A DNA stretch of 64,000 nt from Eukaryota sp. TZLM1-RC (lineage: Eukaryota > Protista > Metamonada: BaSk clade). The notes beneath the pieces were generated by a model, which had not been told where the DNA came from, searched no databases, and saw nothing but the letters and a program-made list of their open reading frames with translations. The translations under genes and the position numbers were made by a program. Position 1 is the first letter of the stretch, and the number at the start of each line of letters is the position of its first letter. This document shows positions 1 to 64,000 of the stretch, piece by piece. The DNA is taken from assembly GCA_040285825.1 (NCBI GenBank), contig JAUPSS010000006.1:372001-436000 (forward strand), written 5' to 3'.

Positions 1-296
1 TATTTTATCCCACAGAGTTGCCAAAATTCACAAAAAAATTATTGCATCAAAGCTGTGAGAAACAGATTATTAACAACACCATTATAACCGTTGACGTTAA
101 TCTTCAATTTTGTCAGCAATATATTTATTAGAATTTTTAAAATTGATATAATTATATGAATTAATTTTAATAACTTTGTAATACGTTTATATTTATTTAT
201 TTTTTTATATCTCATCACTATTCTTAAACATTTTTAATATTTTTGATTCTATTTATCAAATATCTATTCATCCTTAATCTATTTGTTAAGTTAATT

Positions 297-725
297 CTGA
301 AATCTTGGATTATTTGTAGGGTAATAACAAACTAAATGATGAATTTCTTATTGGAGTTAAACGTGCCTTCAGAGAGAAACGTCTATATATCTCTGGTCTC
401 TCCTCCATTGGGAAAACCACTGTTGTGCGTCTTTTGCAAAAAGTTTGTAATTATTTTTTATTAAGTTTAGGCTGGTCTCCAAGTTTACTTAACTCCCGAT
501 ACCGGTAAATTTGAGAATTTTTGCAACTAAAAATCTGATGTTTGTGTTGCAGATGAACCCAACAGAGTCGAAACCAAAGGTATTGCTCATTGGCTAGCTT
601 GGCTAGATGAAGGGTTTGAATTTTCTTACTAATCACAGATCAATTAATGTTAATGCTCGGAATCACAACGTTCAAAAATACCAAAAGTTACCCACTGTTT
701 TTCTCTCAAATTTGTCAATTAATGA
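297..725 (+). pseudogene. Intron-containing SF3 helicase domain of a CRESS-like Rep (subfamily 1)
   Basis: Removing introns 443-470 and 614-638 gives KRAFREKRLYISGLSSIGKTT (Walker A, 395-418)...DVCVADEP (Walker B)...WLAWLDEG-SINVNARNH (B')...TVFLSN (motif C). In-frame stops present. Confidence 0.8.
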
Positions 726-1560
726 AACTCCGCACGTCCATTAACGATAAAACTAACAGCCAATTGATGGACATTTTTATATATATTTGGATTGATAAGT
801 TTAATACGAGTAATAAGAAACTGGTGATGATGTTTTCGATTTGGAAAATGTATTTGTAAACAAGGTCAATAGACTTGAATCCTCAATTTAATCAAAACAG
901 CTTTTGGCAAACACGCCCCCCCCCCCCCGCAATAAGGACGAAGCCAGTTAAAAGGTCCTTTTGAAAGCTCTAGAGAGAATTCTAGACGTAGTCGACCCAA
1001 ATCCTCATAGCAATGGTGTAGCTCATGCAAAACCAACAAACATCCTGAAGAAAAATGTTGTAAAATGCTGGGAAGACCTGGTTCAAAAAGTAATATCAAA
1101 AGCGTCGGGGGGGAGGGGGGGGGGGCGATAAACGTGATAGAAAACGTAGTACAAATAAATCAGATGAATACACATCTTTTTATAATAATCTTACACACAA
1201 TTCAATCAACACCATTTATACAATGAGCAAAATTGATACAAATTATAGACACCTCAATCCGTTAAAAAGATTTAGAGAGTCGTCCAATCCTGTCGGTTCT
1301 ATCCACAGTGCTAGACTATCCAGGGTGACAGGCAACTAAACAAGTTCTAACGGGGAACTTTGGTTGAAATGTTCAATAAACAACGTGGAAGTAAAGGGCG
1401 AAATTGATAATGGAGCTGCATTCTCAGCATTATCAATGGTTGATTAAATATCCATTGAAAAATGTTGCTAAATTTAGAAAATAACCAACAATACTAGGCA
1501 AATCAGTTTCTTCAAGACATCCAATAGTTGATCAACAACCACCATTACAATTAGTTTCAA
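726..1560 (+). mobile_element. Ty3/Gypsy gag-protease fragment (degraded)
   Basis: Zinc knuckle CSSCKTNKHPEEKC (CX2CX4HX4C) at 1017-1058 and retropepsin-like LKCSINNVEVKGEIDNGAAFSALS at ~1360-1435. Confidence 0.8.
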
Positions 1561-1923
1561 TTATAAGGAGAGTCCTCCAAAGGAGAGTGAACTTCCCGCT
1601 GAGAGAAGTCAGAAAGAAAGTGACCTTCCCCATAAAGAGAGTGATCATCATGTTGAGGATGACTCAGAGTTGTACAACCTTCGAAACAGCCTGAAATTAT
1701 TAATTATTGTGTGGGATATTTGGGGCGTCTGATTATTCTGTCATGGCGTGTTCTAATAAGATAAAAAAGTCAGATACCTTCAAAGAATTTCGTGACGTAT
1801 TTAAAGATATAGATATTTTAATTAAGTAATCTATTTATTTATAACAATAAAAATAGTATAAAAATGATTTTATTTTTTAATTATAACAATGAAAGTATTA
1901 CGAAATTTAATCCTAAATAAAAT

Positions 1924-2841
1924 ATGTACAAAAAAAAGAAAGAAACAGATTGTTTTAATATTGAAAGAAAATCGACTAGTACATCATTTATCATTTTAGA
2001 TGATGCTTTTTTAATAGTAAAAGCATCGGAAAGTGGAATTTTATTGTGGTCATTTAGGTACGACAGGGTTCAAACAATGATCACAATGAAAAACTTGACT
2101 CACCAAGGGACACTCTCCGGTACCACTACAATTCAGGTTTTGCATCAGTCTTCTTGGGTCATTCCCCATGACTCTCTTCCCATTATCAAAACAGAGGATT
2201 GGGAATCTTCTCGACACTTACGTAAAAACAAAGCTAATTATTCCAACACATATAGACGTAGGCTTGAGAAATCTGTTCTGGAATATGCTGAAAAAGAAGG
2301 TATCAAGGTTCGCTTATTAACTTCAAATAGCAACCTGTTGAAACAAAATGAACATACAAATATTTCTTCAATTAATCCAGCTACCAATAAGCCAATATTG
2401 GAGAACATCATAGATGACTCCAAATATTTGGTTTGGCACCAGAATCCATTGTCCGATGTCCTTGCTGCTCCCTGTGTTTATCGCCATGCCGCTGCCCCTG
2501 GCTTTTCCGATGCTGAAAAGGTGGTCCCCATAATAGGGGATCTACAACCGAAACGAAGATTCCGGCTCACGTCCTAGGAGCTTCTCGTTCTTCCGGAAAG
2601 AGAGCTTTCATTCCAAGACGTTCTTTATATGAAAATAGGTCCCCCATCATTTCGCACCGGAGTTTTCTCCCAACTTGACGGACTTCTTCACAAGAGGAAA
2701 TTGGATTTCTTCTCTCACAATTATTTGGCAGCTTGCTACTATTATCATTTCCATGTTATTGAAAATGAGCTGACTTATAATACTAATTCCATTGTTCCAA
2801 TCCTCAAAGAAATTTTCCCTGATTATTCACACCCTCTGTAA
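1924..2841 (+). other. Unassigned coding-like fragments (probably chimeric ORF; one TAG interruption)
   Basis: Adjacent 217 aa and 70 aa ORFs in the same frame; no recognisable motif. Confidence 0.3.
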
Positions 2842-2907
2842 TAAACTACCCGTTTACGTTTTCCTGTAGTTCAACATCTACTTCCTTCTCCTTTTAACTT
2901 CCTCCAT

Positions 2908-3250
2908 ATGCCTCCCAAGACTAGATCTCGTCGTGCACGTCCAACTATCATTCACTCTGGCCGTACTCCCTCCCTGGCCGATGATGTAGCCAAAGAGCAA
3001 CAATGCCCTGAACCCCCTGTTAAGAATTCTCACCGGGATCCAGAATTGGAACTCATTCCTGGGGACATTGCCGACTTAGATTCAAGCAATGATGAAGATG
3101 AAGAAGATCATGAAATAAAGAAGCAACCGTTGACTTGGCAACAAGCCAAAGAAATGGTTACTGCATTCCACCAAATGCAAAATGCACAGATGGTATTAAT
3201 GTGGAATGTGCAGCTGCATTCTAGCATTGATGATTCAGAGGTAACAGAAC
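2908..3250 (+). pseudogene. Fragment of unnamed family Y
   Basis: VQLHSSIDDSEVT is shared with 26120-26170 (VQLHSSTDDSEVT). Confidence 0.5.
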
Positions 3251-3774
3251 CCCTCCCTCTCAGTATTTTGTTCATATCACTCTTTGCTAATTCGGACAAA
3301 TCATATCCTGCTTTTCCAGTTTCCCCCTTAAATGTGGTTCAAAAAGACGCTCTATTCTCTTCTCTGGATTCTTCCCCGGCGGTTACCACAAAAACTAGAA
3401 CACGCAGATCCAACAGTTCTTTATTAACATCAACTATTAGGGAGAAATATTCCACATGGGTAACATGGTTACCCAAGTACAATAGCGCAGATGACTTGGT
3501 ACTGGATTACATTAACCGTAAACGTACACCGAAATTAGATTGATTGTTTGTGATGGTTGTATTTTTATAAACAAATACGTTATTGATTCTTTATCTCATT
3601 TTGCATTTATTAATTATTTGCATTTAGCAATTATTTCAGTCAGGTGAAAAAAATAGCAGAACAATTTAAAGACGATCCAACACTTCAAGAGCTAGCAACA
3701 CCTCTTTTTACAGATGTTTGTCAAGAAATAACATTTGACCTCCTCAATCAGATTAGATCAAGAAAGACTTGTGA

Positions 3775-4530
3775 CCCTCGAAAGCTCAACGTCTGAGTCA
3801 ACCTACATCAACGACATTCAATCTAAATTTGCTAGATTGAAGAAGAAACAGGAGGAAGCTCCGTCAAGCTTCCAAGGCTCCTCCTCCTCGCGATTCCCAA
3901 ATCGAAGCCAACCCTTTCTCTTCTGGCCAATTGGTCAAACGAGCTTCGTCTTCCACTGCTAAGTTACATGGTAATTACAAAGGACAATTCTTAGTTATTG
4001 ACACACCCTCTATCTCCACAGCTGACATCAAGAATCTTTGTACTGGTATGGTAATTAAAGCCAGTGTGAAGCGCCTCCAACCTTGGCATTCCAGTTTACC
4101 AGCGAATGATGAATTTCACTCCTGGGTTGCCGCTGGCGATGCAGAAGAGCACGTGATCCAGAAAGTCCTCAGTCAGGATGGTGATTACTGTCAAGTCCAA
4201 TGGCCTGGCAATCATATTACCACTGAAATTAAGAATCACTTTTATTTTAAGTAATGTTTTTTTTCTTCCTTCCTCTATGGAATATAACCATGAATACAAG
4301 ATTGATTCTGGAATCAAATCAAATATAAAACTCTCTACTATGCAGGGGCACTTATTTCGTAGAATGCTGGTTCCGACTGTTCAAAACACCTCTGCCTATA
4401 AAGAATTCTCCAAGTCTATTTCTAATACTCGCTCTCGTCCTTCACGCCGTAAACGTCGTTCTGATAATATTAATAATAATATTAATCCAACTCCTATCAG
4501 GCCTCGACGCTCGAAAAGAAGAAAGGGCAG
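3775..4530 (+). mobile_element. Ty3/Gypsy integrase C-terminus/chromodomain fragment with polypurine tract
   Basis: Homologous to 10950-11571 (HSWVAAGDAEEHVIQKVLSQDGDYCQVQWPG). An unrelated ~140-bp piece interrupts it at ~4230-4370. PPT gaaaagaagaaagggcag precedes the LTR. Confidence 0.85.
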
Positions 4531-4677
4531 TGTTAGCCTTGGATAATAGTTTATTTATAGTTTATTTATAGTTTATTGTATTATTGCGCCCATGCGCTTA
4601 AGTTAAGGGAAATCCTCATTCCCTTGTAATAAATTACTCTACATCTAGGTATAATGTCTAACCCCCGCAGATCATCA
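4531..4677 (+). mobile_element. Short LTR (~147 bp)
   Basis: TG...CA ends (tgttag...catca), directly after the PPT; related to 8016-8164 and 11572-11725. Confidence 0.8.
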
Positions 4678-5106
4678 TATTTATTTTGAAACCGTTGATT
4701 GATCCTCAAGAACTTGGTTTTAAAAATGACACCCCTAGTAAAAAAAAAAGAATCAAATATGAAGATCTTATGTTCAAAAAGAACGGAAAGCCACGTTTAA
4801 AGGACTATCCAGCTGATGTTTTCAAAAAGTTTAATTGTCAGATGGAAGCAACATTATGGCTGGACCAACAGTGTGATACTTCATACATAGACGAAAGTGA
4901 CTACAGGTCCAGTAATTTCTGAGAACCAGCAGTGGTTATGCTCAAGAGGATTTGAAAACAATGAATGAAGAGAATTGGTATTTTTGCTATGTCATGAACC
5001 AATGGCAAACTCGATTAGGAGGACGCGAAAAACCTTTAGGCATAAACGCAGTAAGTTGTCAATAAGAAACCCTAATTAATAGATAGATAACAATGTAAAC
5101 ATTAAA

Positions 5107-5290
5107 CCTAAAAAAATCCAAAAACATATAGACTATACAGACACATGTAATCAGATCTTTCTTGACCGTAATCAGCTTCAAACAGTTGAAATCTGAATGA
5201 TTGATGATTACTCAGTCATTTATGTATTTATTGATAAAGACTCAAAATAAAGAGAATTACTCTCAATATTTGGTAGAGACTCCAATAAAT
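5107..5290. repeat. Conserved hairpin-rich dispersed 'trailer' repeat, copy 1
   Basis: Core agactatacagacacatgtaatcagatctttcttgaccgtaatc...gagaattactctcaatatttggtagagactc recurs at ~12675, 27630, 38305, 55660 (rc) and 62870 (rc). Confidence 0.9.
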
Positions 5291-5419
5291 AAACCATAAT
5301 TAGATTCGTGCTGATCAATATCAAAATCAGTAATAGTGATTGATAAATGAGAAGACAAAAAATTGAAACTAAATAAAAAAAATTCCCAGAATAATTGTTA
5401 AAAGAAGTGGTGATAACAA

Positions 5420-5910
5420 CAAAAAAATAACACAAAAAAGAAAAAAAGAAGCAAAAAATGTCCGACATGTTGGCATCCAACAACCCAACACCAAAGTTCA
5501 AAAAGTACATCCGTCTGGGTTCGAGTCCCGGTGTCCGACTTTTGATTCCAAGTTTAGATTTAAACATGGATATGGATCGGTACTGGTGGCGGAAAACAAT
5601 GGAAAACAATTGCAGAGAGTCTATTCGAGTACTGATACCACTCAGTTACCCCAGATGAGAGGGACGGAACGGAGATCGCAAGGAAGGGATGAGAGACTTT
5701 GAGGGTAGAATTATCAGTGAAGAAGAGATGAAGTACTGTTGAGAGGTAAGCAAGAGAGAGATTACAGTCATCAAAAAGTGTGAAGATACCAACCATAAGC
5801 GTCTACTGTGACTAGTAAACGACGGAAAGGGCTAAGTGTGCATGGGATTAGAAATATCACTACTCAATGAAAGGGTGTCATCATGGAGGATGAAAATCAA
5901 AATTGCAAAG
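5420..5910 (-). pseudogene. Surface-protein-like family C1 remnant with embedded B-box (GGGTTCGAGTCCC, + strand, 5517-5529)
   Basis: Homologous to 14380-14640 and 28340-28870. Minus strand reads GTRTxTDV...HVG followed by a hydrophobic tail. Confidence 0.55.
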
Positions 5911-6049
5911 TCAATTTGCATTTTAATTCTGTGATTTGCATTTGAATTGCATAAATTCCTTTTGTAGCCACTTTTTAACAAACTCCTTAGGATATCATTT
6001 TCTAGCATCCCCGATGATGTTGACCCATTCACTATGCCACATTCTCAAT

Positions 6050-7010
6050 TCATTGATATCATCATTACGTAATGTGATATTTTTGTTATCTCATTTTACT
6101 AATTTTTTCATCTTTTATGTTGGAAAATAATGTTGGAACAATGAATGTGTTCGAATCACCGTGGTCTTGAATATGTATAGTCGAATATGTTAAAAACAAT
6201 GTTGATAGTGTTTAAAGTGTGTGAATGTGAGTGTAATGTGTAGATTTTCATTATCATTGACCATAATCCCTATCATTTTGCATAACTTCAAAATAGACTA
6301 TGTAACTGTAAAACCTCTTAATTATATGTGTATTGTATAAGCTTTTGCAAGTTTAAAATGGTATATAAGACTTTGTAATATTTGATAGAGAATTTGAAAT
6401 GTTATTTCAAAATCTCACATTTTTCAAAAAGTCATACAACTCTTTCATAAATCTTTGTTGATTTCTACAAACAAATTCTATGTGTTGTTTTCAACATTTT
6501 TGATCCAGTTATTTCATTATTTCGTAATGTGATATTTTTGTTATCTCATTTTACCATTTTCTTCATCTTTTATGTTGGAAAATAATGTTGGAAAAATGAA
6601 TGTGTTCGAATCACTGTGGTCTTGAATATGTATAGTCGAATAAGCTAAAAAAACAATGCTGATAGTGTTTAAAGTGTGTGAATGTGAGTGTAATGTGTAG
6701 ATTTTCATTATCATTGACCATAATCCCTATCATTTTGCATAACTTCAAAATAAACTATGGAACAGTAAAACCTCTTACTTTTGTGTGTATTGTATATGTT
6801 TTTGCGAGTATAAAATGATAAATAAGAGTTTTTAGTATTTAATAGAGAATTTGAAATTTTATTTTAAAATCTCACATATTTCAAAAAGTCATACAACTCT
6901 TTCATAAATCTTTGTTAATTTCTACAAACAAATGCTATGTGGTGTTTACAACATGCTCCATTCATTAATATCATTATTACGTAATGTGATATTTTTGTTA
7001 TCTCATTTAT
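6050..7010 (+). repeat. Two units of the ~456-bp tandem repeat
   Basis: Same unit as 51772-53180 (e.g. atcactgtggtcttgaatatgtatagtcgaa; cattacgtaatgtgatatt). Confidence 0.9.
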
Positions 7011-8015
7011 CAATTTAAATTTAAATCGAGTTATCGTATTTGATAAAATACGTTTATATATATAGTTATATATATACTACGTTAATTACTATTTTTTCAT
7101 AATAGCCCAATTAGCAAAAAAAGTTAATTAATATAATATTAATTATATTATTATTATTAATTATAAATAATATATATATATATAGTTATATATATTTATA
7201 CAACGTATAAATTACAACGTATATTTATTTATATTTAATAATAGCCCAATTTTTTGGCGCCCAAAATTTTAGGAATTTTAACAAAAAAAATTTAACAATA
7301 TAAACCTTAAATGTTTGTGTATTCGACAGTTCGATAGAACATCAATTGAAATTGTTTAGGCATCCTAGTACAATATCTACGTTAACTGTTCTATATCAAA
7401 ATCTTTCATTTTATAATTTGTTCTCTTTGATTTGAAATGATTTAGCTAGTGTTGAATTTTTCAATAGTTTTTATCATTAAATTCGTTCAACTTATGAGTC
7501 GGTTTACCATCCATAGTGGACATGATAGTTGAGTCTTTATCTACTAAGAGTCTGCTCAAAACCAACCTATCCAACAAGATTCATCTGTCAATTTAGATAA
7601 TATTGGGGATTCAACAATGTAGTTTATATACTTATCCCCTAGTATAATGTGTATGTAATGAGTATAATATAGTATAGTATAATGTGTAGTAGTATAATGT
7701 GATTAAATCTCTTCTCTCGTTACTCTGAACACATAAAATGTAACAATAACAATGAAACTGCTATGTGATGTTCAATGAAATTTTATTGTTGAATGTCTTA
7801 TTTTTTTCCGACTGACATTCCCAATGTCAAATGAAATGCCCCAAATGACATTCTTAATTCAATTTAATTTAATACCGTTCGCATGAATTTAAAACAAATG
7901 ACAAAAATGAAAAAGAAATAATACATTACCTATTCCTATTTTCCATGCCTCCTCAACATAAAAAAGTGCTCGTGCAGTTATTCCCCGTATGGTTTTAAGT
8001 GAAAATAATTATTAT

Positions 8016-8164
8016 TGTTAGTCTTGAATAGTATTTATAGTTTAATTACATAGTTTATTTAGTATTCCGCCTATTATTTTAAGAAGAGGGAATACAATTC
8101 CTCTTTGTAATAAATTTCCTTACATTTACTCTGTATGTCTGATACTAACCAGCCAAGACCATCA
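8016..8164 (+). mobile_element. Solo/orphan LTR (149 bp)
   Basis: tgttagtcttgaatagtatttatag...cagccaagaccatca, homologous to the 3' LTR at 11572-11725. Confidence 0.8.
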
Positions 8165-9239
8165 ATACGTATTGGGTCCTTAGAGGCTCAACACAGGATC
8201 CTTGAGGAAGAGACTGGTCCCTCTTCCTCTCAACTAACCGCAGACCAAGCTCCCGTGCTCACATCCATACTAGCTACCATACTACCTCTAATGTTCATCA
8301 CGGTGCTTCCCGTCAGCACAATCCTTATGCACGTTATAGGGATTCACAGGTCATTCCGAAGGACCCAGAAGCCATCCCTCCCACGGAGATGAGCAACAAA
8401 ATTGAGGAACCTTTGGGTGGTTCCAATGACACCTCCGAGACTGTTAGGACTGATCCTCCTACGTCTCACCTTTCGAGTTCTTCCTCCCGAACTCCTCAGT
8501 TAGGACCAGAACAACCCTTGACAACTGGGTCCGAGGGAAGCAATGCTTTTCCTCCTCCTGTGTCGACTCCTCCTTCCGGAGATTCTGTCACACAACCCAA
8601 TGTTTCAAGTTCTTCCTCCCAAACTCCTCAGTTGGGAACAGAATCACAAAATAATTCATCAAATAGAAACATACACTTACCCACTTGCTTCAAATGTCGT
8701 TGTGCTTTCAAAAACAGGCCAGTAAGGTACAGAGATGATCCATACATATGTGATACTTCCTTTGACTGTCAATAGCAAAGAAACGTATCAATTCTGATGA
8801 TACATTCATAAATGTAACAATTTAAACCTTAAATGTTTGTCATTGTACTGATTCTAGGTTAATTCCTTTTCACTATAAGGGAATCATTCCCAATAGACCA
8901 GAAGACAGTGTTCAATACCAACAATACACTATTGATACTCAAACAATCTGTAGGGCAGATATATCAACACCCCAGAGTTATTCCGTGCCCCAATTAGCAA
9001 CACCAAAAGTTAGACGAGCTTGCAAATTTCCTGGTTCTAGAAAACAATCAATGTCCATAATTAACGAAGAAGTACCAGTATCTCCAGATAATTGTGCAAC
9101 CCCTAATCCCACACCAAAAACTCCCACAGTTCAAGAGGATATTTTGCCCACCTGAAACCAATGTTCAAACTAATGGAGCGTTCAACTTGAAAGGTCAATT
9201 GTGAATTAAAGTCTAATTTCACTTTTCCTTCACTGCATG

Positions 9240-9705
9240 TCAGCACATCCATTATTACCTGATGATGGCCCAAGTGACACTAAAGACACAATGAAGAACA
9301 CGAGAATGTATGTTTGTTTTGTCTTACTAATATTAGAAATTACAGAAGGGAGATTTATAGACTTGCCGTATCACTAGCCATGGTGTTACGGGCCAAGTAC
9401 GCCCTCACAGGGAATTTGCGTGAACAAAATGCTCAGGTCCGGTTGACCATTGGCAACGGATACTGCATGCATCAAGAGGTGGTTAATATCATGGTATCAT
9501 CTCAAATAATTAACGATGAACATGTCGATTTGAAACCTTTTATAACTACTAGAACTGATGAAATCAATAGCTGTCTAAGATTATATCCAATTGAGTACCC
9601 TCTACCTAATCCACGGCTGCAGATTCGCCCTGTGTGTGCCAGAGCCAGAATTCCAAAGTATCACCCAAGCACTACTTTTGTTTTGCCACATACACCACAA
9701 GCGGT
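9240..9705 (+). pseudogene. Fragment of unnamed intron-containing family X
   Basis: Intron gtatgtttgttttgtcttactaatattag splits MKNTR-/NYRREIYRL. RPVCARARIPKY is shared with 38707-38982. Confidence 0.6.
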
Positions 9706-11571
9706 TTTGAAAACTACTTGAAAGGAAGGAAACTGGTTATATTCACAGACCATCAAAACCTTACCTACATGTTCACGGCTCCTGAGAAGAACAGAATTGT
9801 AACAAGATGGTTACCCATATTCTCTGAATTCTGCTTTGACTTGGTACATACCAAAGGGGAAGATAACTTCTGGGCTGATATGTTGTCTCGAATAGTTCCG
9901 CCTATAGACCATCAAGAGATCAATCATTTGTCCCATCAAATGCCTCCAAATTTTCATCCAATATTTTACATTGATAAAATTGATGGAACAGAAAATGAAA
10001 GATACTACATCGAAGACTTAAACAACTTCGAACGTATCATGGTCATCAGAGAACGATGTTCCAACAACCTGCCTATTTTCGAACCATGGCTCTGTAGGAT
10101 TAGGTCCGAGCAGAAGCTTGCCATAGCTTCCAAAGACCCCTCTTTCAACAACTGTGTTCATAACAATCATCTTGATTTATATATGACTCACGACAACAAG
10201 ATAGTGATTCCCAAATCACTCATTAAGGACACCCTTAACTTGTTGCATGGACTTCTGCAAGGAGGTCATCCAAGCAAAGCTGAAAGCCTGAACAAGCTCA
10301 GGAACAGCGATTATTGGTGGCCAAACATGCTCACCGACATGAATAAGCACGTCCAAGAATGCCCCTCCTGTCAGAAAACAAAGCCAGTTCCCAAACTGCA
10401 TGTTCCCCCAACCGGTTCATTGTGGGCTGACAGACCTTTTGCTCGCGTCAACGCCGACGTCATTGGTCCTCTTCCAGAAGATCAAGAAGGCTACAAATAC
10501 ATCCTCGTATTTATTGACAGCTTCTCTAGGTTCACGATCATCGTGCCTTTAAAAGAGATAAATGCCAATCTTACTGCAGATGCATTAATTTGGAAAGTCT
10601 GTGCCATCTTTGGTATTCCATTTCAAATCCACAGCGATAATGGACCCGAATTTTTCCAAGGCTGTCTTTGACGAATTAAGCAAATTTTTTTGGGCATAGA
10701 GGTGTCAAAGTCAATACCTAGGTTTTCTCCGTCCAACGGCCTGGTAGAGCGCCGACACAGAGACATCCTGCAAAACCTACGGAAATTGCTCGTAGACTTC
10801 AATGCCTACGATGTGTGGTCTGAATACTTGCCTTATGTGCAATTATTGATCAACTCTTCCAAGAGCTCAATAACCAACCACACCCCATACCAAGTGATCT
10901 TTGGCTCAGATGTGTCCCCCAGATCAGACCCTGGCAAAATTCTTGAAATCATTGAAAGCTCGACGTCTGAGTCATCTTTTATTCAAGAAATTCAATCTAA
11001 ATTTCGAAGATTGAAAGAGAAACAGGAAAAGGCAGCACACCATCAAGCTTCCAAAGCTTCCAAGCTAACTAGATCGTCAACTCCAAACCCTTTTGAAGTT
11101 GGTCAATTGGTATTGAGAGCATCTGGCTCTTCCGCTAAGCTTCATGGAGACTATTTAGGTCCCTTCCTAATTACTGAAATCGTATCCAACTCGTCTGTGA
11201 ATATTAAGAATCTCTGCACAGGTACGAGTGTCCAAGCTAGCGTCAAACATTTAGCACCCTGGCACTCCAGCTTGCCCACCAACGATGAGTTCCACTCCTG
11301 GGTCGCTGCTGGTGATGTCGAAGAACACATCATTGAAAAAGTGCTCAGTCAGGATGGTGACTTTTGCCAAGTGCAATGGCCTGGAAAAGAGATCACCACC
11401 GAACATGTGTCTACAGTCCAAAATACTGCCGCGTATAAAGACTTTATCAAGACTTCAAAAGCACGTCGCCGTACTAAATCCGCTCCTCCCAAGAAGCGTC
11501 ATATTTCCATTAGTTCACCTCCTGTGACTAGAGCTTCCAGGGCTCGTCGCTCGAAAGAGAGGAAAAGGCAG
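9706..11571 (+). mobile_element. Ty3/Gypsy pol 3' half: RNase H end, integrase (Zn-binding, DDE), chromodomain-like tail; frame break near 10660
   Basis: FTDHQNL...RW...HTKGEDNFWADMLSR; GHPS...CPSCQK; NADVIGPLP, DSFSRF, HSDNGPEF, SNGLVER; PPT at 11553-11571. Confidence 0.95.
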
Positions 11572-11725
11572 TGTTAGTCTTGAATAGTATTTATAGTTAA
11601 TAGTTTAGTTATCAGTATTCCGCCTGTTAGCTTAAGAAGAGAGAATACAATTCCTCTTCGTAATAAACTACACTTCTGTTATACTACACTGTATGAATTC
11701 TAACTCACAACAGCCAAGACCATCA
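11572..11725 (+). mobile_element. 3' LTR (154 bp)
   Basis: Starts with TG immediately after the PPT and ends catca. Confidence 0.85.
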
Positions 11726-11881
11726 CATGGAATGAGATAATAGTGTAGAATATAATATTCAAACCATGGAATGAGATAATAGTGTAGAATATAATATTCA
11801 AACCATGAAATGAGATAATAGTGTAGAATATAATATTCAAACCATGGAATGAGATAATAGTGTAGAATATAATATTCAAAC
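11726..11881. repeat. Minisatellite, 4 x 39 bp
   Basis: catggaatgagataatagtgtagaatataatattcaaac x4, no spacers. Confidence 0.95.
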
Positions 11882-12674
11882 TTAGGTGCTCTTTTTGCAT
11901 ATATTGATGAAAACTTTCAACATTCTTATTATTTTGGTTATGTTTTAGGAGACGTTACGTCGGATTCTGGGCAAAATAGAATGTGCCTTATATGGTATGA
12001 AGCCACGCAAGAGCATTCTTATGCATTTGTTAGTTTGATTTACATACCAGGCTTTCATCATGTCAAGGATTTAACTGATATTTGTAGACGTTGTTCTATC
12101 ACTGTAAAAGACAAATGTCTATTTGAGCACTACCTAAAACGTTCAGATTTAACCGAACAGGCACGATATTTAAGTAGACACTTTCCTTCTCTATTCAAAG
12201 AACTTAATGCTATGTATGCAGACGATCATGAACTCCAATATAACAAAATTGAATCACAATTTTCTAGTGATCCTGATGAAGTATCTTATTTTTAAGACGC
12301 TGATGTGGACATGTAATAATTTGTTTCTAATTGGTTTTTAATCTTTGTATTAAATACATCTATTTGCTTCGATAAAATTCACACTATACTGAAACTTTTT
12401 TTTGTTGTTGTTCCTAAGATTGTGATTAGTCGGGTAGAAAACCTTCGGATTTGTCAAAATCAAAAAGTGAAATGTACAAAGGGGAAAAGCTGGAGTTTTT
12501 TCCAGTTCTTACAGATTACATAGCAGAAAATTCCCGTAAGGCTGTACGAAAACAATTGACGGAGGAAACAGTTATTTCGGTTGGTCAAACCAAAAGACAA
12601 CAATATACAATCCTATACAAGTTCGACCGAGCCAAAAAGAAAGAAAAGTGGTTTACCAGCCAAAAATAAAGAAA

Positions 12675-12930
12675 ATAAAAATGAATTAATTTTGTTGAGG
12701 TAAAAAAAGAAACCCTCAAATTAATTCATAAATAAAATGGTTGTAAGAATTAATCCTACAAAGATCCAAAAACATGTAGACTATACAGACACACGTAATC
12801 AGATCTTTCTTGACCGTAATCAACCTCAAACAGTTAAAAACTGAATGATTGATGATTACTCAGTCGTTTATGTATTTATTAATACAGACTCGAAATAAAG
12901 AGAATTACTCTCAATATTTGGTAAAGACTC
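12675..12930. repeat. Trailer repeat, copy 2 (long form)
   Basis: Matches 38305-38565 and rc 62870-63140. Confidence 0.9.
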
Positions 12931-13134
12931 TGTGAAATTCAAAAATATTATCTTAATAAAGATTTAACTCAAAATTATATCAATTTGAAGAAAATGTAAA
13001 ACTAGTTCAAACATCTTACTGAGTTCAAAAATAAATAAAAAAATATGAATAAGATGAAAAAATAAAAACAATATGTCACTAGTGATTTTTTGGACAAAAG
13101 GTCATAAAATAGACGAAGTTGGATTATTCATAGT

Positions 13135-13630
13135 TTAATTAATGCTGGTTAATTCATAGTCATTATCAACAGCATCAACAGCAGCCAGATCATGAACAGT
13201 TTCAGAATCAAAAGTAGAATTACTAGTAACAACTGCAACATCAAAAACAATAACGAAGCTGACAAGGGTAATGAGAGGTTCATCACTAGCACATACACTC
13301 ATAACTTTCCCATCAGAGTCAACTGGACATAAAGTTTTGATATTGGGAAGAACAAAGGTGGAGACAATAGACTTGTAGCAGCACCATGTTCTTGGGTTCA
13401 AATCTCACCAAGATCAAAAAAATAACTGCTTAATTCCAAATGAGTCAAAGAAGATAAACGAAGCAAGAAGTACAAGCCAGCAAAGAAAAGTTGGTGGTGA
13501 AGGGTAGACAAGAATGTTTCATGACTGGGAGCAGAAAACTTGGGCACCGCAAGATGTCATTCATTAGAGTTCATCAACAGCAGAAAGTTTCAGTAAAAGT
13601 GAAGGGAATGAAGTCCAAGAACTAAACCAA
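13135..13630 (-). pseudogene. Surface-protein-like family C2 remnant
   Basis: PNIKTLCPVDSDGKVMSVCASDEPLITLV aligns with TNVKTFGPGDSNGKVVSECTND*PLITLV encoded on the minus strand at ~27970-28060. Confidence 0.55.
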
Positions 13631-13636
13631 GAATGA

Positions 13637-13885
13637 AGAGAGTTGGGTTGGCAAGGTTTCAGCGGATATCTTGAAAGGATTTCTGTAATGTTTACAGTTT
13701 TTGTGTTTCAAAATTCCGATCGATCGGGTTGACAAAAGGAATTAAATGTCATCCAATAGAGAATATAAATCCCAGACATCAGAACAAATGACAGAGAGTT
13801 GGGTTGGCAAGGTTTCACAGGATATCTACAGTTATTCTGTTTCAAACAGCATTTTTCCCATCGATCGGATTGACACAAAGATAAT
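13637..13885 (-). promoter_or_regulatory. Two copies of a conserved 'leader' motif with palindrome CCGATCGATCGG (13716-13727; degenerate in the second copy)
   Basis: Reverse complement matches 61691-61799 (tgtcaatccgatcgatcgg...gaaaccttgccaacccaactct). Regulatory role is inferred from its position 5' of ORF remnants. Confidence 0.5.
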
Positions 13886-13894
13886 TCTGAAGCT

Positions 13895-14290
13895 ATTGTT
13901 GACTTTGTCTCATGTAATGTTGCAAACGATACTTTGGTTCACAGAAGAAAACTTAATCCTGTGGCTGCTCTGGATTTTAAAGCAAAAGAGAAACATAGAA
14001 AATATGATAAAGATATTGAAGAGGCTAATGCTGATAAAAATACACAGCTGGTTTTTATTGCTTTCCCATTTTCGATAAATGGAAGATTATCAGTTGAAGC
14101 AGAAACTTTTTTGGATGACTTCCAAAAAATGGTGAAAGAAAAAACAATGAAAAGATTTGATATTTTTTTATGGCGTTCACGGATTCAATTTGCCATTATT
14201 AATAGATTACCGCGGTTTTTCAATCGAATTAGAGAAGCTTTAGCTAGACAGCAAGCAAATCAAGATTTTGTAGAGGAAATCTTGGTTTAA
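13895..14290 (+). mobile_element. Non-LTR retrotransposon 3' end, restriction-like endonuclease domain
   Basis: IVDFVSCNV...KAKEKHRKY...FIAFPFSINGRLSVEAETFL, followed by an (aata)n tail at ~14341. Confidence 0.8.
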
Positions 14291-14379
14291 TGATAGTCGT
14301 CCCATTAGTTATGATTTAATTTAATCAAGTGTGCAAATTCAATAAATAAATAATCCCCTAACAAAGCATTTAATCAAAT

Positions 14380-14640
14380 CAATAAAGTATGTAAACAACG
14401 GATATGTCGGCCGACACATCAGTCTGGGTTCGACTCCCATTGTGTGAGTTCAAATTTCGTTAAGGATCTTTAAAGGAAGATGAACAACGGAACTGGTGAA
14501 GCAGAAATAGCAGAAAAGAGTTTGAGAGAGTCTATGTGGGTAATGTATCCATTCAACAAAGTCCAAAAAAGGATGATAACCAGAAGGCACACCAACTCCA
14601 CTTTGCATAATATCAGCCGGAATAATGAATTTCACTATTG
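14380..14640 (-). pseudogene. Family C1 remnant with B-box (GGGTTCGACTCCC, 14426-14438)
   Basis: EWIHYPHRLS vs EWYQYSNRLS in the 5560-5796 copy; GSRTQTDVSAD. Confidence 0.55.
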
Positions 14641-15784
14641 TGATTTAAATCCTTATTAACATACGAGACATGTAGATTTTTTCAATATTTAGGACATTGT
14701 AACATTTGTGGTTTATTGACTGTTGGTTTCTGTTATAGACAGCGGTAGACAGTGAAATAGAGCAAAACTAAACCGTTTATTAATGAGTCCGTCAAATAGT
14801 TGTCCCCTCATGTACAACATTTTGTTAAATCAAACTTGACCTTTAAGTGCTATAGATTGTGCGCAATCGGTGTCTAAAGATTGAAAGTTGGTGAGCTGAG
14901 AATCCAGAGGTGAAACACATTGCTTGGTGGTTGTCAACATTATAGATTTGATGGCAGTGATGTTTTAAAACAAAATGCTATTGAATTGAGAAAATTAGTA
15001 CAGCATCATCACAATGATGAGAGGATTGATTTCATCACTAGTGGTAGAAAAATTTACAAACCAGAAAAATTTGTCAAACAATATAAACATTTCCTGGAAG
15101 GAATTAATGAAAACAAAGTTGGACAATTTAAATTTGCTGATGGAGAGCTTTTATACGAACCAATTGTTAAGAATTTCATGAATGATAATACAATATTCAA
15201 ATCAAATTCATTAATGAATAATCCTGACAAAATTTTGACCAAAAGCCAAAAAATCAACAAAAAAATCTGGTGGTCATAGTCTAGAAGAGCCTGATGAAGA
15301 AAAGTAAAAACCTAAAGAGGAATCTGATGATAATGATGGTGGTGGTGTTCTTTTTTTGAGTGGTGAATCAAAAGAATAGGTTGTTGAGGAAGTAAAACCT
15401 GAAATTCCTGATTGCAATGATTTGGAAAAAAAATATTTTGAGTTAAATTTCTCTAAACTTTTTTGTTCTAATAATCCTCTCATGTCACTGACAAATAACT
15501 GCTAATTTCAATTCAAGAAATGACAAGTCAAAATTGGGTGGATCTTGAGTCAAGAAATAATAAAAGTATGCACCAGGGATAATCATTTATCAATATACAA
15601 TTCATTTTTTTGTTTATATTATCCAATTTTAATTAATTACATTTTCTACATAAGCCCAAACACGTTCTACTTTGTTTTGAGCATAAATTCTTTTAAATTT
15701 TTCCATATCTTGCATTCGCTAATCTTTTGACCATAACTCACCTCGTAGTAATACATTCATAATAATTCCAATGTGTTTTTCATT

Positions 15785-16072
15785 CAGTGCGAATTGTGAA
15801 TGATTTTTCACATCTGTTACTGAGGGAGAGAGAGTAGCATTTTATGGATGAGTATGAATCCACCCCAATACAACTAAATCATGTTCTTTCAATCGTTTTA
15901 CATATTTTGGGGAAACATCTGTTGTTAATATTTTTTCGACAGGTGTCACAGAACCAGATTGTGGAGGAATGATCATGTGTGTGATTTGGTATGGATTTGC
16001 ATCACGTTTAACACATAATTAAGCAAGTCTTTCAATGTTACTCTCACATTGTTCTGGAAAATATATCATCAT
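15785..16072 (-). pseudogene. JAMM/MPN+ metalloprotease fragment, AMSH/STAMBP-like
   Basis: Manual translation: YQITHMIIPPQSGS...HDLVVLGWIHTHP*NATLSPSVTDVKNH; two in-frame TAA. Confidence 0.8.
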
Positions 16073-16199
16073 TTTATTGAATATGTTTTTTTGAAATATT
16101 ATATTGAAAATCCAGAGTAGTTGGACCTTTACCAATTCATAGTGAATCATTATTTTAGTTTCATCTTTTTTAAGCTGGTGTTGTGTTAATTTTGGAGGA

Positions 16200-17095
16200 C
16201 TTCTTGAAACTAATTGTAATGGTGGTTGTTGATCAACTATTGAATATCTTCAAAAAACTGATTTGACTAGTATTGTTGGTTGTTTTCTAAATTTAGCAAA
16301 ATTTCTCATCGGATATTTAATCAACCATTGATAATGCTGATAATGCAGCTCCATTATCAATTTCGCCCTGTACTTTCACATTGTTTATTGAACAGTTCAA
16401 CCAAAGTTCCCCGTTAGAACTTGTTTAGTCTCCTGTCACCCTGAATAGTCTAGCACTGTGGATTGAACCGACAGGATTGGACGACTCTTTAAATCTTTTA
16501 ATGGATTGAGGTGTCTATAATTCGTATCAATTTTGCTCATTGTATAAATATTGTTGACTGAATTATGTGTAAGGTTATTATTAAAAGATGTATATTCATC
16601 TGATTTATTTGTACTACGTTTACTATTACGTTTATCTCCTCCCTCGCGCTTTTTTGAACCAGGTCTTCCCAACATTTTAAAACATTTTTCTTCAGGATGT
16701 TTGTTGGTTTTGCATAAGCTACACCTTTGCTCTGAAGATTTGGGTCGACCACTTCTAGAATTCTCTCTAGAACTTTGAAAAGGACCTTTTAACTGGTTTC
16801 GTCCTTATTGCGTGGGGGCGTGTTTGCCAAAAGCTGTTTTGATTATATTGAGGATTCAAGGCTATTGACCTTGTTTACAAATACATTTTCCAAATTGAAA
16901 ATATCATCACCAGTTTCTCATTACTCGTATCAAATTTATCAATCCAAATATTCATAAATATGTCCATCAATTGGCTGTTATTTTTATCGTTAATGGCCGT
17001 GCAGAATTTCATTAATTGACAATTTTGAGAGAAAAATAGTGGGTAACTTTTGGTATTTTTGAACGTTGTGATTCCGAGCATTAAAATTAATTGAT
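16200..17095 (-). mobile_element. Diverged copy of the Rep-exon/gag/protease chimera of 639-1560
   Basis: ORFs 16875..17081 and 16436..16675 match 647..859 and 59617..59871. Confidence 0.9.
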
Positions 17096-19031
17096 TGATT
17101 GATGAATTGATTGACGCTACTTGTTAACACACTTACAAACACTTGGAGGTAGTTTCAATCTCATGGAGTTTGGTCCTTCAGTTTAACAGGGTTGCTATCA
17201 GCACGGAAAGCACGCCGTCTATTTCCAGTTTCAAGAATCCTCTTCCAGTTATTTCGGCAACATGGATTTGGATCTGTGTTTTTCCACAGAATCCACAGGT
17301 TTCCACTTTCTTTGGAGGTCCAGTGAACTCTCTTAGTAGACACGGGTACACTGGTTTCATCGCTCACCGGCTGAATAGCAGTCCTTGTGGTTTTTGTTGG
17401 TTCAACACTGCTTTTAATTAGGCTAAAGCGAAAAGTACCTTAGTTTATATTATATAGCCTCAACTCAAATTATCCTCATCCTAACCCCCATTACATTGTA
17501 CATCTCCTCACTCACAGATAGCAAATATGCTTTTCAAAAACACTAGATTTCAAAATATAATACAAGATAATTACGTAATTTTAATACAAATAGAAACATA
17601 GGATATATAAATTTGACACATGTAAAAATTCAGTCGCCATCTTATGTTCAAAAACGTATTTTTATTGCGGTGGTATTACAAATGTGGAGAGACGAACACT
17701 AAATATTTGTAGGTAACGACTTATCCAACAAAACACTTTGCATAACATTGTACAAGAATTATGAAATAAAAAGACCTACAACTGATTTATGATATGTTTT
17801 GATGTGGAATTAAATTAGGTCTACTCATATTAAATAGAAATTGCTTAGATTGTTGAAACATAAATATATACCAATATTGCTTTATTTCACAAAAATGAAA
17901 AAGAAATAATTACTAAATCAAAACATAATACAATATCAACTACAAAAGTATCTAGTAAAGACATAGTTAAAAGCATAAATCTCAATAAATTGCCAATATA
18001 TATCCATGCTTCGTGAACGTAAAAACAGTGTTCTTGCTCTTGCACAAAAATGTACAACTTAGTGTTAAATTCTTCGGCTTCAACAGATTAAAGAAGTAAC
18101 AACCAATTTGATCTGCTGGCCACATAAAAAAGTCAGACAATCACAAAGATTTCCAAATCAAGAAAATTGATCTTCTTCTCCTCAGAATGAATTTTTAATT
18201 TCTATGATTTTAAAACAACCTTGATGAATGAAGGCTTCGATGGATGTTTCAGATGTTTTTGAGACCAAGCAGAGTACTGCATTTGAAAACAGAAGTTAAA
18301 TTTATACTTTCAAATAACATTTTGTTATAAAAATTTCCAATTAACTTATAGTTATTTTACACCATGTAACACAATAACAACAGCTTTAACATGTCAATTA
18401 TAATTCTTATAGTTATATAGTTCACCTGTCACTGACATGCTTTAAAGCCTGAACGCCTTGAAATGTAGTTATTTTTGTTCTTCAATCAGGATTTTTGGAA
18501 CACAGAAACTGTTAGAAAAATTGGAAAGAAAAAGGATTAATTAATGTTAAGTTTATTATAAAAAACTAAAAAATTTGTTGTATTTCTGAACACGAAACCT
18601 ATCAAAATTGAAAGAAAATATTGATTCCAATATATTGCAATATGGATCAATCAATTCAATTTATATTGATAATTCATTCACCAATTTAATTCAAATTGGT
18701 GGACCAAATTTCCAGTTCAAAATACTGCAATACAATAATGAGGAACCTTGGACACAACTGCTTAAACATTATAATGATGTTTTTGTCCCAAATACTGCTG
18801 TGAAAGACTTCTGGAAAAGATCTGGAATTCAGTCTTGGAATCTCGTGGTTTGAAATCACATTAGTGAAATTTATTTTTCTGGCTAATGTTATGCAAAATC
18901 GAAATGATGTGCCCCCTGGTGACTAGAATGGAGGACTAGAATGGGGTCAACCCAGTGCACCACCCAGTGGATCATCAATATTTGACCAAATTTTAAGGGA
19001 TGCAATAGCTGAATATGGCATTCCGAAACTA

Positions 19032-19964
19032 TTATTGATATTCACAGGTCTCACCGCGTGTCCCAGTAGCCCGCATGGGTAGAAGCATGGAGACCAACTG
19101 GGCAGTGGAGAGAGAGTGCCTTTTCATCACATCAGGGCAGTTATCTTCTAAAACAGATAAACTGTTCAACTCAGATTGAACGATTGTTGCCGCAGACTCC
19201 ATATTGATGGGAAATCGTTCGTTTCTTATTGAATTTTCTAACAAATTTTCACCACCACCAATATAGACGTTGGCTGTCATCTTGAGCCAATGGACCAAGA
19301 TATGCTGGTGTATTTCTTGATACCATTGTAAAATTGACTCATCTGGCTGAATCCCTTGAAGTACACAGTCGGCGTACTTCTTGGGCCAGGGGCAATTTAG
19401 AAACTGAGCACAGCTCTTGAAAAAATGGTGTTTCCAGACAACAGGGCCGTCAGCAAGCAACTGACAAAAGGCTTCTCGCAGTTGGATGGCTCGACTGCCA
19501 AGAAGAGTGGAAAGACACCAAAATCTACCACCGTCGGCTGAGGTGGTTTCATTCAGCCGTCGCCAGGGCCAAAAGCGCTGAACAAGGTGTTGCAGCACTT
19601 GGTAAACCACAAAATGGTTCTCAAATGGTCTTCTTTGTTTGGGCTCACTATGGCACACAAAGTCGAAACAGAGGCTCCAGAACTGGCTTTGAGTAAGCCA
19701 CATTGAGTGTTCTGGGTATTGGAGCACAAATAGTCGTGCTAGGTGAGTAGCATGAGCTCCAATACTAGCAAGAACTTGGAACTGGCGTTCCATAGCTTCT
19801 TGTGCCTCTGAGTCGAAAAACTGGTTGACAGACGCTCCCACAGTTGTAGTTTGTAGAACGTTATCCATGGCAGTCAACACAGAACGGAAACAGTCAGAAA
19901 TGATTGAAAATTTGTTTCCTAAAATTGAAAATTTGTTGAAGTCAATCAATCTTATAGTTGTCAA
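19032..19964 (-). CDS. Hypothetical protein, longest unassigned open ORF (ATG probably ~19869)
   Basis: 310 codons open with visibly higher GC than the flanks; no motif recognised. Confidence 0.55.
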   Translation of the reverse strand: MTTIRLIDFNKFSILGNKFSIISDCFRSVLTAMDNVLQTTTVGASVNQFFDSEAQEAMERQFQVLASIGAHATHLARLFVLQYPEHSMWLTQSQFWSLCFDFVCHSEPKQRRPFENHFVVYQVLQHLVQRFWPWRRLNETTSADGGRFWCLSTLLGSRAIQLREAFCQLLADGPVVWKHHFFKSCAQFLNCPWPKKYADCVLQGIQPDESILQWYQEIHQHILVHWLKMTANVYIGGGENLLENSIRNERFPINMESAATIVQSELNSLSVLEDNCPDVMKRHSLSTAQLVSMLLPMRATGTRGETCEYQ

Positions 19965-20404
19965 TTCAAAATAAAGTTAGCTACAAGTGTTTATTAATGA
20001 TACATATCGTTTAAGATTACTTTCTGAATATTTTCCTTTCTTCAGACAAGAACTACATGTTACAAAAGTTGGTGAGTGGAGTTTGGTTGGGTTGTCATCA
20101 TTCCCCAGATTCGTAATTGAATTTCATTTCATCACTTACAACATTTCATCACTTACTCTACTACGAACCTTCTCCCTACAAATAACACTATGGTCACGTC
20201 TTCTGACACCACAAATCTCAGATTATGTCGGCCGTTGGGTCGGAGATTTTCAAACACAAGTACTACTATAGATGGGGTCAACCGAGTGGACCAGTATGGG
20301 GTCGACCCTTTGAACCGACACCATTTCCCGAACTTGATGGATATGTAAGGGATGCAATAGCTCAATATAATATTCTAAAAGTACAATAGATCTTTACAAA
20401 AATA

Positions 20405-20540
20405 CAGTTGTGAGCCACGATTTCTTGAAAAAGTATCTTTCTTATGTTAAATCTTGTTTCAACCCTCACCTAAACCCTGAAGCTGCTAAACATGCAATTC
20501 ATTCTTACTGTGAATTAAGATCTAAATTCGAGGGTCTAGG
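20405..20540 (+). pseudogene. MCM helicase AAA+ lid fragment
   Basis: DFLKKYLSYVKSCFNPHLNPEAAKHAIHSYCELRS fits the MCM L(R/K)KYI.YA+...P.L..EA...I...Y..LR pattern. Confidence 0.7.
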
Positions 20541-20770
20541 AATGAAGAGTCTCACCCATTTGCTGTACCAATATCTCCAAAATCCTTGGAGGAGTTGAAA
20601 AGGATTGCATAATGGAAGGTGAATTAGAGGTGACTCAGGTGGGATATACACATTAAAAAAGTTTAATTGCTGGAACAGTACTGTGGTTTGCAAATTTCGC
20701 GGATTTCGACCAAAATCATTTCCCACACAATAAATTCCCACACAAATTTCTTCATCTTGCTTTAGTGGTT

Positions 20771-20950
20771 ATGGGTTTGAAGTATGACATGCTTCTCAAC
20801 CCTGAAACCGACATACGTACTCTCAAAAACCATGCAAGCGAAGATACTCAAGTCAGAGCCATTTATACATACTTATGGCTTGACAAGACACAATCAGAAG
20901 TGGCTGAGTTCTTCCTTGTGTCTCAGTCTACGATCTCGAGGTGGCTGGAA
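20771..20950 (+). mobile_element. IS630/Tc1-like transposase N-terminal HTH fragment
   Basis: HASEDTQVRAIYTYL...TQSEVAEFFLVSQSTISRW, homologous to 28966 onward. Confidence 0.85.
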
Positions 20951-20964
20951 AGAAAATTTTCAAG

Positions 20965-21195
20965 GAAAACGCCAATTACTACATATCTTTCACAAATTTT
21001 GCATTTTTTCCGCCCACAAGACAGGTCTCCTGTCTCTACATGGGAAAATTCTTTAGTTCTATATAGAAATTCATTCAATATTTTCCTCAATGATTGGCTG
21101 CAAGCACAGAAATGCAATTTTATTAAAAGAAAAGGTCTTTGTCCTTACCTTGCTTGCCCAGCTCAATTGGCATATAATGTTAAGACAACCTTAAG
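20965..21195 (+). pseudogene. N-terminal fragment of the Rep family
   Basis: QDRSPVSTWENSLVLYRNSFNIFLNDWLQAQKCNFIKRKG matches 49733-49905. Confidence 0.7.
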
Positions 21196-21639
21196 AACCT
21201 CTGATCCTGACCCTGTGAACACAGACACGGCTTTTTCATCTTTGAGTATTGAGCCTCAAGATGAACAACAAGATGAACTCATGGAGACATCTACAACTAG
21301 CACTTGTTTAATCAATATCAACCTCATACCTATATCAAATCAATTTGAAGGGATTAAATGATATAACACTTTCGTGTTAGCCTGAAAAATGGATTAATTT
21401 CATTCACTCAACATGCCACGGAGTCGTTCTAACTCACACTTACATTCTCCTTTGGGTAATGTACGTTGACTTCCACAGAGGTGAGTAAGAATCCGTGATT
21501 CCATTGTACAGCCCTCATATTCTCCACAAACTCCGTCAACAACACCTCATACTCCGTCAAAAAACTGATGACCAAAATTAAGCAACAGTAATTACTGTGG
21601 ATCCAAAAAAGATCCACCTCTGTTCCCTCTCCCGCAGCC

Positions 21640-22335
21640 TTGATGTGTCCTTACCAGGAGCATACCAGTCGAGATTCAATCTCCCGCTATGTTGAGGCAC
21701 TCAAGGTTTACGCTGCTCATATGTCTAATTTTGTCTCGTCAGACATGACAAGATACCCGTCAGCAACCAACTCCCAGTCTCCCTCTAGCTCACGCGCTCC
21801 CAAGGCCTCCTCCTCCGCCTTCGACCGAAATACTATTGAGTCTTTCGCTCAGGAGATTGCTAGCTTGAATTCGAGACTTTCCTCTGCATCCGTTTCTGAA
21901 GAATTTGTCGAAAACCCTTCCGAGCCCGCTACTGTTCTTCTGCACCAAGATGAGTCCTCCCCTGTCATCCACCCTCGAAGTTTCAAACTTCCATCTGAGC
22001 GAACCTATCCCTATGCCCGCAGAGCCTCCATTTCCTCTGAATCCTCCCCTCGACTGTCCTCCTACGAGAGACGCCAAGATTCCTCTGAAGATAGACTCTT
22101 TCTCGCCATGTTCCCCTACGTACTTAACTCCATCGTTCCAGTGGTCTTAGAGACCTATGAAATCTTCGACGGAATAGATCCAACCAATCCTGAAGCTCCA
22201 ATGCACAACACCAGAATGTATGTTTATTGTGTACAACTAATATCAGCAATTACAGAAGAAAAAAGTATCGTCTAACAACCTCACTGATCAATTTTTTAAA
22301 GCCATTGGATCCAGAAGCGTTTACTTGTCATACGA
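21640..22335 (+). pseudogene. Family X fragment with 29-nt intron
   Basis: MHNTR|gtatgtttattgtgtacaactaatatcag|NYRRKKYRL; same intron position at ~9308 and ~47310. Confidence 0.6.
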
Positions 22336-22339
22336 CCGA

Positions 22340-22655
22340 AGCTATAGAAAAATCCCAGGAAAGACGACCGATATATTCCAAGCCAATAACCCGAAAGATT
22401 GCCTGGAAAAATTTGAAAGAAGCCAGTCAAAGAGCTGGAATGCCTCAAAATGTTGGCAGTCACTCGTTGCAGAAATCGTTTGGACTCAATCATTATGAGT
22501 TTCACAAAGTTATTGCATTACTGCAAGAAATCTTTGGACATCATGGTCCTAATGTAACAGAAAGATAAAATGGTCTGACAGCCTAAAAATGCCATGAATC
22601 AACCAAATTTGTTTTTCAAGAACAGTACCAATTTATGGATGACTTCTTTAAGTAA
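22340..22655 (+). pseudogene. Tyrosine recombinase C-terminal catalytic fragment
   Basis: ITRKIAWKNLKEASQRAGMPQNVGSHSLQKSFG...IALLQEIFGHHGPNVTER*NG: HxxR box (R>Q), GH box, and a TAA at the expected catalytic Tyr position. Confidence 0.85.
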
Positions 22656-22929
22656 TATTAATAAATGTATTAGTATTAATACATATTATTAATACTATAA
22701 CTATAATATTATTAGTATTAATAAATGCTCTTCTGTACAAAAAACCATCAAGAAAAAGAGGAGCTGATGTATTAAGCACACCTTTGAAACGTTTAAAAAC
22801 ACTTTTTAATGAGAATCCGTTGACTCAATACAAAAACCCTTCAATGACACCGTCAAATGTCAAAACACAATTTACTCTCAGAATTTTACATTTTGATATT
22901 GAAACTTTGGTGTTGGGTAAAAAGCTCAG

Positions 22930-23240
22930 CCTCTGCGGCCGCTACTCCTTCTCCCACTCAGTATGTTTTTTACTTAAATTGATTTTGCAAAATCCAATAT
23001 CAGTCGCAAATTTAACCACAAGGTTAAGAAGCTGAAGCAGGATATGAAGGCAACAGGCCGTGATCATGAAATTTTTATGTTCATTTTTGATGAACAAAGA
23101 GATGAACTGATCACGACCCCCCTTTTGAAATGGTGGACAAGGTGATCGACCAAGTAATGAATGGTCGATGGCCCTTGACTGTGGTTGACCTCAATGAGAC
23201 CATGTTGAAAAGGGTAAACCAATCCACTCAACAGCATTTG
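22930..23240 (+). pseudogene. Family Y fragment
   Basis: Diverged homolog of 26370-26665, both with a gtatgt intron start. Confidence 0.6.
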
Positions 23241-23849
23241 ACACCCCGTGGGGCCCGTAGTGCCGTTAAAATAAAATAAAAATATACTATTACTATTACT
23301 ATTATAGTAGTAATTACTATGATAATTATTCTTCTTCAAAAATCAATTTGTCGTTTGGTATCAAATCTGGCTATACTATTGTAATGCCAAGATTGGTTGT
23401 CAATTGATGATTTTCATTGTTTTTATAAAGTTGTGGTACGTTTCCAACAACTATTTGTTCATTTGTGCAGTATATGCGTTTGTTGAATATAATAGAATAT
23501 GTGTTAAGCCTATACCATACCGACAATATGCATCCTCTGTTAAGCATTATTGGAACGAAATAAGTATTGAATGTGTCGAAGGATGATAATGGTATAATGG
23601 ATCAAATCCTTTACGGTTAAGAGTTGAAGACCAAGTCATCAATTACAATAAGGGTAAAAAAATTCAATAACATGCAAATATTTGTGTAATGAGTATACAT
23701 ACTTGATAATATTGATGATGAAGTAGTAGAATTACCTTTTCATCAACTTCATCCCGTTGGCATCAAGAGCTTTAGTGGAACAGGATGTATGGTATCTTTT
23801 TATGACCGTGATCAGCACTGGTTCTTTTCCAAGCCCATCCACCTCTAAA

Positions 23850-24077
23850 GGACAACGCCAATTACTACTTATCTTTCACAAATTTTGCATTTCTTCCTGA
23901 ATGCCTACAAGACAGGTCTCTTGTTTCTACATGGGAGAATTCTTTAGTTCTAGCAATTCATTCAATATTTACCTCAATGATTGGCTGCAAGCACAGAAAT
24001 GCAATTTCATTAATAGAAAAGGACTTTGTCCTTTTTTTGCTTGCCTAACTCAATTGGAATCCAAAGTTAAGACGACT
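23850..24077 (+). pseudogene. N-terminal fragment of the Rep family
   Basis: NSFNIYLNDWLQAQKCNFINRKGLCP matches 20965-21195 and 49733-49905. Confidence 0.7.
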
Positions 24078-24445
24078 TTACAACATGTTAAAGTCTCTAG
24101 TATCTGCAGTAGCAGTTTCTATAGTTTCTAAAGGGGCGGCCTTCGACTGTCGAAGATTTGACATGTAGTTGAGATAAATAGACTCACAGTTGTTTTGATC
24201 ATGCAATTGCGGAGTGACAGTTAAGCATATGTCATCTGTCTGCAAATCGGTCACTTTTTTAGAAGGATAACTAGACAATGAAGATGATGATTCATATTCT
24301 ACTTCTATTGATTCACAATTGTTCTGGTCGGATAACTGAGATATAATCAATAAGGAAACTTTTGGACCACATCGACGAGCAGAGAACTTCAATTGTTTAA
24401 TCGTTCTCCTCTCGTGTTGTGAACCAACTCCTCTTGTGTTGATTA

Positions 24446-24879
24446 TGTTGATGATGCCGACTTTCCTCTCTCCTCTCATTGAAAATTACTGAGTTATTTA
24501 CGTTTAAATTGGTGTGAAAAGATAAAAATACATTATATTCAAGAATATTAGTAGTTTATGAAGTGTTTGGTTGTAATGATATGAATAGAAATAGGTAATG
24601 TTTTGAGATTTACGCTTTTAACTATGTCTTTACTAGATACTTTTGTAGTAATTATTTCTTTTTCAGTATTGTGTTATAAATCAATATGGATATTTATTTA
24701 TGTTTCAACAGTCTGAGCAATTTTTATTTAATATGGGTAGAGCTAAATTAAACATTAACATCTGTCTCAACTAGTAAAAGTCTTGTAACAATAACAATAA
24801 AAGTTTTTGTCATGGTATTATTGTTTCAGTTTTGACCAAGAGATTAAAAGGTTGTCAAATTTTCAAAAATTTCCGTAAC
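24446..24879 (-). repeat. ~435-bp dispersed repeat, inverted relative to 46219-46656
   Basis: Reverse-complement match; partial relatives at ~17810-17990 and ~47140-47200. Confidence 0.9.
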
Positions 24880-26039
24880 ATAAAAAAATTAAGTTGTCCT
24901 GACTTAATACACATAAATACACATGTTCCGCCTCCGTTCTGGTACTGATACCAGCCTATCCTCTTAGAACTTTTCCACATCAGAACTGAACTCCTAAGAC
25001 AGAAATTACGATTCCAAAAAAAATGACCAGCAAATATCACAAAAGGAAGCAAATACTGATGGCAGAAGTGAAAAACTGATGGACATGGCAAAACAGTTGA
25101 ATATGAGGAAACACATTCTTTTTGTAAAAACCATCATTCTTCCAACATTCCAACATTCCAACATCCAATGTCATCATCTTCTGACGAACAATCCCCGGGA
25201 GATTCCTACACTCTTCAACCAGGGAAATTTGACCCTGCCAAACCCATTGACTTTTCCTTCTTCCAGTCCATGGTAGAGGAATATCTTCAGATATTCCAAA
25301 AGGAACAACCTCAACTATTTGACAGACTGGGTCCCCCTCCTACATTTGTTCCTCCTGCAGACTCAGACTCCAACATAGATTTAGCAGCAGATAGTGATGA
25401 AATGGATGGAGACGACCTAGACTTGGACAAATAAACAATGTATTATATGATTTTATACTACTAGGTAATTGCATTGTGTAAATCTACTTTACAGACTCAG
25501 AATGAAGTACTCGCTCAACAAAACGATATTCTTCAAAAACGTATTGCAGGACATCAACAGTGCGTTGAACAGAGTGTATTGTCTGATATTAACCGAAAGC
25601 TACAAGATATTTCAGCAGCCAACACTGAAACTCTACATATGCTACGTTCTTTTTCACTACCATGCAATTGTGTAAACATGTTGAGAATATTCAAAATAAT
25701 ATTAAATCACAATATTTTGCACATCATCTATGTATTTTATTGAAATTATTTTCCCATGTCTAATTAGACAATTATACTTTAAAATCCAATAGTCTAATTC
25801 CTTTTTGTCAATATGTCACAAATGTCTCCTTGTCACTAAGAATAAATCAAAAACATGTCTTGTGTGCATTAGTCTCACTGTGATCATGCAAGGCCGAGAA
25901 GTTCCAATCAGCAACATGGTATGTTGTTTTTTACAATAATCATAGAATAATCAATCACACAAGAAAGAACCAAGTTGTCCAGAACCAGCATATCTTGGAC
26001 CACGACCGATATGGGGTCAACATCGGAGATATGGTGAAC

Positions 26040-26665
26040 AACAGACAATGCATCAACGACCGAATACTCAGCCCATGCGTTCACAAACGCTAGATCAACA
26101 GCGTACAGTTGCTGAAGATATGGAATTTGTGCAGCTGCATTCAAGCACTGATGATTCAGAGGTAACAGATTTTGGTACAACTATTACTGCTCAATTATTT
26201 GAATTAATGGAAGCTGCTGTTCCCGAATATGGAATCCACTGTAATCAGTGGACGATTTTCAGAGAGTCTGTGGTTCAATCCCACAACAGTTCTCAATCTC
26301 CTCTCTCTGCTCCCAATACACCACTGGGGGATAGTGAACCACCTGTAGCTGTTTCTCCCTCTGGGGTTACCACTCCCTCTCCAAGTCAGTATGTTTTTTG
26401 ATTAGACTAATTTTACAGCAAAATCCAACATCAATAGAAAATTTAACCACAAAGTTAAAAAGCTCATGCTGGGAATGAAAGAAACAGGCCGTGAGCATGA
26501 AAGTTTCACTTTCATATTTCATCAACAAAAGGTCGAACTGATAACAACCATGCCGTTTGAAATGGTCGACAAGGACATCGACCAAGTGATGGATGGTCAA
26601 ATGACTGTGGTTGACTGTGGTTGACCTAAATGAGAGCATGTCTCGGAAGGTCAAACAATCCACTA
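26040..26665 (+). pseudogene. Family Y fragment (links the 2908 and 22930 pieces)
   Basis: Contains both VQLHSSTDDSEVT and the KFNHKVKKL...FEMVDK segment. Confidence 0.6.
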
Positions 26666-27629
26666 AACAATAATTAATTATACACCTACATCAATTATAC
26701 AATTATGCACCACCTACAATGTGTGACCTACACCTAGAAAGTTTTGGTGAAAATTTCAAATGGCCAAGTGGCTTTATCTAAATCTATTGAAAGATTAGAG
26801 TTGTTGGCCTTGTCACGGAATGTGAATATTCGCATTCAATTACTTAATTTGAAAGAATTGATTTATTATGGTGTCCCTACCAATATTACTACTCGAAATT
26901 TCCCAAAGTTGAAATTCATTAAATTGATTAAACTGATTGTCTCATTTCAGCACGTACAGGAAGGAACTCCATCACTTGGCTTCCTCTTTGCTTCATGTAC
27001 TAACCTATAAATCAATCAAACGTAGTAGAGATGACTTACCCATAATAGTCTTCAAAATTTATGATTCGTCTAAGGATGGTTCTTTGGAGACTATTAGAAT
27101 TAAGGGTGAAATCGATAAACAGGCTCAAAAGATGCGCATCGATAAAAAACACTTCCATCATCCCGGTTTTTGACAGTTTTCTCAAATTAAAAAAAGGTGA
27201 TATTCAATGTGGGTAATAAAATTACGTAAATGTCAAAAACAAAAAAAGAAATGCACAAAAGGAAAAAGCTTGGACTTTTTTCAAATTTTTGTATTACATA
27301 GCAAAAATTTCCACAAGACTACAAGAAAAAATTGACGGGGATACAGTGATCAATCATGACAAAAGACTGGTCTTAAATGCAAACCGAACAATCAAATAAT
27401 CGATGAGGTAACTATTCTATTTTTCGTCGCTCAGATGTTGGAATCTAATCCAAGCCGAAAATCTTCTTAATTCGCAGCTTAAGCACACAGATTTATTGGT
27501 GATGCTCCCCATAGGCGATGGATACAAGAAGAAGAAGAAGAGGGAGTATCTTTGCCTGCGAGGTACAGTCGAGTTTGATGATAACGTGACAAGAAACCCT
27601 CCAATTAATTCAGAAATAAAATGGTTATT

Positions 27630-27815
27630 AGTATTAGACCTACAAAGATCCAAAAACATGTAGACTATACAGACACATGTAAGCAGATCTTTCTTGACCG
27701 TAATCAACTTCAAACAGTTAAAAACTGAATGATTTGTGATTGTTCAATCGTTTATGTATTTATTAATAGAGACTCAAAATAAAGAGAATTACTCTCAATA
27801 TTTGGTAGAAACTCT
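27630..27815. repeat. Trailer repeat, copy 3
   Basis: Direct similarity to copies 1 and 2. Confidence 0.9.
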
Positions 27816-27829
27816 AAATTTCAAAAATT

Positions 27830-28870
27830 CAAAGTAATCATCTATGACAGTTGAATCACGAACAAGAACATTTTCTAAATCAATAAAAGAATCAGTAGCA
27901 ACAATAGATTGAGATTGACAACCAACAACAACTACATCATCAAAATCAACATTAGATAAACAACATTAGACAAGGGTAATAAGAGGTTAATCATTAGTAC
28001 ATTCACTAACAACTTTACCATTAGAATCACCTGGACCAAAAGTTTTGACATTAGTGAAATTAAAGGTTCAACAATCAGCATTGATAAACAATTATGGAGA
28101 ACAATATCACAATTGATATTCAATGAGCAGAAAGCAAAAAGATAAATTTAAAAAAAACATTGGAGATAAAATTTAGTAATACCCATCACATGTAAACTTC
28201 TTATTCAAAAAAAACAATTTTACCAAACTCTTGAAGACGGGGTAATTATAATATAGACTGAAAACCAAAAAACAGAATCCTGTCTTCCAATGATAAAAGG
28301 TAAAGGCTAACATGAAATCTTCCAATATCAATGTTCAATAAAAAAAGAAAATTATAAAGCATACAAAAAATATTCCGACATGTCTGCCGACCTAATGAAA
28401 TCACCACAATAAGTGGAATAGATCGGCCGACACATCTGTTCAGGTTCGAGTCCCAGGGTGTAACTTGTATTCCCAGGTTGATTTCTGATAGATGGGGATA
28501 TACCAAAATGACGCATCACTGAGATGACAAAAGACACGGAGAAGTACGCTATGAGAGAGAGAAGTGATGGTGGTGCCAAGAAAACAAAAGACGGAACAGA
28601 CGAAAGCAATGCCTATTTCGCCGATCTTCTAACCAAAAGGTGGATAAAGACGAAAAGATATGAGAGTAAGGAGCCAAAAAGAAACGAGCCAGATTCATGG
28701 AGAGAGATTAAAAGCAGAATCGGAAAAGTGCTGACACCGGAAAAGGATAGCGTTGACCAATTTGTGTCAACAAGGGGAAGGGTTAAGCATGTCGGGTCAA
28801 GGAAGCTTCAGTACCATAGGAAAAAGGGTTTGAGGAATGAAAATGAAAAATCATCCAAGATATTCCTGGG
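27830..28870 (-). pseudogene. Tandem C1 (28340-28870, B-box 28442-28454) and C2 (27830-28140) remnants
   Basis: HPGTRT*TDVSAD...RHVGIFFVCFIIFFFY; the C2 part matches 13135-13400. Confidence 0.55.
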
Positions 28871-28965
28871 TTGAATAACCCCCAAATTCACTTTTTACCC
28901 TACCTAATTCACCTGCCGATTCACCTTTGCTCTTTTCTCACTTTTCAACGTCTCTTGGGACATCA

Positions 28966-30065
28966 ATGGGCGCTACATTCGATCTGCTGCTGTCTGGAGT
29001 TGATATCAGGACATTGAAGTTACATGCATCCGAAGACACAAAAGTTCGAGCCATCTATACTCTAATATTTCTCCACAAAACTCAGTCAACCGTTGCAGAG
29101 TATTTCTGCGTCTCACAGTCTACCATCCACAGGTGGTTACACGAAATCTTTCCTGAACGTCGAAACTCCAGCCCAGCTGCAGCTTTGTTTCCTGATCCCA
29201 ACAGTTCTGCAAAACCTTCCCGTAAACTATCAACAGATGATGAGGTCACTTTCATCTTGCAGCTGATCACTGCACAGCCTTTGCTGTTTCTACGTGAAAT
29301 TAAGAAATTATGCAGAACTAACTTTGGAAAAACTGTCAGTGTTGCGACAATCCATCGGACACTTATTGAAAACAACTTTACAAAAAATGTGTACAACTCA
29401 CCAAAAGAGCCAAAGTACAATTGATCCGTGACTTGGTGAGAAGAATTGACCTCACCATTGGTATAGTTCTTCAGCAACAATTGCTCTTTGTCGACGAAGT
29501 TTCATTCCGATCGGAACATTTTACCCGAACATCAGCGTGGAGTCCAAAGGGACAGAACACTAGAGTTGAACGACCAATTTTTAAAGAAAAACATATAAGT
29601 CTTTGTGTTGCTATGGATCTGAATGGCGTAGTGTTGTATCACATACAAGAAGGACATTTCAATACCCGTCAATTTACTAGTTTTCTTGCAGACCTGTTTA
29701 GACACAGGGTACTGTCGACAATTGGTGGGGCAAATTCTGTTGTGGTACTGGACGGTTGTAACATACATAAGTCCAACAATATCTCTAAAGCATTCCGACT
29801 TTCAGGTGTTCGATATGTCATACTTCCGCCTTATTCGCCGGAATGTAATCCAATAGAAGCCTTTTTTGGTGTACGCAGAAAGGTGAGAGAGTTCTCTCTT
29901 TTTCATCTATCCACCTCCCAGTTGCAGTTACTACAGCTTGTTCTTCGCAATCATATGAATTTTGATTGCAGAGAAATTTTTGCCCACAGTAGTTGGAGAC
30001 ATTTTCGTACATACAAATCTCCTTATCTTCATGGGCCACAATCTGAACAGTGGCAAAGTTTTTAG
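28966..30065 (+). mobile_element. Near full-length IS630/Tc1-superfamily DD34E transposase with a frame break at ~29385
   Basis: Two HTHs, then LLFVDEVSF, VVLDGCNIHK, LPPYSPECNPIE (34 residues between the second D and E). No TIRs identified. Confidence 0.92.
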
Positions 30066-31449
30066 ATTAAATTAAAATCTTCTGGCCAAACCTGTTTTAA
30101 AGTAGTCTTTGATACTCCACTATAAGTTTTTTCCAATAATTTCATAAACCTTTTCTTTATTTACTTGATATCTTTCGATGAAGTGATTAATAGATGAAAT
30201 GTTACTTGGAATTGAATAAATGAATAAAAATGTCTGTTGAGGAATGGATTCAAATTCACTTTCAAATTCAGTACTATAATCATATTGGCTATCAAAAATA
30301 TTGCTTTCTGTAGTTGATTCAGGCTCCAATATTGTGGGTTGGATTTTATTCTTTAGTGGCTTTGTTAGTTGTAGTATTTGTAACTATGAATGTTTGTTGT
30401 GAATTGAACTTAAACTCTTTGTACATAATTTCTTAAATTAATCTAAAATTAAGGCTTAAATAATATTCATGTTGAAAAATTTTGAGGAGATATGGCAGAC
30501 GATCATGAGAAAAAGAATGAATTTCATCATTCACTTGGAATTTTATTGTTTTCCTATTGCTACTATATGTGTTCTCCATTCACGTGCAGTATGTGGTAGT
30601 TTTGTTTCTTTGTATGTGTTTGATCAATGAAAAGTATATTGTTTATTTATTTCCCTTTGTAGTGTGCAATATAGAAACAGGCAAACATTTTTTAGCAATT
30701 GTTTTAAACCATTTTAGACAATAAAGATAATAAAATATGAAACAGAACAATAACAAAAAATGGAAAGACTACATTATAAAATCAAAACTAATGCTTTTGT
30801 AAATCAGTTTTCCACTCTATGCAGCTTTTTAGGGGACATCTAGTAAATCAAAATAAGCCACAAGATTTACTCGTGTATCACCACTTCACAATACTGAGTA
30901 CATTACATTTCCAAAATTGCGGATTTTGATGTAGCTAATTTCTACATAATTCTTATATAGAACAGAAAAAATTAGTTTTTGTTTTAGCTTTTGACGTTAA
31001 ATTTTAGTACACAGTGATTTTGTTTTCATGATTTAATAAATAACTTAATTGATTTTCTATTGGACCAAAACAAAGAATATAGAATTCCTCCCAAATTCGA
31101 TCTATGAGGACGAACATGATAGTGATGAATTTATGGATTTATCCAAATGAACATGTACTTACAAAAACAGAAAGAAAATAATCCAGTTCACAAAAAAATT
31201 ATATATACAATACTATTAATTTTAACTGACAGTTGTTCAGAAAGCTATCTTTGAACTAGGCTTTAACTAGGAGGCTATTGCTTAATATGACATTCCAAAA
31301 CTTATATGGATTTTGAAAGGTCTTACTGCGGCAGCTAGGGAAGAAAGGCAGCGTTGGTGATTTTGTTATAAACAACTGTGGTTCTCACTTTGGTTGCATA
31401 TTGGTGAAATTTTTTCTTTCACCAACTCAATTAACTACCTTTGTCTTAT

Positions 31450-32506
31450 ATGGGTCTCAAATTTGACCTTCTGCTGCATGGTGTCGACATCAAACATCTT
31501 TGAAGACGCCGCACTGAAGACACAAAAGTCAGAGCTGTTTACACCCACTTGATCTTAGGTGAAACACAAACAGCTGTATCTCGCTTTTTTGGTGTTCACC
31601 AAACATCTGTAAGTAGATGGGTTCATCATTACTTTCAACTCCTTAATACTGAAACCAAACAAAGTTCAGACGTACCTAATCTTTATACAGGCAATCTCTC
31701 CAAGGAGGTCACTGTCTTTGTTCTGAAAACTCTCAATGAAGATCCTCTTCTATATTTACGAGAAATGACCACCTTAGTGTATCATTCATTTGGAGTCAAA
31801 GTCCCTCCTTCAACACTTCATCGCCTTCTGGTACATAATCGTGTGTCCAGAAAAAAGTAACCAGATTGATGAATAATGCACGCTACACCATGATTGTTGC
31901 CTTTGAAAATCGTCTAAGACGCACTCTTGGAATTGTTTATACATCTCAGCTTATCTTCATTGATGAATTGTCGTTTCGATCGTTCTTACGGGTATTCAAA
32001 GGTAAACACTCCTTGTGTCTCCCCTACCAAAGTGAAGACTCCTCCTCAAATTAGTTGTAGCTATTTGTCAAAATGGCTATTTGTTTCATCACACTAAGGA
32101 GGGACATTATCTATCTTATGATTATCTACAAGATCTGTTATCCTCTGGACTTTGCTTTACTTATGGTGGACCAAGATCAATAATCTTATTAGATGGATGT
32201 AAAATTCATATTTCACCCAATCTGGTTCAAGGGGTACGTAAAGCTGGCTTACGTTATTATATACTACCGGCCTACTGTCCCGAAAGCAATTCAATTGAGG
32301 CATGAAGTCATGAAGTGAAAAATTTTACACAAACAGTCTGTCGCGATGATCACAATTGGTCTTGTTTTGATATACTTCAGACAGTTTTACCACAGATGAA
32401 TGTAGATTGTCGCCAGTTGTTTACGCATGCTGGATGGAACAATGGCAGATTTTATGCTTCTCCTTATATTAACGGAGAACGTGAATATACTATCAGGGAG
32501 AACTGA
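31450..32506 (+). mobile_element. Degraded IS630/Tc1 DD34E transposase
   Basis: LIFIDELSF, ILLDGCKIH, ILPAYCPESNSIE across several frames. Confidence 0.9.
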
Positions 32507-34149
32507 AATGAGGGTCTTCTGCGTCCTTTACGCTTTTGAAATTAGCTTGTGATGCAGTACTTGATCTAGTTCTTCTGGGAGACTGGATAAAAGTGCCTTC
32601 AATAAAATAGTTTAAATCACGAAGGAACTCTGTTCTTAGTCCACTGATTGATCTTTGTTAAGCAGCATCCATTTCGATCATTCAAGTGGATACATAATGG
32701 GTGATACAATCAGCAATAGTATGTCGATCTTCTGTGCAAACGGACGAAGACTCGTATGTATCTTAGTACATTATACACGTCAACTGTTGTATATCAATTT
32801 TTGCCTCATTTAATTTGTTATCTTTGATGTTGTTATAAGGTTTATAGATTTTGTTTGAAGTGAAAATACGTATGTGTATTTTCAATCATCAACATAGTCT
32901 TGCACAGTGATATGACGACGATTGCTACGACGACGCGGGTTGTCACTAGCAGACTGTTTGGAGGTGTTTTGGCAAGAAATGGTTGTTTTTTCTGATGTCC
33001 ACGTGGATATTGAGGACCTTCCTTCTATCCCTTTTTAGTACACATCAGTTGATTTCAGAGGGTTTTTTGTTTTGTAATAAACTTGGTTTACATTCTGTTT
33101 TTTATTGATAGCAAACATCAAATGCTATGGTGAGAATTACGATGTTTTAGTTTTGATTTAAAACAAATCTGTCATATATGACAGGTTTGACAGGTTTGAT
33201 TCAAGTGAAGTGTTAGAAAGATTACCTAGATGATTCATACAGCATTTTTAGGCACTTTGATACATTTAGGTCAATTGTGGAGTCTGAAAAAGGAGATAAG
33301 AAAATCAAACTATAAAAACTACAAAACGAATTTAAACTAAAGATCACGTGATTGGAAACGTGATACTTTCCGAAATGGTTTAGCCTTAGCTAACAGCAGA
33401 CTGTTTGGAGGTGTTTTTGGTGTAGATGGACATGGTGGATGGGTTTAAATTTACTTTTGTTGCAATGATGTCGTATAAAACACCTTTTAAAACAATGCTG
33501 TTACCCGCAACATCTTATAAATTTTCGAAATGTTGTATACAACATCATTTCACATTTGATTAATTTTCGAAAAAATGAGATTATATCAATTTTCAAATCA
33601 TTACACATATGATAGATTGAGCCCTTCTGGAAACATTGAATTTACTTTATAATAAGAATAAAACACTATTAAAACAATTATTTATTAAAAACAGAAAAAA
33701 AACTATCAATTACTTCAGCATCGATATTAGCAACTAAACCAAACTAAAACTTGCATCATGATAAACCCACAACGTCCTGACGAGCATGGTAGTGTACATA
33801 TGGTAGAAAAGTATGGTAGTGTCTAACTTATTGAAAACAACGTACACATACGTTCATTGCAATACTTTCTCAAAACATTTTGAAAACATGTTTGTTGTAG
33901 AGTATAAATGTCATTGATGCAATAGTATATGATAAATTCACTGGTTTATTACAATAACATACAAGCAATCATATCCAACATCATAAAAATAAACAAAAAT
34001 TAGTTAGCTTATAACCAAAACAAACAATATACCAAAAAAACACCAGTCCAACTCAACTCAAATCAACTCAATCGAAAAGTTGGACTCAAACCCACAAGCT
34101 GAAATACCCCAGTATAGAGCTATGAAAGGGGCTTTTGTACCACTTCATT

Positions 34150-34900
34150 TGAGTACAGAATCAGTTGCCAAATATAAAGATAGTAAAGTTGGATTTATGA
34201 CGGTTAATGAATTTATGGAATTGATTGGAGAAGATAATTTGAATGAAGCCGAATACAAATCTGTTTTATGTAATTGATATAAGAAAATTTAGAACGACAA
34301 CGAAGTTCTCTCCAGAACGACAATGGAGTTCTCTTAAAAAATGCTCAATGATGTTGAAACAAATCAACGGAGGGCAATTATTTTTTGTTAAAAATTTGAG
34401 AAGATTGATAATCTTTAGAAAAATGATTAATTATTCTAAAATAATGCTAGGTTTTCTATTTCGCTGTTGTGTTGCTAGTACTGTCGAGGAAGAAGAAGAG
34501 GACAGTTGCGAGGAGTATGCCTTTTACTATTCATATCCCGAACCTTTTATCTACATTGCAAAGGAGCCGCTACCTAACGAACTGTCTGAACTCGAGCTGA
34601 GGTCTTTGAAGGTAGCTTTGGAGTGGAAGAGAGTGAAACCATAGTATTCCCGATGAAGTTTTTGTGAAAATAAAAATGGAGGAATTTTTTTTGAGAAAAT
34701 TGATAATCTCTAGAAAAAGGAATGATTAATCTAAAATAATGCTAGGTTTTCAATTTTGTTGTTGTCAAGACGTGGGGTTGGATATAGAGGCATCCAATGA
34801 CAAGGAACTCCAACAACATATTGAAATGTTGGAGGCACTCTATTGGGCTACTAGGAAGAGCAGTTGTTGAAGGAAGTATACATTGATGTTGAACATCAAT
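34150..34900 (+). repeat. Block of small ORFs duplicated (diverged) at 37340-38000; virus-like organisation
   Basis: KYKDSKVGFMTVNEFMELIGED vs KYKDREVGFITMNEFMYLIGED; paired MLGF(L/Q)F.C ORFs share upstream motifs. Confidence 0.75.
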
Positions 34901-35359
34901 GGACACCTAGCCGAAGAACGAAGCCCTTTCAGAGTGGAATTGGGCTTCTCGGATGAAGCCAATGCCGAACGAGGACTCATGGGACCCCATGTCCATGAGG
35001 ATCTTATGTCAAGGCAAGCCACCTTTGACGACGCTGAAGACAACATGGACCGAACGATAATTAAATGTAATTAATTAATAAAGATGTTTTTGGTCATGGA
35101 CACCACATCACAAATTCAGAATGAAAAACTGAAGTTTTTGAATTGAGTTTGTCTTTTCAGATAAACAATGTCAATTTTTTTCTAAACTTTTTTATTTATT
35201 TAGCTAATAAAAAATCAAAATTCATGAAATACACAACTAAAGTTCAACATCCTCAAAGTCTGCATTTTCTGCATTAAGACAATTAATTACTAAAGATGCA
35301 GAAAATTTTCCAAAAGAAGGGAGTGAATTCCTGGACTAGATAACAAGCCCTAGATACCT

Positions 35360-35600
35360 CTCAATGGGGACCATATCGTCGTAACCGCTCTCGTATGTTT
35401 ACTGATGAACAGACTAATGCATTATTACGATTGTTAGACGATAACCCGCAACTTTACTTATACCAACTTAGTCAGCAAGCTGAACAACTATTTGGCCAGA
35501 CATCATCTATCTCCACAATATACAGAGTGTTAGTTGATGCTGGTTATATTCATAAAGTTGCAAATAAGGTCGTTCATAAATGCAAAGAGCATAATTTGCT
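35360..35600 (+). mobile_element. IS630/Tc1 transposase second-HTH fragment
   Basis: LLDDNPQLYLYQL...SISTIYRVL matches the HTH2 of the other copies. Confidence 0.75.
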
Positions 35601-36199
35601 TTGACCCAAGAAGGTCAAATTTTCACATTGGACCGTGATAAATCTTTTGAATCACTCACAGAATTAAAAAATATTGTTTTCATTTCAATAAAACGTGACC
35701 AATTTGTGGCAATTGACGAAAATCGTGATTTCTTTCTTGTAGCGTTTATTATTATGAAGGGTTTTCTTTCAGCAAGATACAAGTTACCAAGTACATTTGT
35801 CCCAAATAGCCATCACAGGATTCTATCATTCAATGCTTTTTTAAAATATATGTTTGTATTGAAATAAAATTCTGTCTAATATTCAATTTCCTTCCAAGAA
35901 GCATCACTATTACTAAACCTACTCACAGCATTTCGTTCATATTCTACACCAATAGCCAAAAGAGCTTTAGAAATCATTGTTGAAATGGACTTGAAGATGC
36001 AAAAAACAATTCTATTTAACCAGAAAGGGGAATTCATTTTTTACGAGATCTATTTTGTAAACCCTTTTGGAAGTTTTCAAAAAAATGTAATTTTGAAGGT
36101 CCAATGTTTCCAAAAACAGAAATGGCAAACGAGACAAACTGATATTTCACATGTTCGACTCTACCAAATTGTGCCAATGGTTTTTCATATTTCTTTATT

Positions 36200-36332
36200 T
36201 TCTATTTTTCGGCGTTAAATAGTGGCGAATCAGCGGATGATGTCCAAGCTGTACAATGATTTCAGAAGCAAGGTTCACGATGGGATTAGATGGAAGTTTC
36301 ATTTTATTGGATGTAATGTCTGTTGATCCTTG
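36200..36332 (+). mobile_element. Non-LTR RLE fragment
   Basis: GLDGSFILLDVMSVDPC vs GLNGSFTILDAMSIDPC in 44379..45287. Confidence 0.75.
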
Positions 36333-36351
36333 TCAACCACCTGCAACACCT

Positions 36352-36960
36352 ATGCACCTCCATTTCAATCTTCTTCTGCTTGGTGTTGATGTTAAAAAGC
36401 TTAAATCTCATGTTTCAGAAGATACTGTCACACGTGCTGTGTACACTTATCTGTTTTTGAATGAGTCGCAAAAAGCTGTGGCTAAGTTTTTCCTTGTCCA
36501 TCAATCCACTGTTAGTCGGTGGGTCAAGCAGTACTTCGCTGGACTGGACCCTCTTGTAAATTCGCCAGAAACATCCAACACCACCACGCCACGGTCTAAT
36601 GCAACTCCCTTACACATCCAACAATATATTCGTGATTTGGTGAAAGAAGACCCTCTTACTTTTCTTCGAGAAGTGACTTATCTTGTACAAATATACCATG
36701 ATTTTTCGATATCTGTTAGTACAGTGCACCGAATTCTGATTAAGCATGGATTCACTTGTAAAAAAGTGACAACCATTATGCGAAGAGCCAAGGTGACACT
36801 AATTCGCCGCTTCGAATGGAAACTGGCGTCATCTGTTGGTATTCTTTATCATAGACAACTTCTCTTCGTTGATGAACTCTCCTTCAGACCGGAACATTTC
36901 AACAGACAGTTTGGATATTCCTTATCGGGACAACCAATTGCGTCTGATCCAAAGACCTCC
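36352..36960 (+). mobile_element. IS630/Tc1 transposase N-terminal half (to the first catalytic D)
   Basis: HVSEDTVTRAVY...STVSRW...LLFVDELSF, then truncated. Confidence 0.9.
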
Positions 36961-38304
36961 AGGTTAATAGTGAATAATGGACAAGTTTTTTCTTATTCTT
37001 GGACAATTTCACCCTACATGTAGACAACACTGTACAATTATTAACCACAACTTCTACATTAAGGATATTCGTATTCTACAACGATCCGAAAAAGGGATTG
37101 TGTTGGACAACAACTCTTTACTACCACGTGATTATGCTCTTGACATTTCCATTCCGATCAAAACTTGGTATGATGATCAACCAATGATTGATTATTACTT
37201 TGAGATTAAAAATAGTGGAGACCTTGATAGTGAAAAATCACCAGTAACCATTAATAAAGTTAAAAGAGTAATAGAAGAGACAGGGGCAAAAGGTCATATT
37301 TTATCAGCTGGTTGTTTGAATAGAGAAGATGTTTCTAGTGAAATTAAAGCCAAGTATAAAGATAGAGAAGTGGGATTTATCACTATGAATGAATTTATGT
37401 ATTTGATTGGAGAAGATAAATTGAATGAAGACGAATTCAAATCTATTCTATGTAATTTATATATACAAATTTAATGAAAAACACCCGATGATGTTGAAAA
37501 AAATATGAAAAAAATCAACGGAGGGCAATTATTTTTTCCTGAAAATGGAAAAGAAAATGGAATGATTATTCTAAAATAATGCTAGGTTTTTTGTTTCGCT
37601 GTTGTGTTTGTGGTACTATCGAAGAAGAGGAAGATAGTAGCGAAGAAGATGATTACGTATTTTTCTATTCATATCCAGAGCCTTTTTTTTAAATTGCCAA
37701 GGAGCCACTGCCAAATGAACTGAGCGAACTTGAGCTGAAATCGCTAAAGGTGACCTTAGAATGGAAGAAGAGAAAATTTTAGTATTCGCGAGGAAGTTTT
37801 TGTGAAAATAAAAATGGAGGAATTTATTTTTTGAGAGAATTGATAATCTCTAGAAAATTGAGTTAAAATTCTAAAATAATGTTAGGTTTTTTGTTTCGTT
37901 GTTTTTGTTGCCACCACAACGAGGGGTTTGATATAGAGGCATCCAATGACAAGGAACTCCAACAACATATTGAAATGTTGGATGCACTATATTGGGAGAC
38001 GAGGCGAACGTAATATTCCCGAAGGTTGTTGAATAAACTGAAGGATAAAACATTACTAGAAAAATGATTTCTTTTCCTATAAAAATAACTATGAGAACAC
38101 CTCAACATAATAGGAGAAATATTAATAAATTTTATACTAAAAGTGATTTGCACAGATTAGGATTTATTAAATCTAGATTTGCCCCTACAAAATTTGCAGG
38201 ATATAGATATATTAAATTTTATGGAGACATAAATGAGCACGTCGATTGTGAAGATGTTATCGATTATTCCATAAATGTTACTCAATGTTAGTATTTGAAG
38301 AAAA

Positions 38305-38565
38305 TAAATATGAATTAATTTTGTTGAGGTAAAAAAAGAAACCCTCAAATAAATTCATTAAATAAAATTGTTGTAAGTATAAAAACCTACAAAGATCCAA
38401 AAACATGTAGACTATACAGACACATGTAATCAGATGTTTCTTGACCGTAGTCAACTTCAAACAGTTAAAAACTGAATGATTGATGATAAGTCAGTCGTTT
38501 ATGTATTTATTAGTAGAGACTCAAACTAAAGAGAATTACTCTCAATGTTTGATAGAGACTCTAAA
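38305..38565. repeat. Trailer repeat, copy 4
   Basis: Direct similarity to 12675-12930. Confidence 0.9.
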
Positions 38566-38689
38566 TTTAAGAATACCCCTGATATTTATTAGTTGTTTTT
38601 TTGAAAATAAAACATTATTGTTTAATATTGATTTATATAGAAAAATGAATAGAGAAATCAAAATATATTGAATATAAATAAAAAGGTGC

Positions 38690-38950
38690 AAGTTGATTTC
38701 TAATCATTGGATGAAGATGGTAAACCATTAATTGCACCTGTACTTCGTTCTAACGCAAGCATTATTAACGACAGTCTCTCAATGTATGACCATAATTATC
38801 CTGCTACTGATGCTCGCCTGTATATTCGCCCTGTATGTGCCAGAGCCAAAATACCGAAATATGATCCAGAACGCACTTTTGTCTTGCCCCAAGGTGGATC
38901 TGCGCAATCTCAAAGACTGGCACGATTAAGATACATGTCGATACACTTAT
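38690..38950 (+). pseudogene. Family X fragment
   Basis: RLYIRPVCARAKIPKYDPERTFVLP vs RLQIRPVCARARIPKYHPSTTFVLP. Confidence 0.65.
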
Positions 38951-39244
38951 CCGAACAACTCCTTGGACCCCCTTCCTTGTAGGAAGAGTTTTCTCACTCC
39001 AAGAAAGTAACGGAAATACAAAGCGTTAGCAAACACGAACAATTCTAACGTTTGTGCAGAAGGCGAAGGAGGTGAAGGCGAGCAACAGTCCACGGCTGTT
39101 TTAGTTGTGATTAATTTTGGTGTTTTTTTATCAACCTTGATACCCAATCCCAATTGTCGATAATTATTTCTACCAAATGAATATACATCACCATTTTCTA
39201 ATTATATAAAAGAATGTACTACAGACTCTTGTGTATATTAAAAA

Positions 39245-39483
39245 ATCGTTCTCAACCCTCCCGCAGATCCTCATCCTCTCAATCAACTCCTCGTCATTCT
39301 CATTTTTCCTCTCGTCAATCCCAATCCACCCCTATCCATAAGTCTTCCTCTGGTAAGCATGCTTCTTCCTCTGAATCCTCCAAATCCGCTACAAAGTATT
39401 CCTCTCCCCATAAGTCTCCTTCCCCTGTCACTTGTTTCTATTGCAAGGAACCCAACCACGTAGTAAGTGAATGTCCTAAAATA
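39245..39483 (+). mobile_element. Gag-like C-terminal fragment with zinc knuckle
   Basis: Ser-rich stretch, then CFYCKEPNHVVSEC (CX2CX4HX4C). Confidence 0.7.
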
Positions 39484-41269
39484 TGAAAGGTTAAATATGA
39501 GAATATGCAAACTCTCGGCTGTGTTTTTACTTATGTGAAAATACGTATGTGTAATTTATGTGCGAATACAGACGTACAAATAGTTCAATTAGTTTATTGT
39601 CACCCACGACAAAAATATGCTTTACAACGTATCATTCAGAATATTATTTTTCCCGTACATCTTGAGCAATGTACGTACAATGAATGTGGTGTTGTATATA
39701 CAACGTCTTGACAACTTTGATGACAATGTAGCAAACAATCACAAAAGGCAAAGTAGAGAGTATATATCATTGAATGGGTTGATACAAGAGTGGTAACATG
39801 ATTAAGTTTGATGTGTTGGGACTGTGGGGTACATGGTGTAGTATCACAAACTAATTAGGACAAGCTAGGGTGCTTCGATTGTCTAATCATCTACTTTTTG
39901 TACTCAAACTATATGAACTACCATTGGATTCCACTATGCCACTGTGGAAGACGTTTCAATATAGGTAAATATGTGCTTGTTTTCAATTAAATCAAATTAT
40001 TTGTATTTTGGGTTTATTTTGTAGTTGATACAAAGGAAGGAAACATGTTTGTTTATTACAATAATAACGATAGTAAAACTACACATACAACAGTACCATA
40101 ATGGTTGTCATACACTACACGAAGGTATACAGGTGTGTAAAGTCACATTACAACCGCCAACAATAACGTAGGGAAGACAAATTGGTGATAGAAGGTTGAT
40201 CAGGGTGGGAGCTGAGAATGGATGGTTCCGATTTCCTGATCCGGTATCTCTTCCCTCTCCCTCTGATCCTCTCTGCAGGATGTATCTCTTCCCTCTCCCT
40301 CTGATCCTCTCTGCAGGATGTATCTCTTTTGGATGTTGGATGTTGTAGATGCCGCCCATGTTGACTCCCAAGGCAGCGGAAAAGACCCCGTCACTCTTTA
40401 GCTCAAACTACATCTCCATCAACATTTCAAACTACATCTCCATCAACTCCTCCGGCAGTGCCATCCCCTTCCGTGTATGTTTTTGGACAATTGCGTAATA
40501 TTAACAGACCCTTCAATCACATAATTAGGGATTTTCAATTAGTTCTGAAAGAGCGAGAACGTGAATCTTTTTCCTTTACTTTCATTTTAATCAACAATAA
40601 AATAGAATGTATTTCCACTGAGGACCCAGAAGACATAATGAATTTTTGTAATTCAGCTAATTAATTCTAAAAGTACAATTTATATTAAAAGGTCTCATTG
40701 CCGCAGCTAAGGAGGAAAAGTCTTTGTCAATTAAATAATAAAAAATCATACTGGTCTATAAGTTTAAAACAAAAAAGGATGGGATGAAACTGAGAAGAAT
40801 TGATTCCCACTAATAGAGATACATTGCATAGGCATTTGATACCATTGTGGAAATTAGCAATCTGAAATTGCAATCATCATGTCAGACATCGTGTCAGACA
40901 GCGAGATTATCTTGACTCTTTCCATTCTTCTAACATTATGCAGCAAAACGAGGAAAAGGATGACGATGTTACAGACCCGGTTCATCTCCTCCTTCAACCT
41001 GTTCTTCACAGAACAGCAGAGTACTTCCTTTCTCCTTTGGTTTTGATCCTTCTGCGATTGTACTTGCTTATCTCTTCCCCTCATCTACACAGACTGCTTG
41101 ACGCTCCGTTCTTCTGCCATGAACATCATTTCGATACTGCTTTTGGTCTTGATCTCTCTTCTTGATTCTGTTTTTGTTGTCATTGCTAACAATTATCTCT
41201 TTCTCTCTTGATACTCCTTTCTTTTCGGATCAGTGATCATCATGATGTCTCCCTATTGTCCCGTCAGTC

Positions 41270-42030
41270 GACCGCTTTTTGTTTCATTAAATATCATTGA
41301 ACCTCAAAACTTGCTTTACAACTCTATGTTTACGTTCTACAAGTCCATTACTTTCAGAGTAGTGGGGTATTGAGTTACTTGTCTCAATAGCTAATCTGTT
41401 GCACACTATCATAAAAGTCTCATTGGCGAACTCAGAACCATTGTCACTATGAATTAACATAGGTATGCCAAAAATTGCGCAAAAGTTCCAAATTAAAGCG
41501 TCTGCGGTCTCTAAGGCATTGAGCTTTTTTAGAGGGACTAAAATTGAATATCCAATAAAAGTATCTACAAATACTAATAAGTTTTTATTACCATCGCTAT
41601 CAGTATTCAGAGGTCCAATTGTATCGACATTTAATCTAGCGAAAGGACGACCTGCCCAAAGGGAACCTGTGGAAGGTGTTTTTGTTCTTTTGACTGGTGC
41701 CGTTTTTTGACAAGTTGGGCATCTTTTGATATGGATTAAGAGGTCCTTTCAAATATTAGGCCAGAAAAAATCGCTTTTAGACAGTTCATGTAGACCTTTG
41801 TGTTTGCTGGGGTGGCCAGATTGAATTAATCCATGTATTAATAGTAAAGCCTGTTTCCTGAGGCCTTTTGGAATCAAAATTGTTTTGCTATTTTTCCAAA
41901 TTTGAGTATTTTCATCTAAAATTGCATTCTCAAATAGAGAGTCATTGTTATTTATGGCTATTTGTTGTTCAGATCTTATTTTAGAGAACCAACAAGAAAA
42001 TATAGGTAAGTCCTGGTGTCTACTTAAGGA
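41270..42030 (-). mobile_element. Second Ty3/Gypsy integrase fragment (different subfamily)
   Basis: Minus strand: GHPS...FWPNI*...CPTCQK...GSLWAGRPFARLNVDTIGPL...HSDNGSEF...SNGLVERK. Confidence 0.9.
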
Positions 42031-42121
42031 TGAGATTGATGGAATTTCTTCGAAGTATGAATCAGAATCATCATCTACTGATACTGATACTGTTTAAAAT
42101 TAAATCGAAGATAATCTCTAC

Positions 42122-42590
42122 TGTTTGACAATGATTCAATATTATTCTCAATATTCTCAACAAGATTACAGAAATGAAACCAATCTCTACAAAATTAAAT
42201 TGTTTGACAATGATTCAATATTATTCTCAGTATTCTCAACAAGATTACAGAAATGAAACCAATCTCTACAAAATTAAATTGTTTGACAATGATTCAATAT
42301 TATTCTCAATATTCTCAACAAGATTACAGAAATGAAACCAATCTCTACAAAATTAAATTGTTTGACAATGATTCAATATTATTCTCAGTATTCTCAACAA
42401 GATTACAGAAATGAAACCAATCTCTACAAAATTAAATTGTTTGACAATGATTCAATATTATTCTCAATATTCTCACTCAAGCTTACAGAAATGAAACCAA
42501 TCTCTACAAGATTAAACTGTTTGACAATGATTCAATATTATTCTCAATATTCTCAACAAGCTTACAGAAATGAAACCAATCTCTACAAAA
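42122..42590. repeat. Tandem repeat, ~6 x 79 bp
   Basis: tgtttgacaatgattcaatattattctc... recurs at 42122, 42201, 42280, 42359, 42438 and 42518. Confidence 0.95.
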
Positions 42591-44378
42591 TGTCTTATTG
42601 TCAACATGTGTAGTAGTGTTTTTCAAATCCAAGACTACTTAATGGTAGATTATAGATATCAAAGACACAACTAATTTGTATGATTTAAATCAAAACATAG
42701 TTTATTAATACATTAAATAACTATTTCACAACAGTTGTGAGAAACATAAAAACAAGGTATGAAGTTTATTACTAAATTAAAGTGATGCTTTACAAAATAC
42801 AACAAAAGAAAAACAAAAACTAACAAATGGCAAATAGTAATTGTCAAATTCATCCAACTTGTGGGTACAGAATACTGTGTTGGTGTGTCAGGAGCCTGTT
42901 TTGGGAATTATAGGTCAGGAGATGAAGGAATAGAGTAAAGTCGAGGGGACAGCTGTCTGTGTGCTTTTGAAGGAGAGTCAGTTGCTGTGTTAGGAAAAGT
43001 GAGATTTGGAAAGAAATGACTCCATACAAGACTCAGAAGGTCTGATTTGCGTCTAAAGTGTGACTTGGGGTATGAAAGTTGTGTTCTCTTCAGAAGATTC
43101 TGCGGTTGTGACACCGTTGAAAAGAGGAGATCATTTGGTGTCAGGTTGTCAAGGTTGTCAAGGTTGTCAAGAGTCATTGCAGAAAGAAACTACCAAATGA
43201 GTGTGAGCAGGACACAAACAATTGAGGTTGTTCATCTCTTTTCCTTTCCTTATTACAATGTCCAGGAGACCTAACACCAAAAATCTCTCAAGGACTCGCA
43301 CCCCTCTTTTCCAGCTTCTGGCTCACACAGCAGCCAATAATTCTGATGAAGATTTTCTGCTTGGTGTACGACTAAGCAATGGTATGATTCATCTCAACTT
43401 ACTTCAGGGAATATTTATCGGATCGGGTATTCTGACGGTCATGAGACCAATGATTTAGAGGAGCTCACAAGATTCATTTTTTTCAATGATATGAGCGTAA
43501 CAGATGTTCTTAATACCTGGAAAGAACCTATATGTCCTTCTGATTGGTTTCAGTGCTGTTCGTGATTACTCATGAGACGATGACTCTTAATAGCGTTCTT
43601 CATCTCCTTCTGATCCGAACTCACCATTTCATAAAACATCAACCTATACAATGTTATAACATGTCAATGTTGTTACATTCAACATTCTTGATCAGTTAAC
43701 GTGTCAACTATCTGTGTTATACCTAAATTATCTTAAAAATTGGAAAGAAAGTAGACAAGATGACCGTCATGATTTTGAATGGTGGTCACCATTTCAAGAG
43801 TCAGTCTTTGTTGAGAGTGACGCTACACACCTATATGACCTACCAAAAAATTCTGAAGTTCAATCGGAAAATTCTGGTAAATCAAATAATTCTGGTAAAA
43901 AGCAACAAGAAATTTGGAACAAAGAACACATAAGGAAAAACGAAGAGCTCGCCGTGAAGCCAAAACCAAATCACGCAATTGTACTGTTGTACATTTGAAC
44001 ATGAACAACCTTAAAGAACTATTGGATTATCTCCCTTCCAAAAGAGATAAAATAATGGTTCTGATGGGAGGTCACATGACATGCTATTGCTCGGAGTTCA
44101 TCTCCATCTATGTATCACCGACATGCTCCAACTTCGAGTATCCAGAGTATATTGCCATCAAAAAAGCAGTACTCATGATAAGGGCTTTATTGGCCATTGG
44201 TGGCTGATGAAAGTTAGTGGCAATGGCGAATCTGTATTCATCACAATTTTTAACTCCCTTTGTGACGATGATAATTACGATGAAAAATATTTTTATATTG
44301 AAAATTATATTAAACTATTCTTTTGCCATTTATTGATGATTTTATTCATCAACGAACATGAAAACATAAAATACACAG

Positions 44379-45616
44379 TTAAAACTCCACGTCCTCAAAA
44401 CCTGCCTCTTTTACTTCAAAACAATTAATTGCCAAAGATTCAGAAAATTTCCCAAAAGAAGACAGTGAATCAAAAATCAGTTTTACCATTCCCTTAAAAA
44501 CAGAAAATACAATCCTGTTTTGCCAGTAAACACGATTGAAAATTCTTCCAGTTCTTTCCTTTACAACTGCATTAAAATCTTCAAGGAAAGCCATAGCAGC
44601 CTTACCCAAAGATCCAAGCAAAGAAAATACAAAGGGACATAAATTATATTGGGCATGAGAATTTTCATTAATCGAGGAAATGGGTTTCGCATATTTAGCA
44701 ATTTTATATTTTTCGCCTGCAAGAAGAGGATTATTTACATCTGAGTTAATGAGATGTTCGTTAGAGGCATTACAAGGGTCAATAGACATGGCGTCTAAAA
44801 TAGTAAAACTACCATTTAAACCGGGAACAACTAGATCAGCTCTTGTCAGACCCATAGAAGCTCTGTTGTAACGCGTACTATCAATATTGGGATCATCAAG
44901 AATTAATTTTGATAACAGCGGTTCTAAAAAGGAATCTACTCGATATGATTTGCACATTACATAAATTTGGTCCCTGACGTTATTATGCACTTTGCTTCTA
45001 AATGTAATAAAATGTTTACAGTTCAAAAGATGAGTAAACAAAAGAGGTTTACTACATTTACAAGTTAAATGATTGGGCAAATTGTTTGGCCACAGAAAAC
45101 AACGAAAACGCATGTTTAAAAGCCATTCATTGTTTATTAACAAAAGTCCATATACAGAGGGAATTTGAGTTACTAACGCAGCAGCAGAGCTATCACGAAT
45201 ATCCTTTAAAAAATTACCGAAAGCGGGATTTTTAGTTTTGGCCAAGCCATGTCTTACTTCACCTAAATCAAAAAGACTAAGAACCAATTACTTTAATTGG
45301 TATTCTAAGAACAAAAAACATGACTTCGAATTAAAGATTCATTTACCTCCAATAATGAGGAAAAAAATTTGGCCCGAAGTTTGTTGAAAGATCTACAAAA
45401 ATCAAAAGACACTGAAGGAGGAGTTGATCTTAAAATATGAGTGAATTTAGCAGAATAACAAATTTTTAAAATAAAAAATTTGATGTGCTTTTCAATATCA
45501 AATTCAGCAATAAAACTAAGATCCTTATCAAAATTTTCCAATAAATTGTTCAATTGAGAATAAATTTCATCCAAATTACCTAACCAACATCCAAGATGGT
45601 CCAAGGTTTTCACCAA
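44379..45616 (-). mobile_element. RLE-type (CRE/R2-like) non-LTR retrotransposon 3' part: RT end, Zn finger, restriction-like endonuclease
   Basis: DHLGCWLG; CKCSKPLLFTHLLNC; HNNVRD; RADL; EKYKIAKY; PFVFSLLGSLG. Internal deletion or frame break near 45300. Confidence 0.9.
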
Positions 45617-46218
45617 TAACAGTCAACCTGAGACAATTTTTGGCTGTTATTAACCGATTTAAAAATCTATTCCAACTCCACAGCAAGCCTTTCTACGAGA
45701 ATGATATTGTACCTTTGCTTCCTGATGATACTTCCTCGATTTTTCATACCCTTTCCGTCTCCTCGATCTTTCATACCCTTTCAACCTTCTTCCTGCTTCT
45801 TCTACTGATAGTTCTCCACGTACTTGTTGTCATTGTTGTTCTCAAGATTCTACTTCTCACGTTCCTGTTACTATCATCAAGAACTATCAAGTGAATGCAA
45901 ATGTGACCAATATGTACAATAGTGTTTTTATCACTTGCAAGGATGAAGATTTACCAACTGGCTCCTTTGCATTCAATCTCCGAGACTGTGACTATAAATA
46001 TTTAAAATTCGAAAGAACCGACACAAAGACCAAGTTTTTTCGCTCTTTAAACAAATGTTTAGTGCACGAAAAGCAACACAGACGCTGCATGATAACTGGA
46101 ATCGTCGGCCCTTTCCATATGAAGCTCAAGATTTTGTGAAGAAATTCAATCTCAACTAGACGAGATGGAAGGAGAAAACGACACAACTGAGGGATCAGAA
46201 ATCAAATCACTACTCAAA

Positions 46219-46656
46219 GTTACGGAAATTTTTGAAAATTTGACAACCTTTTAATCTCTTGGTCAAAACTGAAACAATAATACCATGACAAAAACTTTTA
46301 TTGTTATTGTTACAAGACTTTTGCTAGTTGAGACAGATCTTAATGTTTAATTTAGCTCTGCTCATATTAAATAAAAATTGCATTGCTCAGACTGTTGAAA
46401 CATAAATAAATACCAATATTGATTTATAACACAATACTGAAAAAGAAATAATTACTCAAAAGTATCTAGTAAAGACATAGTTAAAAGCATAAATCTCAAA
46501 ACATTACCTATTTCTATTCATATCATTACAACCAAACACTTCATAAACTACTAATATTCTTGAATCCAATTTATTTTTATCTTTTCACACCAATTTAAAC
46601 GTAAATAACTGAGTAATTTTCAACGAGAGGAGAGAGAAGAGTCGGCATCATCAACA
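46219..46656 (+). repeat. ~435-bp dispersed repeat (partner of 24446-24879)
   Basis: Reverse-complement match. Confidence 0.9.
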
Positions 46657-47279
46657 CGAAATAATTTATTTTCACAAACCCCCATCGGAAATACTACTTT
46701 TATTGTTTCAACTGACAAAGTACTGCATATGTTTTTTATTTTAATAAGATTTTCATCTTGGTTATTTTTATCACCATTTTCTAGTTCTGCTGCTTCCCTC
46801 AATTATTTTGACGATTGTTGGTTGAACTCCAAACATTGAGGAAGTTCCTTATTGGACATATAAATTCCACTAACTAAACCTCTAACAGCAGTACTACTGA
46901 GGTTCAGTAAGTGGTTTGTTATACCGCAATCGGGTTCTCTGCCTACAGAACACTGTGAGATATCCATGTTGGGTGTGTTACTTTGTGATAATGATGTTAC
47001 TTTCTGTTGTTTTTTGTTGTCATTGTTTGTGTCTTTATTTAGGTTTACGTGTTATCGGTTTAATAGTGATCACCCTTGTTGTTTCAATCTGCTGAAGCAT
47101 TGGCAAGGTGTTTATGAACTTAATGAAACTAATGAAATTGAGATTTAACTATGTTCTTACTAGATACTTTTGTAGTTGATATTGTATTCTGTTTTGATTT
47201 TGTAAATTAACCTTAGTTTTAACAGACTCAACCGGAGCTTCATCTGTTTTAGTTGAAGAAGTGTTGAGTATTCCAGCGA

Positions 47280-47430
47280 TGCCAAGGATCCAATGCGCCA
47301 CACCAGAAAGTATGTTTATTGTGTATAACTAATATCAGCAATTACAGAAGAGAAATGTATCGTCTAACAACCTCACTGAGCATTTTTTTTAAGTTATTGG
47401 ATCCAGATGCGTTTATTTGTTATGCGAACG
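47280..47430 (+). pseudogene. Family X fragment with intron
   Basis: Near match to 22195-22335. Confidence 0.65.
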
Positions 47431-48749
47431 ATGTTGGCGCCTTTAGGCTTTTATAATATGAATAGAAAATAAATCAGTTATCTTAACCACACTTTTCCAA
47501 TTTACGGCATCACCGAACCTATAGAAAACCTTCCTTCTCCTTCTGCTATTCTTTCTTCCTGATCTTTAATCGACTCATCAAATCTGTCTGCTACTGCTTT
47601 TCCTCCAGGTATGTGTACACTTTCTGGTGATCCTAAGGCTAACCAATCCTGTTCTTCTCTCAGTTGTTTTTCTATTTCTTGTTTCTTTTTTTCATCTAAT
47701 TCAAACTTTTTCTTGATTTCTGTCCCTGCTTGAGACATATGTTTCATTTCTTTTTTCAGATCTTTTGGTAATTGTGCTTGTCCAATGGCACTTTCTTCTT
47801 GTAATTGTTGTTCGTCTTCTGCAGGTTCCATTGCTTGTACATCTCCTTCTAAATGTGGTAGTACACTTGCTGATAAGTGTTTCTTAATTGGAAAGTATAT
47901 TAGAAGCTGATGGGTTGGGTAATATTCCCGAGTCTGATTTGGAAAATAAAATAAAACAAAATACAAACATTACAATGGAAGAAATTCGTAATTTTTCTGA
48001 TAATCTTGCCATGGAAATTAGAACAGCATCAGTTGTAATGAATAGAATTAGAATTGACACTTTACATTCTGATGGTTCAGATATTAAAATTAATCAGGAA
48101 ATTAAATCATTTACAGAGATGGTTCAACAAGCAATTGCAAATACATCAACAGAAATGTCAACTGATTTTAAAGGATATTTGGAAAGTTTACAAGATGTTG
48201 AATCAAAAAATAAATTGAGTTCAACTGGACTGTATTTTTGGTGGTTAATGGATGATTATTTTATTATTATTATAATGTTATTATTATGTTAATGTTGAAT
48301 ACATTATGTTTGCAATGGATTTAAAATACATTATTTTCTGCATAGTAAATGATACGTGACTTTATTATAAGAGTTTCAATTATTATTATGAAATCTGTTG
48401 CTAATGATCATGATTTGTTTGATGATGATCATAGAATTGCAAAATATAGTTCAAGTGTTCATGATGATGATGATAAAATTAGTTTTAATGTTGGAGATGA
48501 ATATGTTCGTGGATTTATTAATTATGACATTACAATTCCCAATATTATTACATCCAAATTTGATGCGTTTCAATATTGTTTTGATACAATATAGAAAGAG
48601 AGAACAACAAATCATAAAAAAATACGTTAATTGTGATTTTTTCTGTAATGTCCAAAATCGAGAAATATTTATTTGTGACATTTCCATTGTTCGAAATGAT
48701 GCATTTAAAAAAAATCATTTATCTATTAATCTAAACATATTTTCAACTT

Positions 48750-49020
48750 TCATATCATTTGAACAATGACTTAAATTTAAATGATTTAATTCAATTGCAA
48801 ATTTAGCAAAATCATCATCATTTCTCAATCTTTCTGAACAAAATTCAAAATTTTCAGGCATTTTTTTAATTGCAAATTTAGCAAAATCTTTATTATCTCT
48901 CAATCTTTCTGAACAAAATTCAAAATTTTCAGGTAATACTTCAATTGCAATTTTAGCAAAATCTTTATTATCTCTCAATCTTTCCGATAACCATTCAAAT
49001 GCATAACCATCTTTTTCAAT
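48750..49020 (-). pseudogene. DUF4116-like repeat protein fragment
   Basis: Repeated FEFCSERLRDNKDFAK(I/F)AI units of 25 aa. Confidence 0.7.
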
Positions 49021-49032
49021 CTTTATTTCAAA

Positions 49033-49683
49033 ATGGCATTATCACTATCAGCACTTACATCTAGTGATTTATCAAAATTTGTGAAAAAAGACGAAGTTGA
49101 AGAATTGGATGATGAAGATGAACAATCATTTGATACATCGAGTTTTATGGAATTAATTGGAGACAAAAAAGATGAATCTGAAAATGAAGATGATGAACAA
49201 TCAGATAGTGAATCAGATAATGGTTCAATTTCAACAACCCAAAATGAAATGTTTAATCAAAAACAAGACGAAAGTTTCAAGACAGAAAGATTTAAACCAA
49301 GTGAAATTTTTTCAAATAAAAAACAAGATGAAAGTTTCAAGACAGAAAGATGTAGACCAAGTGAAATGTTTAATAAACCAGATAAAATGTTTAATCAAAA
49401 ACAGGACGAAAGTGTCAAGACAGAAAGATTTAATAAACCAGATAAAATGTTTAATCAAAAACAGGACGAAAGTGTCAAGACAGAAAGATTTAATAAACCA
49501 GATGAAATGTTTAATCAAAAACAGGACGAAAGTGTCAAGACAGAAAGATTTAACAAACCAAGTGAAATGTTCAACAAAAAACCAGAAAGTTCAAGTAGAG
49601 AATCAGAGGAAACAGATTTAAATAAAAAATCAGAAACATTTTTAAAGGGAGGAAGTCCAAAATTAGAATCATTTAATAAATAA
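49033..49683 (+). CDS. Acidic low-complexity protein with 20-aa (60-bp) tandem repeats
   Basis: ATG-to-stop ORF of 216 aa with MFNQKQDES(V/F)KTERFNKPD repeats. Confidence 0.55.
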   Translation: MALSLSALTSSDLSKFVKKDEVEELDDEDEQSFDTSSFMELIGDKKDESENEDDEQSDSESDNGSISTTQNEMFNQKQDESFKTERFKPSEIFSNKKQDESFKTERCRPSEMFNKPDKMFNQKQDESVKTERFNKPDKMFNQKQDESVKTERFNKPDEMFNQKQDESVKTERFNKPSEMFNKKPESSSRESEETDLNKKSETFLKGGSPKLESFNK

Positions 49684-49730
49684 AATAAATCATCTTTATC
49701 TTAATTCCACTTTTCCAACCTACGGCATCA

Positions 49731-51760
49731 ACAAGACAGGTCTCTTGTTTCTTCATGGGAAAATTCTTTAGTGCCTTATAGAAATTCATTCAATCTTTTT
49801 CTCAATGCTTGGCTGCAGTGTCAGAAACGTAATTTTATCAATAGAAAGGGCTTTCTCCTTACCTTGCTTGTCGGGCTCGTCAATTAGCGTCTAACGTGAA
49901 GACAAGTCTACCTAAAATTTGTCAATCCTGGACAAAAAATTTTATTCGTGGTCATTGTAGAGCTCTAGATAAAACAAATGTTTCTGCCAATTATCCTCTC
50001 TCTCTTGCCAGATGAACCATTAGCCCAACCCGAAGAAGTAGTTGCTGATTCTGTTCTCAAACACTACATCAATTTCAATCGGAATAATTCAAGAGAAAGA
50101 TTCTTTTTATTAAATGCATGTAAATTTATCTTGAATATCCTTCAAAGATTTCCTGTAGGAAAGTGGCACTTTTTAAAAAATCATCTTCTGAAATCTCCTA
50201 CGCTGCTGTGGATAAAGTGAATATATTTCAAACCCGCAAACTGTTTCCGCTGTTGTGCTATAAGGGAACTAGTATCAAAATTATGGTTGCTGTTTCAACT
50301 TGGCTGAAAAAAAATTAAATTTTCAAAAATCAGATCTGATCAGAAGACACGTCTTTTGTATGAGTTAGATGCTGACTTTGTCCGTAAATAAATATTGTTG
50401 TATGTTTATATTGTGTTTCAGTTGTCCTTTTTCGCAGATATCGCACATACCCTCAACACCAAACTCCTGCTCCTACTGAACTAGTTTCGTCCCATCGTCC
50501 ACGTCGACGTTACCGAAAACATATGTATGTTTTTTCTGTTTATTTATTTCAGTCCACTTGTTGATCATGCCGCCAATAGATCCTTCAACCATGTGGTGCG
50601 CTATTTTCAAAAAGCCCTTGCTGAAGATAAATGTGAGTACAAATGTTTCACCTTTCTTAAAGGTTTGATTTCTGATGCTAAGACCAGGAGATAATCATGA
50701 ATTGATTCGTTCTGTTCTTCATGATTATGAAGGCAAAGCCAAACATCTTGAAAAACAAAGCCAAGTTACTAGGCCAAGCCGAGGTCAATAGCAAGTTTGA
50801 TACCATTGGTTATTTGGTTTTGGACAATATGATTTTCCGATTGGTTTCAAGAGGGCTTTCCGGAAAAAGCATCTGTATGTCTCTGGTCCTTCCTCCATCG
50901 TTGAAACAACCATCATTAGATTACTGAAAAAAGTATGTTTTTTACTGAAAACTAACCCTAGGCTGGACTCAAAGTCTATATGGCTCCCGATGCTGGGAAA
51001 TTCGAAGACTTTGAGAATTTTCGATACGACGTCTGCATTGCTGATGAACCAAATAGAATTGGAACACAGCAAATCTCTCATTGGATGGCCTGGCTTGACG
51101 GAGGGTATGTAATTTTTTATTACTAATCACAGTTGCATGAATGTCAATGCGAGATATCACAATGTCGCGAAAACCCAAAATCTAACAACAATTTTTCTTT
51201 CAAACCTCTGAATGAATTGGTTTTGGGTATGTTTATTTTTATTTTATTAATTCTAGATACAGTGGACGAAGAACAGAAAAACAACATGTGTATTGGTTGT
51301 TGAATCTGCTCTAAATCCAGTGGAAGTACTACATGATGATGGTATGTATATTTTTACTGTTTAACCTTAGGATCAAGAATTGTGCACAACTATCACAGCT
51401 CCAAGGCAGGAATTCCTGTAATGTTGGCCATTTGGAAGCCCATTGTTCAAGAGCAGGTAGCCAAGGACTACAAAAACATCAACAGTATTCGCCCAGTTGT
51501 ATGTAAAACTCAGCCTACTCACCACAAATTCGTATAAGATATTTTCGATGCCGTCGAGTCAAGAGAGCAGGTGATACTGAATGGCAGATATGTATCTCTG
51601 GCCAATCTCAATTGTGCTTTACATCTCTCCATGAGGATGTAGCACAAGATATATTCGAGGTTGGTCAGCGACTCTCTGATTGGACTCCTCAACTCGAACA
51701 GTCTCCTCAACAACAATCAGCTGCTCCTGTTACACAGAATCAGAACTCCTCCTAACCCTG
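49731..51760 (+). mobile_element. Multi-intron CRESS-like Rep pseudogene (N-terminal extension, possible HUH motif I, SF3 helicase, C-terminal domain)
   Basis: FLLNACKFIL(x)YP at 50101-50141 with a 1-nt loss; HLYVSGPSSIVETT (Walker A, GK>VE); YDVCIADEP; WLDGG-CMNVNARY; TIFLSN. Introns at 50933-50961, 51105-51132, 51227-51256 and 51342-51370. Confidence 0.75.
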
Positions 51761-51771
51761 GGATGGGATAT

Positions 51772-53180
51772 TCATCTCATTTTACCAATTTCTTCATCTT
51801 TTATGTTGGAAAATAATGTTGGAAAAATCAATGTGTTCCAATCACTGTGGTCTTGAATATGTATAGTCGAATAAGCTAAAAAACAATGTTGATAATGTTT
51901 AAAGTGTGTGAATGTGAGTGTAATGTGTAGATTTTCATTATCATTGACCATAATCCCTATCATTTTGCATAACTTCAAAATAAGCTATGGAACTGTAAAA
52001 CCTATTAATTATGTGTGTATTGTATAAGCTCTTGCAAGTATAAAATGGTATATAAAAGTTTGTAATATCTGATAGAGAATTTGAAATTTTATTTCAAAGT
52101 TTCACATTTTTCAAAAAGTAATACAACTCTTTCATAAATCTTTGTTAATTGCTACAAACAAATTTTATGTGTTGGTTTTAACATTGTCAATTTATTGATA
52201 TCATCATTACGTAATGTGATATTTTTGTTACCTCATGTTACTAATTTCTTCATCTTTTATGTTGCAAAATAATGTTGGAAAAATCAATGTGTTCCAATCA
52301 CTGTGGTCTTGAATATGTATAGTCGAATAAGCTAAAAAACAATGCTGATAATGTTTAAAGTGTGTGAATGTGAGTGTAATGTGTAGATTTTCATTATCAT
52401 TGACCATAATCCCTATCATTTTGCATAACTTCAAAATAAACTATGGAACTGTAAAACCTTTTAATTATGTGTATATTTTATAAGCTCTTGCAAGTATAAA
52501 ATGGTATATAAGAGTTTGTAATATTTGATAGAGAATTTGAAATTTTATTTCAAAATTTCACATTTTTCAAAAAGTAATACAACTCTTTCATAAATCTTTG
52601 TTAATTGCTACAAACAAATTTTATGTGTTGTTTTTAACATTGTCAATTTATTGATATCATCATTACGTAATGTGATATTTTTGTTATCTCATTTTACCAA
52701 TTTCTTCATCTTTTATGTTGGAAAATAATGTTGGAAAAATCAATGTGTTCCAATCACTGTGGTCTTGAATATGTATAGTCGAATAAGCTAAAAAACAATG
52801 TTGATAATATTTAAAGTGTGTGAATGTGAGTGTAATGTGTAGATTTTCATTATCATTGACCATAATCCCTATCATTTTGCATAACTTCAAAATAAACTAT
52901 GGAACTGTAAAACCTTTTAATTATGTGTATATTTTATAAGCTCTTGCAAGTATAAAATGGTATATAAGAGTTTGTAATATTTGATAGAGAATTTGAAATT
53001 TTATTTCAAAATTTCACATTTTTCAAAAAGTAATACAACTCTTTCATAAATCTTTGTTAATTGCTACAAACAAATTTTATGTGTTGTTTTTAACATTGTC
53101 AATTTATTGATATCATCATTACGTAATGTGATATTTTTGTTATCTCATTTTACCAATTTCTTCATCTTTTATGTTAGAAA
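51772..53180 (+). repeat. Tandem array, ~3 x 456 bp
   Basis: Near-identical short ORFs at 51772, 52228 and 52684 give a period of 456. Confidence 0.95.
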
Positions 53181-54519
53181 GCTCAATCAAATGAACCTTA
53201 TCAATCACGTAGGGGTAAAATGTACCCATTAGATTAAAAAATATTTGTAGTTATTTCTTCTTTTCCTTTAGAAAGCAATCCTTATCTTCAAGGAGAGCTT
53301 AATCATTTATTCAAACAAATATATAATGCGCCTGATTTGCCAAACAATAAGGACCAATTTTTGGCTGTTGTTAACCGATTCAAAAAAATGTTGTTGACTT
53401 GAACGATATAAACCAATGCCTAACACTTTTGCAAGTCAAATCACAGTGATATTGTTGTGAATGTTTTTTATGGTCCACTATAATTATTAGTTAATTTGAG
53501 AATTTTATAACAATATCTTATTTATAAAAATAAATTTAATTTCTTCGCACAATTTTTTTATTCAGTAATGACATAAACTTACCCACTTGCACCAATTGCG
53601 GTTGTGTTTTCAGATACAGGCCATTAAAGTAAGCTGACTGATTGTGACTATAAGACCAAGTTTTAAAATTCTTTTAGTCAGTTATTATATACTTGAGTTC
53701 TGTTCTAAGATTTGAAGTATAAGTAAACATAATTATTTAATTACTTTTGGGCATAGTCGTGAGTAAAAAACTGTTCACAATACGTTTTTGGTCAATTTTA
53801 AGTACAAGGTAATTTTGTAAAACTTCCACACATATATTCTACTGATGTCTTTTGATGCCATTTCTACTCCAGCTTCTCCTGATGACTTGCAAACACCTGA
53901 CGTAAGTCATGTTTGTAAACAGCTTGATTTCTCATCAACTTGTGCAACACAACCAACTACCAATACAGCACAACACACCACAACACACCACAAACAACCC
54001 GAGCTTTCGCTTACATCAATCATGAATAGTTTGAATGTTCCTGTCAGTAGCGCTCAGTGACCGAGTATATCTCTCGACGAGCTAATGATCTTATTACAGA
54101 TCTTAGAACTTCAATTCGTGAGTCAAGAAAAAGAGTTTCGTCGGTAGCATTTATGCCACCATCTGTGGAAGAGCAGATCATGAAAGCAGACAATGTTGAA
54201 GATCCACATAGTACAGAATAGTTGTGGTTTTCGGTAATACTTTTATACTAATTTTCGGTAATACTAATATAACTAATAATCTTTATTCCAATTGTGACAA
54301 TAAACACGCATTTTCTAGATATGGGGACTGATACTGTTTTCCATTTTTATAGCCTGCATGATCTAGGATACCTCTGCAATTCAGTTTCTTATGGTGTTTT
54401 GATATAAAATACAGAATTTCAATCTGATTAAACTACTTTGCGCTCTTACTGTTTTTCTGAATATCGCAAAAAATGTCTCGATTGGATTTTGTTCTGGACA
54501 ATATGGAGGTAGTATGTAT

Positions 54520-57500
54520 GAGTTGTATGACTTTTTGAAATATGTGAGATTTTAAAATAAAAATTCAAATTCTCTATCAAATACTACAAACTCTTATTTA
54601 TCATTTTATACTCGCAAAAGCATATACAATACACACATAATTAAGAGGTTTTACATTTACATAGTTCATTTTGAAATTATGCAAAATGATAGGGATTATG
54701 GTCAATGATAATGAAAATCTACACATTACACTCACATTCACACACTTTATACATTATCAGCATTGTTTTTTAGCTTATTCGACTATACATATTCAAGACC
54801 ACAGTGATTCAAACACATTCATTTTTCCAACATAAAAGATGAAAAAATTAGTAAAATGAGATAACAAAAATATCACATTACGTAATGATGATATCAATGA
54901 ATTGAGAATGTGGCATAGTGAATGGGTCAACATCATCGGGGATGCTAGAAAATGATATCCTAAGGAGTTTGTTAAAAAGTGGCTACAAAAGGAATTTATG
55001 CACTTCAAATGCAAATCACAGAATTAAAATGCAAATTGACTTTGCAATTTTGATTTTCATCCTCCATGATGACACCCTTTCATTGAGTAGTGATATTTCT
55101 AATCCCATGCACACTTAGCCCTTTCCGTCGTTTCCTAGTCACAGTAGACACTAACGGTTGGTATCTTCACACTTTTTGATGACTGTAATCTCTCTGTTGC
55201 TTACCTCTCAACAGTACTACATCTCTTCTTCACTGATAACTCTACCCTCAAAGTCTCTCATCCCTTCCTTGCGATCTCCGTCCCGTCTCTCTCATTTGGG
55301 GTAACTGAGTGGTATCAGTACTCGAATAGACTCTCTGCAATTCTTTTCCATTGTTTTCCGCCACCAGTACCGATCCATATCCATGTTTAAATCTAAACTT
55401 GGAATCAAAAGTCGGACACCGGGACTCGAACCCGGACGGATGTACCTATTGAACTTTGGTGTTGGGTTGTTGGATGCCAACATGTCGGACATTTTTTGCT
55501 TCTTTTTTTCTTTTTTGTGTTATTTTTTTGTTGTTATCACCACTTCTTTTAACAATTATTCTGGAAATTTTTTTTATTTAGTTTCAATTTTTTGTCTTCT
55601 CATTTATCAATCACTATTACTGATTTTGATATTGATCAGCACGAATCTAATTATGGTTTATTTATTGGAGTCTCTACCAAATATTGAGAGTAATTCTCTT
55701 TATTTTGAGTCTTTATCAATAAATACATAAATGACTGAGTAATCATCAATCATTCAGATTTCAACTGTTTGAAGCTGATTACGGTCAAGAAAGATCTGAT
55801 TACATGTGTCTGTATAGTCTACATGTTTTTGGATTTTTTTAGGTTTAATGTTTACATTGTTATCTATCTATTAATTAGGGTTTCTTATTGACAACTTACT
55901 GCGTTTATGCCTAAAGGTTTTTCGCGTCCTCCTAATCGAGTTTGCCATTGGTTCATGACATAGCAAAAATACCAATTCTCTTCATTCATTGTTTTCAAAT
56001 CCTCTTGAGCATAACCACTGATTCTGCTGGTTCTCGGTAGTTACTGGACATGTAGTCACTTTCGTCTATGTATGAAGTATCACACTGTTGGTCCAGCCAT
56101 AATATTACTTCCATCTGACAATTAAACTTTTTGAAAACAACAGCTGGATAGTCCTTTAAATGTGGCTTTACGTTCTTTTTGAACATAAGATCTTCATATT
56201 TGATTCTGTCTTTTTTACTAGGGATGTCATTTTTAAAACCAAGTTCTTGAGGATCAATCAACGGTTTCAAAATAAATATGATGATCTGCGGTGGTTAGAC
56301 ATTATACCTAGATGTAGAGTAATTTATTACAAGGGAATGAGGATTCCCCTCATTTTAAGCGCATGGGCGCAATAATACAATAAACTATAAATAAACTATA
56401 AATAAACTATTATCCAAGGCTAACACTGCCCTTTCTTCTTTTCGAGCGTCGAGGCCTGATAGGAGTTGGATTAATATTATTATTAATATTATCAGAACGA
56501 CGTTTACGGCGTGAAGGACGAGAGCGAGTATTAGAAATAGACTTGGAGAATTCTTTATAGGCAGAGGTGTTTTGAACAGTCGGAACCAGCATTCTACGAA
56601 ATCAGTGCCCCTGCATAGTAGAGAGTTTTATATTTGATTTGATTCCAGAATCAATCTTGTATTCATGGTTATATTCCATAGAGGAAGGAAGAAAAAAAAC
56701 ATTACTTAAAATAAAAGTGATTCTTAATTTCAGTGGTAATATGATTGCCAGGCCATTGGACTTGACAGTAATCACCATCCTGACTGAGGACTTTCTGGAT
56801 CACGTGCTCTTCTGCATCGCCAGCGGCAACCCAGGAGTGAAATTCATCATTTGCTGGTAAACTGGAATGCCAAGGTTGGAGGCGCTTCACACTGGCTTTA
56901 ATTACCATACCAGTACAAAGATTCTTGATGTTAGCTGTGGAGATAGAGGGTGTGTCAATAACTAAGAATTGTCCTTTGTAATTACCATGTAACTTAGCAG
57001 TGGAAGACGAAGCTCGTTTGACCAATTGGCCAGGAGAGAAAGGGTTGGCTTCTCATTGGGAATCGCGAGGAGGAGGAGCCTTGGAAGCTTGACGGAGCTT
57101 CCTCCTGTTTCTTCTTCAATCTAGCAAATTTAGATTGAATGTCGTTGATGTAGGTTGACTCAGACGTTGAGCTTTCGAGGGTCACAAGTCTTTCTTGATC
57201 TAATCTGATTGAGGAGGTCAAATGTTATTTCTTGACAAACATCTGTAAAAAGAGGTGTTGCTAGCTCTTGAAGTGTTGGATCTGATCAAATTGTTCTGCT
57301 ATTTTTTTCACCTGACTGAAATAATTGCTAAATGCAAATAATTAATAAATGCAAAATGAGATAAAGAATCAATAACGTATTTGTTTATAAAAATACAACC
57401 ATCACAAACAATCAATCTAATTTCGGTGTACGTTTACGGTTAATGTAATCCAGTACCCAGTCATCTGCGCAATTGTACTTGGGTAACCATGATACCCATG

Positions 57501-60500
57501 AGGAATATTTCTCCCTAATAGTTGATGTTAATAAAGAACTGTTGGATCTGCGTGTTCTAGTTTTTGTGGTAACCGCCAGGGAAGAATCCAGAGAAGAGAA
57601 TAGAGCGTCTTTTTGAACCACATTTAAGGTGGAAACTGGAAAAGCAGGATATGATTTGTCCGAATTAGCAAAGAGTGATATGAACAAAATACTGAGAGGG
57701 AGGGGTTCTGTTACCTCTGAATCATCAATGCTAGAATGCAGCTGCACATTCCACATTAATACCATCTGTGCATTTTGCATTTGGTGGAATGCAGTAACCA
57801 TTTCTTTGGCTTGTTGCCAAGTCAACGGTTGCTTCTTTATTTCATGATCTTCTTCATCTTCATCATTGCTTGAATCTAAGTCGGCAATGTCCCCAGGAAT
57901 GAGTTCCAATTCTGGATCCCGGTGAGAATTCTTAACAGGGGGTTCAGGGCATTGTTGCTCTTTGGCTACATCATCGGCCAGGGAGGGAGTACGGCCAGAG
58001 TGAATGATAGTTGGACGTGCACGACGAGATCTAGTCTTGGGAGGCATATGGAGGAAGTTAAAAGGAGATGGAAGTAGATGTTGAACTACAGGAAAACGTA
58101 AACGGGTAGTTTATTACAGAGGGTGTGAATAATCAGGGAAAATTTCTTTGGGGATTGGAACAATGGAATTAGTATTATAAGTCAGCTCATTTTCAATAAC
58201 ATGGAAATGATAATAGTAGCAAGCTGCCAAATAATTGTGAGAGAAGAAATCCAATTTCCTCTTGTGAAGAAGTCCGTCAAGTTGGGAGAAAACTCCGGTG
58301 CGAAATGATGGGGGACCTATTTTCATATAAAGAACGTCTTGGAATGAAAGCTCTCTTTCCGGAAGAACGAGAAGCTCCTAGGACGTGAGCCGGAATCTTC
58401 GTTTCGGTTGTAGATCCCCTATTATGGGGACCACCTTTTCAGCATCGGAAAAGCCAGGGGCAGCGGCATGGCGATAAACACAGGGAGCAGCAAGGACATC
58501 GGACAATGGATTCTGGTGCCAAACCAAATATTTGGAGTCATCTATGATGTTCTCCAATATTGGCTTATTGGTAGCTGGATTAATTGAAGAAATATTTGTA
58601 TGTTCATTTTGTTTCAACAGGTTGCTATTTGAAGTTAATAAGCGAACCTTGATACCTTCTTTTTCAGCATATTCCAGAACAGATTTCTCAAGCCTACGTC
58701 TATATGTGTTGGAATAATTAGCTTTGTTTTTACGTAAGTGTCGAGAAGATTCCCAATCCTCTGTTTTGATAATGGGAAGAGAGTCATGGGGAATGACCCA
58801 AGAAGACTGATGCAAAACCTGAATTGTAGTGGTACCGGAGAGTGTCCCTTGGTGAGTCAAGTTTTTCATTGTGATCATTGTTTGAACCCTGTCGTTCCTA
58901 AATGACCACAATAAAATTCCACTTTCCGATGCTTTTACTATTAAAAAAGCATCATCTAAAATGATAAATGATGTACTAGTCGATTTTCTTTCAATATTAA
59001 AACAATCTGTTTCTTTCTTTTTTTTGTACATATTTTATTTAGGATTAAATTTCGTAATACTTTCATTGTTATAATTAAAAAAATAAAATCATTTTTATAC
59101 TATTTTTATTGTTATAAATAAATAGATTACTTAATTAAAATATCTATATCTTTAAATACGTCACGAAATTCTTTGAAGGTATCTGACTTTTTTATCTTAT
59201 TAGAACACGCCATGACAGAATAATCAGACGCCCCAAATATCCCACACAATAATTAATAATTTCAGGCTGTTTCGAAGGTTGTACAACTCTGAGTCATCCT
59301 CAACATGATGATCACTCTCTTTATGGGGAAGGTCACTTTCTTTCTGACTTCTCTCAGCGGGAAGTTCACTCTCCTTTGGAGGACTCTCCTTATAATTGAA
59401 ACTAATTGTAATGGTGGTTGTTGATCAACTATTGGATGTCTTGAAGAAACTGATTTGCCTAGTATTGTTGGTTATTTTCTAAATTTAGCAACATTTTTCA
59501 ATGGATATTTAATCAACCATTGATAATGCTGAGAATGCAGCTCCATTATCAATTTCGCCCTTTACTTCCACGTTGTTTATTGAACATTTCAACCAAAGTT
59601 CCCCGTTAGAACTTGTTTAGTTGCCTGTCACCCTGGATAGTCTAGCACTGTGGATAGAACCGACAGGATTGGACAACTCTCTAAATCTTTTTAACGGATT
59701 GAGGTGTCTATAATTTGTATCAATTTTGCTCATTGTATAAATGGTGTTGATTGAATTGTGTGTAAGATTATTATAAAAAGATGTGTATTCATCTGATTTA
59801 TTTGTACTACGTTTTCTATCACGTTTATCGCCCCCCCCCCGACGCTTTTTTGAACCAGGTCTTCCCAGCATTTTACAACATTTTTCTTCAGGATGTTTGT
59901 TGGTTTTGCATGAGCTACACCATTGCTATGAGGATTTGGGTCGACTACGTCTAGAATTCTCTCTAGAGCTTTCAAAAGGACCTTTTAACTGGCTTCGTCC
60001 TTATTGCGGGGGGGGGGGCGTGTTTGCCAAAAGCTGTTTTGATTAAATTGAGGATTCAAGTCTATTGACCTTGTTTACAAATACATTTTCCAAATCGAAA
60101 ACATCATCACCAGTTTCTTATTACTCGTATTAAACTTATCAATCCAAATATATATAAAAATGTCCATCAATTGGCTGTTAGTTTTATCGTTAATGGACGT
60201 GCGGAGTTTCATTAATTGACAAATTTGAGAGAAAAACAGTGGGTAACTTTTGGTATTTTTGAACGTTGTGATTCCGAGCATTAACATTAATTGATCTGTG
60301 ATTAGTAAGAAAATTCAAACCCTTCATCTAGCCAAGCTAGCCAATGAGCAATACCTTTGGTTTCGACTCTGTTGGGTTCATTTGCAACACAAACATCAGA
60401 TTTTTAGTTGCAAAAATTCTCAAATTTACCGGTATCGGGAGTTAAGTAAACTTGGAGACCAGCCTAAACTTAATAAAAAATAATTACAAACTTTTTGCAA

Positions 60501-60932
60501 AAGACGCACAACAGTGGTTTTCCCAATGGAGGAGAGACCAGAGATATATAGACGTTTCTCTCTGAAGGCACGTTTAACTCCAATAAGAAATTCATCATTT
60601 AGTTTGTTATTACCCTACAAATTATCCAAGATTTCAGAATAAACTTAACAAATAGATTAAGGATGAATAGATATTTGATAAATAGAATCAAAAATATTAA
60701 AAATGTTTAAGAATAGTGATGAGATATAAAAAATAAATAAATATAAACGTATTACAAAGTTATTAAAATTAATTCATATAATTATATCAATTTTAAAAAT
60801 TCTAATAAATATATTGCTGACAAAATTGAAGATTAACGTCAACGGTTATAATGGTGTTGTTAATAATCTGTTTCTCACAGCTTTGATGCAATAATTTTTT
60901 TGTGAATTTTGGCAACTCTGTGGGATAAAATA
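54520..60932 (-). repeat. Right arm of long inverted duplication; mirrors the Rep, gag/protease, integrase, LTR, trailer, B-box and 456-bp unit of the left arm
   Basis: Direct reverse-complement match with small indels (G-run region 1090-1125 vs 59830-59850; 6-bp indel near 4930/56020). Confidence 0.95.
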
Positions 60933-61434
60933 ATCTGCAACAACAATAATTTGTTATCTTTAAATTGGGCTTCACAATAAAATAAAATAAATTCAAGTGT
61001 CTGTCATTGAAATTAATATTTCATTCTGAGGAGAAGACCAATTTTTTTGAATTGGAAATCTTTGTGAATGTCTGACTTTTTTACATGACCAGCAGGCCAA
61101 ATTGGTTGTAACTCCATTAATATGTTAAAACCGAAGAGATCATTTGTAGATTTCTGGAATAAAAGAAATACTACAACTAACAATTACTGAAGTGAACCCT
61201 TTTAATTGAAGGAGGCAACGTTGACTTTGCCAATTCCTTACAAGATCTATAACAATATGAGGCATGTGCTTAAACAAATCGTTAGGATGAACATGTGATT
61301 TGAGAAAACCAATTTTTTTCATGCCTCCTAAAGCTACCAAAACGACTTCAACTCCCCCTCTTAAGAAGGCTAATGTTAACCAATCCAAGAAGCAGTCTCT
61401 AAACCTGTATCTGAACCTGTATCCACATTGTTTA

Positions 61435-61672
61435 TGATGCTGCACGTGATTTCTTCACTGCTAATCCTATTACTTCTGATGAATTTAGTGTAGCTATTAA
61501 AGGACTTCCGTCTGGTCGTTCAGCTGGGCCTTTTGGATTTAATTATGATCATTTGAAATCGGCCATCAACATATGCCCAGAAATCGCTGATGATTTAGCA
61601 TTCTTATTTAATAGTGTTATCTTGGGACGTTTCAAGTTGCCTCAAGCGTTAACGGCATCTCGTTTAGTTGCT
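61435..61672 (+). mobile_element. Non-LTR RT N-terminal fragment
   Basis: PITSDEFSVAIKGLPSGRSAGPFGFNYDHLK...LAFLFN...LTASRLVA. Confidence 0.85.
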
Positions 61673-61690
61673 GGTTCTCTATTGGAAGAA

Positions 61691-63140
61691 ATTTAATTCC
61701 TTTTGTCAATCCGATCGATCGGAAATTGGAAACAGAAAAACTGTAAACATTACAGATATCCTTTCCAGATATCCCCTGAAACCTTGCCAACCCAACTCTG
61801 TTATGGTTAGTTTTGGCTCTTTTTACTTCATTTCATTTGCTTGCATCACCGTCCTTCACCCCCAATCTCCATAAATACCAGATCTCTTACTGAACTTTTG
61901 ATGACAATTTCTATCTGTGCTCACCATCTTCACCGCATCTCTTCCTAGTGATGTGAATCTCCGTTGAACTCACCACCTCTTCAATGAATTATTCTGGTCT
62001 GCTCTCATCTGCAAAATTTTGAGATGAATTGACAGTCGCACAGTGGGACTCGAACCCAGATGGATGATTTTGATTGTGTTGATGTGTCATTAAAATGGCA
62101 AACACATATTGCATTAATTTTACATGCTGATTAGATTATTTAGTTATTTATTTAATTTTTGTTTTTTATTTATTGATTATTTAGGCAAACTCAGTCATTT
62201 TGCCTAAAGTAGTTAATTTTTAATTTGCTTTATTGGTCATGGTCAGTTGACGTTCACAGTTAACATTCCTATGTGAATGATGCTGTGAAAACTTCAGCCA
62301 TCTCTCTTCTTTTGAACTACTGACATTACCTCAAGTCTCCCATGCTTTCTGATCTCAAGTAATATCCTTTCTTTCACTCCAATCACTCCTCTCCGTCTCT
62401 ATATTCTCAACTTTCCTTCCAGTTGGTGTACATGATATCTTTTATTTTGCATTCCATGGATGTTACTTCATTAAACTTTATGCATCCATGTCAAGGGGTC
62501 AACACATTGAAAGTTGGGTTGGTCAATTTTTGAGAGTTCATGAGACTCGAACCCGGAACCTAGGCGAATTCAGTTATTCTGTTTTAACTCTTTAAATTCT
62601 TAAAATAAAGTTGCTTTATTGGTCTTAATCATCTGTCCCTTTTCTTTTTTTGCTGTTATTTCAATTTTTTACTTGTAGTTTTTTATGTATATTTTTTACA
62701 AACCAAAATTAATTTGACTATGATTATTGCTATGTTTCTGAAATATCAGTTTAAATTAAATTCAATTATGACATTTGGTAAATTTGTTTAAATGATAAGT
62801 ATCATAAGGTTTATTTCTTTAAGTTTTTGATTTTAATTTTGTTTTTTTTCGCTGATTTTTGTTTACTACTAATTTATTGGAGTCTCTTCCAAATATTGAG
62901 AGTAATTCTCTTTATTTTGAATCACTCAGTACAAACAAAAACGACTGAATAGTCATCAATCATTCAGTTTTTAACTGTTTGAGCTTGATTACGGTCAAGA
63001 AAGATCTGATTACATGTGTCTGTATAGTCTACATGTTTTTGGACCTTTGTAGGTTTAATACTTACAACAACTTTATTTATGAATTGATTTAAGGGTTTCT
63101 TTTTTTACATCAAGATGATTTATTCATTTTTATTTTCTTT
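61691..63140 (+). other. Complete cassette unit: leader (61691-61799), ORF remnant, B-box (62045-62057), ORF remnant, B-box (62542-62554), trailer (62870-63140)
   Basis: Each part matches copies elsewhere in the window; an ATG plus hydrophobic MVSFGSFYFISFACITV follows the leader. Confidence 0.6.
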
Positions 63141-63189
63141 ATTTTGTATTTCTTCATTTTATATAATTTTTATTATGTATTGACATGAC

Positions 63190-64000
63190 TAAAGCAGGGT
63201 CGATTTTTACTCGACGACATCTAAAACATCGTATGCGTATCTGCGATAAGCAGGCTTGGTTGAACATACAATTGGACGAATGTTTACTATACTTTCATAA
63301 TCATTTGCAACTAATTTTTGCACAGCTGGATTCCAAATGGCCAACATTACAGGAATTCCAGCCTTGGAGCTGTGATAGTTGTGCACAATTCTTGATCCTA
63401 AGGTTAAACAGTAAAAATATACATACCATCATCATGTGGTACTTCCACTGGATTTAGAGCAGATTCAACAACCAATACACAGGTTGTTTTTCTGTTCTTC
63501 GTCCACTGTATCTAGAATTAATAAAATAAAAATAAACATACCCAAAACCAATTCATTCAGAGGTTTGAAAGAAAAATTATTGTTAGATTTTGGGTTTTCG
63601 CGAAATTGTGATATCTCGCATTGACATTCATGCAATTGTGATTAGTAATAAGAAAGTACATACCCTCCGTCAAGCCAGGCCATCCAATGAGAGATTTGCT
63701 GTGTTCCAATTCTATTTGGTTCATCAGCAATGCAGACGTCGTATCGAAAATTCTCAAAGTCTTCGAATTTCCCAGCATCGGGAGCCATATAGACTTTGAG
63801 TCCAGCCTAGGGTTAGTTTTCAGTAAAAAACATACTTTTTTCAGTAATCTAATGATGGTTGTTTCAACGATGGAGGAAGGACCAGAGACATACAGATGCT
63901 TTTTCCGGAAAGCCCTCTTGAAACCAATCGGAAAATCATATTGTCCAAAACCAAATAACCAATGGTATCAAACTTGCTATTGACCTCGGCTTGGCCTAGT
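63190..64000 (-). pseudogene. Second copy of the Rep helicase/C-terminal region, running off the window
   Basis: 63329-64000 is a near-identical reverse complement of 50768-51438, including introns and lesions; 63190-63328 is a diverged homolog. Confidence 0.85.

Follow-up and report, generated by a model that had tools for sequence, protein, structure and literature searches.

A mosaic of short mobile-element and host-gene pieces in the genome of the anaerobic protist Eukaryota sp. TZLM1-RC

How does a stretch of genome come to consist of dozens of short pieces from unrelated sources, and does the direction that most of them share point to a function? The question is raised by a 64-kb stretch of DNA (the window) from the free-living anaerobic protist Eukaryota sp. 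TZLM1-RC. The original prediction saw a patchwork of captured mobile-element, viral, and host fragments between positions 7300 and 54500, interpreted as either rolling-circle cargo or an archive of invaders that templates silencing RNAs. We found no literature account of this genome's transposons, and a search of the genome preprint's main text for the word "transposable" gave 0 matches.

Composition of the mosaic

Within 7300-54500 we mapped 42 oriented pieces with a median length of 258 bp (range, 51-2027 bp), to which 37% of the interval is assigned. Of the 42, 37 are ≤1 kb, and the view that many unrelated short pieces are joined here is borne out. The list was built by hand from Pfam searches of 403 stop-free open reading frames (ORFs) of at least 50 aa and from comparison of the window with itself, and most of its piece ends are approximate. 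It comprises Ty3 elements, IS630/Tc1-type transposases, non-LTR elements, a tyrosine recombinase, 5 host-type domains, and several unnamed multicopy families, and the closest named relatives come from Skoliomonas-group metamonads. No intact host gene and no intact mobile element was found in the 64 kb, where the longest ORF is 353 aa; Rfam and ARAGORN gave 0 matches on the window, which also holds no TTAGGG runs. The mosaic itself, built from fragments of resident mobile elements and a small number of host genes, is real.

The Ty3 material stems from several subfamilies. A 5' LTR of ~150 bp with the start of a gag-like ORF (8016-8660, + strand) differs in subfamily from the piece at 9699-11725 (+), which carries the 3' half of pol (RNase H end and integrase) and a 3' LTR and is cut at its 5' end at 9699. 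An integrase of a third subfamily (41293-42054, - strand) adjoins a tandem array of 5.9 copies of a 79-bp unit, and Pfam identified a gag-type zinc knuckle at 39245-39486 (+). Two IS630/Tc1-type transposases recognized by Pfam are near complete, one with a single frameshift (28957-30050, +) and the other, of another subfamily, broken (31408-32482, +); no TIRs were found around either. Shorter transposase pieces comprise an N-terminal part recognized by homology (20729-20961, +), a segment from about codon 3 to the start of the DDE domain (36334-36965, +) that is in frame with an adjacent 51-bp non-LTR piece, and a DDE piece (54316-54512, -) that directly adjoins the right arm of the inverted duplication described below, on the arm's inner side. 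In no case did we find two pieces that fit together as the halves of one interrupted element; the Ty3 pieces, like the transposase pieces, come from different subfamilies.

Among the non-LTR pieces, that at 13880-14348 (+) is a 3' end, truncated on its 5' side, from a highly abundant element, assigned through its homolog P0067 and through motifs presumed characteristic. The others are a piece at 35872-36282 (-), assigned by its parent contig and by homology; the internal 51-bp piece at 36283-36333 (+), cut at both ends and at least 98% like its parent; and a 5'-truncated element that keeps its own 3' end (44355-45622, -), with a short sister piece at 35211-35328. The long non-LTR ORF matched nothing in Pfam or PDB, and its elements are presumably of the RLE type, judging from their motifs. 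Host-type fragments comprise a JAB/MPN protease (15845-16018, -), an MCM AAA-lid (20405-20530, +) bridged on both sides by zero-difference contigs, and an RCC1 repeat (38950-39195, -); Pfam, which identified all three, also recognized a NIF-phosphatase-like fragment (36966-37474, +; paralog at 34149-34280) and a DUF4116 repeat (48718-49010, -).

Several multicopy families are unnamed. Family X, found by self-comparison at 9270-9698 (+) with a retained intron at 9308-9336, recurs at 22180-22348 (+; intron at 22218-22246), 38656-38904, and 47275-47440, and had no match in Pfam, PHROGs, Atlas, or longer proteins. Its second copy is followed by the C-terminal piece of a tyrosine recombinase (22350-22565, +), ~43% identical to Firmicutes phage integrases and matching a PHROG integrase (E=4e-12) over residues 48-124 of ORF 22194; the recombinase piece had no match among viral contigs. 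Family X and the recombinase piece may come from one gene. Family W lies at 22925-23240 (+), 26353-26676 (with an intron), 40467-40620, and 50523-50700, and the 314-aa ORF of multicopy family M at 19035-20175 (-), where the parent contig departs at 20175. The P-loop-like family V (50768-51217, +) has introns at 50933-50961 and 51105-51132, placed by their motifs; a single 10-residue match of its exon to viral contigs was dismissed. The viral content that had been proposed comes down to a single scrap resembling phage integrases and a weak P-loop family.

The segment at 20962-21193 (+), previously read as a Rep N terminus, drew no support for that label from Pfam, PDB, or Atlas. We treat it as multicopy family R, with further pieces at 23739-24080 and 49723-50160. 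Family R has 7 relatives only; those consisting of R alone belong to no Pfam family, and their profile had no PDB match. The top Atlas score was 0.82, to unrelated clusters, 0 loci were found among 591 pattern matches in metagenomes, and the fold model (pLDDT 30) was not usable. That family R is Fanzor-like is a tentative lead.

Joins between pieces

The proposed join of family X to Ty3 is sharp: the parent contig departs from the window exactly at 9699, and among the matches listed, parent contigs differ from the Ty3 piece at 5 of 676 nt and at 7 of 845 nt, making it ~99% like its parent. Family X likewise passes into the tyrosine recombinase as predicted, its homology stopping at 22340-22348 with the integrase match beyond. 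For the supposed run from MCM through transposase to Rep, the first two pieces are present, but ~200 bp lie between them with no direct join, and the Rep part lacks support. Across 36200-37474, a non-LTR segment does precede a transposase; the finer order is non-LTR (-), 51-bp non-LTR (+), transposase, and NIF-phosphatase-like fragment. Loose non-LTR ends lie at 36283 and 36333, and the parent contig of the transposase piece departs at 36965. The 51-bp non-LTR and 632-bp transposase pieces are thus adjacent, each at least 98% identical to its parent and cut on both sides, and in the chain from 35872 to 37474 several donors follow one another, represented by segments from their interiors that are cut on either side.

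These parent-contig comparisons cover the best 16 of 42 and the best 24 of 650 matches, and stretches left uncovered were not counted as evidence; among the matches listed, the window has no clear C-to-T excess over its parents. That young pieces, at least 98% identical to their parents, are nevertheless cut at both ends and reduced to as little as 51 bp favors fragment copying over slow decay. The reported lack of TSDs and TIRs at the junctions was confirmed: 0 of 42 pieces are flanked by direct or inverted words of at least 8 nt (random expectation, 0.9% and 3%).

Introns were also said to be retained. The intron motif matches 10 times, whereas 100 shuffles gave 1.2 matches on average and never more than 5. 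The 6 matches that start with GTATGT all lie on the + strand; the introns are located, however, in unnamed multicopy families and not in recognized host genes. Taken together, kept introns, young pieces cut at both ends, and the absence of TSDs and TIRs support the proposal that fragments were joined at the DNA level.

Recopied blocks and the surrounding domain

The limits first given to the mosaic, 7300 and 54500, did not hold, as the flanks are equally dense in paralogs: the share of sequence with a paralog at another place in the window is 53% for the interval, 59% for 1-6449, and 61% for 60933-64000. The left flank (1-6449, +) is one arm of a large inverted duplication that runs past the window start and is itself a mosaic of P-loop family V, gag/protease, Ty3 integrase with LTR, repeat D4, and a 456-bp repeat. 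The right arm (54513-60932, -) is 98% identical to it overall, and ~99.5% identical in most 500-bp bins, with three patches diverging more. The arms measure at least 6.4 kb and enclose a spacer of ~50 kb, their inner ends lie in a tandem repeat, and no intact transposase was found between them. The repeat scan placed the 456-bp unit at 6039-7016 (+, 2.1 copies) and at 51774-53180 (+, 3.1 copies). A composite block of a family V piece and gag/protease recurs at 16204-17095 (-), where it is 90 to 92% identical to both arms.

Diverged copies of one block have joins in common, which speaks against the joins being chimeras of the long-read assembly. Such an artefact could account for the fact that, among the contigs listed, none bridges the joins at 9699, 22348, 36283, 36333, and 36965, and for the thin coverage of unique DNA by short-read contigs. 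It is extremely unlikely, however, given that three joins are bridged by zero-difference short-read contigs (20295-20459, 20465-20704, and 23222-23406), each crossing one join with >31 letters on both sides; a contig at 20146-20220, which on one side extends just 30 letters past the join at 20175, was not counted. The short-read runs represent one sample, possibly the window's own source, and so test the assembly and not independent occurrence.

Recopied composite blocks, with short tandem arrays of the 456-bp unit at block ends, would also be expected had a nonautonomous Helitron-like element captured pieces successively and then recopied them, a reading that co-orientation, kept introns, and missing TSDs and TIRs would suit. 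As in Helitron capture (PMC4289320, PMC4224331), there are sequential gene-fragment chimeras without TSDs or TIRs. Helitrons have 5'-TC and hairpin-CTRR-3' ends, use AT targets, and encode RepHel; neither such ends nor RepHel was found in the window. Pfam detected no Helitron Rep or helicase domain, and hence no RepHel, in the 403 window ORFs, and no hairpin with CTRR lies at any piece end. A strict scan (perfect 7- to 10-bp stem, 6 to 16 nt before CTRR+T) gave 0 sites on + and 1 on -, inside a left-arm ORF and away from piece ends. Since, in addition, 19 recopied-block ends lack a common terminal motif and the Rep label is unsupported, the rolling-circle half of the original prediction is not supported in the window, and a Helitron-like origin is very improbable.

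The same layout recalls a regional centromere or other heterochromatic landmark. In fungal centromeres, truncated elements and short satellite lie within a long inverted repeat, and the window has no intact host gene that we could find, inverted arms of at least 6.4 kb at ~99% identity, and 456-bp arrays. The arrays are just 2 to 3 units long, however, the transposable-element fragments of the named relative are scattered along contigs and not confined to one block, and a literature search gave no protist anchor. That the domain is such a landmark seems quite improbable; this reading would concern where the domain lies and is compatible with the templated copying considered below.

Fragment copying, deletion, and shared direction

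The reading that we favor, at a probability of roughly 45%, is that the mosaic arose when DNA breaks in a gene-free domain were repaired by templated copying, with block duplication in addition. Breaks in the domain would be patched by alternative end joining or by break-induced replication with template switching, copying 50 to 2000 bp at a time from donors that are abundant. To these would be added ordinary non-LTR insertions with truncated 5' ends. The assembled mosaic has moreover been recopied in blocks that keep its joins, the inverted 6.4-kb arms among them. This reading draws on the pieces themselves, their abrupt ends, kept introns, close parents elsewhere, and block recopying; on host-type scraps intermixed without any excess of TSDs or TIRs; and on chimeric proteins at other loci, namely, P0073 (Ty3 integrase to R), P0074 (an unnamed segment to R), and P0067 (non-LTR to non-LTR). 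These chimeras and the equally dense flanks partly bear out the concern that DNA elsewhere may look the same. Segments of at least 25 aa absent from other relatives occur in 11 of 59 Ty3 relatives; 2 of the 11 we take to resemble ordinary RT, and others may be false gene-model tails, lending weak support to chimerism.

Precedent exists in part. When breaks are repaired through NHEJ, alt-EJ, or MMBIR, multifragment templated insertions of genomic and transposon DNA can form, and insertions in yeast dna2, rad27, and RPA mutants likewise join transposon and genomic fragments from multiple loci without TSDs (PMC11724301). Those insertions are rare single events of few fragments, whereas the window has dozens over tens of kilobases, biased to one strand and afterwards duplicated in blocks. 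According to a lineage-level survey, the metamonads covered are without NHEJ and keep alt-EJ and HR to varying degrees (PMC8516963). No empty-site allele was seen. Counting against the copying model, only 37% of the interval is assigned, and capture in yeast depends, along its best-documented route, on NHEJ, which is reported absent in this lineage.

A chain of large deletions would give the same type of joins. Whole elements may have inserted in a gene-free region and been whittled by frequent kilobase deletions, the joins being deletion joints. Such a transposon graveyard, possible if somewhat unlikely, would suit the natural 3' ends of several non-LTR pieces (13880-14348, 44355-45622, and 35211-35328), the Ty3 fragments of the named relative, which lie on 12 different contigs, a mosaic equally dense outside the interval, and a piece divergence ranging from ~1% to ~14% among the matches listed. 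It accounts poorly for host-gene scraps, for the lack of any intact element in 64 kb, for adjacent pieces of at least 98% identity that are trimmed at either end, to as little as 51 bp, and for the strand bias. Nor do the joins resolve into ordinary nested insertions: TSDs and TIRs are in no excess over chance, and the LTRs at 8016 and 11573, only 77.5% alike, are unpaired.

The shared direction is neither explained by break repair nor expected from it. The estimate that roughly two thirds of recognizable pieces lie on + agrees with our count (29 of 42, p=0.02). Among non-LINE mobile or multicopy pieces the count is 24/31 (p=0.003, a post hoc split), and + pieces are spread along the interval instead of blocked (18 runs; 18.9 expected). 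This scattered one-strand bias, with many families sampled as short pieces, would fit a unistrand, piRNA-cluster-like archive transcribed from the minus strand, in which selection holds invader pieces antisense, whatever their route of arrival. One-strand transposable-element remnants mark flamenco-like clusters (PMC10643416), and in Trichomonas, PIWI-like proteins occur together with small RNAs of 34 nt that match repeats (PMC7845603). Such an archive is unlikely: at 69% the bias is modest, and in Pfam-labeled pieces it lacks significance (9/14, p=0.42); non-LTR pieces are on + in only 2 of 5 cases; the mosaic continues into duplicated flanks and other loci; and the Trichomonas small RNAs match both strands.

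The more specific version, a putative acquired archive in which mobile-element pieces were copied mostly one way into a gene-free domain that templates antisense silencing RNAs, we consider decidedly unlikely, and equally so its corollary of a piRNA-cluster-like memory built by fragment capture and not by whole-element trapping. Gene-free transposable-element remnants, with a lean to one strand that is significant overall though not in Pfam-labeled pieces, recall the flamenco and flam-like unistrand clusters of Drosophila (PMC10643416) and the EVE-rich clusters of Aedes (10.1101/127498). The Drosophila and Aedes clusters are transcribed and yield piRNAs, whereas for the window such output would be a prediction, and its bias is weaker. 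The Aedes viral pieces derive from RNA viruses via LTR retrotransposons (10.1101/127498); the window, by contrast, has kept introns and DNA-transposon pieces. If the strand bias does reflect selection, it would be a pointer to a unistrand silencing locus outside animals.

Should repair-associated templated copying be the correct reading, a lineage reported to be without NHEJ would routinely build DNA by fragment copying. The mosaic would then preserve, in natural and heritable form, the kind of complex templated insertion on which most work has been done in tumours and repair mutants. It would also give rise to in-frame chimeric genes and swell the gene count.

Composition of the mosaic

A Pfam search of the 403 stop-free ORFs of at least 50 aa in the window returned Ty3 RNase H and integrase domains, five places with IS630/Tc1-type HTH and DDE domains, one tyrosine recombinase and one zinc knuckle, along with host-type scraps (MCM lid, JAB, NIF, RCC1, and DUF4116). 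No intact host gene was found among these ORFs with Pfam, and the longest ORF in the window spans 353 aa. Self-comparison of the window added further unnamed families, each represented by multiple diverged pieces (four of X, four of W, three of R, as well as V, L, and Z). From both sources, 42 oriented pieces were listed by hand between 7300 and 54500; families without an assigned polarity, among them the 225-bp D4 repeat and a 434-bp block, were omitted. The listed pieces make up 37% of this interval, with a median size of 258 bp; 37 measure 1 kb or less. For the Ty3 ORF at 9610 to 10668, 59 of 60 homologs were supplied by isolates TZLM1-RC, TZLM3-RCL, and GEM-RC1, labels that we take to denote the metamonad Skoliomonas, in part from the isolate names given in a genome preprint (10.1101/2023.05.03.539051). 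The best five come from TZLM1-RC (85 to 98% identity), whose matches are spread over 12 contigs of differing length.

Several repeats accompany these pieces. The ∼225-bp D4 repeat occurs in six copies, 84 to 91% identical (5061, 12663, 27591, 38298, 55660, and 62872). They share a 3′ end, have ragged 5′ ends, and lack both TIRs and TSDs; all four that lie to the left of the right arm have one orientation. Multicopy family V (339 to 723, 16814 to 17095, 50768 to 51217, and 63551 to 63939) is P-loop-like and intron bearing, with one exon matching AAA_16 (E = 0.01). The copy at 50768 closely follows W at 50523, and W and V could form one mobile- or viral-element gene. Tandem arrays adjoining Ty3 pieces (39 bp × 4 at 11726 to 11881 and 79 bp × 5.9 at 42122 to 42591) possibly reflect slippage at joins. 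Two transposase pieces, each from a different subfamily, change frame near the same codon beside A-runs (29382 and 31851), through either programmed frameshifting or homopolymer error. Weakly related pieces at 14369 to 14449 and 28391 to 28465 carry a tRNA B-box-like word and gave no ARAGORN or Rfam match.

Individual joins and their read support

The predicted join of family X to Ty3 is real: a parent contig matches the Ty3 piece (9699 to 10374) with 5 differences and diverges upstream exactly at 9699. Self-comparison and an integrase match likewise confirmed the join of X to a tyrosine recombinase, a scrap ∼43% identical to Firmicutes phage integrases. At 36200 to 37474, parent contigs depart from the window at 36283, 36333, and 36965 (98% threshold), resolving the proposed chimera into a non-LTR piece on −, a 51-bp non-LTR piece on +, a 632-bp transposase piece, and a NIF-like piece; this in-frame chimera also occurs in the protein collection (P0062). 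In the proposed series of MCM, transposase, and Rep, the MCM lid (E = 3e-5) and transposase piece are present, but ∼200 bp separate them, and the third piece belongs to multicopy protein family R, which has no Pfam, PDB, or Atlas identity; the Rep label is therefore unsupported. For family R (20962 to 21193, 23739 to 24080, and 49723 to 50160), just 7 relatives were found. A possible Fanzor-like origin of R gained no support from a PDB profile search.

Reads from three DNA runs of one sample, which may be the window's own source, were searched as contigs. At 98% identity, with matches shown for 16 of the 42 pieces, zero-difference contigs of depth 2.5 to 4 cross three joins (20295 to 20459, 20465 to 20704, and 23222 to 23406); for the joins at 9699, 22348, and 36283 to 36965, no bridging contig was among the matches listed. 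Parent contigs are far deeper (17 to 37 for Ty3, and a bin of several hundred for the non-LTR end near 14000), which suggests that the donors are multicopy and sited elsewhere, depth not being equal to copy number.

Introns, piece ends, and shared direction

Intron retention held: the interval contains 10 intron motif matches, exceeding all 100 shuffles (mean, 1.2; maximum, 5). Six matches begin with GTATGT, all on + and within X, W, and V, and the short introns fit a metamonad. Kept introns would argue against spliced-mRNA templates. The reported lack of TSDs and TIRs at junctions was also borne out: 0 of 42 pieces are flanked by a direct or inverted word of ≥8 nt, not above chance, in a scan where just four pieces have base-exact ends. 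No TIRs were found around the two near-complete transposases, and the LTR at 8016, which is 77.5% identical to that at 11573, comes from a separate subfamily. Rolling-circle cargo, one of the two proposed readings, was not supported: the ORF search and end scan found neither RepHel nor a Helitron terminus in the window (features per PMC4289320), and we consider Helitron capture very unlikely.

Slow decay does not readily yield adjacent pieces that differ by ≤2% from their parents and yet are truncated at both ends. Such pieces need direct fragment copying or deletion far faster than substitution, and a transposon graveyard trimmed by such deletion is possible, if unlikely. Multifragment templated insertions that mix transposon with genomic sequence are known to occur at breaks (PMC11724301), and surveyed metamonads are described as lacking NHEJ, with variable retention of alt-EJ and HR/BIR (PMC8516963). 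Given this literature, the young doubly cut pieces, and the kept introns, we tentatively prefer (probability, about 0.45) that pieces were copied in during DNA repair and then duplicated as blocks. A centromeric location, compatible with repair copying, is possible but unlikely.

Repair copying leaves the shared direction of the pieces without explanation. The predicted strand bias stands overall (29 of 42 on +; P = 0.02) but not for Pfam-labelled pieces only (9 of 14; P = 0.42). In a post hoc split, 24 of 31 non-LINE mobile and multicopy pieces lie on + (P = 0.003), as do 2 of 5 non-LTR and 3 of 6 host-type pieces; a runs test detected no strand clustering along the interval (18 runs versus 18.9). 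A unistrand silencing locus, by analogy with described systems (PMC10643416, PMC7845603, and 10.1101/127498), would account for the direction, and we consider it quite unlikely.

Inverted arms and extent of the mosaic

The interval is the spacer between inverted arms (1 to 6449 and 54513 to 60932) that are 98% identical overall and ∼99.5% identical outside three patches (500-bp bins at 94 to 97%). This patchiness suggests conversion or more copies elsewhere; the arms span at least 6.4 kb, with outer ends not visible in the window. An imperfect AT-rich palindrome lies just inside the left arm (7152 to 7243). A 456-bp unit forms short tandem arrays at block ends (6039 to 7016, 51774 to 53180, and 54513 to 54911), and these arrays stop at a similar position within the repeat. 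A 434-bp block has inverted copies at 24446 to 24879 and 46219 to 46656 (95%), with older relatives at 17810 to 18007.

Both arms are themselves mosaic. Their V-plus-gag block is recopied at 16204 to 17095 with its join kept, and inverted recopying also involves 24446 to 24879 and 50768 to 51562. The mosaic is not confined to 7300 to 54500 but extends outside: the fraction of DNA paralogous to another part of the window is 59% in the left arm and 61% right of the arms, versus 53% in the interval. Chimeras at other loci include proteins P0073 (Ty3 integrase tail plus R) and P0074 (unrelated N terminus plus R), both probably from the same organism, and P0067 (two non-LTR subfamilies joined); all three are gene models, among which false splices are possible. 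Overall, the observation of a mosaic is real, and the feature is somewhat unusual; it probably characterizes this genome's repeat-rich domains and not one bounded element.

Follow-up and report, generated by a model that had tools for sequence, protein, structure and literature searches.

A broken, intron-split SF3 helicase gene in a protist genome, related to CRESS virus Reps and lacking a detectable HUH domain

Insertions resembling the Rep genes of CRESS viruses have been described in protists, fungi and plants (PMC3198968, PMC9615429, PMC7758297). Helitrons and Replitrons are likewise resident in eukaryotic genomes and linked to the Rep family. Helitrons join a Y2 HUH domain to an SF1B (Pif1-like) helicase, whereas the locus described here encodes an SF3 helicase with no detectable HUH (PMC10288648). 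Replitrons encode an HUH transposase without a helicase and carry short terminal direct repeats, so that the domain content of our locus is the opposite of theirs (PMC10288648). The literature that we covered, which is incomplete, held no published multi-intron endogenous CRESS Rep, and the word "intron" is absent from the main text of PMC3198968 and PMC9615429.

The locus lies at positions 49731-51760 of a 64,000-nucleotide stretch of genomic DNA (the window). Gene model P0001, which agrees with it exon by exon, is labelled Eukaryota sp. TZLM1-RC, and because this label is used for the metamonad Skoliomonas litria (PMC11603281), the host is likely this free-living species. The main text of the corresponding genome preprint does not contain the word "virus" (bioRxiv 10.1101/2023.05.03.539051). 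The window is AT-rich and dense with mobile-element debris, including a Ty3-type integrase/RNase H (9610-11577) and pieces of DDE_3 and helix-turn-helix transposases (28879-30065 and 36241). ORFs at 13874-14290 and 44379-45287, which have no Pfam match, resemble the C-terminal ends of non-LTR retrotransposon proteins. Three related pieces (9284-9721, 22194-22568 and 47289-47431) each carry an intron signature of 29 nt in the corresponding position; the one at 22194 has a weak tyrosine-recombinase match (Phage_integrase, E 3e-4), and we take all three to be Crypton-like. Immediately 5' of the locus, a 230-aa acidic ORF without a Pfam match is built on a 60-bp tandem repeat (48991-49683).

Our preferred reading, held with about even confidence, is that the locus is a broken, intron-split SF3 Rep helicase gene without a detectable HUH, which was captured by the host, was once used in spliced form and then decayed. 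Because the Rep helicase is found without a detectable DNA-nicking part, it is likely to be a captured viral gene rather than a new rolling-circle transposon.

When 28-29-nt GT-AG introns are spliced out, the locus yields an SF3 helicase that is most closely related to geminivirus-type CRESS Reps. As the initial annotation had stated, its motifs then stand in the correct order: Walker A, Walker B (VCIADE), B' (VNARY) and motif C (IFLSN). The exons, all on the + strand, are 50831..50932 (Walker A, which reads LYVSGPSSIVETT), 50962..51104 (Walker B, placed by Rep-profile alignment), 51133..51226 (B' and C, with a frameshift right after motif C) and 51257..51341, a frameshifted exon across the arginine-finger position. 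The arginine is visible only in P0003, a cleaner paralogue outside the window, and is not seen in the copy at 51257-51341. The relatives discussed below are assigned to lineages A to D, of which A includes the locus. The GK of Walker A is absent from the copy at 49731-51760 and missing from lineages A and C and from all three helicase gene models (P0001, P0002 and P0003); it is confined to lineage B, in the copy at 395-418 and in its duplicate near 60540.

An intron- and frameshift-aware alignment of a Rep profile to the locus scored 89-111 bits, and 58 control stretches, scored with the N-terminal sub-profiles, reached at most 18-20 bits. With P0003 as the query, 258 of 1.84 billion representatives matched at E<=1e-3. 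Gemini_AL1 is carried by 53 of the 68 relatives that were scanned, namely the best 40 and 28 longer ones of the 148 non-self relatives listed. The hhalign comparison gave 99.4% to a CRESS Rep SF3 helicase, the Atlas agreed, and a fold search with an alignment-driven model (pLDDT 80) returned a CRESS Rep as its best match (E 1.6e-14). A helicase profile scored 74-90 bits at the locus versus 94-147 bits in 25 viral loci, the former value being raised by the use of P0003 hits to build the profile. No family was found by Pfam in the window exons or in P0001-P0003, single-sequence PDB searches gave no significant match, and NCBIfam and PHROGs gave none. Because CRESS Reps are its best match both in sequence and in fold, the protein is neither a D5-like primase-helicase nor a cellular AAA+ ATPase. 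These matches, together with the shared introns, uphold the proposal that it is an intron-rich SF3 helicase with subfamilies, derived from a CRESS Rep.

Of the introns originally listed, three stand. Those of 29 nt (50933..50961, +, phase 0) and 28 nt (51105..51132, +, phase 2) were placed unprompted by the splice- and frameshift-aware Rep alignment and are common to lineage B, where they occur at the same position and phase (443-470 and 614-638) with different sequences; this sharing between two lineages had also been noticed at first. The third, of 30 nt (51227..51256, +), agrees with P0003. Two others are probable: one of 29 nt at 51342..51370 (+), from its signature and the automatic gene models P0001/P0002, and one with a GTGA donor at 50633..50662 (+, phase 1), which has a counterpart at 40561-40605. 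The remaining two, at 50525..50552 (28 nt, +) and 50400..50437 (+, alternative acceptor at 50421), are candidates recognized by signature only. Because like signatures of 27-30 nt are also present in other elements of the window, the introns look host-type.

The exons of lineages A and B are ~65-66% identical in protein, with 33, 13 and 62 differences at the three codon positions (chi-square p=5e-8), a pS of 0.85 and a pN of 0.19. This pattern in the aligned exons indicates that the two helicase lineages diverged under purifying selection, and the predicted introns appear older than the split between them. Since introns are common to A and B and the protein was under selection, the introns were presumably present while that selection acted.

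Directly upstream of Walker A is a frameshifted segment with a stop (50575..50830, +) that is conserved among family members, including P0003 and a copy at 40503. Aligned with P0003 it scores 81, versus 24+/-4 for shuffles, none of 500 reaching as high, and it models as three helices (31-82, alignment-driven model). Its position and this model make it likely to be a helical oligomerization region, although an oligomerization profile gave no significant score on 50575-50830; natural relatives span 7-89 bits. The copy at 40503..40740 (+; tblastx E 3e-4), a piece that the initial annotation had missed, is a diverged relative of this segment with no helicase after it and represents lineage D. Its alignment to the locus scores 76 versus 22+/-4 in shuffles, with one intron of the 40503 copy chosen by hand; the part independent of the seed match is weaker, scoring 39, a value that 14 of 1000 shuffles reached. 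At the other end of the gene, a C-terminal extension (51371..51755, +) has no viral or Pfam match.

Starting from six related Reps together with P0003, a search produced 25 viral loci of 2.2-4.9 kb. All 25 contain the nonamer TA(A/G)TATTAC, and terminal redundancy is present in 22. Second ORFs encode gemini- or STNV-type capsids in each of the 10 loci tested. Some 3.3-kb CRESS contigs have a second capsid-like ORF beside the main one (L021:265-840, L022:365-1129 and L023:1350-1988). Within the window, the best score to a profile of the 25 relative capsids was 2.7 bits, with no tblastn match, and the nonamer has four matches, none of them near the Rep in 49600-53300. In a quick tree that has no bootstrap and no named reference Reps, the three helicase lineages group in a single clade, whose stem measures 2.3 substitutions per site; 8 of 36 chosen proteins were left out of this tree because they had no motif match. 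Neither this tree nor another quick tree recovered a sister relation to P0005, P0010, P0018, L001 and L002, which a segment in common ahead of Walker A had suggested.

These viruses bear on the alternative that survives best, in which the copies are endogenous viral elements left by repeated integrations of an unsampled CRESS lineage whose Rep was already multi-intron, HUH having been lost or replaced in the copies seen. The relatives are indeed small circular viruses with a Rep, a gemini- or STNV-type capsid and the nonamer, and both the saturation of synonymous divergence and the mosaic copies are what viruses typically show. Rep-only endogenous elements also prevail in protists, accounting for 37 of 38 in Blastocystis (PMC9615429). 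However, in 23 of the 25 viral loci a single frame runs without a break from HUH through YxxK and Walker A to motif C, so that their Reps are unspliced, and lineages A and D both have low-complexity sequence instead of HUH upstream of the conserved segment. No close relative was found in viral or metagenome contigs, and the window lacks a capsid. On balance we consider this origin unlikely.

The distribution of copies was first described as about seven sites of one element. This apparent dispersal mixes two families and segmental duplicates. Positions 1-6449 are an inverted duplicate of 54513-60932 (6.4 kb, 98% identical, with helicase, gag/protease-like and integrase-tail debris), which explains sites 297 and 60210 as one duplication. 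The lineage B copy that it contains (341..726, +; duplicate at 60208..60593, -) is helicase-only, with GK present, an internal stop and nothing homologous past motif C. Site 17010 is a 90-nt scrap of lineage B with motifs B' and C only (17002..17095, -), located in a 0.9-kb duplication, and sites 20965 and 23850 belong to a different repeat, termed family F. Site 63190 is a near-identical copy of lineage A (63206..64000, -; gene model P0002), which runs off the window and whose second helicase intron has no AG. Up to 51437, only 9 of 670 bases differ between this copy and the locus (98.7% identical); 51438-51562 is ~68% identical to it, which makes the pair mosaic. Codon-position differences in the mosaic tail (11/11/19) are not significant (p=0.21), and the exon comparison with lineage A copy A2 showed 2 differences over 107 codons.

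None of the copies seen is intact: lineage A is broken by frameshifts and stops, lineage B by a stop and truncation. Because no intact copy was seen, GK is missing in the gene models and lineage B has a stop, the case for a cellular role comes only from past selection. Statements on copy number cover the window and the gene models. Length-limited searches found three helicase gene models (P0001-P0003), all on a contig of one size. Repeat masking preceded gene prediction in this genome and could hide high-copy elements (bioRxiv 10.1101/2023.05.03.539051).

The window copies showed no shared termini, and both their ends and their neighbors differ, the latter being family F, gag/protease debris, a 230-270 bp repeat or a 456-bp tandem. 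The 456-bp unit is present in 3.1 copies directly downstream of the locus (51774..53180, +), where its link to the gene is putative. With its small hairpins it is found also at 6039-7016 and 54513-54911, and at all three places it lies 3' of a helicase copy in the same orientation, at 19 bp once and at ~5.3 kb in the duplicated block. A non-coding repeat of 230-280 bp is present six times, with 84-90% identity, at 5061-5290, 12663-12947, 27591-27828, 38298-38575, 55660-55889 and 62872-63145, and one of these repeats starts ~60 bp past the end of the 63206 helicase copy.

Such surroundings are relevant to a second alternative, that the helicase travels as cargo, or serves as a helper, in some other mobile element with an integrase or transposase of its own, as in a truffle DDE transposon: the Tuber melanosporum element combines a Rep with a transposase and has 37-bp TIRs (PMC3198968). 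All helicase copies lie amid mobile-element debris, short-intron signatures are present in neighboring recombinase-like pieces, and gene model P0152 has the same junction with family F and is only a few gene numbers from P0003. Because the neighbors change from copy to copy and most family F members continue without a helicase, we regard a cargo role as rather unlikely.

A virus or selfish element would also agree with the selection between lineages, the mosaicism and the dead copies among transposons. In metamonads, the gene could serve the replication of an intron-rich selfish element or ssDNA virus that has not been described so far, its CRESS-derived SF3 helicase working with a separately encoded or very diverged nickase or integrase and intact masters residing elsewhere in the genome. 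This we judge distinctly unlikely.

According to established Rep biochemistry, a Rep without HUH cannot nick an origin. Autonomous rolling-circle transposition is therefore unlikely for the form observed here. The initial annotation had proposed that the locus may be a rolling-circle transposon that combines HUH with SF3 and descends from a CRESS Rep. Its HUH motif I, obtained by restoring one base, lies in 49731..50157 (+), a fragment of the separate, dispersed family F that is not part of the Rep-derived gene; homology to the gene-model relatives stops at 50157. The upstream frame, used as a query, matched 15 gene-model clusters (P0152-P0166), one with n=27, on contigs of seven different sizes. 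All 15 match 49731-50157 only, none of their gene models contains a helicase, and most members run on into sequence unlike that of the window. The supposed motif I is covered by 12 of the 15 models, all of which keep the unshifted frame; 11 of these run on to QRF, and none reads xYP.

Further family F fragments, again not Rep, are at 20962..21193 (+), behind a transposase-type helix-turn-helix ORF, and at 23742..24089 (+). The family is high-copy and encodes a mostly helical protein of 200-310 aa. Pfam assigned its models no family at E<0.09, and the protein has no match in Pfam, NCBIfam, PHROGs or the PDB. Family F may resemble the N-terminal half of Fanzor1; a PDB profile search, the Atlas, a low-confidence model (pLDDT 40) and a fold search lent this likeness no support.

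An HUH would be expected in 50158..50574 (+), a region about the size of an HUH domain that is partly rich in Pro, Ser and Thr and whose membership in the gene is putative; none was detected there. Across 24 splice forms in three frames, a Rep HUH profile scored at most 1.2 bits upstream of the helicase (50158-50830), versus 88-129 bits in all 25 viral relatives; the search covered this copy and the 64-kb window, and an intact master copy with HUH may exist elsewhere in the genome. A motif III look-alike at 50563-50613, which includes the YFQK stretch (50575-50613), scored 16 bits, which 4-7 of 58 controls reached; the relative at 40503 lacks both its Y and its K. This stretch and TYPQ at 50445, considered as motif I, are at chance level. 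A multi-lineage family under selection, with dead copies, host-type introns, no capsid, upstream room for a nuclease and a 456-bp hairpin tandem array directly 3', would suit an autonomous HUH+SF3 transposon, but the foreign origin of motif I, the control-level motif III, the missing HUH signal, the lack of shared ends in the window and the restriction of helicase gene models to a contig of one size leave it highly improbable.

If the locus is instead a captured host gene, as we prefer, a geminivirus-type Rep gene would have integrated long ago and lost its nuclease early. The helical linker and the ATPase would have been kept, while host-type introns of 25-45 nt and a new C-terminal tail were gained, and at least three to four lineages would have arisen while selection acted on the protein. 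A period as a spliced nuclear host gene would then have been followed by decay. The protein may have been an oligomeric DNA-binding ATPase or helicase, unable by itself to start rolling-circle replication, and interference with incoming CRESS viruses is one candidate use. Passive multiplication, by local duplication of segments and by recombination in a region dense with transposons, may account for the present copies.

This history would tie geminivirus-type CRESS viruses, whose environmental relatives are not linked to any known host, to a free-living metamonad lineage. It would also mean that a viral SF3 helicase gained several spliceosomal introns, as predicted here, and stayed under selection afterwards. 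To our knowledge, such assimilation is uncommon for a gene class that is normally confined to viruses. An intact copy, should one exist, would make it possible to test what a captured Rep helicase does.

Among known systems, the Reps of Repensiviricetes (Gemini_AL1 plus SF3; L001, L002, P0004, P0005, P0010 and P0018) resemble the locus in their SF3 domain (~30-43% identity), motif order and fold. Unlike them, it has no detected HUH, four or more predicted spliceosomal introns in and after the helicase, and an extra C-terminal tail; and unlike the viruses that encode them, it is chromosomal and broken, with no capsid or origin nearby. The endogenous CRESS Reps of protists, fungi and plants are, like the locus, Rep-only, multi-copy, clustered, often degraded and sometimes under purifying selection (PMC3198968, PMC9615429, PMC7758297). 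The locus differs from those in print by its predicted gain of introns at common positions before the lineages split. The avipoxvirus gene apvRep-5 is also a captured cressdnavirus Rep cut down to the helicase and under purifying selection, but its recipient is a poxvirus and its donor one of the Draupnirviridae, whereas the locus is a nuclear gene with introns (PMC10193959). On present evidence, the locus adds no new class of transposon and is a variant of the endogenous Rep genes.
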